NCBI RefSeq assembly: GCF_006345805.1 | Contig: NC_043006.1 | Coordinates: 97,278,001 to 97,342,000 of the forward strand | DNA: 64,000 nt | Source of the DNA: Octopus sinensis | Lineage: Eukaryota | Direction: 5' to 3' | In this document: piece after piece, positions 1 through 64,000 of the stretch | How positions within the stretch are numbered: position 1 is the first letter of the stretch | Layout of the letters: every line of letters starts with the position of its first letter | Program-made: the position numbers and the translations under genes | The notes under the pieces: model-generated | Databases searched by the model: none | What the model saw: only the letters and a program-made list of their open reading frames with translations | What the model was told of the DNA's origin: nothing

Positions 1-1
1 C

Positions 2-259
2 CATTCCCTATACATCGGACAAACGGGACGCTGCTTGGCTGACCGGTTCGTGGAACACCTCCGAAACATCCGCCTCGGCAATGACACTCCAGTCTCACGC
101 CATTTCCACTCCACTGGTCACTCTTTGCAACACCTGTCTGTGTTCGGATTGTCCTTGTACAGAGGCCATCTGGACTCCCGCTTGTGCCGTGAACAGGGAT
201 TAATCTTCTCTCTTCGCTCTTTTACACCATTTGTGCTCAACTCTTCCCTCCCTTTTCAT
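2..259 (+). mobile_element. Penelope-like element fragment, GIY-YIG endonuclease C-terminal half
   Basis: Frame from nt 2 reads HSLYIGQTGRCLADRFVEHLRNIR...VSRHF...REQGLIFSLRSFTPFVLN, matching the YIG-T-R...R..EH...HF...E...P..LN pattern of PLE GIY-YIG domains. Runs off the left edge. Confidence 0.8.
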
Positions 260-2560
260 CTAACCTCCTCGAGAAGCAAGTAGTTGTAGCCTGGCCAGGA
301 TAACGCGGGCAAAGGTCTTTCCAACAGTGCTTAGAAGGGATATACCACGGTAATTGTTACAATCACCACAGTCACCTTTGTTTTTGTAAAGCGTAATGAT
401 GTTAGCATCCCGCATATCCTGAGGGACTGTACCCTTTTCCCAGCACTGACACAGAAGTTCATGAAGGTGCCGAAGCAGGATGGTGTTTTTGCTGGCTTTG
501 ATGATCTCTGAGAGGATGCCGTCTTTTCCCGGGGCCTCATTTCTTGCTAGGGAGTCAACAGCCTTGGTGAGCTCTGCTATAGATGGCGGACTGTCAAGTT
601 CGCACATGACTGGCAAGATCTTGACACTCTCGACTGCAGCCTCAGCCACTGTAGTCTCCCGTGAGTAGAGATCCTGGTAGTGCTCCACCCATCTATCCAT
701 TTGCTTGCCTTGATCCCTAATGATATCTCCGGTAGTTGATTTCAGAGGGGCTGACTTGGTTGTGGATGGACCGAGGGCCTTCTTCAAACCGGCATACATC
801 CCATGGGTGTCGCCCCTGTCAGCAGCTGACTGGATACTCTGACAGATTTCCTGCCAATACCTATTTGCACAGCGTTTGGCTGTCAGTTGGGTTTTATTTC
901 GTGCCTTTCTGAGTTCTTCGAGTGACTTTGTAGAAGAGTCACTCTTGTATTGCATCAGAGCTGCACGCTTTGCTTCGATAACTGGCTCCAGCATTGAACC
1001 AATCTGGGTTTTGCCTTTCTCTCATGCCGAAAGTATCTATTGATGTCGTATACAAGGCTTCCCTGATATAGTCCCACCTACTTTCAGCAGAGGAGGTTGG
1101 GCAGCTACTGAGGGCAACCTTGATAGAAGCAGCAAAACATTTTCGCGGTGTAGGGTCTGAGGTTCTGGCAGTGTTGATGCGTGGTCGGCCCACTTTCTTG
1201 GAGCGATGGACTTTTTTAGGCCGAATCCTCACCCTACTTCTAATTAGTGAGTGGTCTGTGTCACAATCCGCGCTGTGGTAACTGCGGGTCAATAGAGTAG
1301 AATTCAGAAAGGATCTCCGTGTAATGATGAGATCCAGCTGATGCCAGTGGTGAGATCTTGGATGTCTCCAGGATGCCTTGTTGGTAAAGAATGTGTTTGT
1401 GATGCACAGGTTGTGGTATGTGCAGAATTCGAGTAGTCTCTGACCATTGTCATTCATGTTGCCAATACCAAAGTGTCCAACACAAATGGGCCACGAATCA
1501 TGGTCAGATCCCACGCGAGCGTTAAAATCCCCTAGAAGGTAGATATTTTCAGTTGTTGGTATATTTTCTATGACACAGTTGAGATCTTTGTAGAACTGGT
1601 CCTTGGTCTCCTCTGAGCTGTAGAGAGTGGGAGCATAGATGCTGAGTAGATGTACTGAGCCAGAAGAAGTCGAGAGGCGCAGTGAGAGGATACGCTCAGT
1701 GCCTCCTGATGGTGGTTCTATTGAGGAGAGTAGTGAGTTTCTCACTGCAAAGCCAACGCCATGTTGACGAGGTTCTTCTGGATCGCTTCCCTGCCAAAAG
1801 AAGGTGAAATCCTGCTCTTTGAGTTTGCCGTTTGAGGGAAGTGTTGTCTCCTGCAGCCCAGCAATATCTATGTTGAGCCGTTTTCCTTGTGTCTTCAATC
1901 CTGAGAAGATCATCAGATATTCCGGGACACATGGTCCTGACATTCCAGCTTGCCAACCGCAGAACTGGTGTATTCTTGACTTTTAGTTGCTTGCCTGGTG
2001 CAGAGGTTGCAGGCCGCTTTTCGAGCCATACTCTTAGCTCCAAGCACCTAAAGGAGCAGGCAGCCTGAGGCGGGTCAGCACCTTATTAACTGGGGGCTGC
2101 CCAGCTTGAGGTGGGCAGTAGCTAACCAATAGGACACGGAGGTCCCTCCCACCGTCAGAGGAAACCCATAGCGCCCATATTTTACGCCAATTTGAATGGA
2201 CTTATCACTCGTGACTGTTACCTCCCGTGTTGTTTCTGCAGCTTTTTACAGCAGCATTGAAGTGTCCTCTCCAGTTTTGCGCAGGCCTGGGCTATAGATA
2301 AGAAAGTCCTGGGTAGCCCAATCGTCAGGTTTCCTCTCTCGACCTTGCTGATGTAGTCCAGTGGAGTGCAGTGCATTACGTTTGGCACCAGCTTGGTTGC
2401 AGGAGCTGCCGGAAGAGTGTCGAGTCGAACACTAGACCGTTTCGGGGCTCCACTCCGGATTTCTTTGAAGGTTGTCTCCTTTCCGTAACCCTGGATAGGG
2501 GCCCATACCGGGTACTGCCAGCCGAGCCCGGAACTCGTGTCAGGCAGGGTCGTCACTCCC
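260..2560 (-). mobile_element. RTE-clade LINE: 5' UTR, APE and N-terminal RT; frameshifted and 3'-truncated
   Basis: LRLASWNVRTM (1696-2043 ORF); GLQET, IYAPT, LGDFNARVG, WRHPRSHHWHQLD, DCDTDH (939-1943); RWVEHY, APGKDGI, LYKNKGD, NYRGISLLS (260-994). 5' edge approximate. Confidence 0.9.
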
Positions 2561-2674
2561 TGAAGTAGTGAAGAAGTTCGCTACCCACTACCTTTTCAAG
2601 TAATGTTAAATTATTATTAGATTTTTCATTCTTTTGCCTACGTTTATTTTATGTTTATTCTCAACCACTAATAT

Positions 2675-2767
2675 TCATCATCAGCAGCAGCAGTTGTAGT
2701 AGCAGCAGCAATATCACTATCAGCAGTAGCAGAGGCGGTGGTAATAGTAGTTATGGCAGCAGCAGCA
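2675..2767. repeat. Degenerate (CAG/TAG)n trinucleotide tract
   Basis: Seen directly. Confidence 0.7.
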
Positions 2768-2949
2768 TTTTGCTTCGCTTCATTTCATAGGGACAAGGGA
2801 GGGAAGTTAAGAGAGGGTGGGAAGGGGAGAGAATAGAGAGATATCCGGTATTGGTGGTGGGTTTGGGCGGGCGCACAGCGAACAGGTCGGTCGGAATTAA
2901 GGGACGATGGTCAGAATTCATGCAGAGGGGGTAGAGGCGAGTAATTTAC

Positions 2950-4481
2950 TTAACAAAATTCTAAGAGATGGAGCTTAAAACTAACAGATAGATAAATAAA
3001 TAAAATATCCAACATGTCCAGAACCTGGAGACGTGACAAATTGGCATTGTTCGTAGGAGCCTGGAAATGCGCCGACGGAGATAATCCTAACAATACAATT
3101 AGAGCTGCGCTGAAGAGCAGTGGGACGCGGGTGCTGATGAAAGAAGTCACCCCCACCTGGTAGACACCCGGGAAGAAGATTCAAGTGAGAAACCTGCCGG
3201 GAAGTAAACCCAAGTGCAAGTGCTCCTACCAGCACCAAAAGCCATGGAGATGAAAAACCCAAAAAAGAAATAAAAGGAGGAAAAACTAAAAGAAAAACTC
3301 AAACAAAACCAAAAAATGAAACAGCCAAGGATAGAAGCAAAACTGACTATCCATATACCAAAAAGGATGGAAACAGACAGTGCACATGGGTGTGTAGGTT
3401 CTACCTGAGAGGTACCTGCTGGCATGGAGAGGAAGGTGCAGGCTGCCGTTTTGCACATCAGGGACCCTGCCGCAGAGACACGAAACAGGTCAGAAACCAA
3501 CTACCAAAAGGAAAAGGGATGGACCACGCACCACCTGCCCCAAAACGGAGGTACACAGATGTGGTGCGTGCCACAAACCACCAACATGTTGTTGAAAAGG
3601 CAGCTGCTGAACAAGAATCTTTTTTGTGCAGCTAACCTGGCTTCATCAAACCCAAGCTCTCAGATGGGACTATCCACAATATACAAGACCACCACAGCAA
3701 ATAGACCCAAGGTGGACACCGCCGGCAACAGCATACACCTCACCTCGATGCTCCTACTGAACATCAGAGGACTGCTAACACTCAGTAACAGGACAAAAAT
3801 ATCGTTCTTGAGAGACTTTGTTGCATGCAATCAAGCCTTATGCATAGCATTTACGGAAATGCACCTGAAACCGGATATAGCAGATGCGGAGTTACACATA
3901 CCACAGTATGCTGTACTACGGACCAACAGGAAAGAAAGGAGTCATGGAGGTGTTGCTATGTACATCCGTGAGGACCTCACACCCCAGGTCCTCTTGTCAT
4001 ACTCAAACACTAATTGTACATATTAGGCAACTTGATGTAGTTGTGTGTGCTACATATCGCCCTCCAGATGCCCCAAGCCATGTGGGCAAGTTTGAAGACT
4101 GCCTTATAAAAATAGAAGTTCTAACCACATTAGAACAACACATAAGTGTACTTCTTATGGGAGACTTCAATCTGCCCAATGTCAGATGGCCCGAGGGCCT
4201 TTCTCTCCCAGGAATGACACAATGTGAACTACGACAGGCGGGTCCCTCCTGAACCTCATCAATACCCTGTACATGGAACAAGTAATACTCCAACCAACCA
4301 GGGCAGGTAACATACTGGATCTCTGCTTCACAAATAATATGGATCTCATCCATAATATGAAAGTGACACCGACACTACTCTCGGATCACAACATTGTAGA
4401 GCTGACCATGTACGGGCCAAATGAAAGCATAGACATGCAGCCTACAAGAAACTCTCAGAATCTTTCCAGCTTGAACTTGTC
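2950..4481 (+). mobile_element. CR1-group LINE 5' part: ORF1 remnant (Myb-like start, CCCH finger) and degenerate APE
   Basis: ATG at 3014 gives MSRTWRRDKLALFVGAWKCADGDNPNN; CRFYLRGTCWHGEEGAGCRFAH at ~3393; LLLNIRGL, FTEMHL, GGVAMY, YRPP, MGDFNLP, PTRAGNILDL, SDHN spread over three frames. Confidence 0.85.
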
Positions 4482-5120
4482 ATTAGAATTTGCAGATGTT
4501 TCTGCCTTTGCCCTTACAGTTCTTGCTGGGGTTCTTCTGTCTTTTCTGAACAGTGTTAGTTTTAGTTTTAGTTTTCTTGTCTTTTACCTTGTTTCCCATG
4601 AATTTTAGGGTGCTTTCCTTTTTTTGCGGCCATCTGGTCTTCAGTTGTGTTGGGAGCTGGACACGTGCCATTGTTTCCCTGTTTTCTAGGTTTCTCGGTT
4701 TTATTTTTTGTTGGGTCCTGGATGTTTTCTTCATCCTTTTGGCCTTCCCTGGTGCAGTCACCTCCTAGGATGATGTCCACAGTGTCCATGTGTTGCCTGA
4801 TTAGAGCGTATGAATGGAGAAATTCTCGTTTCTTTCGCTCTATCTGGGCGGTGGTCCTCGAAAAATCATTGCTCTTTAGCACCGCTGCAATAATATTGTT
4901 TGGCGAGTCGCCCTCGGCAATCTTCCAGGCGCGGACGAACAATTGCAACTCCCTCGCAGACCAGTTCCTTGACATTTTTGCCCGAGATACAGTGAGAGTG
5001 AAATATAGGAACAGAGAGAAGGAAAGATAAGATGGTTGACCTGAGAGGGAGAGGAGAAAGGAGAAAAGCTGGTGGCAGATCAGCCAGGGGGGGGGGGGTA
5101 GAGAGAGAGAGAGATGAGGG
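4482..5120 (-). mobile_element. CR1-group LINE 5' end (ORF1 N-terminus), related to the 2950-4481 element
   Basis: ORF 4568-4975 begins MSRNWSARELQLFVRAWKIAEGDSPNNIIAAVLKS, 22/35 identical by eye to the peptide at 3014. Confidence 0.7.
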
Positions 5121-5124
5121 GATT

Positions 5125-8022
5125 GATGTAGCGCTCACGGCGACGTTGGAGAGAATAAAGTTTTAGCTTTTCTAGTCAACCCCAATAGTCGAGGCCTGTC
5201 ATGCCATCTATCTTTTTGGTGATTGCCCTTTGAGGTGCTTCAACTTTTATGATACTTTGTATTGTGTGGGGAGACCACAGTGGACAACAGTATTCAAGGT
5301 GGGGTTGGGCAAAAGTGGAGAAGAGAAGGATAATGGTGTGGATATCTCTCGACTGGAAAGTTCTGAGAATCCAGGAACACATTCTGCGGGCCATGTCAAC
5401 TTTGGTGTTTATATGAGTGGCCCAGCTTATGTTGTTGTCCACAATTACTCCCAAGTCTCTGATGTTGTTGGATGCCTCGAGATTTTCACCTGAAGGAAGG
5501 GAGTATGGGAGTTTCAGGGCATCCTCTTTTCCAAAGTGGATTAACTCAAATTTATCCTCGTTCAGCAGCATATTGTTCTTTTCTGCCCATTGGATAACAG
5601 CCTGTAGATCTGACTGAAGGCATGTCCGGTCACTCGCCTCATTTATGACCTTCTGGAGCTTGGAATCATCTGCAGAGATTTTTATGTTGCTGTGCTTGAT
5701 GATGTCATTAATGTCATTAATGTAGATGATGAAAAGAAGTGAGCCCAGCACAGTGCCTTGCAGAACGCCACTACTGACTTTGGCTGGGCTTGATTTTACT
5801 CCTTCAACTACATGTTGAGATCTGTCTGTCAGGAAACACTTGATCCATTTCAGTAACTTTCCAGCGACACCAATGTTGGATAGTTTTTTCAATAGGATCT
5901 TGTGATCAACCCTGTCGAAGGCCTTGCTGAAATCAAGGTAGATGACATCGGTGTTGGAGCCCTCTCCCAAAGCTCGCAAAATGTCATCAAAGTGATGCAG
6001 GAGCTGCGTTAGGCAGTCCCTTCCATTACGGAACCCATGTTGGTTAGAGATCAGCCATCTGTTGCTTTCCAGAAATTGAGTTATTCGAGATCTCACCACC
6101 CTCTCAAATACCTTGATGATATGAGAGGTGAGTGAGATCGGACGGTAGTTCACTGCAAGGGACTTGTTTCCCTTTTTGAAAACTGGGACAGAAAGTTTTT
6201 AGGAATATAGCCAGCATCCAGTGAGTTTCTCCACAGATTAGCAAGGGGAGATGCAAGTTGGTGTCGACACACCTTCAGGACACAAGCAGGGAACCTATCG
6301 GGGCCTACTGCTGAATTTTGTTTTATTTCGTTTATTGCCACTAGGACATCAGGGGCACCAAACGTTATGTCCGATATAGTGTGTTGGGGGTTGACATCAC
6401 TGATACAGCCCAGATCGGCCATATCAGGATTGCTGAAAACAGAGCAGTATTGTTTCTGGATTTGACATTATCTTGGAGAGTGCCATTTTCATCAATTAGA
6501 GGGCCAACAGTGGAGACAGTGACCCTGTTTCCTTGCAAATGAAAAGAACACTTTGGGGTTGAGTTTGATTTTTTTCAATAGCCCACTTCTCCTCAACTGA
6601 TCTTTGGTTATTGTTGAGGGTTTTCATGCATTGTTGGAGGTTATATTTTTTGGATTCAAGCAGTGCGATAGCCGTGGAATGTGTGTTGCTGCTGTTGGCA
6701 GTATTTTAGTTTGTTAATTTTTTTGTTTGTTCTTTTTATTTTTCTGATAATAGTTTTTCTGTTTTGGGGGATTCTGCACTTTTTGTTCACAGGTCTTTGT
6801 GGGGAGTGTTTTGCACATATGTTTGTGACGGTGTCTACAAAGATCTGCCAAGATGTTTTATGGTTGGTGGAGATGTGTGTATGTGTAAAGGACCAGTCAA
6901 CATGTGATAGCTTGTTCCTGATTGCATCCCAGTTGGCATTATGGAGATCCATGTTATCAAATGGGTGGGCTGGAGAGAGGTCACTAGGATTAGCTTTCGG
7001 CTGGTGGAATTTCATGTTACAGAGAACTATGTCATGGTCTGAAAGAAGGGTTTTTTCTACTGTAATGTTATGTATAGTGTTAGTGTGGTTACTAAACACT
7101 CAGTCCAAAATGTTCTTCTGATATCTTGTTGGTGCAAGGACAAGTTGGGACAAAAAAAAACTCATTCATAAAGTCGAAAAGTGACTCTGCTGCTTCTTTG
7201 TCAGCGGTTGAGGCGGGAGTGCTTGGTTTCAAACAGTTTGTAGTCCAGTCAACACAGGGTAGATTAAAGTCTCCCATCATGAGTAGGTTGCTAGAATGGC
7301 ACTGTTGAATAAAGCACTTAATGCTGTTGAGGCATTCTTTGGCCTTGGCCGGTAGTGCATCTAGTGCCAGGTAGATGTGTGAAGATGCAGTCACTACCTG
7401 TGCAGAGCCTCTGAATAATGGCATATTTTGGGGTTTCTTGTTTGTGCCGTGGGGGGCGCATTCTGCTTCATATGTTTTTTTAGGTTTTTGTTACTGCAGT
7501 AGTATTGAGGTGGCGATGTGGGGGAAGAGAGCTGTGGTTTCTTATTTGGTTTTTTATTAGTAGTATTTTTGGTGATAGAAGATGATGGTGGCAGCGGTGG
7601 TGATGATGATGATGATAATTGTGGTGGTTGCTGTGAGAGCTGTGAATAGATACTGGCATTCAGTAAATCATCTAGTATGCTAGAGTTTAGGAGTGGCTGT
7701 TGTTCTTGTTGTTGTTAGGCTTGAACAGTGAAAATATAAAGAAGTTTTTCAAAATGGCTTTTAGTTAGTTTGAAAGAGACTTTGATATGCTTCAGTTTGC
7801 TACGAATTTGTTTGACGGATCGTGTGTTGACTATTTGCGATGTTTTTACGGCAATCTCATTCAAACATAAAGCATTTCAATTTTCTGTTTGGGAAAGTGA
7901 GAACCAAGTGTTAATTAAGACATCAATTTCATAATCAGACCAATTTCGTCTGTTGCAGGCCTGCAGGTTAGTCGTCATGTTTGTTTTTCTTTTGATTTTA
8001 GATATATATATATATATATATA
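5125..8022 (-). mobile_element. CR1-group LINE, decayed (ORF1 start, APE, RT), with internal deletions
   Basis: RT ORF 5176-6153: NYRPISLTS, QHGFR, YLDFSKAFDRVDH, SGVLQGTVLG, SADDSKL, LEYCCPLWSP. APE MGDFNLP and LSDHD at 6656-7424. Myb-like ORF1 start at ~7978. Confidence 0.9.
7734..8022. repeat. ~290-bp direct repeat, copy 1
   Basis: Near-identical to 9084-9372 (offset 1350), with 2 substitutions seen outside the (TA)n tract. Confidence 0.95.
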
Positions 8023-8039
8023 TTCTTTCTTGTGAGTTA

Positions 8040-8717
8040 AAGAAGTGTATATATAGAGAATACCAAACGAGTTCCCTATGGATACTGTATTTATTACAAC
8101 TCTATAACTCTTTCATCTATATACAAAGAAAAAAAATCAAAAGGACTCATTGTTATCGCATCATTATCCAGATGTACTCCTGTTTCTGCTTCGAAAGGGA
8201 AGCGCGAAGGGGGCGGAGCCATATCATCTCCTAATCTAAGTCGGTGCCAGTCTCTTGCATCTACCTCAACCTCATCTTCAGTTTCTTCACTTGAATAAAA
8301 CTCTTCTGACGAACTTTCACTCTCATCAGATGTATCCAACCCTCCAAGAGAAGCTTCATAATCGCTATCATCATCAGAGCTCGACATGGTGGGGTTATAA
8401 TATAAAGGTATAAAAAAAAACAAAGTGAATACTTCTATTCATGAAATGTGCCTTCCAACCCTTCGACTGTCTCCAGGTGACTAAATCATACTCGGTCTTC
8501 AATGCCTTACTCAAGCGAAAGGTGGCAGAAATCGTCACTGCCAGACGTATAAAGTGAGCGAATATACTCGTATATGTCAAAAAAGAGTTTGTAATAGACG
8601 AAGGAACTCGTTTGCTGTCGATTTTGGCGAGTCTATCTTTTGATGAGTTAACTCGCCAGAGATAGAAAAAATCGATTTCAGTCAAAACACATATATTCGT
8701 TTCTGCCGGGTAAGGGG
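8040..8717 (-). mobile_element. piggyBac 5' end with transposase N-terminus
   Basis: TTAA (8718-8721) followed on the minus strand by CCCCTTACCCGGCAG; acidic N-terminus, then PPPSRFPF...GV...SPFDFFSLYIDERVIEL, typical of PGBD4-like transposases. Confidence 0.75.
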
Positions 8718-8721
8718 TTAA

Positions 8722-9985
8722 CCCAATAACTAAATTCTTCACATCGTGGCACGCATGAATACAGCTTGATTTCACGTCAGTGACGTCACAATGTGTAACT
8801 GTAAAAGATGTCATGCCGCAGGAAGATAGTCCGACTTTATAGCGCTAAGTTTTCAGCTGAAATGACTGATAACTGATGACCGTCCGAGAATAGTGACGTC
8901 GAGTAGTGTTTTGACTTCAGATATCTTTCAATACTGGATAACATTCCCCTCAAAGATGAAGGTTCAGAGTTGCTACCGTCCGGCTTTTTTTTATTTTTGA
9001 TAAAGATTGTTTTTATTTTGATTACCTTGAACGAATTTGTCTATTCCAGAATGATCATACCTTGGTTGAAATTCAAGTTCATTATATAAAGAAGTTTTTC
9101 AAAATGGCTTTTAGTTAGTTTGAAAGAGACTTTGATATGCTTCAGTTTGCTACGAATTTGTTTGACGGATCGTGTGTTGACTATTTGCGATGTTTTTACG
9201 GCAATCTCATTCAAACATAAAGCATTTCAATTTTCTGTTTGGGAAAGTGAGAACCATGTGTTAATTAAGACATCAATTTCATAATCAGACCAATTTCGTC
9301 TGTTGCAGGCCTGCAGGTTAGTCGTCATGTTTGTTTTCCTTTTGATTTTAGATATATATATATATATATATATATACATCAAAGAAATCGTCACGTAGAA
9401 GTTCGTTGTACACCTCGTCAGGGATTTTAGATCTAGGGTTCGATGACAATCCACTTGTCGATGACACTGTTTCAGGTACCTTTAACCTATATCCAGCAAC
9501 ATGTCGAACTTGGCCAGTATTGATCTTCACTTTGAACATTCTGTATGTTCCAAGAGGTTGAACAACGGATAACACTCTTCCCCCATCTTTACCATCAATC
9601 TTAACAAAATCATTCACCTTGATATCGACAACAGTAGCCATCTTGTTGATAGATCTACCTGCACTGCAAGAGTATCGACGAGCAGACGAAATATGTTGTG
9701 ATTTTTTTTGGCAACAAAAAATTGAATTACCACCAGAAATGTTTATATTTTATGTGTATATGACTTCATGTGATATCTGGTATAAAAAAGATAGTATGTT
9801 TGTTTAATTACATGGCTACATTCTACCTGCTCGTGAAAGTAATGAATGAAGTTTAGTTGTAACTTATGAATGACAAAAGTAGTGCCGTCACCGTGACCTC
9901 GAGTCATCACCATGGATTGACCAATCAGAAGCAGCGCTCGCAGTATCTGACATATGTTAGATACCAAAAATATCTCAAAATGTTC
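8722..9985 (-). mobile_element. Crypton-like (DUF3504/KIAA1958-type tyrosine-recombinase transposon) remnant
   Basis: Minus strand 9003-8880 reads FIKNKKKPDGSNSEPSSLRGMLSSIERYLKSKHY (the K.DG..YEPSSL..M.S.I.RYL signature), preceded by IDKFVQGNQNKN. N-terminal ORF 9348-9641. Edges approximate. Confidence 0.65.
9084..9376. repeat. ~290-bp direct repeat, copy 2 (duplicate of the LINE ORF1 start)
   Basis: Matches 7734-8022 and shares the in-frame TGA after ...SQTEN. Confidence 0.95.
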
Positions 9986-10085
9986 TCACTCACATGTGTG
10001 TAATAAACATATATACATATACATATATACACATACATACATATATACACATATATACATATATACACATATATACATATATATG

Positions 10086-10320
10086 CCAAGCGGTGTCCCG
10101 TTTGTCCGATGTACAGGGAATGGCAGAGATGCAATAGATGATATTGCTGGAGGTGCAGGTGAAGGAGTCGATGATGGGTGCCGGTGCGGAGGGTGGTGTT
10201 GGAGAGGTAAGGGCAAGTGTGGTAACATGGGCGGGAGCAGGGGAACAAGCCAGGTTGGGAGGTAGGGTCAGGGAAGAAGCTGTGGACCAAGAGGTCTCGT
10301 AGGTTATGGGCTCGTTTGAA
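10086..10320 (-). mobile_element. Penelope-like GIY-YIG fragment
   Basis: PGLFPCSRPCYHTCPYL, DSFTCTSSNIIYCI and HSLYIGQTGHRLA across frames; same type as the 2-259 fragment. Confidence 0.8.
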
Positions 10321-10324
10321 GGAG

Positions 10325-12930
10325 ATTTTCTCATTGAAGACGATGAATGAGGGTTCAGTAAATAACCTTCAACAATTCCTAAGCTTGTGACACCGCATGT
10401 GTACCTTCAATCCAGCAGATGTCTTGCACACTTTCTTGCAAATGGTACACCTGCATGTATTCGTTGGTTCAAAATGTCTTCTCGAGTGGACAGCTAACCC
10501 AGCTTTGCTTCGTGCTTTAAACCCACAGTGACACACACAATCAATGTTTGGTAGATTTTGCTGATGCGTTGCTTTCAAATTTGCACGAAGGGCCTCCCTA
10601 TGATGAAGGCGGTTACTTTCAAATTCTCTAGTCTTTAGAAAACACATTCCTCCATTTGCTGCGATCCCCTGCTGCACTCTCCCAGGAGCTCAGAGCAATG
10701 TCACAACGCTTCAGATTATCTTTTAGTTTGTCCTTGTAACGAAGAAGAGGACGCCCTGTTGGACGGAAGAATTTGTCAATTGCCCGTAAAAAAGCTGCTT
10801 TGGAACTCTTGAGTCATCCATTCTTACGAGATGACCAGACCACCGCATTTGTATCATCTTAATCAAAAATGTTTCAATACCAGTGATCTCACACCTCTCC
10901 AGCAACTCACTATTTCGAACACGATCTTGCCATTTAACATTGCAAATAGAATGCAGACATCTCATATGGAAGGAATCAAGCTGATTGATATGCTTGCAAT
11001 ACAAGGTCCACGTTTTGGCACCATACAGAAGAGTAGATAGAACAACAGATTTGTAGACTGCTACTTTTACTTTCAGAGACACATCGTGGCTGTTCCAGAG
11101 TCTGTGTCGCAACCTACCAAATGCTTCACTTGCTTTACTGATTCTGTTTTGGATATCTTTTTCAAATTTTGCATCATCAGACACAATAGAGTATGTAAAA
11201 GAAGATGCTGTTTTCAAAGCTTTACCATCAACATATACCACTTGTTGTGAAGAGGGCAAAGAGTTTGGTTTCAGCTGGTGAATAAGTTCAGTTTTCGTTA
11301 TGCTAATTGTAAGACCAAAGGCCTTACATGCATCAGAGAAGCTATTGAGGATGTTCTGCATGTCCTCAAGACTATGGGTGACAAGAGCACAGTCATCAGC
11401 AAAAAGGAGATCAAGAACAGTCTGCACAAAAGTCCGGGTTTTGGCTTTGAACCGCTGCTGGTTAAATAACCCTCTGCTTGATCGATACTCAACACCTACA
11501 CCTTCCGAGGTGTCTTTGAAGGCTGTTTCAAGCATCACTGAAAAGAAAAGAGCAAATAAGATCGGAGCAAGGACACATCATTGCTTGGTTCCATTTGACT
11601 CTTCAAATGGTTCACTTTGTTCGCAGTCAGACCGTACTGATGCCATCATTCCATAATGAAAGGAGACAATCACATTAACATGTTGTCTAGAACACCAAGC
11701 TTCCTCAAAACAGTCCACAGGGCATCCCTGGAGACGGTATCAAATGCCTTAGTGAGATCAACAAAGGTAACAAACAAGTCCTTATTCTGTTCCCTTGCTT
11801 TCTATTGTAGTTGCCCTAAGCTGAAGATCATATCCACAGTGCCTCTTCCAGACCGGAAACCACATTGGGTTTCTGGGAGCACAGTTTTACAAATTGAATC
11901 ATTGAGTCTGTTTAAGATTACACACGCTAGAATCTTACCAGCAACAGATGAGAGAGAAATTCCTCTATCGTTATCACACTCACATTTATTTCCTTTGTGC
12001 TTAAATAGGTGAATAATTGAAGCATCTTTTAACTGTTGTGGCACAGTACCAAGTTCCTATATTGAAGAAAACAGAGCACTTAGTTTCCTGATTAGCATTT
12101 GGCTTCCACATTTGTATATTTCTGCAGGTATCCCATCATCACATGGAGCCTTACCATTTGACAATTGCTTTATAGCCTTTTCAACCTCCGACATGGGTGG
12201 ACTGTCAGCAAGATTCTCGATGGTTGGCTTCTGAGGAAGATTATCAATCACTTCCTGATCCACTGTCGATTCTCTGTTTAAAACATTTGAAAAATGTTCA
12301 GCCCAGCACTTAGTAATCTCTTTCTTATCGGTAAGGAGAGTGCCATCTGACAAAAATATTGGAGATGCCCTCTTTGAGATGGGACCAAAGACACCTTTGA
12401 GATTTTGGTAGAAAGATTTAAAATGGCACTTATCCGCTGCATCTTGTAAGGCCTGGGCTTTCAATTTCCACCAGTTTTATTTCATTTCCCAGAGCCGAGA
12501 TTGTGCCAACTGAGGAATTTTTGTCAGTAATCCACACATGATGCATGTTTCTGAGCAAAGGGAGGATGGTTGGATCATTTTCATCAAACCAATCTTGGTT
12601 CTTCCTTCTAATGACTCTTTGGCAGAGTCATACACTGCAGTTTTAAACTCTGACCAAGATGCCTCAATGTCATTCCCACATATAATGGAGGACAGCTTTT
12701 CATCAGCAACCGTTTGAAACAACTGCAAGATCTCCTTAACCTTCAACTTGTCCACATCAATTTCCTTGATGGGAGAACTACGTTGATTTCGAACAAGGCG
12801 TTTGGTTTTCATCTTGATTGTGGAGCAGATCAATTTGTGATCTAACCAACATTTCCCTATACTGTAAGAGCATGTAAGACTTACATCTTGTCGATCAGAA
12901 CGACGTACAATGACATAGTCAATGAGATGT
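10325..12930 (-). mobile_element. RTE-clade LINE, 5'-truncated, decayed RT with two C-terminal C2H2 fingers
   Basis: WAEHF, NGKAPCDDGIPAE, QCGFRSGRGTVDM, LLFADDCAL, LLYGAKTW, MRWSGH; C-terminus CHCGFKARSKAGLAVHSRRH and CTICKKVCKTSAGLKVHMRCH. Confidence 0.9.
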
Positions 12931-15647
12931 TAAACAGGGCAGGGTTTGTTGAAGAAAAGAAATTGTGTCGCAGTGTACACGTATGCTCTGATCCTAAATT
13001 GGGCAGGGGACGTATGGCCCGTGGTCCCAACTCGGATGAACCTTGAAGCTAATGTTCAGGTCATTTGGGCAAAGTTGGCGATATATTCTCCACATCGTAC
13101 AAATGATGTACCGCTTACGGCGACGCTGGGGAAAGTAGAATTTCAAGGCTTTAAGGTGGTCCCAATAATCGAGAGCAGCCATGCCTTCAATTCGTTTAGT
13201 GAGTGCCCTCTGGGGTGATTCAGTTTTCGAGATGTTTTGTTTTGTATGGGGAGACCACAAGGGGCAGCAGTATTCGAGGTGTGGCTGTACAAAGGAGGAG
13301 AAAAGTGGAATGATGACACCTTGTTCTCTGGACCGGAAGGTTCTTAAGAACCAGGAGCTCATCTTACGAGCTATATCGACCTTATTGTTGATATGGGCAC
13401 TCCAACTGGGATTGTTATCTGCAATTACACCCAGGTCTCTAATATTATTAGATTTTGTGAGCAGTTGCCCTGAAGGAAGAGAGTATGGCTGTTTTAGTAT
13501 AGACTTTCTTCCAAAATGCATCTGCTCAAATTTTCCCGCGTTCATATAGACCTCACTGGAGTTGAATTTGGTCTTCTTCTTCATTAATGATTTGCTGGAG
13601 CTTAGTGTCATCAGCAAATATTTTTACTTTGCAGTGATTTACAACACTGAAAAGGTCATTTATGTAAATTATAAAGAGGAGTGAGCCCAAGACAGTCCCC
13701 TGAGGGACACCGCTGGTGACTTTTGCTGGGCCTGAGTGGACTTCATCGACCACAACATGTGTTCTATTCGCCAGAAAAATATTTAATCCAGTGTAGAAGT
13801 TTTCCATGGATTCCAACATTTGCCTAGTTTGAGAGTAGGATATTATGGTCAACCCTGTTGCATGCTTTACTGAAGTCAAGATATATGACATCAGAGTTCG
13901 AACCTGTTCCCAAGGCCTTAAGTGTATCTTCAATGTGGTGTAAGAGCTGTGTTAGACAGTCCCTGCCACAGCGAAAGCCATGCTGATCTGCATTTAGGAG
14001 TTTGTGGGTCTCCAGGAAGTCAGCTATCCTTGATCTTACCACGCTTTCAAACACTTTAATGATGTGGTAGGTGAGTGAGATTGGGCGATAGTTGACTGCG
14101 AGGGATCTGTTTCTCTGTTTGAAAACTGGGATGACAGACTGGGATAGGAGCTGTTTCGGTATATAACCGGTGTCTAAAGAATTTCTCCAGAGGTTGGTCA
14201 GAGGGACTGCAAGTAGATGTCTACATTCCTTCAGGAGACTAGCGGGGAATCTATCAGGGCCTACAGCAGAGTAGTATTTGACCTTATTTATTGTTGCTAC
14301 GATGCCAGAGGCAGTGAAGGTTATGTCTGAGATTTTATGTTGGGAATCAACTTCGTTCGCTTCTCTTACGTCAATATCAGTGGGATCACTAAAGACAGAG
14401 CAGTATTATTTCTGCCATTTCTTTAGCATCGTGTTGGAGAATGCTGTTATCATCGATCAATGGCCCAGTGGGTGAGATAGTGGTTCTATGTTTATTTGCA
14501 TAATAATAGAACACTTCTGTTTGATGATTTTGATTACTCACTGTTCCTCCGCAGCTCATTGATTTTCAATGGAAGTTTTCATGTCGGTCTGCAGATGAAG
14601 TTTTTCCAACTCCAGCCTTTTCATTGTTGTTGTATGTGGGAATATTTTAATTAGTTGATTTTTTTATTGAGTCTTTTGATGCGCCTGATGAGTGTTTTTT
14701 TTCTCTTTAGGGAGCCGGTTTATGTTAGTGGATTTCGTAGGAGCTTGTTTAGAGCATGTATAGGTGACAATGTTCTCAAAGTGCTGCCATGCGGTCTCAA
14801 TTTGGGTGGAACTGAGAGTGAAAGACCAGTCAATGAAAGACAGATCCTTTCTGATTGCTGCCCAGTTCGCTTTGTGAAAGTTTGTTGTCAAATGAGTGCC
14901 ATGGATGGGATTGGGTGGTTTGATTTTGATTTGCTGGGAATTAAAATTGCAGAGTATCATGTCGTGGTCTGAGAGGAGAGTTTTTTTCAACTGAAATACT
15001 GTGAATGGAGCTAGAATGGTTGGTTGATATTAGATCCAAGATCGTTTTCTTCTGTCTTGTTGGTTCGAGCACTAGCTGAGTCAGGAAGAATTTATTCATT
15101 AGATTAAAGAGTAATTCTGGTGCTGCTTTATCTGATGTAGAGCATTTGCCTAACTTCAGAGTATTTGTGGGCCAGTTTATATGAGGGAGGTTAAAATCAC
15201 CCATCATTTGTATGTTTCTGGAGTTGTATTTTTGAAGGAAGGACTTGATTTTGTTGAGGCACTCGTCAAAGCACTTCAGAGGTGCTTGGGGAGGCCTGTA
15301 AAGACCGACAATGATTATGTCTTTAGATTCACAAAAGCCATTGGAAAATAGGTCCTTGGCATTGACTGAAAAGGAGTGATGGAGAAAGATGGCTGTCCCT
15401 CCTTTAATTGGATGCTGGTGAAGTCTTTTATTTTCACTTCGGCATCCATATGTGTGCTGTTTAGGTGAGTTTCTGTAAGAATAAAGAAAGGGAAGCAATG
15501 TGCCGTTTCAGCAAGCTGACTCTCTCTCTATGGGAATCTTCCATTTTTGGGCAATGATTGATGGGTTGATGCCACGTACATTTAACAGGAATGTCGAGGT
15601 AAGGGAAGTTGGTAATGGGTGAGTGGTCCTTGTGATTTGCATAGATG

Positions 15648-15714
15648 GTTGGTGATAGCTCGCTGGATCTCCTGGCTTAGGTCGGCCTTCATATTTTCCA
15701 GGTATGTCAGTAAA
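15648..15714. repeat. 67-bp direct duplication flanking the viral insert (left copy)
   Basis: 66/67 identical to 17326-17392 (C15699 vs T17377). Confidence 0.95.
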
Positions 15715-17325
15715 TTTTTTTTTTTACATTTTTATTTAATATTACAGATTACAAATTATATAATTGAAAATGAAAAATGAAAAAGAATTACAGTTCTGTA
15801 TCTGATAGTTCACTATCAGATTCGTAGTTTGGTTTCTACGTCAGTTTTCTGAACTTTCTTTTTCTTTCTGGGAGTTGTTCTTCTTCGTCTGTTTCGGAGA
15901 ACACTCTAACGGTTGACCCGCTTCCACTATTAGACAGAGTCCGAAATCCACTTGGTCTTCTGTTTTCTTTGTCGGCGTCTCTGTTTGTGGGTTTTTCGTA
16001 CTCTTCTAGAATGTGACATAAATTGTCATCTGATGAGGAACCATCGTCAGTAATTAGAGAAGAAAAACAATGTTCATAAAATAAAACATTCCATATAATA
16101 GGATTAATCTTTTTCTTTACATATTGAAGGAAGGGAGAAGATTTATTGAATAGATACTCTGGGTATCTTGTTATGAAAGCATGTCTTTCGTGTAAAGGCG
16201 CGTTGCTGTCGAATTTGTTTGATGTAATTATCAATGGTGTTCTGTGAACAATTTGGTCTGGTTTAAATTTGACAGACACTTCAGTGTCAATCCCTTCAGC
16301 AAGCTTCTTGAAAGTCTGAAGGGTTTCTAAAGTGAAATTCGGTTCTTCGATTAAACCTATTTCTACATTAAGCAAATTTTGGAATGGGAAACTACTTGTC
16401 CCCTGGATCGTGCTGACGTGAGTGAACAGCTCAGCAATACTTCGAGCAACCATTGATTTGCCAGTATTTGGCAAACCCCTTAACACAAGGAGATTACATT
16501 TTGGTAGTTTCTTGTTCAATAAATACCAAACGTTGTTAACGAAGGTACTTTCGTCAATTTCCTGTGTCATTAAGATGGAGTGGAATATTTTCAGAGAAAC
16601 CTCTTTTGTTAGATAGTGACGAGTATCGTTCTCGAAGTAACTCCAGTTCATATCTTCAAATTTTTTAATGAATGGTGTTATTAATATTTTTAATTTCACG
16701 CACTCCAGAACTTTTTTCATAACTGCATCATACATAGGGTGACTAATCGCCCTCATGAAATTGTCATTGTTACCTGTTAACTCTGTTCAGCCAGTGAGAT
16801 TTCATTTCTTGTTCGTTACGAAATCTCTTACTAGTGAAAATGTAAGTAAGGTAATTGAATAAAGTTAGTCGTTCCAATTCTACTTTTGAAGGATGGCTCG
16901 TCGTTGACGACTTGCTTCGATGTAGTTGCGATCTCAGTTTGTGTAGGTTTTGGTATATATTCACATTGACACCATTCAGTAAATGTTTTATTTATGTCGT
17001 CTGTGCCTGCAATTAATACTTTTCTCGGTTCTTGGCAGAAATAGTTTGCCATGCTACTAGGAAATTTTACTCTTTGGCACTCAGGTATGAATCGATCTAA
17101 ATTGGTAGCTTTCTTATATAAGCTTTGTATGTATTTCAGGCGCTGATTCTCGCCAGGTCTGATGATTGAATTCCATATAATATGGAAATGGTTGAATGTG
17201 TTCCATTCTTTTCTAGAACACGATTGAACCTCATTAGGATGGTAAATTACTGTACATTCATTGAAGTGTATGAATTCTATTATTTTCGAATTAGAATTCA
17301 ACTGGTATTCGTTTTTTCGCTGACC
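15715..17325 (-). pseudogene. NS1: Endogenous parvovirus/densovirus-like NS1 (HUH endonuclease and SF3 helicase), polyadenylated, two frameshifts
   Basis: HUH motif NHFHIIW and candidate catalytic Tyr in NYFCQ (~17040-17190). In ORF 15836-16756: Walker A GLPNTGKS, Walker B LIEEP, B' FKKLAEG...VKFK, motif C PLIITSN. Frameshifts near 16900 and 16785. AATAAA (plus strand TTTATT 15731-15736) and A11 (T-run 15715-15725). Confidence 0.9.
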
Positions 17326-18117
17326 GTTGGTGATAGCTCGCTGGATCTCCTGGCTTAGGTCGGCCTTCATATTTTCTAGGTATGTCAGTAAAAAAGAGTT
17401 ACTTGTTTGGTTTGTCACTTGGTCAGAGGATACATATTTCATGTTGGCGTTATTTGGTGTTTTTTCATGGTTCTGTCTACGTTGTTTGATTGTAGGAGGG
17501 GAAACGTGGTTGTATTTTGTTCTTGTTGTTGTCCTAGATTTCCTCTGTTCCTGTTTATATTTATTCTGTGATCGTTTTGTGCCCTTCAGATGGTGGTGGT
17601 TGCATTCTGGGTTCAGGCACATCCTTAGTGACACAGAAGTTTGGCACAGTTTAGGATGGAAGAAGGTGCTTCCCTTGCCTTTTGTGCATCCATATTTAGG
17701 ATCGGGGCCATGGACTCTGTATTTAGGACAGTATTTGGGGTGGAGGTGAGCGCAGTTTTTTTCTGTTATACCATATGGACAGGTGCCCTTAACAAGTCTA
17801 TGGCATAAGGTAGGATGGAAAAAAGCACAGCATCCCGTGTTGTTGGTGCTGCTGGGGCCAAATCTACAGTTGCCTTGAGACTGGTAATGACAGGATTTTT
17901 GACATGGGCACAGTAGACGTTTTTCTATACTGTTGGGCTCAGTGGTCAGTGGTCCTATTGTAGTATCAGTAGCAGACTGTTTTTGTTGCTGTAGTGGCAG
18001 TGAATCTTGACCTGCAATAGTAGGGCTGGGTGGAATCAGGTCAGATAGTGGTGCCAAACAAGGTGCTTCCAATGCAGTAGCTGGTTGTTGTTGTGGTAGT
18101 GAGTCCTGGCTTGCCAT
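16831..18117 (-). CDS. Open 428-aa chimeric frame: LINE ORF1 CCCH region (aa 1-264) fused to the NS1 HUH domain
   Basis: From the ORF track; the junction at 17326/17325 falls on a codon boundary (...RAITN|GQRKNEY...). Expression is unknown. Confidence 0.4.
   Translation of the reverse strand: MASQDSLPQQQPATALEAPCLAPLSDLIPPSPTIAGQDSLPLQQQKQSATDTTIGPLTTEPNSIEKRLLCPCQKSCHYQSQGNCRFGPSSTNNTGCCAFFHPTLCHRLVKGTCPYGITEKNCAHLHPKYCPKYRVHGPDPKYGCTKGKGSTFFHPKLCQTSVSLRMCLNPECNHHHLKGTKRSQNKYKQEQRKSRTTTRTKYNHVSPPTIKQRRQNHEKTPNNANMKYVSSDQVTNQTSNSFLLTYLENMKADLSQEIQRAITNGQRKNEYQLNSNSKIIEFIHFNECTVIYHPNEVQSCSRKEWNTFNHFHIIWNSIIRPGENQRLKYIQSLYKKATNLDRFIPECQRVKFPSSMANYFCQEPRKVLIAGTDDINKTFTEWCQCEYIPKPTQTEIATTSKQVVNDEPSFKSRIGTTNFIQLPYLHFH
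17326..17392. repeat. 67-bp direct duplication flanking the viral insert (right copy)
   Basis: Matches 15648-15714. Confidence 0.95.
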
Positions 18118-18407
18118 AGCAGTTTGGGTGGAATCAGGTCAGATAGGGTTATGTTTGTTGCTGGCTAGTTGAATTGACCCCTGACCTGTTGTACTTGGGT
18201 TAGTTGGTGCACTACATCCATTGACAAGTATAGCTTCTATATTGAAACATTTTACTTGCTGGATGTAAAGAAACAATGGAGTGGACAGGAAGAATTGAAG
18301 GTCAAGGAGCATATTTTACTTATTTTTGTGCAATCACAAATGAAATTTAGTAAAATAAAACTTTTTTATATCATCAGGAATTCTTTACGATGCATCCTGT
18401 AAATCAG

Positions 18408-19796
18408 TCATGGTCTCGCCCTACACGGTTTCCCCGCTAACCCAAACGTTACACCAGCCTCGTTAACGGTGACACCTCCCAAGCGGGTGATTGCATCCAT
18501 CCCCATCACCACGTCAATCTCGTCCACCAAGTGACCAACCACAATCGCTTGCAATGTCAGCTGTAGTCCCTGCACTACAATCTGCGCATCTGTAACCCCT
18601 TTGCAGTGTACTTCTCTTCCCTTGACAGCCCTAACACTGCTTCCTCCACTCCCCGTCTCTGTCACTTCTGTAGTCATCAGGGTCGTTGTACAGCCCGTGT
18701 CCACAAGGGCTCACGACATCTTCCCCTCCACCAGAATGTCAACCACAGGTAGCGATGATAAACGCGCCTCTACTGATCCAAAGGGACAACTACCAGCGCA
18801 GTAGTCTCCCGCAGACACTCGCTGGCTATATGCCCCGGCTCTCGACACCGGTGGCAAATCACCTCAGGCTTGGGTGACATGCAGTCACACACCATGTGTG
18901 GACCTTGGCACCAGAAACACTGTCCTTTGAACGGTCGCACATGTTCTTTCTTTAGCCCCTCTCCGCTGTTCCTAGCTGGACCACTTTTCGACGTTGCAGT
19001 CGCTGCTACCAAGTCATCCTGCTGCACGAGACTAGTACACGTGCCCGAGATATGATGTCCGCCATCGGCATCGAATTCACATTCGGAAGCTTCTGTAGCT
19101 CGACCGACATGTTGTCGGGAAAGCCAGTCACGAACGTCAACCTAACCGTCCGGTCCAGCGACTCTCCCTCGTAACCCCCCAGTTTAGCCAGTCTTCTAAG
19201 TTCATTGGCAAACACGTCCATCTCGTTCTACCCAGGCGAGCGTATGTCTCGAACATTCCCTCCGCAAAGGCCTCCATCAACCGGACTTCCACTTTCTCCG
19301 TGTTAAGTTGGTCTGTCTCTTCCATCTCTAGATACAACGCCAAAGCTGGACCATCCAAGTACAGCGGCATGAAGCTCGCCAGGTCACCTATACCATGGAG
19401 CTTCGCCTCCAACTTCACTTTCTTCAGCCAAGCGACTACACCTGTGTCGCCGCTAAACGGTGTTATAAGTTCGTGTGAAACACGGGCACTCTTCATCATT
19501 TTTATTTATAAAACCGATTGTTTATATGCCGAAATAGCTTGTGGTGTGAACGATGAAAGAGGACAACAGAAAAAAGGAGAATGGAAATACAATTAGGCCT
19601 TACCTCGGCGAAGATTAGTCTACCGAAACTCAGCGAAGTTCAGATCTCTCTCAGCCAGCTCGATATGTCTTGTGCCTTCCTCGTCTCAGCTGCAACTGCT
19701 GCTTGGTCAATGCCACACGTGCGTCGTCCCTCGCCGCTTCCACTTCCTACCGTGCATGCACCCTGCAAGCCCTACTTCCTCTCCACCGACACCACA
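18408..19796 (-). mobile_element. Ty3/Gypsy retrotransposon 5' part: LTR, gag, protease; truncated
   Basis: gag PFSGDTGVVAWLKKVKL...PLYLDGPALALY and DVFANELRRLA; knuckle CHRCREPGHIASEC; protease ALVDTGCTTTL; frameshifted. Confidence 0.85.
19540..19796 (-). repeat. Putative 5' LTR (257 bp)
   Basis: TG...CA ends with an 8-bp terminal inverted repeat TGTGGTGT/ACACCACA, 40 bp upstream of the gag ATG (19499). Confidence 0.7.
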
Positions 19797-20544
19797 ATCT
19801 GGTAAAGTGGTAATGAGTTTCTCAGCTTCAGTTCTTGTCTCTGCATCAGGTAAACTACATTAGTTGACTTTTTGATGGGCTGCTTGGCATTTTTGTAAAG
19901 CAATAAATATCTGATCTAAAATGGTGTTGAATGCTCTCCTTCTGAGTTTTTCTCTCTTGCAGCCTCTGAGTCTGGTAGACTTGCCTCATAGCCTACTTTT
20001 TACTTTGAAGCTTGTGTTTCCACATATATTCCTGGTATCTAGTTCCAACTTCATACCTATCCAGAAGTGATTTCAAAATCTTTTTCCAAAGAATCAAGGA
20101 GATCCGTCACTTTATTGAAATCAGCTTCATCTTCTTGAAAAGCTTTAAGCCATACAAGAATTGTATTCCAGATCTTCGCTCTTAACAGCAGTTTCAAGAT
20201 AATCTTTTTTGTCTGTCAGTGTCTGATAAATCATCATTAGTTTGTCTGAGTGCCTTTTGAATGCAGTTATATCCATCATTGAGGGCTTCAATATCATCAG
20301 CTTTTGCTAACCAATGAGTGTCTGACAAGCACTTCTAAGTTTGTCCGCTTTTAATTTCCTTAGAGATTTCATTAAGTTTGCCCATCTGTGCGTCAACGCA
20401 GAACAAAAGTTCCTATAACTTCTGTGTGAAGCCAGCGTAATAGTTTTAGCATAGCAAGACCCAGCAAATTGTTCAACAAGATTCACTGTAGCTGAGTTTT
20501 TTGCGTTAGGTGCGACTTGCATTCCTGTGTAGTGATTTGATATA

Positions 20545-21655
20545 TTGGGATGGCAACCAAGTTTCCACCGTTTATTTTTAATATAAATTTTTAAAAAAGT
20601 TAAATAAAAAAAATAATAACTAAGTAACAATAATGTAATCACCCTTGTTGTTTACAATTTCTTCCCAATGTTCAACTAGATTTTCAATACCTTGTTGGTA
20701 GAAATCACCCGATTTCGACTCAAAAAATTGATCCAACCAATCTCTCAATTCTGCATCAGTATTGAACGAAACTCCGCGCATATCCTAGAAAAAGATCGAA
20801 AGAGGTGGAAATCCGTTGGTGCCAAATCATGGCTTCCTTGGTCATATTGGCAATATGAGGGCAGGCGTTGTCGTGCAGCAATTGATTCATAATGGATAAT
20901 TCCTTCCCAGCCCCACCATACGCACAACATCGTTTCACGCAGATGAAGATCTTGTTTCACGTGCAGTGTTTCTTGTTTACCGGTTTCTAAGCCATTCCTT
21001 ACGCTGCTTCATATTGATGTACAGGCACCATTTTTCCTCGCCAGTAACGATTCAGTAAAGAAAGCGTTGCTTGTGTCCATGAGTTGAGCGGTGACGAGCA
21101 AGCAAACCAACGGAGATTGTGGCTCATTGATTTTTGTTGTTATCATTTAAAGCATATGGATCCCATGCTCCATACTTCTGAACCTTTCCTATCAAGTGAA
21201 GATGCTTCTCTATAGCACTGTGGGAGCATTCCATTTTCTCTACCATTTCCCACATTGTTTGACGAGAATTTTCATCCAAAAGTTGGTTTAATTGCTCTTC
21301 ATTGAACTCAACTGGACGGCCAGAACGAGGTGCGTCTTTGAGGTCAAAATTTCCATTTTTGAACTTGGCATACCAATCATGAGCGGTTCTTTCAGCTATG
21401 GCACCCTCTCCATGCACAGCACAAATGTCGCAAGCAACTTTTGTGGCCTTAGAACCTTGATTAAAAGCAAAAAGGAGGCGGTGTCAAATATGCTCGTTCT
21501 TCTTAACTTGACATTCCATGTTAATGATCTGAAAATAAACAAAAATTAGGTAGAAAAAAAAAACAAAATAGATTCCAAAATGATTCAGAAATAATTCTTG
21601 AAAAAAATAGATTCCAAAATTTTAAAAAACGGTAGGAACTTAGTTGCCAACCTAA
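20545..21655 (-). mobile_element. mariner transposon, both TIRs present, decayed transposase
   Basis: ~29-bp imperfect TIRs (TTGGGATGGCAACCAAGTTTCCACCGTTT / TTAGGTTGGCAACTAAGTTCCTACCGTTT), TA on both sides; PRSGRP, MLCVWWGWEG, LHDNACPH, DLAPTDFHLF. Confidence 0.92.
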
Positions 21656-22666
21656 TATTACTACTATTTTCAGAGGACTGGCACTTACAGTCCAACGACT
21701 ACCAAAATTTATACCCTCTCTTTTAAGAAATTCTAAGATAGGCGTAGCCAGTGCTTTTAGTTTTGCAAGAGCCAGTCTACAAGGAAGTTAAAAGCCTTTC
21801 TATTAGTTTCCCAGAATGAACATAACATATGTAACAGTGGTAGATGAAGATGACTCCAGGAAAGGACAGTGGCCAAAGTTGTGAGGACCAAATTTTATTC
21901 TCGGTTTTTATTTTTTTGTTGGGGGGATGCCAAACCACGGCTGGTAGGCATACATATAAACAAAAAGCAAGTTGTTTTTGTGTAGTAGGGTTTCTGCTTG
22001 GTTTCGGTTTGTCTGCTAGATATCAGTGTGAGATAGAATGAATGTATGAGGCTGGGAATTCATAAAGTTGAAAGGGTCAAGCTTATATAGACCCTGTTGT
22101 TCTCAACAGTGGCTGATAGTGAAGATGCTAGTCAGCCAGTGAGAGAGCAGTAGAGAGTGACTGATGGGGAGGCTGTATTCGGTGCTGCCAAGCTGTATGT
22201 TGCGTTTGATTGTGGTGGTCACAAACACTTCAGTGTGGCAGCTGAGGCTCTCTCTCTAACTTTCTGTTTGCCGAGCACTGGTATTTTTAACGGTTCATTT
22301 CAGCTAGAAAGATGGATATATCATTTATAAGAGTAGCTTATACACATTTAGGTCGTTTGTTGTCCATTTTAATTTCCCCTGATACTGCAAGGTCACGGGC
22401 GAAGTGGAGACACGTCAATCACTGTATCTTTTGACAGGACAAAGCGATTTTCCTGCTTGGTCAGCAAGTGGAAATTCTTAGATTCAATTTTGAATCCCAA
22501 CCCGGCAGGGCCAAGTGAGGTCCTTACACACGTAATTGTTAGGAGTTCAGTCTGGTGTTGAATCGACAGAAATAGAGAAATACTTTGTAGTTTTAAGTTC
22601 TGCTACAATATGATTCTTAACACATTTTGCCATGTGCAGAACAATTTCTTCATAGATGGTTGATGA

Positions 22667-24775
22667 CAGTGGCGTGCGGTGACTTCAGGGGTTGGGCATG
22701 CAATGAATTTCTTTTCTTTGCCCCACCCCCACCCCCGCGGCAATTTTTCAGTAAAAAAATTTTCATATCCCTACAATTTACATATGGGAGATTCTGAATA
22801 TGCAACTCCCGTATGACCTAGAATAAAAAAAAAAACGTCGCCCTGGTACTATTTAAGAAGAGTGGTCCTGTTGCCCATGATTTTTAAATTGCTTGCAATA
22901 CTCATCAAATTTGTTGAAATTTGAAAGTTCCATGAATTTACATTCTTCTGAGAATGAATATCGTATTTTTATTTAGTTAACTATTGTACTGATGATTTTG
23001 TTATAAAGCATTTTATAATGTCGTTGGGGCTCAACAGATATATTCTTGGATCTATGAATTCCGATTCCTGCATCGACTCCATATTTTTTCCCTAACATAT
23101 AAAAGATTGAAAAATTATCAAGTTTGTTTTCGAGTACAGTTCTAGTTTATTCTATCTGCTCTTTACAATACACTATGTCATGACTTTTACTCTGGAGGAT
23201 GTTAAATAAGACGTCAGTAAAAGAAAAAATCTCACTGAATACTTCTAACAACAATAAGAAATCAGGAGCTTTTAAAGTGTGTAAGAATCCAATTGCTGAA
23301 TTTATGGTGGTATCATCCCATGCTTCAGGATTTTCAATGATGTGCTCAAAAAGGCTGATTATGAAATGATAATTTTCCTTTGTGGTAATAATGAGCCGTG
23401 AGGAGTAATTCCATTGCTGTTGCCTTCGGAAATCTTTTTTTTAACAATGCTATCTAATGCATTAGCCCTTTTCGGTGATTTCGTAAAAAATGTACTCAGT
23501 CTGTTTATTGTACAAAAAAATATCTTGCATTCTTTCATAGCAGAGCATGATTGTGAAAGAACTAAATTTAGGATATGGGCACAACAATGAATAAAGATCG
23601 CGCATTCATATTTCTTTCTTACTTTTGCCTGTAACCCATTTAGTTGTCCTGCCATTGTAGCGGCACCATCATGTCTGTGCAATCAATTTGTTTCCACATT
23701 CCCACATCTCAATGCGTTTAAAAACATGTTCAGATAAAGCATTTGCAGATCGATCTGCACTAACATCACTAAAACTGATAAATCGTTCTTTCGTCACACA
23801 GTCTTCTGTAACATAACGTAAAACTGTTGACAGTTGTGAATATGCTGAGGCATCTGATGTCTCATCAACAAAAATAGAAACAAACTTAGCTTGCTCGATT
23901 TCCTTTTGCATCTCATTCAACATAACTTTATGAATTGCATCGATCAAGTCATTTTGAATTCTGTTCGACAGACCGGTGAAGATAGAAGCTGTATCTAGAT
24001 GGCTTTCCATTTTTTGTCATATTTACTGATTACATATACAAGTTCTTTATAATTTCCACTATTATTAGAGCCTTCAGATTCAAAATGACCCCGAAACGAT
24101 AATTCCTGGAAGCCTAAAAAAATAACAACATCAATCAATCGTTGCAGAATGGATCTGTTTCGCCTGACTTTCTCATTATGATGTTGTATGCTTTGATTTT
24201 TACATGCATCTAATTGTAAGTCTATGTGAACATTCTCGAATATTTTAAGATCTATCAAAGATTTTATATTGCCTTTGAGAACGCTTGTGCTTTAACATAG
24301 CCATATGTAAATTATTTAATTCATCATAGCCTTGTGGGTATCATGCGGTCATCTCAAAGCATGACATGCCACTGAGAGAGAGAGGAAGGAGGGACAAACT
24401 AACAAAGAGACAGAGAGGGAAGTCATGCGGGTCTTCTCAAAGCATGACGAGCCACTAAGAGAGAGAGGAAGGGGGTAAAAATATTTCAAATGCCCTTATC
24501 CTCTTAGCATGTCTTTTAAACAAGTCACTAAGAGAGAGGCAGGACAAACTGAGACAGAGGGAGTGTCTGTCATGCGGGTTTTCTCAAAGCATGACTTCTC
24601 AAAGCAGAAGTACGAGTCACTGAGAGAGGAGAAGGGGAGACAATATATTTCCAAAACAACTGGACGGATTTTCTTTGAAACAAAGTAACTATTTTATCTA
24701 ATTTTCCGATGATATGGATAAAAAATCACAGGGCATGCAACACATACCTTGCATACCTGAGAGTGCACGCCCCTG
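22667..24775 (-). mobile_element. hAT transposon (Tip100-like), internally deleted
   Basis: TIRs CAGTGGCGTGC / CAGGGGCGTGC; perfect 8-bp TSD GTTGATGA (22659-22666, 24776-24783); LSFRGH, VDETSD, DGAATM, HCCAH in three frameshifted ORFs. Confidence 0.93.
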
Positions 24776-25494
24776 GTTGATGATGAACATGATTGTTTAC
24801 CACTTCTGAAATTGCAAAATGGTTTCTAGTGACACATCATAAAGGGGCCAAATTGTGCAGTAAGGTCCCAAACTCCTTAAAACATTCCTAATGTGCTTAG
24901 ATCCTATGATCGCTTGATGCCAGGCCTCTCTTAGCTATAAATATTGTCACAGTCCTTGGCATTGCACAGTAACTTCTATATAGTATTTTTTGTTTTTCCT
25001 TCTTGTTTTTCCAACTTCCTGTAATCACTGAATTCAGTTGTCTCAACTTTGGCCAGTATTTTCTTTAAACTCAGCCAATGCTGGATGATAGTATCCATCT
25101 GGTACATCATTGTCCTTACCATCACCTCCAACTACTTAACCATTGATATCTTTTCAAGGGAATTGTTCTTTGATTCTGACTTAGACCATGGTTTTGAAGA
25201 TTTCTTCCAGGAAGCCATCAACAAATGCAGGTGCATTTTTTTGTCTCGGAAAAGTTCATAAAACTACGATCAATTTTTGAAATTGTGTATTCGTGGAAAG
25301 CGAATAACTACGAAATGGCATCCGACGACTGAAATTTAGTCTCCTCCGGAATTGAAAGTAGGCTGTCTCCAGCTTAAACTACTGGAAATATCTTTGCTAA
25401 GTATTTATGTGCACACCTCTCAAGGTTACACAACGCACCTGTAGCCACAAGAGAAAACTCAATCAGTGACTAATTGTGACTGCAGTGCGCTAAA

Positions 25495-25660
25495 GGTTTG
25501 TCTTGGCTTTGCTTAATTGAGGAAAGATGTCTTTAAGCAACTTGACTGGCTGCCCCTAAAGTCTGTTGATTTCACAAAATCTTTGAAGATTCCAAGTTTA
25601 ATGTATAATGGTGGTAACGCAAATCAAGTGGAACTAGTTGTTGTTTAATGATATTCATCT
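25495..25660 (-). mobile_element. Chapaev3-like (CMC superfamily) transposase fragment
   Basis: LPPLYIKLGIFKDFVKS...IFPQLSKAK resembles the PPLHIKLG.MK.FVKA...FP.LS.AK motif. Family name from recall. Confidence 0.55.
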
Positions 25661-26654
25661 AGGAGTGGTTAAGCTGACCTCTGTTGAGTTCATTGCGGTG
25701 TGAGGTCATAGAAGTTTCAAGAGATAATAAGAGTCTGTGAAAACAGTTCCTGTCTGTATTCATAAGCCACCATACATAATCAGTGGCAGGTCATCCTTGT
25801 GCTATGCCTTCTTACCGTACGATACCCATAGACACGATCCAATGCCATCAGGAAACCACTGCATTCTGAAACATCTTATGCCTCTTGGAATTCTCCATTT
25901 TTCCTTCAGTTAGCTAGGTTGCAGTCCTAGCACTGCCAGGGTTAGACCTGTCTGCTTTGGGTGGCCCCTCCATGGACTCAGTCCTGGACAGCATAGCTCT
26001 AACATTCACTGGTTTAACCTTCCCACCAAAAGTGGAACTAGTGGTAAGTATGGAATACGGTTATTCCTTGGTCTCATGACCAACTGACCAATCCTGCTGA
26101 CCAGTGCCTATTTCCTACAGGCACAAGAAGTAGCAAAACTTCATGTAGCCATTTCACATTCTAGTTCAAAAAAGTCACCTGTCTTTTCACTTGATATCAT
26201 CATACCTGTTCAAGGAAAGTCACATCTTGATAGTGTTGTAGGAGTCTTTTGGCTTCCTTTGTCTTTTTCTCATCATTCTGTCTTTAGTTGTCAGGTTTGT
26301 GATAACTTAGTTAAGTTTCGGCCAATATAGCCCCAGGCAATGTCTAACGTAACAGCACCACTTGGTGAAGTCTTTTAGATCGTGATTCACGTCTCAGTCA
26401 TATATGAGATCTCTCCTCTCCAACATTGCTGTGAGTGCTACACCATTTGTGTGATCTGGAAAATATTTCATTAATATCACGCAAATGATGCTGGCATCAA
26501 TTTTAAAATCCACCCAAGACTTGGCCCCCCCCCCATGCTATCTGCCCACTACAAAAATTGAACTCAAGACAACTTTACAACACAGCTACTTTATCTCAAC
26601 TGGTCCAGCTTTCTTTAATAGCAAAATACATCAAAATGGAAACAGATCTTTTTA

Positions 26655-27990
26655 GGTGACCCCCGTAATCAATGCCTGTTATGCCATCTATTTTTATGTC
26701 ATCTTTTTTATTGACCTCTGGAGTTCTTCCACTTTCATAATGCTTTGCTTCATGCAGGGAGACCACAGTGGGCAACAGTATTCAAAGTGGGGTTGGGCAA
26801 AAGTAGAGTAGAGAAGGATGATGGTGCGAGCATCTCTGACAGGAGCACATCTTGTGAGCCAAGTCTACCTTGCTGTTTCTGTGGGAACTCTAGCTTAGAT
26901 TGTTATCAACAATTATTCCAAGGTCTCTGGTGTTGTTGGATGACACTAGGAAGTTGCCCGAGGGAAGGGCGTATGATAGATTCAGAGTATCCTCATTTCC
27001 AAAGTCGATCAAATTAAACTTATCTTCATTTAGAAGAATATTGTTCTTTTCTGCCCATTGGACAATGGCAAACAGATCCGACTGGAGGCATTTTCAGTCT
27101 CCCATACCATTTATGGCCTTCTGGAGCTTGGAATCATCTGCAAAGATTTTCAATGTAGAATGTTTGATGACGTCTACTATATCATTGATGTAGATAATGA
27201 AAAGGAGTGGGCCTACTGTGGTACCTTGTGGGACATCACTATTGACTTTGGCTGAGCTTGATCAGATTCCCTCAACCACAACATATTGGGTTCTGTTCGT
27301 CAGGAAACACTTTATGCATTGCAGCAGTTTTCCACAAACTTTCATGTTAGACAGTTTCTTCAGCAGGATTTTATGGTCCACTCTGTCAAATGCCTTGCTG
27401 AAATCAAGGTGTATGACATCAGTGTTGGAGCCTTCACCCAAAGCTTTTAAGATGTCAACAAAATGGTGCAGAAGCTGCAACAAGCATTCCCTACCATCAC
27501 GGAAACCATGCTGGCTGGGGTTCAAGCAGATTGTTGTCTTCGAGGAAGTGGGTTTTTCGCGATCTCACCACCCTCTCAAATACTTGAATGATATGAGAGA
27601 TGAGTGAAATCAGACGGTAGTTCACTGCAAGAGATTCGTTTCCCTTTTTTGAAAACTGAAACGACAGACTGGGAAAGGAAATGATCAGGAATATAGCCTG
27701 TGTCAAGTGAGTTCTTCCTGAGCTCAGAGGGCTTGCTATTTAATGTTGACATATCTTCAGGATAGGGGCTGGGAACCCATCGGGACCTACTGCCGAGTTG
27801 TGCTTGATCTTATTTATTTCTATTAGGATATCAGGAGCACCAAAAGTTATGTCAGATATAGTTAGTTGAGGGTTTATATCACTGATACCAGCTGGATCGA
27901 CCACATTCGGGTTACTGAAAATAGAGCAGTATTGTTTCTACAGTAGCTCGCACAGTGAGTTATGAATGTTATTCCATTCATGTTTTCCAT
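26655..27990 (-). mobile_element. CR1-group LINE RT fragment, closely related to 5125-8022
   Basis: NYRLISLISHIIQVFERVVR, QHGFRDGR, HLDFSKAFDRVDH; DNA visibly alignable to 5180-6460. Confidence 0.9.
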
Positions 27991-28307
27991 TGGTCTATTT
28001 AGTACTATGTGTATGGCCTCCATAATCTGAGTGTCATGCCTGTTCTATGTGTTGATAGTATCTTGACATCTGTGTTATTAATTGAGCAGGCAGAAAGGCA
28101 TACACACACATTACCGCAGAAAGGCGAAGGGGAACTTGGATGTTGTAACGGTTGCTGGAAAATTTTTGGGGCTGTTGCAAAAGTCCCATCCATAAACCAT
28201 GGTATTGTAGGTTAAATGTTAAAGTGCCTGCTTAGTTGCGAATATTACAATTCTCTCTGTCAATTCAGGTCCATTGTCATAAATGAGGAAATCCTGATAC
28301 TCTAGAG

Positions 28308-30654
28308 CAGTGTTTCCCAACCTTTTTTCCCGGCGCCCCACTTTTTCATAGCAAAAGTTTTTACGCCCCACCTTTTCCCATGTCCACTCACATTTACAAG
28401 TACATGTGGGCCTACTTACAATTGAAAAAAAATCAAAAATTAAAAAATTGTATTCAAAATACAAAAAAATAGTTTGAGAATTGAAACAACAGGCACTGAA
28501 AGTGCATAACACCCAATAAATCGATAAAATTATTACGATTTCTCATGTTTTTAAAAAATGTCAATTTATAAAGAATAAAGAAACACGTTTTTTCAGTTCA
28601 ATTATTTGACGGTCAGCTCGACTAATTTAGTGAGAACCCTGTGCCTGATGCATACAGCACAAGTTTTTAATTTGAGGAGACAACTTTGTTAATTTCAGTC
28701 GTAAATCGCCACGTTTTGTAATCTCAAGCCGGTTTCTCTTGGCTTCGAGCAAATTATCAACTGCACTAAAACCACATTCGACCAAATAAGACGAAGGGAA
28801 AGGAATCAGTAGCTCTCTTGCTGATGTAGAAATTTTAGGATATTTTCTTTCAACCTCGTCATATAGCCACATCTTTGTACCTTTCAATTTAAACAAAGTC
28901 TTCACTGATTCATCATGTTGTAATTCTGATAACTCTTCTTGGTATTGGATTGTAGCATCAGAAACGTTAATCAGAAGCGGTTGAGTTAACCAAGAACGAA
29001 AATTCATTGCCTTTAAATCGCAAAATCTGTCATTGAAATCCTTTATCAAGATATTTAAATGATCAATAATTACAATGCCAGCATCATTCGTTATTTCACA
29101 TTTACTCAACCAGTAAAGTTCACTGAAATTTCTTTTGGAAAATTTCTTTTCCATAATTCGAGAGCTGTAATAAATCCAAAAATCTTTGCTTTTGCATCAA
29201 TAAGTGTCATGTTTGCACCTTGAAGTTGTTTATTCAAGTTTCCAAGTTTCTCAAATATGTCTGTCAAATAACTGACAAATGCTTTTCCATCCGTTGTTGA
29301 CAGCAATTTCATTTCACATTTATCACTAAGAAAGTCGTTAATCTGATCAAATAATTCCATGAACCTCTTTAAGCAGTTTCCACTTGATAGCCATCTTACT
29401 TCTGTATGAAGCAATAATCGAACATGTTCGGCACTTTGATTTATACAAAACTGCTTAAAAAGACGTTCAGATTTAGAATTTCTTTTAATGCTGTTGACAC
29501 ACTTGATCACACTTTGAAGAATCTTGTTAAGAACAGGGGACAATTTCTTGGCAACCAAGTTTTCTCGGTGTATTACACAATGGACAGTCAACATGTTTGG
29601 ATTTTCATCCTTCATCATTTTTAAGCATCCCGTATTCTTGCCCATCATGGCAGGTGCACCGTCTGCCGCACATGCCAGTAAGTTTTCCTTTGGTATTTTG
29701 TTTGCATCCAAATAATGTTTGATTTTGATGTAAATATCATTTGCAGTTGTGGTGGTTTCAAACGATTCGCAGAACAGCATCTCTTCCTGAAACTCCTCGT
29801 GGTCAATATACCTCACATAAGTCAATAACAGAGCCTCACTGTCCTGGATTGTGGATTCATCCATTTGTAATGAAAACTTACGCAATTTTAATTTCTCAAT
29901 GAGCTGGCTTTCAACATTTTGCCCCATTTCATCTATTCTGTTCGAGACAGTGTTATTACTGAGTGGCATAGTCCTGATATCTCCATCATCTTTTTGTAAT
30001 ACAGTTTTTAAGAATATTGAGATAGCAGGTTTAATCAGTTGCTCTCCAATAGTGTGATTCTTTCCATGTTTTGCTATAAGCAAGGAGATTTCGTAGCTGG
30101 CTTCAAGGGCACGAGTATGAGGTGCTTGTTTTGCATGAAATAGTGAAGTGAGTTTTGTTCAGTTTTTAAATTTTTCTTTCAATGATTTGAAGTATTCCAA
30201 ATCTAAATTAGAATTATTAGGATGTCTTACCTTTAAGTGCGCTTCCAGCCTACCTGCCTTCATTGACTCATTGCTCATCGTCTGATTACATAATAAGCAA
30301 AACGGTTTACGCTCATCATGCTCATCAGGAATGAATCCAAACTTCAAAAACTCCACCGCGTATTGACGAGTCTTCTTCTTGTTTGGTTTGCTCATTTTCA
30401 ATAGGGCTAACAAAAGATATTAAAATTGAAAGGTACAGTATTGAAAGTCTCGGGAGATGACACAAATCCAAGAAAGCGGGATCTTCTTTGTCTCGCTGGG
30501 GTGCGAGAGTGTCCGATGTGGAGGCTTCAAAGGAAAGACGGAATCTAAGGTTGTGCCCGCGATGACCGCTCGTCATGTACAAATATTTTCACAGCCCACG
30601 TCTATGCCCCGCGCCCCACCTGAATTTTCTCAGGCCCCACCTTGGGAATCACTG
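28308..30654 (-). mobile_element. Full-length Buster/Charlie-type hAT transposon (2347 bp)
   Basis: TIRs CAGTGTTTCCCAA / CAGTGATTCCCAA; perfect TSD CTCTAGAG with central TA (28300-28307, 30655-30662). Confidence 0.95.
28627..30395 (-). pseudogene. Buster-type transposase (~590 codons), one nonsense codon and one frameshift
   Basis: BED finger CLLC...HLKVRH; MDEST, ADGAPAM, CVIH, RWLS, ECGFS. The TGA at 30159-30161 is in frame with ORF 29106-30083; frameshift near 29150. Confidence 0.92.
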
Positions 30655-31149
30655 CTCTAGAGATCTGTAGTTTTCCATTCACCACTAATTTGCTCCAGTT
30701 CTCATCGGTATTTTAGACTTTGGCAGTGCTCCTTTTTGTAGACGTCAAACATTACTCTTTGAAGGGTCATTTCTAAAAATGGCGTTGTTAACATATGGCA
30801 CCTACAATAATATTTACAGATCTGACAAAGCAACTGTTTTTATGGTGTTCTTTACTCTGGCTGTCTTAAACTTGTTAGAATCTGGGGTCAGAGTTCAAAA
30901 AGAGAAAAAATGTAATTGAGGGGCTTTTCTCCTATTTCACACTTTAACTTAGAGAGATTTGTCTAGATCCTGTTAATACCAGCTGGGGGTGGTTTTTGTT
31001 CTCCCCCTCTCCAGTGTGACATATCTGACATGTAACCTTCCAGTAGAGAATGCACAATTCTCAGCTTGATCTTTTTGGCATTGACTCTATGAAAAATTAA
31101 TGAATCATAGTTGCCATGACAATAAATATTTTCAATTTCTGCTGTGAGG

Positions 31150-31471
31150 ACAGTGGCTTAAAATTCATGCACTAAATATGCATAACTCTAAATGCTCCTG
31201 ACTTTATTATAAATTTTCTCAAATAACGAATGTGGTATTTATCATCAGCGTGCAAAACTATATCAAAAGTGCATTTTTTGAAAACTTTCAGATTAAAATT
31301 TGTGGTTGAAAGAAAAGGGGAAAAAAATACAAAATATCCTTGTGTATCAAAATGTTGACGTGATGGAGCAAAACTAACTTCATATTCAGAAAGCGCACCC
31401 TAAAATTAGCTAAAATCACCCTAATTATCTATTGATAAAGAACTTTTTTTTTGTTGTCATTCCTGCTAGTG
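31150..31471. mobile_element. Possible non-autonomous Chapaev-like terminal fragment
   Basis: CGTGATGGAGCAAAACTAACTTCATATTC...CACCCTAAAATTAG...AGTG resembles recalled Chapaev3 subterminal sequence; not verified. Confidence 0.3.
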
Positions 31472-32169
31472 ATGAAAGTTCATGTCTGTCCAAGAACAGT
31501 TTGCTGAAATTTATTTAAAAAAATTTTTTTTTTAAGTGAAATGAATTTTATTAGAACATTTTAAATAAGTCTGACAACTCTTTGCTTTCACTAACACTTT
31601 ATGTGGAGTGGAGCAGTGACAAAAAGGGTCTTCAGCATATCTGAAATGTGAAGGAAAAGATGAAGGATAATGAAACAGATAATGTATGTTGAATGTAATG
31701 TAATAAATGATAATAATGTGTGTTGTAATCCTCTATGCCCTCCTTGAATCTTTGGAGGGAAGCAAACGAAGACTGATATGTAGTAAATGGTTAAAGAAAA
31801 TGGGATAATTAATGTGAGAGACAGTTAATTAATATTGATTCTTTGTTGCCGGAATAGTGATTATGGAAGGCTGTCTGAATTTGATGTATTGTTGTATAAA
31901 AGGCATGAGCCCACGTATCTTGTCAGTATCACCTTTGCTGTTGTTCAAAGCTTGTTTGTCTGTATAATGATTTGAGCAAGTTGTATCCTATTCAAGACAA
32001 CCAAGCTGAACACTTTCAAGACTACGTTGTTCAGTTCTATTCTTCTTATAGCTGCTGCCTGCAACTTCTCATTTCTATTTCTTTTCTCGAGTATTTTAGT
32101 CATTGCTCGAAGTTTCCAACCTTCAGATGTTTTTTTTCTTTTTTTTTTTCAAACTTTCTCATGAGAAAG

Positions 32170-32655
32170 CCTCAATAATACTTTAGCAGTCACCTGCTTA
32201 TGTTTTTCTTTTTGCATTTCTCCTGCAATTCCATTCTTCAGTTGCTCAATGGCTTTTACTATTCCTTCAACAGATATTTCATTTTACCATCACTTCCGGC
32301 ACCTCCTGTGGTTCAGAAATTATCAGTGCATTTTCATCCAAACCCAGTCTTTTTGATCTCCTTGCCTGTAATCTCATTTATTATTGCATAAGCTATTCTA
32401 ATTCCTCTACAGCCTCTTACATAGAGTAATTTATCACTTGCATCAGTTTTCACTTCAAGAATTTTCTTTTATCTCTTCTTGAACACCTTTTCACCTCTGT
32501 GTTGAGACTCCCATAATTAGCTATTTCCCCTTTAAGGTCCAGCTTTTTCTCTTCCTAACTTTCAGTAATTGGTTTTTGTTCTTTTCATGTCTCAGTAACT
32601 TTCCATGATTCATCCAAAATCTATTTCCTTCTTTTTATCTCATTCTTGCACCATG
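32170..32655 (-). mobile_element. Old RTE-like LINE fragment (APE-RT linker)
   Basis: LNTEVKRCSRRDKRKFL, AYAIINEITGK and EISVEGIVKAIEQLKNG in broken frames. Confidence 0.55.
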
Positions 32656-32894
32656 TTTTTTTTTTTGTATGTGTATGTGTGTGTTCTGTTCTTTTTTAGG
32701 TTTCAATCATAGGACTGCTCATGCTGGAGCACCACCTTAATTTTTATATTTCTGACTTCTTAAGGTAGGCAGTTGAACATTTGAAGACCTCTACATATTA
32801 GACTGGTATAACAGTGTTTTTGCTCATGATTTCAAAGGTGGTATATTTGGAAGCTGACAGTCTACCAGTTCATGCATTCAATTCTCTGAGATTA

Positions 32895-32941
<47 letters not shown>

Positions 32942-33144
32942 AGTAGTTGAATGAATTATCTTATTAAAGATAATTCGAAAGATAACCGATACCTGGGTAG
33001 CAAATTCACATCAGAAAGAACACGGTTGAAGCTACGTCCCTAGGGCATAGACTACGTGTCTTCGTGCGGAAATTTGTATGTTTATTTTAAAATTATAAGT
33101 ATATGAAAGAATGGAGTTGAACGACTAGTTAACAAATATCCTCT

Positions 33145-33229
33145 ATTCTCGACATATGTTTCGAAGGCTGCATATTCCTAATTCCGAAGGAATAAGGAGT
33201 ACATTATGCAGATTTCTCATCAGGAAAAT
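33145..33229 (-). ncRNA. Type I hammerhead ribozyme (Penelope-type), intact core
   Basis: ATTTTC-CTGATGA-GAA..CTGCATA..C(TTCG)G..TATGCAG..TTC-GAAAC-ATAT-GTC-GAGAAT. Stems I and II pair; stem III is short and palindromic. Confidence 0.8.
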
Positions 33230-33833
33230 CAAGGAACTTATGTCGACATCAAAATGCACAAAAAACTTTTAGCTGACCGCTCTCAAGGAGCCCATGGCGA
33301 TAATGAGTGTCTCTTTATAAGGAGTGACGTCAGAGTGGCTGAATGTAGAAGAATCTAGAAGGTTCTAAAGGTTCAAGGGTTCAAACGAAGTAGGAGGAGG
33401 GAGGCATATGAATAGTAAGGTGAGAGAGTGCTTGAATATAGGCTCAGTATCTAGCTCTTTGCCAAGTTCATTAGCGTCCATCAAAGCTTCATCAAACCCA
33501 TTTTCCCTGTGTCTTTAACCAGTTACAAAGCTCTTGGAATGAAGTAAGCAACATCCATAGTGTCACTCTGGAATTCTTTACTCATATAATTTACTTGAAA
33601 AAGAAATCAGTGCCACAATTCTACTTGTTTTAGTGACAATGAAACGATTTATGAAAAATATTTTTGTGCAGGAATCGTTAGTTTGTCAACTGATGGATTA
33701 CAAGTTTCTAGAAACTTGATAATCTCTCGGTTGACTAACTAATGATTCAGCAGCTTGGTTCCGTACAGGTTTGACACTTTCTATTCTACATTCCCATCAT
33801 GTTTCAGAGAGAGGTTTTACAGAAAGACCTCTT

Positions 33834-34064
33834 CTCTTTTCTCTTTTACTTGTTTCAGTCATTTGACTGCGGCCATGCTGGAGCACCGCCTTTAATCGAG
33901 CAACTCGACCCCGGGACTTATTCTTTGTAAGCCCAGTACTTATTCTATCGGTCTCTTTTTTTTTTTTTTTTGCCAAACCGCTAAGTGACGGGGACGTAAA
34001 CACACCAGCATCGGTTGTCAAGCGATGCTAGGGGGACAAACATATACACACACACTTATATATA

Positions 34065-34097
<33 letters not shown>

Positions 34098-34161
34098 CGA
34101 CAGGCTTCTTTCAGTTTCCGTCTACCAAATCCACTCACAAGGCATTGGTCGGCCCGGGGCT
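33834..34161 (-). mobile_element. tRNA-derived SINE family A, body and tail (head displaced to 35397-35435)
   Basis: Matches the other family A copies in the window. Confidence 0.9.
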
Positions 34162-35396
34162 GGGTTTTTTCTTCAGTCTGTTTTGGGGTTGGCACCGTAA
34201 CAGCAGGAGTGGGATTTTTTGTTTTTGTAGGTGTAGGTGTGTTTGCAAGGGTAGGGACTTTTTTATTATCTGAGGGGCCTGGTGTCTGCGGTTTCTTTTG
34301 TCTGAACAGTCTACACGAATGTGGCCCTTTTTGCCGCAGGCGTAACAGGTGGGTTTTCGGCCTTCGACCTGTACCCTGAGGGCTACGTTCTCGCCCACGA
34401 GCACCCTCTCAGGAAGGAGCTGCAGGTCCTCCGCTGTTCCTTGAATTAATATATTAATGTTACGCCCGAGCCAAAATCGAGGGGTAGAGCATGTTACTTC
34501 TAGTATTTTTATTTTGTTCGCCCTTTTATATAACAGGGCGGCCACTACCTCTACCGGAGGGGCTTCTACAATCCTGACCCGGGACGTCCTGCGTCCTCTA
34601 TAGCTTGAGAAAAGTACCACCTCCTTGGTTTTTAGGGGGTTCACAGAATGCCCGCGGGCCATTTCTTCCCCCGAGAAGCGAACATCCACAGTGCCATATG
34701 CCCGTCCCCTGGTGACGTACACAATGTCCTTCCAAATTGGGGACAGGCATTTCTCGATGGTGCTTTTTTCAAAGTGTTTGAACCTTCTGCTTTGTGGACA
34801 GAAAGTCTTAAACACTATGGTCTCCACGATACTGGCGGAGGGTGATATTTTAACATCACCACCCTCCTCTTGCATTTTTTTAGATAGCTCGACGAGCTGG
34901 TTGACATCGATGTCAATGTTCTCGGTAGCCACTGCAGCTACCGCAGAAAATTTTTTAACATTGCTCTCCTCAAGAGCACTACTTTCGTGAATAATTTCAA
35001 CAGACATTATTCTGTTGAAATTAGACAACACAAAAATTATGAGTATTGGTTTCCCACAAAACTGGGAAACCTATAGAAAGTTTTTCTTCCAAAGTAGTTC
35101 AAAAAAGCAGTTCAAAAATTCCAATTCCCACCCCCATTCGGGGGAGGGGCACGAAAATAGTCTGGCAGGACTATATATAGTCACGTAAATAAAAAGCCAC
35201 AGTGGCTAACAGTTCAACGGTAAGAAATTATTCAATTATTTCCTGGTAAAACCGGAGAACAAGACAGTTCAGCAACGTTTAAAGGCAAATTTTCAGTAGT
35301 AGGAATTCAACAATTAACAACACAGCAAAACTCTTACCGGGAAGAAAACGCGTCCAAACCGTAGTACGGTAAGCAAAGTCACTCTTCTGTCAGTGA
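34162..35396 (-). mobile_element. L1/Tx1-like LINE 5' UTR and open ORF1 with a CCHC knuckle; 3'-truncated
   Basis: ORF 34135-35031 contains VEGRKPTCYACGKKGHIRVDC (CX2CX4HX4C) after RRM-like segments. No ORF2 remains. Confidence 0.7.
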
Positions 35397-36347
35397 GGTT
35401 ACCAATGCTACTTACCACACAGCCACTCCTGCGCCTGTCACATGTTTTTTTTAAAAACAGCCCATCTTTTAGTAGATGAGGTAAAAAGAGTGTAAATATG
35501 CAGCAGAGTTCCAAAAAAAGTCATTTGCATCTAGACATGTCTTGGCTATGTCTCCCCAAAACTATAGTGTAAAAAAAGCTCTTGAATTTTTCTGTAGAAG
35601 TTACGCTTGCACACCTGACGTGTGTCCCCTCATGTTGGCACCGTTATCATATCCTTATCCACGGTTATTTTCAACATCTAACCCAAATGTTTCATGTTTT
35701 TGAAGAAGGATCTTATACAAATTTTCGCTTGTGCTACTTTCCACCACTAAAAACTTGATGAAATGTTCATATACATGCTGGCACACCACCCAATGGTGCA
35801 CACACATGCACATAAAACCTCCTCGTTGTTACTGGCGAAAGAAAGAAAAAGAAAAATATCAAATGGCGGTGCCCCAGCATGGCCACAGCTCATGAGCTGA
35901 AACTAGAATCAATCAAAAAATAACAAGTGGGGTGGGGGGAAAAAAAGGAAAATAAATAAAAAAAAAATTTGAGAAAGGGGGTAAAATAGAGGTAGAAAGA
36001 GTGAAATGATTAGTGTTCCCATAAGTATCTAACAAAAGTTAGGTACTTCGTTCAGCTTGTGAAACGCATACATACAAATACACACACATATAGACATGTG
36101 TGCAAATAACATGCCCCCACACACACATACACACACACATATTTACTCTTTCACTTGTTTCAGTCATTTGACTGCAGCCATGCTGGACCACCGCCTTTAA
36201 TCGAGCAACTCGACCCCGGGATTTATTCTTTTGTAAGACCAGTACTTATTTTATCGGCCTCTTTTGCTGAACCACTAAGTGATGGGGACATAAACACACC
36301 AGCATCGGTTGTCAATCAATGCTAGGAGGACAAACACAGACACACAA

Positions 36348-36403
<56 letters not shown>

Positions 36404-36429
36404 TATAGATAAACATAAATATAGATAAC

Positions 36430-36862
36430 ATAAATAATTTGCGGGCCAGGGGAGGCCATAGCAAGCCAAAACCTATTATTCAACCTAGAAATACCCACCT
36501 TAATGTCAGAGTTGACTCCCCGACCCAGTACAAAAACAGGAATAAATATATTTGGTTTGTAATTCTCTATGGTAAACAAATAAGATCTAACCTACCCCTG
36601 CAGTTTCGCCAAGCCATTGCCAGTAATTTTCCCAGAAATTCCAGATATTACGCCACTGTTAACTCACACAAGTTAGGATAGCCTTCTCCCATACTAAAAA
36701 GCTGCGCATTTGTTTGGAGATTTAAGTTCCTGGATTTTCCTGAAGAGAAAGCTGCAAAATGGTCTCCTTATTCAATCCGAATTAGGGAATTTGCAGCCTT
36801 TGAAACATATGTAGAAAATAATAAAAAGGAATTTTGTAAAATCTTCGTTCTTCCCTCACTAA
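36430..36862 (+). mobile_element. Penelope-like fragment (RT-endonuclease linker and hammerhead-bearing end)
   Basis: KNRNKYIWFVILYGKQIRSNLPLQF...NFP resembles the PLE linker R..IWF..P.....TN....F.....FP; followed by a hammerhead. Confidence 0.6.
36734..36819 (+). ncRNA. Type I hammerhead ribozyme (Penelope-type)
   Basis: ATTTTC-CTGAAGA-GAAAGCTGCAAA...TTTGCAGCCTTT-GAAAC-ATAT-GTA-GAAAAT; perfect 6-bp stem I. Confidence 0.8.
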
Positions 36863-37488
36863 ATATATATATATATATATACATACATACATACATACGA
36901 CGGGCTTCTTTCTGTTTCCGTCTACCAAATCCACTCACAAGGCATTGGTCGGCCCGGGGCTATAGCAGAAGACACTTGCCCAAGATGCCACGCAGTGGGA
37001 CTGAACCCGGAACCATGTGGTTGGTTAGCAAACTACTTACTACACAGCCACTCCTATTTCATTTATTTTATTTTCAAATTTTAATGTACCCTGGTATTAA
37101 GTCTTTTCACCCTTTCGATATCTACAATAAGTAATAGACTGCCTGGACTGTCTTCTACCTTAATTAAATATTAATAGTAACTATACACACTTGAATTAAA
37201 CTCTATATACTAATTTTCTATTGCTTTAATATGGATGCACATAATATCACATTAGATGACATTTATACCAATATATCTACTTGAGTTTTTCTTTTACTAA
37301 ACACCTGAGATGAATATATTGATCAACTCTTCCTTTACAACTCCAATATACACCACCTTCCTCCCCTTTCTAAGATTTATACCAGGTTTTATTCTATGTT
37401 CTTTTTGCATAAATTTTATCAGTTAAAAATTTGAAGCCATCTACTCAACATGCAGGAATTGAACACCTATTTTGTATATCTTAGACCA

Positions 37489-37569
37489 CCTCTGACGAGG
37501 TTCGACTTCAAAAGTAATTTTTTATTTTATTAATTTTCTGAAGGGCTTGAATTGAAACAGCTGCAAGGG
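37489..37569 (+). ncRNA. Degenerate hammerhead motif in a PLE-like end
   Basis: CCT-CTGACGA-GGTTCG...TTGAATT-GAAAC-AGCT-GCA-AGG; the cleavage triplet is non-canonical (GCA). Confidence 0.5.
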
Positions 37570-39349
37570 ATGTTTGTCAATTTTTTAATTAATAAATAAT
37601 AATTTAATTATCTCTATTTTCTTAATATAAATAGGAAATAGTGGCACAGCAAAGTACCAACGTTTGCTGGAAATAGGAGTTGATAACCATTGTTAAGCTA
37701 TTGTAAAGCTTCACTGTATAGAAGCAAAGATGTGTGTGGGCTGAGAAAAAAAAATTCGTCTTACCTTGAAAGGAATGCCAGAGAAAAATGGATAACCTAG
37801 TTCTTGAGTTTTGGACTTTCCAGATTATGTTTATCGTAAATCTGGTTAGTCTTCATCAGTTTGGTTCACCACAGACGAAATTTGGAATATCTGCTACATC
37901 AATGCCTATGCACTCGGCTTATAGTACAAGCCATAAACAGAACTGATAACAAACATATTCTGGAAAGTCTGAAACTAATATCATAACTTGTCAGTTATTT
38001 GGTGTGTGATCTATAATTTAAAGGGCAATTACTTTGGGTTATTTTTTAGTTTACTTTTCAATTTTTAAAACTCTTAACTGTTGGCTAAAGATTTTTTTAC
38101 AATAAATTTCTTTGTACATAGCATTGTAAATGTATTTTTTTCAAAATTCTTGTAATTTTGATAATGATAAAACTATGTTTCATTTATGTCTTAGTTTTTT
38201 TTATTATTATTCACTATGATAATTGAAATAAGCATGCAGATCACACAAGTTTGGCAGCCACGAGTTCTGCTATGTAAAGGAACTAAAAACTAACCTACCC
38301 TTGGAGTTGTAGATCACACGCCAAAGTAGCACCCTGTAAAATTTACCCCTATCCATTACTTGCAAACAGATGTGATATTTTCCCCTCAGAGCATTTAGAT
38401 TAACTTAATTTCTTGAAATTTTTATCCAGTTGTTTGCAACTATGGCTTAGTTAAGCTTCTTTTCATTTTATTGTTTTTTTTTACAACACCCCTTAACTTA
38501 ATTTTCCGATAATTAACTCAGTTCAAGTAATTTCCCTTCAGTGTGCGTGCGTGCGTGAAAATTATACTGGGCAGAAAAAAACTATAACTATTTTCCTATA
38601 AGTAAACCTCTTTGTCAGCTGATTGCTAGACTTGTGTACAGATTTTGTGCTTTGCTCACAAGCTCTAAAAACATTCTCTGTTGCTTTCCCTCACTTGCCT
38701 GCAAACAACAGTTTTTTTTTTTTTTGCCTTGACACGTGGAGAAATTGATTTGTAAACATTAAAGCAATATTTTACAACCATATGCCTTGTTGCTAACCCC
38801 TGTGAGCTTTCCAAATAAGCTGTCTATTTCACACGTCTTCAATGGCACAAAGCAAGCAGATGTTGTTTTCAAGAGTGATAACAACATCAAGACTGGCCGT
38901 TGTTTGTAACTTTATTAGAGTAGAAATGTAAACAGGTGTGTGTGTGTGTGACCTGCATATTTGACAAACCCCTTTCGGTCAAATATATAAGTGGGTTGTA
39001 TGTTGCTTTGAGCCTGAAGCCACTTAGCTGGAGAGCAAACTTCCAAAGCATTTTGTCATGGCTTTGAGAAATTTATGAACTTTTTTACCATTATCACTAT
39101 CCCATTTTAGAACAAAAGGTCATATGTTCATTCTTTTTTTTTTTTTTTTTTTTTTTTTTGTTACACTACAAAAGCATTCAGCGTATCTGCTATGACAGCA
39201 AGAATTTAAGAATTTGAATAAATCTATCTTTTTATTATTATTATTATTATTATGCAAAATACACTGGCCAGAATTTTTCTTTTTTCTTATAAAAAAAAAA
39301 TCAGTGACCTTGAATAGATTACACTATCCTTATAAGTTCTAATAGACAA

Positions 39350-39580
39350 GGCGGCAAGCTGGCAGAAACGTTAGCACGTCGGGCGAAATGTGTAGCCGTA
39401 TTTCGTCTACCGTTACGTTCTGGGTTCAAATTCCGCCGAGGTCGACTTTGCCTTTCATCCTTTCGGGGTCGATAAATTAAGTACCAGTTACACACTGGGG
39501 TCGATGTAATCGACTTAATCCCTTTGTCTGTCCTTGTTTGTCTCCTCTGTGTTTAGCCCCTTGTGGGTAGTAAAGAAATA
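39350..39580 (+). mobile_element. tRNA-derived SINE family B
   Basis: A box GCTGGCAGAAACG, B box GGTTCAAATTCC, tail CTTGTGGGTAGTAAAGAAATA; multi-copy in the window. Confidence 0.9.
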
Positions 39581-40537
39581 TATAAGTTCTTTTAGACTAA
39601 ACCATGTCTATTGGTCATCCGTTGCTGAAAACAAAAATCTAGTTTTACTTCCATAGAAGTCTCCGTTTTTCTTTTGAAAATTGCCAGAAGTGCCACTAGG
39701 TTTCTTTTTTTCTTTCTCTAAGTAAATAGGAAAATTTGAAATAAAAATGTCCTTTTTCATTAGTTACCTAAATTCATTGCTGCTTGTTCATTTGAGTTAT
39801 TTTCCTATTGATTATATTGTTTTATTCATTGTAACTTTGTTTTAAATTGTTATAAATAAATATTCAAACACAACCACAGTCTTGCTTTTGTTAATGTTTG
39901 TTTGTCATATTTTTTTGTTCATATCTCTCTCTGCAAACACACAGAGTAAAATGAGGACAGGACTTGCTCACTCCATTTGTCTTGTTTGTAATTGTAAAAT
40001 CTCTAGATATTTGTGGATTTTAAGGCATGGGTCTGATAACCTGTACCTGTGGATGAGCTTAATATCATAAACTCCAGGGTTAAGACTCAAATGAAATTTT
40101 ATATTTATAAACACACACACACATATACACTGCTAACAAAAACGGTTTGTATGCATTCTTCCTTACAACTCTTCAATGTTATTGTACAAAAAATTGTAAC
40201 ACTGATGGTGGGTCTGTAATGATATTTCCAATGAGGTCAGTTTTGGAAAAGTGTTCCATTCTGAAGCCTGGGATTTTGTTTGTGTTCCATAGTACAGTTC
40301 AAAGACTGTCCACGGAGAGAAGGCATTTGGGAATGAGAAATGTGAAATTGCTTTTAAAGATTTTAATACTAGTTTGCATTACAAGCTGGAGCCATTGAGG
40401 GATCCACTGTGTAGTCACTCGAGTTGCTAGAAATAGCAATAGTTTTTCTTAACTCACTACTTTTTAAAAAATAAGTGTAGGACACATTGATTAATGTAAT
40501 TCTCGATACACCTCAGCTACCTTGAGACAGGATGGTC

Positions 40538-40910
40538 AGTGGCTGTGTGGTAAGTAGCTTGTTCACCAACCACATGGTTCCGGGTTCAGTCCCACTCCGT
40601 GGCACCTTGGGAAAGTGTCTTCTACTATAGCCTCGGGCCGACCAATGCCTTGTTAGTGGATTTGGTAGACGGAAACTGAAAGAAACCCGTCGTATATATG
40701 TATGTGTGAGTGTGTTTGTCCCCCTAGCATTGCTTGACAACCGATGCTGGTGTGTTTACGTCCCCGTCACTTAGCGGTTCGGCAAAAGAGACCGATAGAA
40801 TAAGTACTGGGCTTACAAAAGAATGTCCCGGGGTCGAGTTGCTCGATTAAAGGCGGTGCTCCAGCATGGCCGCAGTCAAATGACTGAAACAAGTAAAAGA
40901 GTAAAGAGAG
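40538..40910 (+). mobile_element. SINE family A
   Basis: A box TGGCTGTGTGG, B box GGTTCAGTCCC, internal (TA)/(TG), tail GACTGAAACAAGTAAAAGAG. Confidence 0.92.
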
Positions 40911-41137
40911 TTGGAATGCCTTTGAATATAGATCTGACCTTAGATACACATAAACAAGAAAAAAAAATCGAGTAGATTATCATGGCAGGAATATTTTTGG
41001 TTAGGGTCTAAACAGGTATGAAATTCCAAAATTACCTGTCATTAAGTATGCATCTGATCCCATTTCGTTAATTTGAGACCTATCCTTAAAGTTTTGATGC
41101 TTCACCGATGAACAAAATCATGAACATTCATCTAAAA

Positions 41138-41408
41138 CAGGGGTTCTCAACCATTTTTTAAGATCTTTTGATTAATATTTTATTCTGGTGGACCCCAGAG
41201 CGATTCAATGTTTAAAAACTAGTTTTATAGAAAGTTATGTAGGTTGGAGTAGGGTTCAATGTTTGAGAAGGACACCTTGCTGTTCCTTGCAATACATACA
41301 ACTAAAGCAACATTTTTTCAGGGGCCTTTAAAATACCATTGTGGATCAATCTACTATTTTGTTGTGTGGGTCCCCTCAAAACATATGGTCCCCTGTTGAG
41401 AATCACTG
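41138..41408. mobile_element. hAT/Charlie-type MITE
   Basis: TIRs CAGGGGTTCTCAAC / CAGTGATTCTCAAC; the flanks share only ATCT (decayed TSD). Confidence 0.65.
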
Positions 41409-41433
41409 ATCTCAGGCTTACAGAAGTCACTGT

Positions 41434-41655
41434 AGCGGCGAGCTGGCAGAACAGTTAGCACGCCGGGCGAAATGCTTAGCGGTATTTCGTCTGTCTTTAC
41501 GTTCTGAGTTCAAATTCCGCCGAGGTCGACTTTGCCTTTCATCCTTTCGGGGTCGATAAATTAAGAACTAGTTACGCACTGTGGTCGATCTAATGGACTT
41601 CGTCTGTTCTTGTTTGTCCCCTCTATGTTTATCCCTTTGTGGGCAATAAAGAAAT
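41434..41655 (+). mobile_element. SINE family B
   Basis: Aligns to 39350-39580. Confidence 0.9.
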
Positions 41656-41911
41656 GAGAAATCTCTGCCCATAGCAATCCCTAGAGTTGTTTATGTCAAC
41701 ACGAAATTGCTGGAATTGGAAGTTGACGCAATTCCAAGGCCCGACAGAGCAGAAAATGAATAAATGAAATAAATACTGATGTAATGTCATCCAGACTCCT
41801 CATCCTCTCACGTTTATTCCTAACTTTTAGAGAGACTCGTATCCGGCATCACTAACCCCTTGTGCTTTTCAGCATCCAACACGAATTGCTTATGTAATAC
41901 ATGGCAGCTTC

Positions 41912-42301
41912 GGAGGTGCAATGGCCCAGTGGTTAGGGCAGCGGACTCGCGGTCGTAGGATCGCGGTTTCGATTCCCAGACCGGGCTTTGTGAGTGTTTA
42001 TTGAACGAAAACACCTAAAGCTCCACGAGGCTCCGACAGGGGATGGTGGTGATCCCTGCTGTACTCTTTCACCACAACTTTCTCTCACTCTTACTTCCTG
42101 TTTCTGTTGTACCTGTATTTCAAGGGGCCGGCCTTGTCACTCTCTGTGTCACGCTGAATATCCCCAAGAACTACGTTAAGGGTACACGTGTCTGTGGAGT
42201 GCTCAGCCACTTACACGTTAATTTCACGAGCAGGCTGTTCCGTTGGTTCGGATCAACCGGAACCCTCGTCGTCGTAACCGACGGAGTGCTTCAAAAAAAA
42301 A
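41912..42301 (+). mobile_element. Full-length tRNA-derived SINE family C with poly(A) and a 13-bp TSD
   Basis: A box TGGCCCAGTGG, B box GTTTCGATTCC, A-tail; TSD ACATGGCAGCTTC at 41899-41911 and 42302-42314. Confidence 0.9.
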
Positions 42302-42624
42302 ACATGGCAGCTTCAACTACAAAATATTCTTCAAATGTCATTTTAACTATCACGGTTATCGGGCAAAACTTTTTGAGTCTTGCTCCTGCTATCCACTTAC
42401 ACTCGGAGTGTGTCGGGGTAAAAACTCAGGAGGGTAAGTGAGCATGAGTAGTCAATTGTCAGTAAAGAGCCTTCACACTAGACACAGACTCGTAAAATTA
42501 TTTTTGGCAACAAAAAACTGTTTACTTATTTATATTCATGATAAGATCAAAGGAACATTATCAGACCACTTAAAATAAAGAAATCAAAGCAAGGAATTTG
42601 AGCGTGTAAATATTTATTTATATA

Positions 42625-43490
42625 CAAGATTCGAACAAAATTATGGATACACCTTGTTAGATGGAAATTGTGCCGAGGTCGACTTTATCATCTTTTTGGA
42701 GTCGCTAAAATAAGTGCCAGTTGAACGCTGGGGTCGATATAATCAACTCATCCCCTCCCTCTAAAGTGCTGCCCTTGTGGAAAAATTTGAAACCAATCAC
42801 AGCTTGCGTCAGGGATTCAAGTCGTAAAGGTTCTGGTCGGTTGTTAGAGAAATTTTGAATACATCTTTGAACCGATGGTAGCCAAGGGAGGCAATTCTTC
42901 ACTTGCTGTTTGAAAATGCTCATAAATGTTTGATTATTATTAGATCCAGTGATAGTGAGATCAATCCACGTGGTCTGCTTCGCTGTTGTTCCCCTCATAC
43001 CAATTTTGAAGAAGACAAGCCGTGTGAACTGGCGCATAATCCGCTATTATCAGGGAACACTGTACCATAGAATGGACACGATTAGACAAAATACAGAGAT
43101 AATCATTAGCTTTAACTCTTTCTTTTAGAAAAGCTAAAGGGGCTAAGAGAATCCCTGACATAATTTTCCCAAATCCTCACCTCCATGCTTCACTGTAAAG
43201 GTCAAAGAGTTAGGGTCGACGGCTTCTTTGGGCTGTCTCCGGATACAAACTAGCCCCGAAATTGAAAAACGGTGAATGATATTTCATCCGAGAAAAGATC
43301 ACATTACTTCATTGAACCATTAACGTCTAGACCCCATTTTTTCCGTTGAAGGGACATAAGACAAGTTCAGAAATTGCAGCCCTCTCATAGCATCCAGCTA
43401 ACTGGAGCTCACGACACTGTTTTAGTTGACAAAAGTTTGGCAAGGTGCTCGTTTAGTTCTGCTGTCACTCATGCTGCCGTAGTTGTTTTT
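42625..43490 (-). mobile_element. Tc1-like transposase relic with a SINE B fragment inserted (~42665-42795)
   Basis: IFSDEISF, VKHGG, VKANDYLCIL...DYAPVHTA...NWY in broken frames. Confidence 0.7.
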
Positions 43491-43584
43491 TGTTTTTGTT
43501 TTTTTTTGTTCTTGATACAAGATGAGGACAAATATCCGTCGAATGTAAATAATGTACATAATTCCTCATCTCTTAAATATAGAA

Positions 43585-43618
<34 letters not shown>

Positions 43619-44457
43619 TGAAAGATAACGAAGACAAAAACACATTAGTAAGTACGGGTCGCACACACACACACACACACACACATTCAGATTTTCTCCG
43701 GATATGAATTCTTGTCTAGAGATTGTTAGAAGTTAACTTGTTAAAAATAAAACGTCTGATATTGCTAGCAGAAGACAAATAGAGAATTTTAAAGAAGATA
43801 TACTGATGATAAAATCCAAAGGAACAACGGAAATGATAGGAAAGCAGCTGAAAATTTGTTGACTCACTCACGAATTTTTCTCTCTGTAAACAATTTATTC
43901 GAATCTCCGAAATGAAATGTTAAACTGGTATTTCTAGGAAATAAATGATTCTTCATTATTTCACATGTGTGTTGCTCTTCGGCCTCACTGGTCTGTTTAT
44001 AATCAAGGCACCTCTGTCATTTGCCGATGACGGGCGTTTTATTTTACTTACAGTACTTTTAAAGACAGATTCGGGCCCAACGGCAGTATACAATATATAG
44101 AAATTATTGAAGTGGCTAGTCGCAATTGAAAACCAAAAATCACAAGTACAAACGTCACTAAAAGTGACTAGGGTGCAAGTCAACGCCAGTGTTACTAGAA
44201 ATAAGAGTCAAAACAACTCTTGGCCTCGAATAGAGTATTTTATGTTCAAAATGCACTTTTCTTCTGAACTGACAAGGGAGACAACCCCCCTAAGAAAGCG
44301 GGGGCGCCATATCACCTGTGATTTCAGATCAAATTAATCCTCATCATTGGCTGATTCAGTAAAATGGTAAAGTGATTATAAAGACGCAATTCAAAATCAA
44401 AAGTATAAACGTCACTAAAAGTGACACACGCATATATATATGTTGTTTAATATGTTT

Positions 44458-44738
44458 TGTCTAGTGAATGTCTGGAAGCCGTTCAGCGACGTGCAACCAA
44501 AAGAATACCCTCCATCCGGCATTTGCCATATCCTGAACGCCTTACTTCCCTGGGCATGGACACATTGAAACTCCGACGTCTCGCAGCTGACTTGGCAGAC
44601 ACCCATAAAATTATCAACCATCGTACAAACAATAACTCTGAGCACCTTTTCAAACTCCACCTGTCTAACACCCGTGGACATATTTACAAAGTCAGAAAAC
44701 AGCACAGCTCCCATGACTTCAGGAAACATTTTTTTCAC
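44458..44738 (+). mobile_element. CR1-group LINE ORF2 C-terminal fragment
   Basis: LEAVQRRATKRIP...YPERL..LGMDTLKLRR..DL...TRGH...RKHFF. Confidence 0.85.
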
Positions 44739-45231
44739 GTATGAATGACGAAGCCACCTTGACTATGAGCCTGTGAACCGTAAAAATTAATACAGAGAGT
44801 TGCTTATTTGTAAAAAAATACATGTGACTTCATTGATTGAGGTTACCGTGGTCTTTTCCGTAGGCTTTTCTTTCCACGGGTACACATCACCTGTCCTCCC
44901 CTTTACACTTTATATTGACATTTCTGTGATAACGATCCCTACTGATCGATTTTTCTTTTTCCTTTCATTTTTTTTTTTTTTGCTTTCCTCTTTCTTTCCA
45001 TTTACGATCCCTTTTGATCGAAAACCAACCTCCCTTTTTATCCCCAAAAAGAAAAGCTCTACCTTGTAATTTGTCCCGCCTGTGTGGCTAATAAAGAAAC
45101 ATATGTATTAACTGTATTTATTTTCGAGAGTCTTTGCGTTTACGGCATCCCTAATATATCATTGCTCTAAACCTGAAATTATTTTCATTTTTACTGCGAC
45201 TTCTGTAAGGATGCTTTGGGCACAAATATAT

Positions 45232-45429
45232 ACTCTTACTCTTTTACTTGTTTCAGTCATTTGACTGCGGCCATGCTGGAGCACCGCCTTTTTTTAGTCG
45301 AGCAAATCGACCCCGAGACTTATTCTTTGTAAGCCCAGTACTTATTCTATCGGTCTCTTTTGCCGAACCGCTAAGTGACTGGGACATAAACACACCGGCA
45401 TCGGTTGTCAAGCAATGCTAGGGTGAGAA

Positions 45430-45468
<39 letters not shown>

Positions 45469-45631
45469 CGACGGGCTTCTTTCAGTTTCCGTCTACCAAA
45501 TCCACTCACAAGGCATTGGTCGTCCCGGGGCTATAGCAGAAGACACTTGCCCAAGATGCCACGCAGTTGGACTGAACCCGGAACCATGAGGTTGGTTAGC
45601 AAGCTACTTACCACACAGCCACTCCTGCGCC
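45232..45631 (-). mobile_element. SINE family A, full length
   Basis: Complete head (GGCGCAGGAGTGGCTGTGTGG) to tail. Confidence 0.92.
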
Positions 45632-45915
45632 TATCTTCATTATACTTACAAAATATTCATTTCTGCTATTAATATGTTTATGTTGCAACTACACACGCAT
45701 CTAGACAAACACTATTATATATCAACATTTAATAAAATTTCATGCGCGCGCACACACACACGTACAATAAAATTTCATGTGGGTTAAAAAGGAAAAACCT
45801 ACTCAGTCGCTCAATCTACACGAAATAGCGGCCATATTAAAATCCTATCGTACTCTCTTATAAAAATGAAGGCACCGGGTATAACATAGTATTAACTACG
45901 CAAAAAGACGAGATA

Positions 45916-46318
45916 AGCGTGGCTGTGTGGTAAGTAACTTGTTTACCAACCACATGGTTCGGGTTCAGTCCCACTGCGTGGCATCTTGGGCAAGTATCTT
46001 CTACTATAGCCTCGGGCCGACCAAAGCCTTGTGAGTGGATTTGCTAGATGGAAACTGAAAGAAGCCCGTCGTATATATGTATATATATATAAATGCGTGT
46101 CTATGTTTGTGTGTCTGTGTTTGTCCCCCTAGCATTGCTTGACAGCCGATGCTGGTGTGTTTATGTCCCCCGTTACTTAGCGGTTCGGCAAAAGAGACCG
46201 ATAGAATAAGTACTGGGCTTACAAAAGAATAAGTCCCGGGGTCGAGTTGCTCGATTAAAGGCGGTGCTCCAGCATGGCCGCAGTCAAATGACTGAAACAA
46301 GTAAAAGAGTAAAAAGAG
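45916..46318 (+). mobile_element. SINE family A
   Basis: Aligns to the other copies. Confidence 0.92.
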
Positions 46319-46712
46319 TCACCACTCGTGAAAGCCAGCCTACATCTACGCGCTCATCCTCACTCATCCACTTACACACACACAAACCAACACCTCTAAT
46401 GACATGAGTAAGAAAGGTGTGATTGTCGTCTGCGCTTAGTTCGGAGAAAGAATGCATACCCAAAGCGATGATTACAGACAATGCTAAACCCAATGGCGGG
46501 ATTTCAAGGAAGAAAGTGCGAAAGAGAATGACAAATGAAATTAAGTATTTAGAGATAATAAAGTGATGAAATGGTGAAGACTAACCATTTCAGTACTTAT
46601 CAACTGTTTCTTTGTTTCTGCGAAGGACCTAAATTTCTCTCCGTCTTTCGCGACAAAAACACCTGGGCCCCATTCCACAATTGAACCATTTTCTATTTTG
46701 AGTTAATCTGTT

Positions 46713-47116
46713 ACTCTCTTTACTCTTTCTCTTTCTCTCTTTTACTTGTTTCAGTCATTTGACTGGGGCCATGCTGGAGCACCGCCTTTAATCGATCAAA
46801 TCGACCCTGGGACTTATTCTTTGTAAGCTCAGTACTTATTCTATCGGTCTCTTTTGCCGAACCGCTAGGTGACGGGGACGTAAACACACCAGCATCGGTT
46901 GTCAAGCAGTGCTAGGGGGACAAACACAGACACACAAACACATACATATACATATATACGACAGGCTTCTTTCAGTTTCCGTCAACCAAATCCACTCACA
47001 AGGCATTGGTCGGCCCGGGGCTATAGCAGAAAACACTTGCTCAAGATGCCACGCAGTGGGACTGAACCCGGAACCATGTGGTTGGTTAGCAAGCTACTTA
47101 CCACACAGCCACTCCT
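46713..47116 (-). mobile_element. SINE family A
   Basis: Aligns to the other copies. Confidence 0.92.
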
Positions 47117-47552
47117 TTTAAATAAAGAATGTCTTTCATTTCATTTTCTACCATTTATCTATTTATATATATGTATGTATGTATAAATTATTATTTCCAA
47201 GAGGTTTTTGCATCCATTCCTTGCCAATGATTGTGTATTTACTCCTCTTCAAAATGGCTATTCTGTTTCCTTTGAACACTTTCTCTGGAATCTTTCCATA
47301 ACATTTTTTTTTACTGCTAGTCACGTGGAAGCTATTACAGTTTTCCCGATGTCATTAAACCAACGACATTGTACAAGTCTACTACAATTCTACAGTAACT
47401 GTTGCTACATACCTTACAAGTACACGCTTCAGTATACTTTACCACTAACAACATATGTCGTGTCTCGCTTCGACTTTTTCTTTTCGCCTTGCTTCATTAT
47501 TTCTTTTATTCATCTTATTTAACTATTTATCCATTTATTGTTATTGTTGTTG

Positions 47553-47586
<34 letters not shown>

Positions 47587-47659
47587 GGTGATAAGATGAT
47601 TGAATCATTTCCACATTGGAGAAAGTGCTTAGTAGCATTTCGTCTATCATCACACTCTG

Positions 47660-47842
47660 TTGTCAAGCAATGGTGGAGGGACAAACACAGACAGACACAC
47701 ACACATATACGACAGGCTTCTTTCAGTTTCCGTCTACCAAATCCACTCACAAGGCTTTAGCTGACCCGAGGTTATAGTAGAAGACCCTTGCCCAAGGTGC
47801 CACGCAGTGGGACTGGACCCAGAACCACACAGCCACTCCCGC
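47660..47842 (-). mobile_element. SINE family A, partial
   Basis: Head half only, with a deletion. Confidence 0.8.
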
Positions 47843-47884
<42 letters not shown>

Positions 47885-47915
47885 TATATATATAAAGTTT
47901 ATACATATATACATA

Positions 47916-49115
47916 CATCAAAAGGTTCCCAGACAAGTTATGTTTAATAAAAAAAATGATTTATTTTTAAAGTTTTATCATCATCCCCTTCGAAATAGTC
48001 ACCTTGCGCAGCACTACACCGGTGTTAGCGTTCCTGTCACTTTTGGAATCCAGCCTTGAAGTCGTTTTGCGTAAACGAGTCGAGGACTTTCTGCGATTCG
48101 CTCTGCATCTCGACAACGACATTTGGGCTGCATTTCCATATTGGGGAAGAGACTGAAGTCTGCATGTGCTCAATTTGGCGAATAGGGTGGATGCAGAAGC
48201 GATACCATGTTGTTTTTGGTGAAAAGCTAACGAGTGAGGGTTAGCTCGGCGACAGGGAGCATGGCCGTTGTGAAGAGTCCAATTCTTTGTGCTTCACAGA
48301 TCCGGTCGCTTTCGCCGAATTCCTCCCTCTAACGTTTCAAAACGTTGTAGTACAACTCTCGATTGACCGTCTGGCCCGGGTGATGGGGTGGGGGCAATTC
48401 TCGATGCACAATACCGCGGATTTCGAAAAAAATCACAGTGACGTTCCTCCGCTTTTGAAGCCCCCATCAACGGCGATGAACCTCGATGTGAAGGACGGGT
48501 CACCAGCGGCACGTTGACGGAGATCTTGACAGATTTCGACGCAATGTTCTTTCTGCTCAGTGGTCAGTAGGCTGGGTATAAACTTGGCAGAGACACGCCG
48601 CATCTTCAATTCAGACGTTAGGATTACCTGCACGGACCCATACGACAGACCAACATTAGCAATGTCGTTGATTATCCTCCGACGATTCTCATGCCCAAGC
48701 TGATGAATTTTCTTCCTATTTCCGGAGTTGATGCTCGTGGCAAGTCTTCCGGATCGCTCATCGCCTTCCAGGGACGTTCTTTTGCTTTTGAAGTGCCCGT
48801 GCCATTCGAAACATTGCGTGCAACCCAGTGCCTCGTAGTCGTAAACTTACGAAGTATGTTCAATGTCTCCAGCAGACTTCCCAAATTCAACGCAAAATTT
48901 TACGTTGGCTTTTTGTTCCAACTCCCTGTCCATGACGAAATAGAAGGCTACAGCATACACGTGATCACAAAAACACAAATTCCACAACTTGCTAAGTAAA
49001 CTCAGGGATGTGACTCGGCACACTGCCTCATGGAGGTCACTGCTAGCTCTCACGGAACGCACAACCGTGTTGCCGTGCTACAAAACTTGCCCAGGAACCT
49101 TTTGTTGCCACCTCG
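47916..49115 (-). mobile_element. mariner transposon, decayed
   Basis: Inverted ends CATCAAAAGGTTCCCAGACAAGTT / CAACAAAAGGTTCCTGGGCAAGTT; MDRELEQKANVKFC and MRRVSAKFIPSLLTTEQK (variant of the WVP motif). Confidence 0.85.
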
Positions 49116-49134
49116 CATATACATGTATGCATGT

Positions 49135-49552
49135 GTCATGTGGCAAGAAGTTTGATTCTTAGTCACATGATTGCAGGTTCAGTGTCACTGCCAGGCACCT
49201 TGAGCAAGTATCTTCTGCTTTAACCTCTGCGCCGCTTCGACCAAAGCCTTTTGAGTGGATTTGGAAGATGGAAAATGAAATATGCCTGTCGTGTGTATAT
49301 GTGTGTATGTGTGTGTGTGTGAGTGTATGTGTTTGTATGTGTGTGTGCGAGCGCGCGCGTCTTTGTATTTGTCTTTGCTCCCCGTTGCTTGACAACAGAC
49401 CTTGGTTTCTTTACGTCCCCGAAACTTAGCGGATCGGCAAAAAGAAACCGATAGAATAAGTACCAGGCTTAAAAATAAGCACCGGAGTCGATTTCTTCGT
49501 CTAAATCCACCAAGGCTACAGAGCAATGAGTGAAACAAGTAAAAGATAAAAG
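49135..49552 (+). mobile_element. SINE family A, diverged copy
   Basis: Recognisable head, body and tail with many substitutions. Confidence 0.8.
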
Positions 49553-50509
49553 ATATTACACACACGCACGAATAACTCTAACAGCTCGCTGTCTGTTTCA
49601 TTCAGAACAAATTTTCAATCAGGAAGAGTTATATAACATATAAATCGATAATACAAATAGTGTACGCGATGATTTTCAATATTTTTCCTAATACATCTTT
49701 ATTCATGCCAGCTTAGAGTCTTCCTTCCAATCCCGCAATCTTTTTTGAATTGAATTAAGTCATACACCGTCTAACAAATATTTAGCTCTCAGATTCCCGA
49801 ATCAATACAATTGCTTCTATACGTTCTTGTATTATAAACCCTGTAAAGTAAATATTCTTTGTAAATTTAAATTAATCAATAGTGTTTTATCACGTTCCCT
49901 TATGCTCCTTAATCAATACTTTCTAATCACTACATCGGATATATTAATTTAATTTAAATTCCTTAATCGATATTTTTTGCAAGTATTATTTAATCAATTT
50001 TTGTAACCAAATTATCTCATGCGCAATATTAGATTAAATTCTTAAATTAATATTTTCTTATCCCATCTTCCAAAACCCATATCCTTCTACATTATAATTG
50101 CTTAATATTATCATTTAAGTTTTAGCCCAGCCTATTTTACGTATTTTTATGTTACCGTCTTCTTATTCCAGATTATATATTGAACAATTTATATAGATTT
50201 AAATTAATCTTCATTACTTTTTAACTACGCTTCCTTCATCTATATATTTTAATCAACTCTCAGATATACTAATCAAATTTTAAGCAAATTCCTTAATCAA
50301 AACCTTCTTTTTATTCAATTTAACCAGTTCTTTGTAATCAATCTATTTTATATGCCTATATTAAGAGTGAACTCCCAAATATCTTCTAATCCGATCTTGT
50401 AATAATTATGCGCTTGTCGATTTAAATTACTAAGTAAAGTATCATTGCCCTTTTAGCTTAATTTATATAATCGCGTGAGTGCGTGCGCGCATGCCTGTTA
50501 TATATATAA

Positions 50510-50906
50510 CTAGCAGTATCGCCCGGCGTTGCTCGGGTTTGTAAGGGAAATAACTATAAAGCATTTTTAGAGAGTTATAGCCAAAATATAGCAAAAAAAT
50601 GCATTAAAAATGGGAAAAAATGATGGTAATTTTTTTTTTAATCGTTGACTCATCGTAGACATTTTTAGAGAGTTACTTCCCTTATATAATAGCGAAAAAT
50701 GCATTAAAATGGAAAAAAATGATGCTAAATTATTTTTAAAATCGTAGACTCATCGTAGACGCGCGCTAATACCCAGAAGGGCTCGATATGAATCACGACT
50801 ATAAGATACCCGGTTTTGGTTAAACTGCACCGCAAAATGTGGGAGTAGTTAGGAATCTAAATCGTAAGAGACAGACAGCACACAACCTCACTTTTATATA
50901 TAAAGA
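50510..50906 (-). mobile_element. Non-autonomous Helitron
   Basis: Minus strand A|TCTTTATATATAAAA...CCCGAGCAACGCCGGG hairpin...CTAG|T; second copy at 60423-60819. Confidence 0.85.
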
Positions 50907-50926
50907 TATGATATATATATGCATCC

Positions 50927-51087
50927 TTCTTTTACTTGTTTCTGTCAGTTGGATTACGGCCATGCAGGAGCATTGCACGAAAGGGTTTAGTCGAACAAAT
51001 CGACCCCAGTGGATTTTAAACCTGGAAAAAAATCCTATCATTCTCTTTTGCCGAACTGCAAAGTTGTGGGGACTGTTGTCAAGTAGT
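50927..51087 (-). mobile_element. Diverged SINE A tail half
   Basis: CTTTTACTTGTTTC...GGCCATGC...CTCTTTTGCCGAAC. Confidence 0.7.
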
Positions 51088-51097
51088 TTCTTCCCAC

Positions 51098-51377
51098 TGT
51101 TGTGATGTGTGACTGCCGTTGTACTGTAATTGCAGTTTTATGCTTATAGCCAGAATAGTTACTGGTTATTGGACACCGTTGTGTCTCTTCGTATCGGAAT
51201 AGTAACACACTAACTTCTGTCTTACTATCGCTGATAGCTGCACAAGACACCGACTACAACTGTCGACTCTCAATTCTTCGACACTCTCTTAACGACCCCG
51301 GTTACTGGTCTATTTATAATGGTTGGTTACTACCACTTTTTACCGGGCGTGGGGGCTATACGTTTCACTATACAACA
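51098..51377 (-). repeat. Probable solo LTR (280 bp)
   Basis: TGTTGT...ACAACA ends, TATAAATA inside on the minus strand, gTGG right after the end; no clean TSD. Confidence 0.5.
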
Positions 51378-51425
51378 GGGAACAAAGAAATCACTGGTTT
51401 TCAAATACGCAAAAAACACACCCAT

Positions 51426-51658
51426 ATATTTCTTTACTACCCACAAGGGGCTAAACACAGAAGGGACAAACAAGGACAGACGAAGGGATTAAGTCGATTA
51501 TATCGATCCCAGTACGTAACTGGTACTTAATTTATCGACCCCGAAAGGATGAAAGGCAAAGTCGACCTCGGCGGAATTTGAACTCGGAAAGTAACGACAG
51601 ACGAAATACGGCTACGAATTTCGCCCGGCGTGCTAACGATTCTGCCAGCTCGCCGCCT
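51426..51658 (-). mobile_element. SINE family B
   Basis: Reverse complement of the 39350 family. Confidence 0.9.
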
Positions 51659-51700
51659 TTTAAAACACACCCATAGATATATGAGTGCACACGCACACAT

Positions 51701-51731
<31 letters not shown>

Positions 51732-52347
51732 TTGAACTTAGAAATTAAAACATCCACCAAGTTAGATATTGCGTGATACCACAAAGGAAACAAAATGTTC
51801 TGTTGTGGAAATCCGTTGCCCTCTCGACATCAGTCTGATTAGAGAAATACAACAGGAAGAAGACATCTATGGATCATTGATAAGGAGTTTGCGAATCCAG
51901 TTCCGATGATAAACTTTCAGCTTCATACTCATTATCTCTGGAGCAACAGCATGCATACAAATCCGTCTGGAGCAAAGTATGACTGAACTTAGGATAGTGA
52001 GGAGATAACGCAAATCCTTAATCCACACACTACAAATGATCAAGATATTTGAGACTAAAGATCTACAAAGACCTTCTTAAGAGTTAAAGAGTGATGGTTA
52101 AGACAAGTTGCTTTTCTTCACAATCTTGTTACCAAATAGGCGGCCGCTCAAAATTTACTCTAAATGAAGAAGAGGAAGAAAACACACACACACACACATA
52201 TATTTGTACGTATGTGTGTGTGTATCTATGTATGTATGTGCGTGCGTGTTTTTGTGTTTGACCTCTACTTCCGAGACCATACTATATACATGTATACACA
52301 CACACACACATATGTATATGTGTGTGTGTGTGAGTGTGTATATGCGC

Positions 52348-52504
52348 AAGCGTGGCTGTGTGGTTAGAAGCTTTCTGACCAGCCACATGGTCTTGGGTTC
52401 AGTCCCACTGCGTGGTATCTTGGGCAAGTATCTTCTACTTTAGCCTCAGGCCCACCAAAGCCTTGTGAGTGGATTCGGCAGGCAGAAACTGATAGAAGCC
52501 CGTC

Positions 52505-52550
<46 letters not shown>

Positions 52551-52765
52551 ATGTCTTTGTGTGTGTGTGTCTTTGTGTCTGTGTTTGTCCCCGCTCCCTA
52601 TCACCGCTTTACAACTGGTGTTGGTGTGTTTATATTTCCGTTTGGCAAAAGAGACCGGTAGAATAAATAGTAAACTTATTGTTCGATTTGTTCGATAAAA
52701 AAAAAACACCTTCAAGGTGGTGCTCCATCATGGCCGCAGTCAAATGGCTGAAACAAATAAAAAAA
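52348..52765 (+). mobile_element. SINE family A
   Basis: Aligns to the other copies. Confidence 0.88.
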
Positions 52766-52800
52766 ATCAATCAATCAATAAATAAATATATATATATATA

Positions 52801-53135
52801 TTGGGTAGTCCGGAAAGTTCGTGACGATTTTTAACGGAAAGAAAAAGTTCAATAAATACTTGCCATTGCATTTTTAATCAACCAAATATGAACCATTTTG
52901 TTGCACAATGCGTCTCCATCTTTCCTTTAACTTGAAAATACCCTCTTCCCAGAATTGAGGTGGTTTCATGGCAAAGAATTCATCAAGGTATCTTTTTACG
53001 TCATCCAAGGAATTGAAATTTTTACCCTTAAGACTATTCTGCAGAGTGCTGAATAAGGGGAAATCCGAAGGAGCAATATCTGGTGAATATGGAGGGTGGA
53101 GTAACACATCCCAGCCGAGCTGCAGCAATTTTTGT
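52801..53135 (-). mobile_element. mariner 3' fragment with one TIR
   Basis: HPPYSPDIAPSDFPLF...ERWRRIVQQNGSY*; end TA|TTGGGTAGTCCGGAAAG. Confidence 0.9.
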
Positions 53136-53229
53136 GGTTCCTAAATCATCAACGAAAATGAACTTTCTTATCTTCCCTTTTAAAGGGTTACAGAATTAAT
53201 ACAGATTATAGGAACATAAACCTTCTTTT

Positions 53230-53752
53230 AGTTTGGCTGCTCTTTCTAGTGAATTGAATGTCCTATTATGGGCATTCCTTATATATTTGAATGTATATTG
53301 TATAGTCAATTGATTATCTTTTCTTTCTCACTTGATCGCTGGTAGCGGAGAATTTTTCTAGAATTTTTTGCTACCCTTAAATTTATTGATTAATGATTTT
53401 TTGGCTAATTTTGAAATTAAATCGGCGGCTTATATTTGCTGCTGAGAAAACCGCGCGAGTGTGGTGGATTTTGAAAATTTATGGCATATAGATTCGAGGC
53501 ATGCTTATTATTGCCTCGTGAATATATGTTTAGTCCTTGGCTTCTCTGCTGACGAGGCACGCCAGTTGTAAATGAATTCAATTTAATTAATTTATTTACT
53601 AAAGTTCGCCGAAACTATGCATGGCCCAGAGAGGGAAATGGTAAACGTTTTTATTTCTTTCCATTTCAGAATTACAACTATTAGTAGTTTGGAGTTTGGC
53701 TGCTCTTTCTAGTGAGTCGAATGTCCTATTATGGGCATTCCTTATATATTTG
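53230..53752 (+). mobile_element. Retrozyme/PLE-like unit: 463-bp period with 60-bp terminal direct repeats
   Basis: 53230-53289 vs 53693-53752, 58/60 identical; encloses a hammerhead. Confidence 0.65.
53543..53632 (+). ncRNA. Type I hammerhead motif with a mutated cleavage triplet
   Basis: TCTCTG-CTGACGA-GGC...GCC-GAAAC-TATGCATG-GCC-CAGAGA; stems I and II pair; GCC replaces GTC. Confidence 0.7.
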
Positions 53753-53770
53753 TATATATATATATATTTG

Positions 53771-53804
<34 letters not shown>

Positions 53805-53907
53805 ATATATATATAATTTTAATCCAAACGGGAAAACAAAAAAACAACAACAATGGAACAATTACAGTATTATTATTAATAGGCGCTCAGGAAATGAAAG
53901 CAGGGAG

Positions 53908-53943
53908 GTATGACGTTTCGAGCGGAGCTCTCCGTCAGAAACA
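53908..53943 (-). ncRNA. Minimal hammerhead remnant in a PLE-like 3' end
   Basis: CTGACGG-AGAGC-TCC-GCTC-GAAAC-GTC; one core mismatch and a weak stem I. Confidence 0.5.
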
Positions 53944-54114
53944 TAAAGAAGGAAGAGAGAGGAAAGAAAGATCCCAAAGCGGGCAACAGGGATAGAGAAA
54001 AAAAACGACTGGTGTTTACGAGTTACACATGGTGAAAGGCGGAAGTTTACGATAACAAGAGCAAAGTAGGTTTTTAAAGGCAAAAGAGTGGAGACAAGGT
54101 TGGTAACGCAACAG

Positions 54115-55818
54115 ATGTGTGTGTATGTGTGAGTGTGTGCGTGTGCGTGTGTGTATGTGTGTGTGTGAGGCGAGATAAAAAACAAAAAATATATGTATGT
54201 GTTAGTGTGTGCGTCTGTGTGTAGGCGTGTGAGGTAGGGCGAGACAGTGGTCAGCATAGCAGACAAAGGTCAGTAGTAAGAAAAAGAAGGAAGGAGGAAG
54301 GGAGGGAGGGGAAGGGGTGGGGGCGTATGTAGCGTGCCAGCGTGTGTTGAGTGGTAGTGTGTGTGTGTGTCCAGTGTCGTGGTAGTATTAATGGCGAGTA
54401 GATTGAATGTGTGTAAGAGTAATGTATATATTTAAGCAATGTGTGTATATGTGTGCGCGTGTGTGTAACGAAAAAGGGGAGGGGGGTTAAGGAAAAAGGA
54501 CTCCAGCTGAGGGGAAGATGGAAGAGTGGTCCCGCGGAGACGGGCGTGGGAAAACCCAACGACAAGCGACGGTCCCAGGAACGGGCGGGGGTCTCGTCGG
54601 GTCCAAGAGCGAGGTGCATGCGGCGCGTATGCGTGCGCGAACCGGCGCAAGCGCGTGTGTGCGCGCGCCTGCGAGTATGCGCGTAAGTATGTATGTGTGT
54701 GGATGCGTGAGTGTGTCTGTGTGTATGTCTGGGTGGCAGTGTGTCCGATGAATGTATGTGAGTATGTGTGTATATATGTGTGTGCATAGATGTATGTCCG
54801 TGTGTGTGTGTGTGTGTGTATGTGTATGAGTGTGTATGTATGTACGTGTGGGGAAGTGTGTGTATGTGCGTGTGTGTGCGCGTACATACAGGTGTGTGAG
54901 TGAGTGTGTGTGTGTGTATGTATGTGTGAGTGTGTATGTATGTGTGTGTAGGATGCATGTATGTGTATGGGTGTATGTATGCGTGTGTGTATGTATGTAT
55001 GTGTACGTGCGTGTGTGTGTGTGTATGCGTGTAGGTGTGCGCGTGTGCATGCATGCATGCATGTGCGTATGTGTGTGTGTGTGCATGTGTGTGGGTATAT
55101 ATGTATGTGCGTATATGTGTGTGTATGTGCGTACATGTGTGTGTGTGTATGCATGTGTGTGTATGTAGGTGTGTAGGCGTGTGTGTATAGGTGTATGTAT
55201 GTAAGTATGTATGGGTGTGTCTGTGTATGTGTGTGTATGTATGTGTGTGTATGTAGGTGTGTGGGCGTGTGTATATGTGTGTGTATGTAGGTGTGTGGGC
55301 GTGTGTATATAGGTGTATGTATGTATGTCTGGGTGTGTCCGTGCATGTTTGTGTGTGTGTGTGTATGCATGTGTATGTAGGTGTGTGTGTACGTGTGTAA
55401 TGTATGTGTGTATGCGTGTGTATGCGTGCGTGTGTGTATGTAGGTGCGTGTGTATGTGTGTGGGAGCGTAGGTGTGTGTGTGCGTGTGCGTGTTTATGTT
55501 GGTGTGTGCGTATGTGAGTGTGAGTGTATGGGTGTTTGTCATGCATGTGTGTGCGCGTGCAGGTGAGTGTGTGTGTATGTTTGTGTGAGTGTGTATGTGT
55601 GTATGTCTGTGTGTATGTATGTGCGTATAGGAGTATGTAGGTATGTGTGTGTGTATGTGTATGGGTGTATGTATGTATGTGTGTGTGTGTGCATGTGTAT
55701 AAGTATATGTGTGTGTGCGTATGTGTGTGTATGTGTATGTGTGTGTGTTTATGTATGTGTGTATGTATGTGTGTAGGCGTGTGTGTGTAGATGTATGTAA
55801 TATATATATATATATATA
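54115..55818. repeat. Long cryptic (TG/TA/CG)n microsatellite region
   Basis: Mostly alternating purine-pyrimidine over ~54620-55818; source of the His/Thr-rich spurious ORFs. Confidence 0.9.
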
Positions 55819-55822
55819 TTCT

Positions 55823-56629
55823 AACTGGGACAAGAACGCAAAACATTTAGAAGACGATACAAAAAACACGGACAGGACATTCGAAGCCTTCAATCTTCAG
55901 TCAAGAACCGGATCATCCTCGCAATTTCGGCTGATTAATCTTGAGATTGCTCCAATCTGGCCAGCCCCAAGGAAACACTAAGCTAAGCGCATTAAATTCC
56001 TTGGAAGAAAGATTCGAATGTATACAAAACAAGGACGGAAAAACGGACGATGTTAAACGAATATGAATACAAAAATAATACGTAAAAACAATAAAAAAAA
56101 TAATAATAATAATAAAAATAATAATGACAATAACGTGACATCACAATAGACGTCTTTCGACTTAGACGAATTAAACACAGCTGGCGTGTTAGGAGTGTGC
56201 CTTGGGGTAGAGAAAAAATGTTGATGTTGCCAAGGCCGCTGCCAAATCCAAAAGGCCAGTAGTCGGTCAGTCAGTCAAGTGTGAAGAGAAGAGAGAGGAA
56301 AAGAGGGACAGGGGAATTAAGGAGGGGGAGAAGAGAGAGAAAAAGAGAAACAAGGAATTAAGGAGGAGGAGGAGAGAGCGAGAAAAAGAGACAGGGACAA
56401 AGTGAAGTGCAAAGTAAGAAAGGCAAAGAAATGTAGGAGAGGGGGGAGAGAGAGACAGAGTCGTACCAAGTTTAGAGAAATGTGTACTACATATAAGAGA
56501 GAGAGGGTACGTACGCCGCTATATATATATATATAAAATACAAACTGGGACAAGAACGCAAAACATTTAGAAGACGATGCAAAAAACACGGACGGGACAT
56601 TCGAAGCCTTCAATCTTCAGTCAAGAACC
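55823..56629. mobile_element. Non-coding unit with 87-bp terminal direct repeats (720-bp period)
   Basis: 55823-55909 vs 56543-56629, 85/87 identical; each copy is preceded by (TA)n. Confidence 0.6.
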
Positions 56630-56662
56630 ACACACATATATATATATATGTAAACACACACA

Positions 56663-56700
56663 CTAGCAATGCAATCCGGCGTTGCCCGGTCGTTATGACC
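56663..56700 (-). mobile_element. Helitron 3' terminus (different family)
   Basis: CCGGGCAACGCCGG hairpin, then CTAG|T on the minus strand; 5' end not located. Confidence 0.55.
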
Positions 56701-57183
56701 TACAACCACATTGTATTATTTGCTCCTTTCTTATGGGCAGAATGGGCACAGCTGATATATAGTTAATGGAATAATATAAATTTCTACTAATTGCCAACTT
56801 ATGAGAGGATGTTTCGCATTGCGTTTTTTACAGATGAAACATTGGCCCTGTTGGATTCATTTCCATACTTAATCATTATATTTTGTAGTAAGGGTTCTGA
56901 ATGTGAGGGAAGGATGCGAGATGACCACCAAAAATGCCCATGCAAAAGTTTTCACCCACCTCGCATAAACCAATGAAGAAACAAACATTTTAGAACAGAA
57001 AAATGTCTATTATGAAAATTTATAACATAATGTTCATTTCAAGAAGTTACTGTATAATATTAATATTTCGTGTGGATTCCCTTAGCTTGTAAAAAATACG
57101 ATGCCAAACATCCACTTATAAGTTGGCAATCAGTTGAAATCCACAACAGTTTAAAGTGGCCGAAGACTTCTGCACGGTACTGT

Positions 57184-57238
<55 letters not shown>

Positions 57239-58469
57239 AATTAGAGATAAAACCACTATTAGGCAAATCAAACAGTGAAAAGCATAAATATTTTTTTTTT
57301 AAATGACTAATATATATAAATTATCAATGAAAATATATAAATGTATATAAATATTATAATTAAGATCTAAAATAATCTCTATAAATAAATATATATGCAC
57401 ATATAATAAAAATTTAATATATATATATATATGAATATATATATATATAATTAAATAAAGGTAGAAATTGATATTAATCAATTAAAACCAGTGGCCTCGC
57501 ATATATTTTTTTTAAATCCGAAGATTAAAAATTGTTTTACATACAAAATTTAGAGGACTGACCTCTAAAAGTGGACAGCCAATATGCTAAACATAGACAT
57601 CAAATTGCCATTATCACGAAGAATGAGTTCTCAAGAAAAATATCAGCAAAAAAAAAAAAAAAAAAATGTAAAAAAAAGCAAGACAAATGAAAATATACGA
57701 AATAAAAAACGATTACATAATTTTGTATATATATATATATATATATATAAACTCTTCAAGGCAGTGCCTCAGCGTGGCCGCAGTCTAATGACTGAAATAA
57801 GTAAAAGACATAAATAACGAAAAAAAACAGATAGGCAATTATTTTTTTATGTTTATTATTTTTCTAATTTTCAACCTATCATATCAACAACTGTAATTAA
57901 TCAGTTAAATTATGATCGTTATCAACTGACCGAAAACTAACTCTTCAGTGCCAAGTGTATTGTATTTTTAAGAACCTTGCCAATTACCATTCTTCAGGCA
58001 TCTTCTTTATCGAATATTAACAAGACATGCCAGTTATATTAAACTAAAATGTGAAGTTGTATTAGAAATGGTTAAAATGCTGTTTTTTTTCTTTTTACAG
58101 TATATGATAATTATGCAAATTTTATAATTCGTATGCATCATTACCTGTCTATCCACCCAGCTAACATATAGAACCGCTAATAAATTATAAACCACTAGTT
58201 TTTCTTTTTTTAGTTTTATTTCCTTGCTTGATTATTAATTAAGCAAGAAAAAATCTGCTGAAATTACTTAAACGAGAAATTTCGTTTTTATTTTTATCAA
58301 AAATTATTTAGTGAAATAGAACCAAAATATTTTCTTATTACTTTACGAAAATTAGATTTTACTATAAGTTTTATCATTATTATTATTATTATTATTGTTA
58401 TTATTATTATCATCATAATCATTATTAATATTATTTTTATTATTGTTGTTGTTGTTGCTAATATTAAGA

Positions 58470-58680
58470 CGGCGAGCTGGCAGAAACGTTAGCACGCCGG
58501 GCGAAATGCTTACCGGTATTCCGTCTGCGTTACGTTGTGAGTTCAAATTCCGCCAAGGTCGACTTTGCCTTTCATCCTCTCGGGGTCGATAAATTAAGTA
58601 CCAGTGAAACACTGGGGTCGATGTATTATCGACTGTTCCCCTTCCCCGAAAATCCAGGTCTTGTGACTATAGTAGAAATG
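58470..58680 (+). mobile_element. SINE family B head and body with an alternative tail
   Basis: Head of family B type; tail CCCTTCCCC...CTTGTGACTATAGTAGAAA. Confidence 0.85.
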
Positions 58681-58695
58681 ACTATTATTATTATT

Positions 58696-59190
58696 GAGTG
58701 AGAGAGCAGTGCATGCCAACAAAGTAACACTGGGGTAAAAATATACGAAGCCCAGTATACCCATCATGTCTACCCGTCTGATATGGGTACACCAGCCACA
58801 TGCGTCACAACCATGTGTGCATGACATGGTGATCTCATATCAAGATAAACAGCGATTGACCTTGCAGGTGGGGTTCAGTTAGAATTTTCTTCTGGTCGAG
58901 TAACCAATCTCACCCAAAGGGTTGTTTAAGGAGGATGTACGAAACAAAGGGGAATTATTCAAACTCCAAAGAATCCCTCTCAACGCATTGCTATGATGCT
59001 CCCTCCCCACTACTTCAACTAGGGTTCAGAGATGCACATATCGTCAACCTCTAAGTGAATACTCAACTGGTTAAGGTCAAGCAACTGATAAACAAATCTG
59101 TAGTATTTGAGCAGAATATTAGCTGTAGCCCATCACTTCCGGTCAGTTAAGACCAGAAACCACGAGAGTCACTGACTGGTATTGCATTAT
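58696..59190 (-). mobile_element. Non-autonomous element abutting (ATT)n, diverged copy
   Basis: Aligns to 61793-62348. Orientation inferred from the (AAT)n tail. Confidence 0.75.
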
Positions 59191-59214
59191 ATTGTTATCA
59201 TCATCAGCAGCAGC

Positions 59215-59630
59215 AGGCGCAGGAGATAAGTAGATTGCTTACCAATCACATGGTTCCAGGTTCAGTCTCACTGCCTGGCATCTTGGGCAGGTGTCCTCTA
59301 CTAACGCCTTCGGGCTGACCAAAGCCTTGTGAGTGAATTTGGTAGACGGAATCTCAAAGAAGTCCGTCGTATATATATATAAATATTTATATATGTGTGT
59401 GTGTGTGTGTGTGTGTATGTTTGTGTATCTGTGTTTCTCCCTCTAGCATTGCTTGACAACTGATGCTGGTGTGTTTATGTCCCCGTCACTTAGCGGTTCG
59501 GCAAAAGAGACCGATAGAATAAGTCCTGGGCTTACAAAGAATAAGTCCCGGGGTCGATTTGCTGGACTAAAGGTGGTGCTCCAGCATGGCCGCAGTTAAA
59601 TGACTGAAACAAGTAAAAGGGTAAAGAGAG
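59215..59630 (+). mobile_element. SINE family A
   Basis: Aligns to the other copies. Confidence 0.9.
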
Positions 59631-59683
59631 TGTCATCATTATCACCATCTCTCTTGGTGGACTGCCTCGCTATCGAGCACTCT

Positions 59684-59836
59684 CTTTCTCTCTTACTTGT
59701 TTCAGTCATTTGACTGCGACCATGCTGGAGCACCGCCTTTAGTCGAGCAAATTGATCCCAGGACTTATTCTTTGTAAGCCTAGTACTTATTCTATCGGTC
59801 TCTTTTGCCGAACCGCTAAGGTCTCTTTTGCCGAAC
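59684..59836 (-). mobile_element. SINE family A tail fragment
   Basis: Inverted relative to the 59215 copy. Confidence 0.85.
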
Positions 59837-60120
59837 TCTATAAATCTATTTTCTTGAATTCTGTTTTTATAGCCTTTGTTATATCTCTATTGTTGCTTTT
59901 GTTGTTGGTAGTGGTGGTGTTTGTTTTTTTATTGTTGTTTTCTTCAGAGGTTTGAAAAATTTAGGTGAGGCGTTTCATTTACTCCAGTAGTTGACTGCTA
60001 CTTTATTTTTACCAACCTCGAAAGGGCAAAAAGCGTAGTTTGACCTCAAATCACGCCAAGGTCCACTTTAATCCGTTAGAGAGTCAATAAAATAAAGTAA
60101 CCAGTCATGTCATGGATCGT

Positions 60121-60330
60121 AGAAGCGCATGGCTTAGTGGTTAAGGTGTTGTGTTCATGACTGTGACATTGTTGTTTCGATTCCTGGAACGGGCGATACG
60201 TTTGTTCGTGAGTAAAACACTTCGTTTCATGTTGCTCTAGTTTACCCAGTTGATAAAAATTAATATTACTGCGACGGACCAGCGTCCCATCCAGGGAGGT
60301 GTGTTTACGTCAGAGAAATCGGGAAACCGT
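60121..60330 (+). mobile_element. Old tRNA-derived SINE (fourth family)
   Basis: A box TGGCTTAGTGG, B box GTTTCGATTCC, core GCGACGGACCAGCGTCCCATCCAGGG resembling the V/Meta-SINE domain. Confidence 0.65.
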
Positions 60331-60422
60331 AGTGATGTAGACTAATCATATAATGTATTAATATAAACGCCATCCTCCAGAATTTTATGCATTATGTTGA
60401 TGTTAGAAACAATTATTATGAA

Positions 60423-60819
60423 CTAGCAGTATCGCCCGGCGTTGCTCGGGTTTGTAAGGGAAATAACTATATAAGCATTTTTAGAGATGTAAAGTATAAT
60501 AGCCATCTCAATATGGCTAACCACAAAGGGGGGGCGGTTACTGTAGCTTTTTACGTTCTGAGATTTAATAATAAATTTTTAGAGAGTTACTTCCCTTATA
60601 TATGCCAAAAATGCATTAAAAATGGGAAAAATTGATGGTAAATTCTTTTTAAAATCGTAGACTCATCGTAGACGCGCGCTAATACCCCAAAGGGCTCGAT
60701 ATGAATCATGACTATAAGATACCCGGTTTTGGTTAAACTGCACTGCAAAATGTGGGAGTAGTTAGGAATCTAAATCGTAGGAGACAGACAGCACACAACC
60801 TCTCTTTTATATATAAAGA
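60423..60819 (-). mobile_element. Non-autonomous Helitron, copy 2
   Basis: Same termini as 50510-50906; the interior differs by indels. Confidence 0.85.
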
Positions 60820-61104
60820 ATAGATGAATCTTTAGCGTGTCAGACAAAATGTCACGCCGTATTTCTTCAGGCATTTTACGATCTGAGCGGAAATCCCGCC
60901 AAAGCAACGCCGGCTTTCACCCTTTCAATGTCGATAGACTACAGTTCTATATTTAAGAGATGAGGAATTATGTACATTGTTTACATTTGACTGATATTTC
61001 TCCTCATCTTGTTTGTTGTTAATACAACGATTATTAATATTATTAATATTATTATTAATATTAATATTATTATTATGCTATACGCCCGTGAATAATAATA
61101 ATAA

Positions 61105-61139
<35 letters not shown>

Positions 61140-61188
61140 TCGAAAAATACCTTAGGAATGAGAACCCATGTTCGAAATTTCCCCCAAG

Positions 61189-61232
61189 ACACCTGATAAA
61201 GGCTGAATGGTATATCAGCCGAAACGTTGTGT
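61189..61232 (+). ncRNA. Minimal hammerhead motif with one core mutation
   Basis: ACAC-CTGATAA-AGGCTGA...TCAGCC-GAAAC-GTT-GTGT. Confidence 0.6.
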
Positions 61233-61394
61233 TAACAACAAACAAGATGAGGACAAATATCCGCCAAATGTAAATAACGATAATGTAATATTTACATTAT
61301 CGTTAATGTAATATTTACATATCGATAGAATATCTCCTGCCCTCAAAATTGTTGGCCTTGCGTAAAAATTTCAAAAAATCATTATCATTGAGAT

Positions 61395-61755
61395 TTCTTT
61401 AGGTCAAGTAGCTCATCCCGCTCAAAAGGTCTCTGAATAAGGGTTATTTAAGGATGAACAAAACACCTGTGTTTCCCGAGGTGAATTATTCGAACCCCAA
61501 ATAATTCCTCTCAACACATGGATATGATGCTCCCCCACTACTCCTGCACATGATCAAAGATGCACATATTGTCAGTCACTAAGGAAACATACTCAACTGG
61601 TTAAGGTCAAGCAACTGACTAGCAAACCTGTGGTATTGAGCAGAATATTTGCTGTAGCCTATCTTTTACACTAAGACTAAACATAGACATGATAACACTT
61701 CCAATCAGTTAAGATCAGAAGCCAATGGAGCCACTGCCCGGTACTGCATCAGGGC

Positions 61756-61792
<37 letters not shown>

Positions 61793-62348
61793 GAGTGAGA
61801 GAGCAGTGCATGCCATCAAAGTGACACTGGGGTAAAATATACGAAGCCCAATATACCCATCATGACCACCCGTCTGATAAGGATACACTAGGCACATGCA
61901 TCACAAACATATGTGCGCGACATGGTGATCTCATATCAAGATAAACAGCACATGACCTTGCAGGTGGGGCCCAGTTAGAATTTTGTTCTGGTCGAGTAGC
62001 CCATCCCGCTCAAAAGGTCCCTGAATAAGGGTTGTTTAAGGATGTTGAATTAAACACCCCTGTTTCCAGAAGTGAATTATTCAAACCCCAAAGAATCCCT
62101 CTCAACACATGGCTATGATACTCCCCCACTACTTCTGCTCGTTATCAGAGATGCACATATCGTCAGCCACTAAGGGACATGCTTAACTGGTTAAGGTCAA
62201 ACAACTTTTAAGCAAATTTGTGGTATTGAGCAGAATATTTGCCGTAGCCCATCTTTTATACCAAGACAAAACAATGTACATGATAACACTTGCAATCAGT
62301 TAAGATCAGAAGCCATGAGAGCCACTGCATGGTACTACATCAGGGCAT
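61395..62348 (-). mobile_element. (ATT)n-associated non-autonomous element: partial copy (61395-61757) and full copy (61793-62348)
   Basis: The copies are separated by (ATT)11 and are homologous to 58696-59190. Confidence 0.8.
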
Positions 62349-63100
62349 CAAAGAATTCCTCTCAACACATGGCTATGATGCTCCCCCACTACTTCTGCTC
62401 GTGATCAGAGATGCACATATCGTCAGCCACTAAGGGACATGCTCAACTGGTTAAGGTCAAACAACTGTTAAGCAAATTTGTGGTATTGAGCAGAATATTT
62501 GCTGTAGCCCATCTTTTATACCAAGACAAAACAATGTACATGATAACACTTGCAATCAGTTAAGATCAGAAGCCATGATACTACATGGTACTACATCAGA
62601 GCATCAAAGAATTCCTCTCAACACATGGCTATGATGCTCCCCCACTACTTTGCTCGTGATCAGAGATGCACATATCTTCAGTCACTAAGGGACATGCTCA
62701 ACTGGTTAAGGTCCAATAACTGACAAGCAAATTTGTGGTATTGAGCAGAATATTTGCTGTAGCCCATCTTTTATACCAAGACAAAACAATGTACATGATA
62801 ACACTTGCAATCAGTTAAGATCAGAAGCCATGAGAGCCACTGCATGGTACTACATCAGGGCATCAAAGAATTCCTCTCAACACATGTCTATGATGCTCCC
62901 CCACTACTTCTGCTCGTGATCGGAGATGCACATATCGTCAGCCACTAAGGGACATGCTCAACTGGTTAAGGTCCAACAACTGACAAGCAAATCTGTGGTA
63001 TTGAGCAGAATATTTGCTGTAGTCCATCTTTTATACCAAGACAAAACAATGTACATGATAACACTTCCAATCAGTTAGGACCAGAAGCCATGAGAGCCAC
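62089..63100. repeat. Tandem array of ~4 x 259-bp units derived from that element
   Basis: Units start CAAAGAAT(T/C)CCTCTCAACAC at 62089, 62349, 62605 and 62864; followed by (ATT)n at 63103-63153. Confidence 0.95.
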
Positions 63101-63170
<70 letters not shown>

Positions 63171-63311
63171 TTTTTATTCTTCTTGCAATTTTTTTTTTCC
63201 ATTTCTTGCCGAGTGACATCCCGGCAACTAGGGCAAAGATACTCATTGGTAGGCCATTGAAATAAACACATTTACAAAATCAAAAGAACTTATGTATAAA
63301 AAATATATTTA

Positions 63312-63665
63312 CATGAGTGGTAGTCGTTCTCCAGCACTTTACTTGGTTCATGTTCATACCACTCACCAGCATGGTCATATCCTAGTTTTTTACATAACTC
63401 ACAATGGATTATTCTCCCCAGGTTGTTATGCGTTATCTTTTATTCTTTCTGTGCCAGCATATTACATTCACTAATTATGTGAGTAACACTTTCCTCATTT
63501 GATTTACATAACCTACATTGGGAATCCATCTGCTTTTTATCTATCTTGGCTTTTATCCAATTAGTCCCCAATACTTGATTGTGTACTGTTGCTAACAAAC
63601 TTTCTTTCCATTTTCAGCCTTTCTTTTTTGCAACCACAACCATGATTCACTATTACTATTTTCTG
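63312..63665 (-). mobile_element. R4/Dong-clade retrotransposon fragment (CCHC knuckle region)
   Basis: CRLCKSNEESVTHIISECNMLAQKE...IIHCELC...WYEHEPSKVLEN. Confidence 0.8.
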
Positions 63666-63679
63666 CAAATTATTATCAT

Positions 63680-64000
63680 TCTTCTTTCGTTCTTTCTTTC
63701 TTTCTTTCTTTATTTCTTTTTATCACAGGTTTTGTTGGAACTCCTGAAGTCTTGCATGCGTAGCGGGCTTGCTACCTGCAGCCTACAGTACCCCGCTATT
63801 TGTTCTTTTCAACTATCTAATACTTTCCTGATTATTCTAGACATGCCAAAGAGGCAAACCTCTTGTAACAGTTCTACTGGGCACTCTATTCCAATTTCCT
63901 TTATATTCCTCTTGATGCCTTTTGATACTGTCTCCAAGGACCCAACAACAATTGGCACTATCTTCACCTTCTTCATTTTCCATAGCCGGGCTATTTCTTA
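63680..64000 (-). mobile_element. R4/Dong-clade retrotransposon 3' end (RLE C-terminus and 3' UTR)
   Basis: EIARLWKMKKVKIVPIVVGSLETV...LLQEVCLFGMSRIIRKVLDS*, stop at 63809-63811; A-rich tail. Confidence 0.85.

Follow-up and report, generated by a model that had tools for sequence, protein, structure and literature searches.

Transposon fragments, densely packed and nested, form together with one captured virus gene a block of about 44 kb in the Octopus sinensis genome, between about -9 kb and 35 kb in the coordinates of the window (the whole 64,000-nucleotide stretch of contig NC_043006.1 that was analysed), and most of its fragments lie on the minus strand, including a parvoviral NS1 EVE (Table 1). 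We consider the block to be probably a uni-strand, EVE-bearing candidate piRNA source locus, similar to the core clusters of Aedes and not Gypsy-rich like flamenco. In this view a long transcript, probably plus-strand, would contain the fragments in antisense and be processed into piRNAs; silencing by these is predicted for matching transposons and possibly for the virus, and selection would keep the antisense insertions. The elements are about 80% to 100% identical to dispersed copies, so uptake is ongoing and targets exist in trans. PIWI genes and piRNAs are reported from octopus in the cited parts of two studies (PMC6128900, PMC12479628), and small-RNA data from the arm tip of O. bimaculoides are available (PMC12479628).

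Table 1. Features of the strand-biased block, in window coordinates
Feature	Position	Strand	Evidence or remark
Strand-biased transposon/EVE block	1..35100	.	Microsatellite- and SINE-poor; continues ~9 kb left of window
Penelope-like element 3' end, start ~1.7 kb left of window	1..259	+	270 bits in tblastn against other copies; labelled by eye and from a library match
RTE-like LINE, endonuclease to RT start	263..2100	-	Pfam Exo_endo_phos; family copies 91-97% identical
CR1-like LINE 5' part (SANT-like, CCCH, endonuclease)	2950..4481	+	Pfam Exo_endo_phos_2, weak
5' piece (SANT-like ORF), CR1-like family of 2950..4481	4486..5134	-	86% to C16 copy, 45% to L002 copy
CR1-like LINE	5125..7700	-	Pfam RVT_1 2.8e-27; family copies 93-97% identical
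Possible piggyBac-like 5' piece nested in Crypton-like element	8097..8700	-	By eye; Atlas lead 0.87 only, for 8097-8438
Crypton-like fragment (label presumed)	8710..9720	-	211 bits (tblastn) to ORFs with a relative that carries Pfam QRICH1
Penelope-like fragment	10084..10323	-	tblastn E 1.7e-14
RTE-like LINE	10372..12925	-	Pfam RVT_1; family copies 85-95% identical
CR1-like LINE ORF2 part, EVE host	12927..15714	-	Pfam RVT_1, Exo_endo_phos_2; copies 84-89% identical
Target-site duplication 67 bp, downstream copy	15648..15714	-	Inside host CR1
EVE poly(A) signal and A11 tail	15715..15740	-	Signal 15740-15735, tail 15725-15715
Parvoviral NS1 EVE	15715..17325	-	Pfam Parvo_NS1 2.6e-14
Target-site duplication 67 bp, upstream copy, 1 mismatch	17326..17392	-	
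Host CR1 ORF1 part (CCCH-type)	17326..18240	-	Sequence comparison with CR1 copies
Gypsy-like gag/protease fragment, LTR-like repeat	18411..19780	-	Pfam zf-CCHC 7.6e-5, gag-asp_proteas 0.008
Old hAT-like element (weak), probably interrupted by mariner	19790..22684	-	tblastn 33%, E 0.002; rest by eye
Mariner transposase fragment	20623..21501	-	Pfam HTH_48, Transposase_1
hAT element	22874..24775	-	Pfam DUF4371; copies 92-96% identical
Low-copy DNA, earlier labelled 'Chapaev-like'	24780..26400	.	No Pfam hit, no transposon-library match
CR1 3' fragment	26418..26619	+	tblastn E 2e-10
CR1-like LINE fragment	26640..27950	-	Pfam RVT_1; copies 78-85% identical
Possible MULE remnant	27901..28300	-	Motif only, which we take to be MULE
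Very young hAT, FAM200/GTF2IRD2-like transposase	28301..30663	-	Atlas 0.94; best copies 99-100% identical
Possible old LINE RT remnant	31812..32634	-	By eye; no Pfam hit
Zinc-knuckle gag-like ORF, rightmost biased element	34138..35070	-	Pfam zf-CCHC 4.7e-5

The tool-backed elements in positions 1-32655 number 14 on the minus strand versus 3 on the plus strand (binomial p=0.013). The minus group consists of two RTE-like and three CR1-like LINEs, the 5' piece of a fourth CR1-like element, a PLE, the Crypton-like, Gypsy-like and mariner fragments, three hAT elements (one weak) and NS1, and the exceptions are the PLE at the left edge, the CR1 5' part and the CR1 3' fragment. Dropping the weak hAT changes the p-value to 0.021, and leaving out NS1 together with the CR1-like 5' piece of the same family gives 0.035; with four by-eye elements added it is 0.0015, while a stricter automated count of the window alone, with self matches dropped and neighbours merged, gives 9 versus 3 (p=0.15). 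The initial annotation, which had counted 18 of 20 elements on minus (p of 4e-4) with only 2-259 and 2950-4481 on plus, was thus right about the strong minus majority and about both exceptions, but the bias is slightly weaker than it stated and 26418-26619 is a third plus element. Its tightly packed, nested multi-superfamily layout with NS1 was confirmed, and most of its family labels are tool-backed, except for piggyBac-like, MULE, a third RTE-like and 'Chapaev-like'. The limits of 1-32 kb enclose a dense region but fall short of the block, which extends about 9 kb to the left, where piggyBac, PLE and Helitron pieces lie on minus, and to 35 kb on the right; the flank past the right end of the window was covered by a transposon-library scan only. 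The idea that the plus CR1 5' part is an internal segment of a minus element, turned around by inversion, was rejected, since it has a 5' SANT-like part of its own. Pfam assigned no transposon family to 114 short window ORFs, and Rfam gave no match in the window and 30 kb to its left.

The proposed comparison with genome-wide windows was carried out, and comparable skew was found neither in the flanks of the block nor in 15 seeded random windows (38 plus and 40 minus elements; 103 same-strand versus 120 opposite pairs). The block elements can be treated as independent because only one duplication of local origin, 290 bp long with 99% identity, lies in the block. Coding fragments occupy 15,270 bases per 40 kb compared with a control median of 3,017, measured with a library that favours the families of EVE sites.

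The stronger evidence for a trap layout is provided by the other NS1 sites of the genome, not by the window's own count. All eight other chromosomal sites used were picked solely for NS1-like copies, and the transposon pieces within 20 kb were scored: with local copies collapsed, 60 lie on the same strand as the virus copy versus 9 on the opposite one, and DNA transposons alone give 28 versus 2. This bias holds even against the majority strand of the controls chosen post hoc (50/27; Fisher 0.002). EVEs gathered and co-oriented with transposons are thus found in the window block and at six of the eight sites; the two sites with no bias are C5 (3/4) and the sparse C1 (2/1), and two of the six, C19 (4/0) and C29 (5/0), are not significant alone. 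At C27, C16, C14 and C12 several NS1 pieces occur per site, all in one direction. Microsatellite bases at all nine NS1 sites are below those of all 15 controls.

It could be argued that the skew reflects preferences of the inserting elements, or local duplication, in a transposon graveyard that tolerates insertions, with no selection on orientation. Local duplications do inflate the raw counts at C16, C12, C19 and C29, and the direction of replication can skew both LINE insertion and substitutions, as stated in part of PMC10030826. However, the bias persists after local copies are collapsed and in DNA transposons, the window block has only one small duplication, and the coding strand agrees across unrelated superfamilies, which would point to selection on RNA. 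We therefore find this explanation improbable.

The NS1 copy bears the marks of retroposition from a viral mRNA, with a poly(A) signal, an A11 tail and a 67-bp target duplication inside CR1, and the duplicated segment is single in five of five uninterrupted CR1 copies. The duplication is longer than the 7-20 bp usual for L1. The EVE is 5'-truncated by about 38 codons, is broken between its nuclease and helicase parts, and aligns to residues 39-530 of 547 of P0002. Its NS1-type SF3 helicase domain scores 53.3 bits with Pfam Parvo_NS1 against a cut-off of 20, and PPV_E1_C scores 48.9 on the same stretch. None of the 27 NS1 relatives found is a named virus. Among 13 other NS1 pieces examined, three are followed by a poly(A) signal and an A-run, with unrelated sequence after each run, and none has a target-site duplication. 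CR1 ORF1 runs in frame into the 5' part of NS1 (16834-18138), a join treated as chance, of about 1 in 3.

Methylation in octopus is described in part of PMC9476566 as a feature of gene bodies, not of transposons. Among the 10-12 members of their families, the seven window copies rank 2nd to 5th in CpG decay (combined p=0.008), and the decay ratio of the block is 4.5, compared with 2.0 and 1.3 for the nearest flanks that could be measured. This suggests germline transcription of the block, although it would fit any transcribed unit. At the other NS1 sites the decay was seen in 7 of 8 versus 6 of 15 controls (p=0.07, not significant). In block copies G>T exceeds C>A on the plus strand by 21:4 (21:6 by a second method), compared with 105:100 in other copies, which hints at transcription of the plus strand under a rule that derives from human data and lacks calibration in octopus. 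Nominal p<0.05 was reached by 2 of 15 controls, a similar lean is seen in the right flank (13:5), and six other biased sites display no asymmetry (G>T:C>A 12:16, A>G:T>C 16:23).

A reading in which the locus, piRNA-producing or otherwise transcribed, is transcribed along the minus strand and hence in the sense of the elements, or along both strands, receives some encouragement from this uncalibrated rule, from site C14, which leans the opposite way (3:10), and from two sense-oriented EVE exceptions in Aedes albopictus mentioned in part of 10.1101/2022.08.22.504762. We give it little credence, as the plus-strand G>T excess in the block was obtained by two methods and a minus transcript would cross the EVE's own poly(A) signal.

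Contigs of three presumed-RNA runs, which like the rest of the 24 runs listed are not recorded as RNA and have no silent-stretch control, cover the low-copy parts of the block in pieces of up to 4.1 kb, and no splice-type ends occur among the 15 joints listed of 104. Four runs from the same species, with 0.01-0.04 of the words, were left out of the evidence. Several further signs were discarded. The contigs do not count as bridging the EVE junctions, as they reach 30 letters across, one short of the rule; the rightward rise in depth in runs X5 and X7, with X1 showing no trend, does not place a 3' end on the right because contig depth cannot rank parts; and the excess of poly(A) signals on minus (37 vs 21 in 0-33 kb) is confounded by the A-rich sense strands of transposons.

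The same traces bear on an intron or long non-coding transcript on the plus strand that makes no piRNAs and in which insertions in sense orientation were eliminated, as poly(A) and splice signals within them shorten the transcript. CpG decay and G>T asymmetry would fit it, repeat orientation bias in transcribed regions is well known according to the cited part of PMC10030826, octopus exons are short enough for ORF scans to miss them, and next to the C1 NS1 site, on the other strand, lie exons of a gene for an AMP-binding enzyme. Nevertheless, six controls with gene-body-like CpG decay are unbiased (47 same versus 52 opposite pairs), so an ordinary-intron background is disfavoured as the source of the bias, and the decay drops to either side of the block. 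No host Pfam domain was detected in the ORF scan of 35-63 kb or, at low sensitivity, in the left 50 kb, where 145 ORFs of 55-99 aa were scanned and a 100-N gap lies at about -15 kb; neither an upstream gene nor a promoter emerged there, which counts against the piRNA source locus too. Purging alone would also leave the crowding of coding fragments and the repeated same-site virus captures unexplained, and we regard this reading as unlikely.

A wider reading of the candidate piRNA source locus, which we put forward tentatively and consider possible rather than probable, is that the octopus has at least seven candidate uni-strand piRNA loci that repeatedly captured parvovirus mRNAs by means of LINE reverse transcriptase and keep them in antisense orientation as a heritable antiviral memory. 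Such loci would be recognisable from sequence by co-oriented elements of multiple classes and few microsatellites. If true, an Aedes-like system directed at a DNA virus would exist in a lophotrochozoan. The octopus NS1 sites bear on whether EVE-based piRNA memory extends outside arthropods, for which earlier work on marine invertebrates saw small RNAs but not the loci. As exact coordinates, strands and low-copy stretches are now available for small-RNA mapping, the question is directly testable. The block corresponds to C10:97,269,000-97,313,100, with low-copy parts at 16.0-17.3, 22.0-22.7, 24.8-26.4 and 30.7-32.7 kb of the window, and the six other biased sites lie at C16:40.70-40.75, C27:15.925-15.94, C12:57.47-57.55, C14:52.35-52.38, C19:42.57-42.60 and C29:13.01-13.06 Mb. 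The co-oriented loci suggest how the octopus may restrain its mostly unmethylated transposons, and NS1 EVEs may serve as markers by which they can be located without small-RNA data. For a psyllid, however, part of PMC7527727 describes that targeting of the virus did not require the piRNAs of densovirus EVEs.

The EVE shares a single transcript, poly(A) tail and flanking duplication with LINE-retroposed viral mRNAs, which in the cited part of PMC2987831 come from RNA viruses in mammals and were not seen in insects, whereas here a DNA-virus gene was captured in a mollusc. Parvovirus-derived host sequence also occurs as parvo/denso-like EVEs in starfish and anemone, for which antisense transcripts with 1U piRNAs are reported; the available portion of that study (PMC6085071) gives small RNAs without genomic context, while in octopus the context is known from sequence alone. 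The parvovirus-derived IHHNV EVE clusters of shrimp consist of scrambled fragments that, unlike those in octopus, are not described as co-oriented in the cited part of PMC9357335. The piRNA clusters of snail and oyster resemble the block in being transposon-enriched, with a make-up unlike that of the genome and enrichment of DNA transposons such as hAT, but they measure 2.7-17 kb in one study compared with about 44 kb, and the portions cited report neither one-strand orientation nor virus captures (PMC6128900, PMC11067994). The label 'flamenco-like' given in the initial annotation fits the layout, as flamenco and flam-like unistrand clusters likewise have dense one-strand fragments and can be recognised from sequence. 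It does not fit the content, since flam-like loci are defined by Gypsy-family elements in the cited part of PMC11400887, whereas Gypsy-like pieces make up 1 of the 17 tool-backed elements of the block, which consists mostly of LINEs and DNA transposons. The EVE-rich core clusters of Aedes are the closer analogue. They are of the read-through type, whereas no upstream gene was found at the octopus block, a locus known so far from its DNA, and the octopus EVEs are parvovirus-like, one with LINE-type retroposition marks, in a molluscan host. What the octopus sites share with them, as far as the cited part of 10.1101/2022.08.22.504762 describes, is the concentration of EVEs at a few loci in one orientation, the one-directional layout and the proposed role as a trap.

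Among the tool-backed elements in 1-32655 of the window, 14 lie on the minus strand and 3 on the plus strand (p=0.013). The initial annotation, which proposed a flamenco-like piRNA cluster, had counted 18 of 20 on the minus strand (p of about 4e-4); the majority is real but weaker, and one plus element, a CR1 3' fragment, had been overlooked. Its piggyBac-like, MULE, third RTE-like and Chapaev-like labels are putative and fall outside the tool-backed set; adding four by-eye elements gives p=0.0015, and a stricter automated count with self matches removed gives 9 versus 3 (p=0.15). The limits had been drawn too narrowly: the block starts at about -9 kb, left of the window, where piggyBac, PLE and Helitron pieces lie on minus, and ends at about 35 kb. 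Pfam detected no transposon domains at 35-63 kb, and orientation is mixed in the wider flanks. Pfam was run on 300 of 303 selected stop-free ORFs (at least 58 aa left of 33.5 kb, at least 68 aa right of it) and, in a second scan, on 114 shorter window ORFs; the window occupies C10:97,278,001-97,342,000, and the genome holding it has 2.72 Gb. Penelope-like elements make up many exceptions to the bias, including all 4 opposite pieces at C12, one of the sites with another NS1 copy.

The parvoviral NS1 piece (EVE) shares 98-99% identity with the protein 'nonstructural [Octopus vulgaris]' and 87% with one from O. bimaculoides, on which grounds the host is assigned to Octopus. It aligns to residues 39-530 of a 547-residue relative and is broken between the nuclease and helicase parts. 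Its 3' end carries a poly(A) signal and A11, directly followed by a 67-bp duplicate, with 1 mismatch, of the CR1 sequence preceding the EVE, which is single in 5/5 uninterrupted CR1 copies. Signal, A-tail and flanking duplication are described for LINE-retroposed viral mRNA (PMC2987831), and judged by its sequence the EVE has this anatomy. Alternatively, the insertion may have arisen by template switching while the host CR1 was itself being reverse transcribed; NS1 would then not be independent of that CR1. With NS1 and the same-family CR1 5' piece removed, the count is 12 versus 3 (p=0.035). A poly(A) signal and A-run follow 3 of 13 other NS1 pieces, and none of the 13 has a detectable target duplication.

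Searching at the protein level located NS1-like matches at 8 further chromosomal sites. A site often carries several of them, which then all point one way. All 8 were compared with 15 seeded random 40-kb windows, counting transposon pieces at most 20 kb from an NS1 copy, with viral pieces excluded and local copies of at least 88% collapsed. The 282-ORF library was assembled from ORFs of the window, part of them with by-eye labels, and from those of the 300 longest among 685 representatives of all the genomic DNA analysed that Pfam confirmed; BLAST expansion completed it. Pooled, 60 pieces lie on the EVE strand versus 9 opposite (28 versus 2 for DNA transposons only); raw counts were higher, inflated by duplication. 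The controls hold 38 plus and 40 minus pieces, with 103 same-strand versus 120 opposite pairs, so the skew exceeds the genome background, a comparison that the initial annotation had proposed. Local duplication or insertion preference is an unlikely origin of the skew, since it outlasts the collapsing of local copies and is common to unrelated superfamilies. The layouts at C12, C14, C16, C19, C27, C29 and the window form a non-random feature repeated in the genome. Transposon-coding bases per 40 kb number 15,270 in the block, an upper figure because the library favours EVE-site families, versus a control median of 3,017. Microsatellite bases per 40 kb, measured independently of the library, are lower at all nine NS1 sites (12-1,255) than in all 15 controls (1,654-4,058).

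Coordinates of features, and transposon pieces around the other NS1 copies (L-numbers, pieces of genomic DNA)
Site	Position (strand)	Feature	EVE strand/opposite
Window	15715-17325 (-)	NS1 EVE within CR1-like LINE	
Window	16834-18138 (-)	435-codon open frame, CR1 ORF1 continuing in frame into NS1 5' part	
Window	26418-26619 (+)	CR1 3' fragment	
Window	1-259	Penelope-like exception to bias	
Window	28.3-30.7 kb	hAT, 99-100% identity to dispersed copies	
Window	7734-8023 / 9084-9373	Direct duplication, 290 bp, 99%, around piggyBac-like and Crypton-like pieces; short SANT-like frame	
Window	54690-55788	Degenerate TG-rich microsatellite, 1.1 kb, in ordinary DNA of right half	
Window	62089-63100	260-bp repeat, four in tandem, in ordinary DNA of right half	
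C27			9/1
C16			12/1
C14			13/1
C12			12/1
C19			4/0
C29			5/0
C5			3/4
C1			2/1
C12	57.54 Mb, L058:252-1817 (-)	522-codon ORF, parvoviral VP1-type phospholipase A2-like domain (Pfam 7.3e-13)	
C12	L057:9319-9999 (-)	NS1 piece directly downstream of the VP1-type ORF	
C14, C29	L045:5312-6409, L046:4153-4644, L077:3176-3913 (all -)	Ankyrin-repeat ORFs, co-oriented with the transposons	
C29	13.024-13.038 Mb (L077-L078)	About 47 tandem units of about 293 bp, 97% identity, matching NS1 library; beyond them, Merlin/gag-like tandem units	
C1	139.93-139.94 Mb, L067:5523-6221, L069:562-1002 (+)	Exon-like AMP-binding enzyme ORFs	

The C16, C14, C29 and C27 sites carry many transposase pieces of the Merlin (IS1595-like) type (L034-L038, L043-L046, L077-L080); the same scan records such pieces in 0/15 random windows. 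The ankyrin-repeat ORFs are possibly captured host or element cargo. At C1, where the DNA is poor in microsatellites, the AMP-binding ORFs precede an NS1 piece on the minus strand by about 5 kb; this may be an instance of read-through.

Three presumed-RNA runs, each from a different study, have contigs in 28-29 of 30 bins across 15.4-35.3 kb, and low-copy stretches are covered by pieces as long as 4.1 kb; splice-type ends are absent at the 15 listed of 104 contig joints. As a sign of transcription this cover is weak. CpG decay of 7 window copies ranks 2nd to 5th among 10-12 family members (combined p=0.008). The decay ratio is 4.5 in the block versus 2.0 at -40 to -15 kb and 1.3 at 35-64 kb, the flank ratios coming largely from other repeat types and -15 to -9 kb holding zero usable sites; two windows further left give 3.3 and 4.4. 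Since octopus methylation is reported on gene bodies and not transposons (PMC9476566), the decay points to the block as a putative transcribed unit. In the repeats of the 15 random windows (L081-L140) decay is two-peaked: 9 windows fall at 1.1-1.9 and 6 at 3.1-5.3, a split by which methylated gene bodies might be recognised without any data beyond the sequence.

Private substitutions on the plus strand show G>T:C>A of 21:4, against which the other copies have 105:100 (Fisher 0.002, this pair being one of six that were compared). A>G:T>C is 40:26 (binomial 0.11); a second method gives 21:6 and 44:37. By the human rule that template-strand repair unbalances G>T (PMC10030826), plus would be the sense strand of the transcript. 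We hold it improbable that the locus is read sense to its elements or on both strands. The asymmetry was not reproduced at six other biased sites (G>T:C>A 12:16, A>G:T>C 16:23), is nominally significant in 2 of 15 controls and leans the same way in the right flank; replication can also produce such a pattern. An ordinary intron purged of sense insertions, with no piRNA role, likewise predicts both CpG decay and asymmetry. We nevertheless consider an intron unlikely: the 6 controls with gene-body-like decay are unbiased in orientation (47 versus 52 pairs), decay falls either side of the block, and purging leaves the crowding and repeated virus capture unexplained. In the 50 kb to the left, 145 short ORFs yielded no host domain, in a test of low sensitivity.

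We favour, with somewhat better than even confidence, a putative uni-strand EVE-bearing piRNA source locus; piRNA clusters are a class defined by small RNAs. In such a candidate locus, fragments of many transposon classes and NS1 would serve as the piRNA source. The families of the block elements have copies elsewhere in the genome; RTE, CR1 and hAT elements are 90-97% identical to dispersed copies and the lowest class 78-89%. The block has acquired its elements over a long period.

An antiviral memory in EVE-bearing loci is a tentative reading, and such a role should not be assumed, since EVE piRNAs of this kind are reported as dispensable against virus in a psyllid (PMC7527727). Parvo-like EVEs of starfish and anemone yield antisense 1U piRNAs, reported without their genomic loci (PMC6085071). 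The putative locus would belong to an established type, in a lineage for which, within partial literature coverage, no title or abstract on octopus piRNA clusters or on cephalopod or octopus parvoviral EVEs describes these loci; O. bimaculoides piRNAs (PMC12479628) and mollusc parvovirus-related sequences (PMC5013282) are reported, and their supplementary data may bear on novelty. Snail and oyster piRNA clusters are described as enriched in DNA transposons (PMC6128900, PMC11067994). The flamenco likeness first proposed holds for layout, but the block fails the Gypsy criterion as given in PMC11400887. We likened the block to Aedes core clusters, where EVEs are reported to be gathered antisense in unidirectional loci (10.1101/2022.08.22.504762).

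Follow-up and report, generated by a model that had tools for sequence, protein, structure and literature searches.

A parvovirus-like NS1 sequence lies inside an old CR1-type LINE copy of Octopus sinensis, in the 64,000-nucleotide window that we analysed (contig NC_043006.1, positions 97,278,001 to 97,342,000), and is bordered on each side by a patch of a younger LINE subfamily. This mosaic, in which subfamily B, subfamily A, virus, subfamily A and subfamily B follow one another, is found at a single locus, with its genes broken, and is shared across individuals. We give somewhat better than an even chance to the reading that a LINE reverse transcriptase copied young-LINE and viral templates into one product, which then patched the old copy ~1–3 Myr ago. 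The usual reading of an endogenous parvoviral element is DNA capture at a break, and a long repeat around an insert normally passes for a target-site duplication. A third route, with viral sequence and young LINE templates entering an old copy jointly, can be brought to light by LINE subfamily alleles; if true, LINE-guided targeted conversion would be a route of viral endogenisation and an unusual, repair-like entry into the germ line. The subfamily-allele test is cheap and applicable to any insert inside a repeat.

The insert occupies positions 15715–17325 (1611 nt) on the minus strand. All of the HUH endonuclease and SF3 helicase motifs listed in a first-pass annotation were found in it, HFHIIW and NYFCQ in one frame and GLPNTGKS, LIEEP and PLIITSN in another, and the helicase frame matches the Pfam profile Parvo_NS1 (E 2.6e-14). 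The HUH part (16834–17325, minus strand) is in frame with LINE ORF1 and is 66% identical over 150 aa to residues 39–187 of P0002, an intact relative of 547 aa. Because this match begins at residue 39, about 40 codons are gone from the 5' end of NS1, which confirms the 5' truncation already described. The helicase part (15836–16786, minus strand), in the other frame, shows 4 differences in 271 aa from a protein named 'nonstructural [Octopus vulgaris]'. A fused LINE ORF1-HUH open frame of 435 aa (16831–18138) stops at the NS1 frame change, which falls between about 16790 and 16870, and a further stop is present near the C-terminal end; this breakage was absent from the first description. Both the whole insert and its 5' part occur at one locus in genome G000. 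The insert is a single-copy, 5'-cut and frame-broken parvovirus-like NS1, in other words a dead endogenous viral element. A mobilised LINE-virus chimera, or a LINE now carrying a viral Rep-helicase, was rejected on the grounds of this single locus, the broken NS1 and a LINE ORF2 in pieces, spread over five or more frames and carrying many deletions. A fairly recent event had also been suggested; the insert is present in sequencing runs filed under three organism labels, its alleles differing by up to 0.6%, which does not favour a very recent one. As regards expression, none of the runs on record as containing the insert is listed as RNA, and run X7, guessed to be RNA, covers the insert and the upstream LINE with zero cover at 15200–15567; neither observation was counted as evidence.

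The LINE around the insert is old. Its 5' part (ORF1; 17627–18239, minus strand), where matches of other LINE copies begin at 18239, is of type B at 13 of 14 diagnostic sites, and the segment 17627–17870 has 11 private changes in 244 nt and groups with B (split support 0.998). The 3' part (12930–15556, minus strand) holds the pieces of ORF2, with APE endonuclease and RT domains (Pfam Exo_endo_phos_2 and RVT_1), and its 3' end is cut off near an RTE-like LINE; between 14200 and 15556, 52/54 diagnostic sites are B, with 69 private changes in 1357 nt. The sequence adjoining the virus is of a different kind. The right patch (17326–17626, minus strand) is young subfamily-A ORF1 (18/18 sites A, 1 private change in 301 nt) and follows the AT sub-lineage at all 8 sites that split AT from AC; its B-to-A switch falls between 17570 and 17626. 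The left patch (15557–15714, minus strand) is A at 6/6 sites and identical to A copy L015 over 158 nt, with the A-to-B switch between 15557 and about 15605. It lacks the B-type spacer between ORF1 and ORF2 (~95 nt), which is present in 22 of the 26 B copies and none of the 37 A copies (samples selected by search, not a census) and which is missing at the octopus NS1 locus exactly under the patch.

Read in order, the diagnostic sites are 52B/2A, 6A/0B, virus, 18A/0B and 13B/1A. The old flanks are thus B at 65/68 sites with 5% private changes, whereas the 459 bp hugging the virus are A at 24/24 sites with 0.4% private changes (2 differences in 459 nt versus 80 in 1601 nt of flank; Poisson P 3e-8). 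In four trees the distal flanks joined B, and the two patches joined A (split support 0.989–1.0). There are 21 A-type sites in a row here; among the 26 B copies the longest such run is 9 (two copies), the others having at most 4. B copies are 7–8% and A copies 12% divergent from the target, and A copies are ~1.6% apart from each other. A mosaic master element was also considered and rejected, since the top 40 scored candidates per distal flank peaked at 87% and 86% (long matches) and none had the B-A-B pattern.

The link from the A patches to the B flanks rests on the assembly, because no contig phases the two. At the 5' junction, contigs from 3/4 runs reach 30 letters past the insert into LINE sequence, and contigs from 2/4 runs do so at the A-run junction; under a bridge rule of 31 letters these are one short, so that formally none bridges. 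The A alleles adjoining both junctions are present in contigs from independent runs, and the junctions can be taken as correctly assembled. If the virus sat instead in a young A copy, with old-B flanks misjoined or collapsed during assembly or polishing, this would suit both the near-bridging contigs and the fact that patch and distal flank never occur together in one. Such an artefact is very improbable, however: one old copy would have to have been mis-joined twice, in matching fashion and at collinear positions, private old-B flank sequence recurs in other runs (X6 contig 17807–17950, 0 differences; X2 contig 15425–15504, 2 differences), and the junction k-mers recur in 4 studies.

The direct repeat that flanks the insert is real, with 67 nt and one mismatch (15648–15714 and 17326–17392, both read on the minus strand). 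Its left copy has the LINE-A haplotype A/C, and the 40-mer with the C allele has 51 exact loci in G000, own locus included; the right copy has haplotype A/T, and its last 40 nt have 22 exact loci, own locus included. The A/C haplotype of the 67-mer was seen in 4/21 C-allele copies examined. The LINE natively has one 67-mer, single in 18/18 copies checked, and native doubling was therefore discarded (0/18). The single mismatch had been taken as a clock. It cannot serve as one, because the two 67-mers match two existing A haplotypes and the mismatch site separates existing LINE sub-lineages; a later single mutation giving the right base at one of two lineage-defining columns has a chance of ~2% (rough estimate).

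Long duplications are known for RTE-1, and an RTE-type target-site duplication had been proposed here. The 67-bp repeat does not appear to be a target-site duplication, because both 67-mers carry young A alleles while the target copy is B. The LINE family has ORF1 and an APE-RT ORF2 (Pfam), with repeated ATCTAAGTTT tails in several of 20 copies; a rough search of 20 copies gave duplications of at most 18 nt outside microsatellites, and no flanking repeat of at least 25 nt was found at element ends in 20 copies under low-complexity masking. We take an ORF1, an APE-RT ORF2, a 3' tandem-repeat tail and no long duplication to be CR1 traits, the CR1 label of this LINE being given from motifs. Recently active CR1 families are described in a study of O. 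vulgaris (PMC13282606). To retain the duplication, a viral mRNA would have to be retroposed in trans (e.g., by an RTE LINE) into a spot earlier converted to A. The window contains RTE-like LINEs, and PMC9115989 and PMC13282606 report such elements to be active in octopus. Nevertheless, we give this sequence of events very little credence: the earlier conversion would have been centred on the later site, although a comparable tract is seen in 0/26 B copies, and the single mismatch would have to fall on a lineage-defining site. Moreover, the T-rich primer is absent, as the junction interrupts a T6 tract on the sense strand of the LINE, which leaves an A-ended primer strand. Template switching, the other route suggested in the first-pass annotation, fits far better.

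In the scheme that we infer, which covers the break, the use of reverse transcriptase with RNA templates, the two LINE templates and the order of the steps, the old subfamily-B copy would have broken or been nicked near its ORF1/ORF2 boundary. The free end may then have paired with RNA of an active subfamily-A element and been extended by LINE reverse transcriptase for ~110–160 nt, after which synthesis would have switched to the NS1 template, at its 3'-terminal A-run, and copied 1.6 kb. Closure would have used ~250–300 nt of another subfamily-A template, with a 67-nt overshoot; for this, synthesis may have switched back, or the other broken end may have been extended. Finally, the chimeric strand would have taken the place of the corresponding part of the old copy. 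Virus and LINE are co-oriented, and the two 67-mers match two existing A haplotypes (left A/C, right A/T). Both donors belong to the young subfamily though B copies are closer to the target, as would be expected of donors that were expressed RNA. At the switch point, AAA terminates the LINE strand and cannot pair with the A-run; non-templated or fold-back addition of T must be assumed. Same-orientation insertions of two RNAs by L1 have been described (PMC11702581).

The viral sequence ends in AATAAA (15731–15736), a 5-nt spacer and an A11 run (15715–15725), together 15715–15736 on the minus strand, and no palindrome follows. Three sister copies on three contigs have an A-run at the same position (A9–A14), followed by viral sequence that includes a homologous palindrome of 45–55 nt; in L071, for example, the same 5-nt spacer from AATAAA leads to an A13 run and then the palindrome. 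Parvovirus genomes are linear ssDNA with hairpins at their termini; the folding of the sister palindrome is only about 2 SD below shuffles, and no left-end hairpin was recognised. Because the A-run is templated there at the same AATAAA spacing, it cannot show an mRNA template, and the poly(A) loses its value as proof of mRNA origin; an A-run together with a flanking repeat can mislead about origin. The insert ends within the A-run, whereas 3/3 sister copies with a recognisable right end go on into the palindrome, and an mRNA is the most likely viral template, somewhat ahead of viral ssDNA.

Tremblay et al. 2000 reportedly described how a broken LINE was repaired from other LINE copies. A double-strand break in the old LINE could likewise have been healed at the DNA level by synthesis-dependent annealing, its ends copying genomic A copies and viral ssDNA being captured or copied between them. 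Such repair predicts the same mosaic and explains the two A haplotypes and the arbitrary 67-nt overlap equally well; it also suits an A-run that is genomic in the virus, and parvoviral elements are generally attributed to genomic DNA, AAV integrating by end joining (PMC3205384). What makes it unlikely, though still the strongest competitor to joining by reverse transcriptase, is that both ends picked the more distant young subfamily instead of closer B copies, that the viral piece halts at the A-run without the palindrome of the sisters, and that co-orientation would be a one-in-two coincidence. Alternatively, the virus may have entered a young A copy elsewhere, and ectopic gene conversion may then have put a 2.1-kb tract, made up of virus between two A flanks, into the old B copy, the donor being lost or unassembled. 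The mosaic would be the same, and homologous flanks on both sides suit conversion; yet G000 has only the one locus for the insert, two rare events are needed and two 67-mer haplotypes are still to be explained, so that we hold this improbable.

Chimeric L1 elements were reportedly formed with endogenous copies by Gilbert et al. 2005, a young LINE being joined by homology to an older chromosomal copy. Insertions of two RNAs by L1, through template switch or RNA ligation (PMC11702581, PMC8857657), resemble the octopus locus in being co-oriented multi-template products, but they are cell-culture events with cellular RNAs, whereas the octopus product joins three segments, the middle one viral, and both of its ends are resolved within a single old copy. 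Endogenous bornavirus-like N elements (EBLN) and other viral retrocopies made by L1 share an A-run end, 5' truncation, a flanking direct repeat and attribution to LINE reverse transcriptase. Their repeat is a short target duplication and their tail is added, whereas the octopus insert derives from a DNA virus, owes its repeat to young LINE templates, has an A-run with templated counterparts in sister copies and lies in a CR1-type LINE that lacks a poly(A) tail. The LCMV-IAP recombinant cDNA is likewise a retrotransposon-virus chimera made by the retrotransposon's reverse transcriptase, but involves an LTR element and an RNA virus in somatic cells, with no endogenous example according to the review, as against a non-LTR element, a DNA virus and the germ line here (for both, PMC3205384). 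Among the features of an L1-type processed retrocopy, the octopus locus has the 5' truncation and lacks the target-site duplication and the T-rich primer.

With regard to the virus, NS1 combines the HUH endonuclease and SF3 helicase of Parvoviridae, as judged by motifs, Pfam Parvo_NS1 and fold matches. Of the top 50 BFVD fold matches of P0002, which are 14–27% identical in structural alignments, every one that bears a name (2 rows have none) is a parvoviral nonstructural protein, and its best PDB fold match is AAV Rep, the HUH part of the model being of low confidence. Parvovirus genera are delimited by ~35–40% NS1 identity to genus members over most of the length. In a helicase tree that kept 82/168 helicase cores, with distant ones thinned and named reference viruses not included, the octopus lineage formed a separate clade (support 0.996). 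The C27 copy (87% identical) is a separate integration, with 46 synonymous versus 18 non-synonymous differences in 226 codons; none of 15 sister-copy regions tested matched the octopus CR1-type LINE family. A member of this lineage was already listed as parvovirus-related in Octopus bimaculoides (KOF81493 / A0A0L8GWZ8; Francois et al. 2016, PMC5013282). It corresponds to P0003, 87% identical to the helicase part and a close tree neighbour. Its supplement row has a 'Yes' after the contig size, which we read as the column for an adjacent transposable element; it is a 246-aa helicase fragment, and the available part of that paper gives no junction anatomy, capsid, gene order or mechanism.

No capsid gene was found within the window. 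Sister copy L075 has a 522-aa ORF with a PLA2 domain (PF08398, E 7e-13), 31% identity over residues 133–518 to a protein annotated PF16530, and parvoviral VP1 as its top Atlas clusters (0.92–0.93). L075 thereby supplies a parvoviral capsid gene, its single-sequence fold model being unusable (pLDDT 30). On one strand, 50 nt (L072) and 63 nt (L075) separate the end of the capsid-like ORF from the start of the NS1 that follows it, and L074 has capsid before NS1 too, across a deletion. This order is the reverse of the NS-then-VP arrangement usual in same-strand genomes. A search of open-access full text, mostly at listing level, returned no report of this order, of the octopus NS1 locus or of a LINE-patched parvoviral element; in the parts available, PMC10433990 mentions no octopus or mollusc, PMC9115989 neither CR1 nor virus, PMC13282606 no virus and PMC9707805 no retrotransposition. 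An extant parvovirus of this host had been considered possible; no free virus was confirmed in the viral or metagenome contigs searched, a blank that is no proof of absence.

The sister copies suggest that a parvovirus-like lineage with reversed gene order has infected octopuses repeatedly, and they provide markers for finding free virus in a farmed, much-studied animal. The combined account, in which the donor belonged to an undescribed parvovirus lineage that occurs in octopuses as well as other marine invertebrates and has capsid before NS1, and its transcript was stitched between reverse transcripts of two different, active CR1-type LINE molecules and homology-written into the old copy, is tentative and has rather less than an even chance. 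The Swazi bat-associated megaparvovirus lineage (PMC13426907) is alike in having a PLA2-bearing ORF upstream of NS1, but has a large genome in which a separate PLA2-less VP1 comes after NS1; the upstream ORF of the octopus copies itself resembles a capsid gene along most of its length, and NS1 gives way to AATAAA, the A-run and the palindrome.

The 67-nt direct repeat (15648-15714 and 17326-17392, with a single mismatch) and the 1611-nt insert between its copies (15715-17325, minus strand) were both confirmed, as was the parvovirus-like NS1 identity of the insert, whose helicase frame matches Parvo_NS1 with an E value of 2.6e-14. The HUH frame is 66% identical to P0002, an intact NS1 relative of 547 aa, with the match beginning at residue 39 of the latter; in fold comparisons P0002 matches parvoviral NS1/Rep proteins, at 14-27% identity. 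The closest database match of the insert helicase, 'nonstructural [Octopus vulgaris]', differs at 4 of 271 residues, which places the host among octopuses close to that species. The NS1 is disrupted by a frame change (~16790-16870) and a late stop; contigs of the sequencing runs X2, X6 and X7 show the frame change with no gap across it, so this break is old as well as shared. The HUH portion reads in the frame of LINE ORF1, and the resulting open frame of 435 aa terminates at the NS1 frame change; such an in-frame junction is expected by chance in 1/3 of cases. The first-pass annotation had also envisaged a mobilised LINE-virus chimera. None arose, as the insert is single-copy in a search of the octopus assembly G000 and ORF2 of the window LINE copy is in pieces. 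What the locus preserves is genuine: a dead endogenous parvovirus-like element, confined to this one site, whose multi-template history can be read with unusual clarity.

The LINE family in G000 consists of two subfamilies, a young one, A (copies ~1.6-4% apart, depending on segment), and an older one, B (copies 5-7% apart), the copies compared having been chosen through similarity searches rather than by census. The outer part of the window LINE is B-type: 14200-15556 has the B letter at 52 of its 54 diagnostic sites, and 17627-17870 at 13 of 14. The inner segments flanking the insert are A-type at 6/6 sites on the left (15557-15714) and 18/18 on the right (17326-17626). This A-type patch shows 2 differences in 459 nt, against 80 private changes in the 1601 nt of B-type flanks (Poisson P 3e-8), and the A-inside/B-outside pattern was recovered by four segment trees with split support of 0.989-1.0. 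Moreover, a spacer of ~95 nt, which 22 of 26 B copies have and none of 37 A copies has, is absent from the window copy precisely beneath the patch. As a control, consecutive A-type sites number 21 in the window and at most 9 among 26 B copies, the 9-site run occurring in two B copies that both have scattered A alleles. Scattered A-type alleles were seen in the LINE copies L067 and L070 (contig C15 of G000, 66.8-66.9 Mb), as well as in L053, L055, L060, L064 and L068; these copies probably represent a subfamily intermediate between B and A. An A-type patch in a B copy might also be left by insertion at another locus and subsequent ectopic conversion, which we judge distinctly unlikely.

These assignments bear on one of the two earlier readings of the 67-mer, that of a target-site duplication (TSD) of RTE type. 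A TSD would duplicate the target's own B sequence; both repeats are A-type and the target copy is B-type, so that the 67-mer is no TSD. RTE-like elements do lie near the host LINE in the window. The host LINE itself carries APE and RT domains (Pfam) and an ORF1 rich in cysteine/histidine, and its copies are tailed by tandem ATCTAAGTTT with no poly(A), traits by which we take it to be CR1-type; no long duplication was found around 20 copies examined, whose element boundaries are rough. An RTE-type host element is not borne out. A long TSD arising within a previously made patch, in which case the repeats could be A-type, is very improbable.

The sole mismatch between the 67-mers (15699 versus 17377) is a marker of LINE lineage. 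At two lineage-defining columns the left 67-mer reads A/C, a combination shared by 4 of 21 C-allele copies, and its right counterpart reads A/T, which all 16 T-allele copies have; the 8 informative sites of the right patch all agree with the AT sub-lineage. The AT and AC sub-lineages of subfamily A are separated at ~40 sites in G000, where AC is the commoner by exact 40-mer count (51 loci for the left 40-mer and 22 for the right, this locus counted in each). Since later mutation would imitate this two-haplotype pattern only ~2% of the time by our own estimate, we consider two LINE-A templates more probable than a single LINE-A template plus back-mutation.

We give very little weight to an assembly artefact. 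The insert was found, whole or in part, in 20 of 24 listed runs (9 studies), and 12 runs, from 6 studies and under 3 organism labels, contain at least half of its words; one of these 12 may be the window's own source. Junction contigs were compared in four runs with a bridging threshold of 31 letters. Contigs reach 30 letters beyond the 5' junction in three of these runs and 30 letters beyond the A-run junction in two, each time one letter below the threshold; a halt at 30 letters would be the expected behaviour of 31-mer contigs entering a high-copy repeat. Across the four runs, no contig joins patch and distal flank, and none has an alternative letter at 15699 or at the sites 17330, 17341 and 15705 that are diagnostic for A. 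Substitutions relative to the window number between 2 (in X2) and 10 (in X4) for the insert alleles, and X4 and X7 also have small indels. One X7 contig (depth 7.4, short side 28 letters) omits 208 nt of LINE ORF1 at 17467-17676 and may originate in another LINE copy.

For dating we applied 0.0036 substitutions per site per Myr, as used in the accessible text of PMC13282606. This gives an age of ~14 Myr (11-17) for the host LINE copy and of 0.6-1.2 Myr for the patch, the latter with an upper bound of 4.4 Myr; the split between the window and X4 alleles falls at ~0.9 Myr ago (0.4-1.6). The O. vulgaris complex is dated within 2.5 Myr in the accessible parts of PMC13093632 and PMC10700109. An event roughly 1-3 Myr ago fits these values.

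The terminal poly(A) had been taken as a sign of mRNA origin, an argument that is countered by sister copies of the virus. Helicase matches in G000 number 24, on 8 contigs, and capsid-like ORF matches 18. In the sister copies L071 (C27), L074 (C12) and L076 (C5), AATAAA is followed by a spacer of 4-8 nt and an A9-A14 run, which leads into a homologous palindrome (L071:7255-7324, L074:4022-4091, L076:3786-3855), a candidate viral terminus that is absent from the remainder of the 728 kb examined. Because these copies continue past the A-run into the palindrome, the A-run is, as far as the sequences tell, templated and carried by the viral DNA itself. L071 is the closest sister (87% identical to the insert) and shares with the window a spacer of 5 nt; the 46 synonymous and 18 non-synonymous codon differences between them (226 codons) represent a synonymous excess that fits separate integrations of a replicating virus. 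An mRNA template is nevertheless favoured, since the window insert ends within the A-run where 3/3 recognisable sister right ends continue, since it has the same orientation as the LINE, and since both LINE donors are of the young subfamily although B copies are closer to the target. With an A-run that belongs to the viral DNA, multi-template repair at the DNA level is an alternative, which we hold to be unlikely.

With somewhat better than even confidence, we propose that a LINE reverse transcriptase (RT) joined A-subfamily and viral templates, the product replacing a B stretch of the old copy. The old B copy would break, and the LINE RT would extend the broken end on A-subfamily RNA; synthesis would then shift onto the viral A-run and copy 1.6 kb, after which a second A template would close the product, overshooting by 67 nt, and the B stretch would be replaced. 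Closure could be a switch back or an extension from the other broken end. At the switch point the primer strand ends in AAA, so added Ts would be required for pairing with the A-run. In the accessible text of PMC8857657, template jumping by R2 RT in vitro requires non-templated addition; the same text doubts a physiological role for template jumping and favours RNA ligation for L1 chimeras.

The insert helicase falls in a clade (support 0.996) with eukaryote-assembly and Logan proteins and with one tube-worm and one O. bimaculoides protein. In the accessible part of the PMC5013282 supplement, the O. bimaculoides member was catalogued as a parvovirus-related sequence in 2016, so the viral lineage is not wholly new; supplements of other endogenous-virus surveys could hold further octopus copies. 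No free virus was found in viral contigs or metagenome contigs. A capsid-like ORF immediately precedes NS1 on its strand, an arrangement found at L075:5753-7318 and 4826-5680 (C12 of G000, near 57.54 Mb), L072:3401-5446 (C16) and L074:4262-5503 (C12). The capsid-like ORF terminates 50 nt (L072) or 63 nt (L075) upstream of the NS1 start, and in L075 it has a parvoviral PLA2 domain and is similar to VP1 clusters. Parvoviruses usually have these two genes in the opposite order. With the capsid upstream of NS1 and, in other copies, the palindrome after it, the viral genome seems to run from capsid through NS1 to terminus, as pieced together from several copies; no single sister copy has the complete layout. 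Such an order was not found in the published literature searched: the megaparvovirus of PMC13426907 has, in the accessible text, only a PLA2 ORF upstream of NS1, whereas the octopus copies have a capsid-like ORF there. These copies hint at a parvovirus lineage whose gene order is reversed.

On contig C4049, three capsid-like copies stand in tandem (L147:3540-9726); the 15 kb of the contig examined gave no match to NS1. A second, distant endogenous SF3-helicase lineage (L077:6091-6762 on C14, L081:4378-4944 on C19, L082:4428-5045 on C29) matches Parvo_NS1 (E 1.3e-13), forms a separate clade in the tree and resembles, by eye, a Sepia officinalis sequence in the accessible part of the PMC5013282 supplement. 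In ENA assemblies, P0010-P0027 comprise many intact-looking NS1 relatives on long contigs, several per contig, including three on one 835,705-nt contig; one capsid-like and one NS1-like protein each come from a 98,977-nt contig.

Adjoining the host LINE on its 5' side, protease-like and gag-like frames at 18408-19600 are, by motif, probably an LTR retrotransposon remnant. Further transposon remnants of the window (260-1982, 5176-6198, 10723-12929, 21124-21483 and 28627-30158) are presumably RTE-like LINEs, a second CR1-type RT, and mariner-like and hAT-like transposase frames, labels of which RVT_1 alone comes from a domain match and the rest from motifs.
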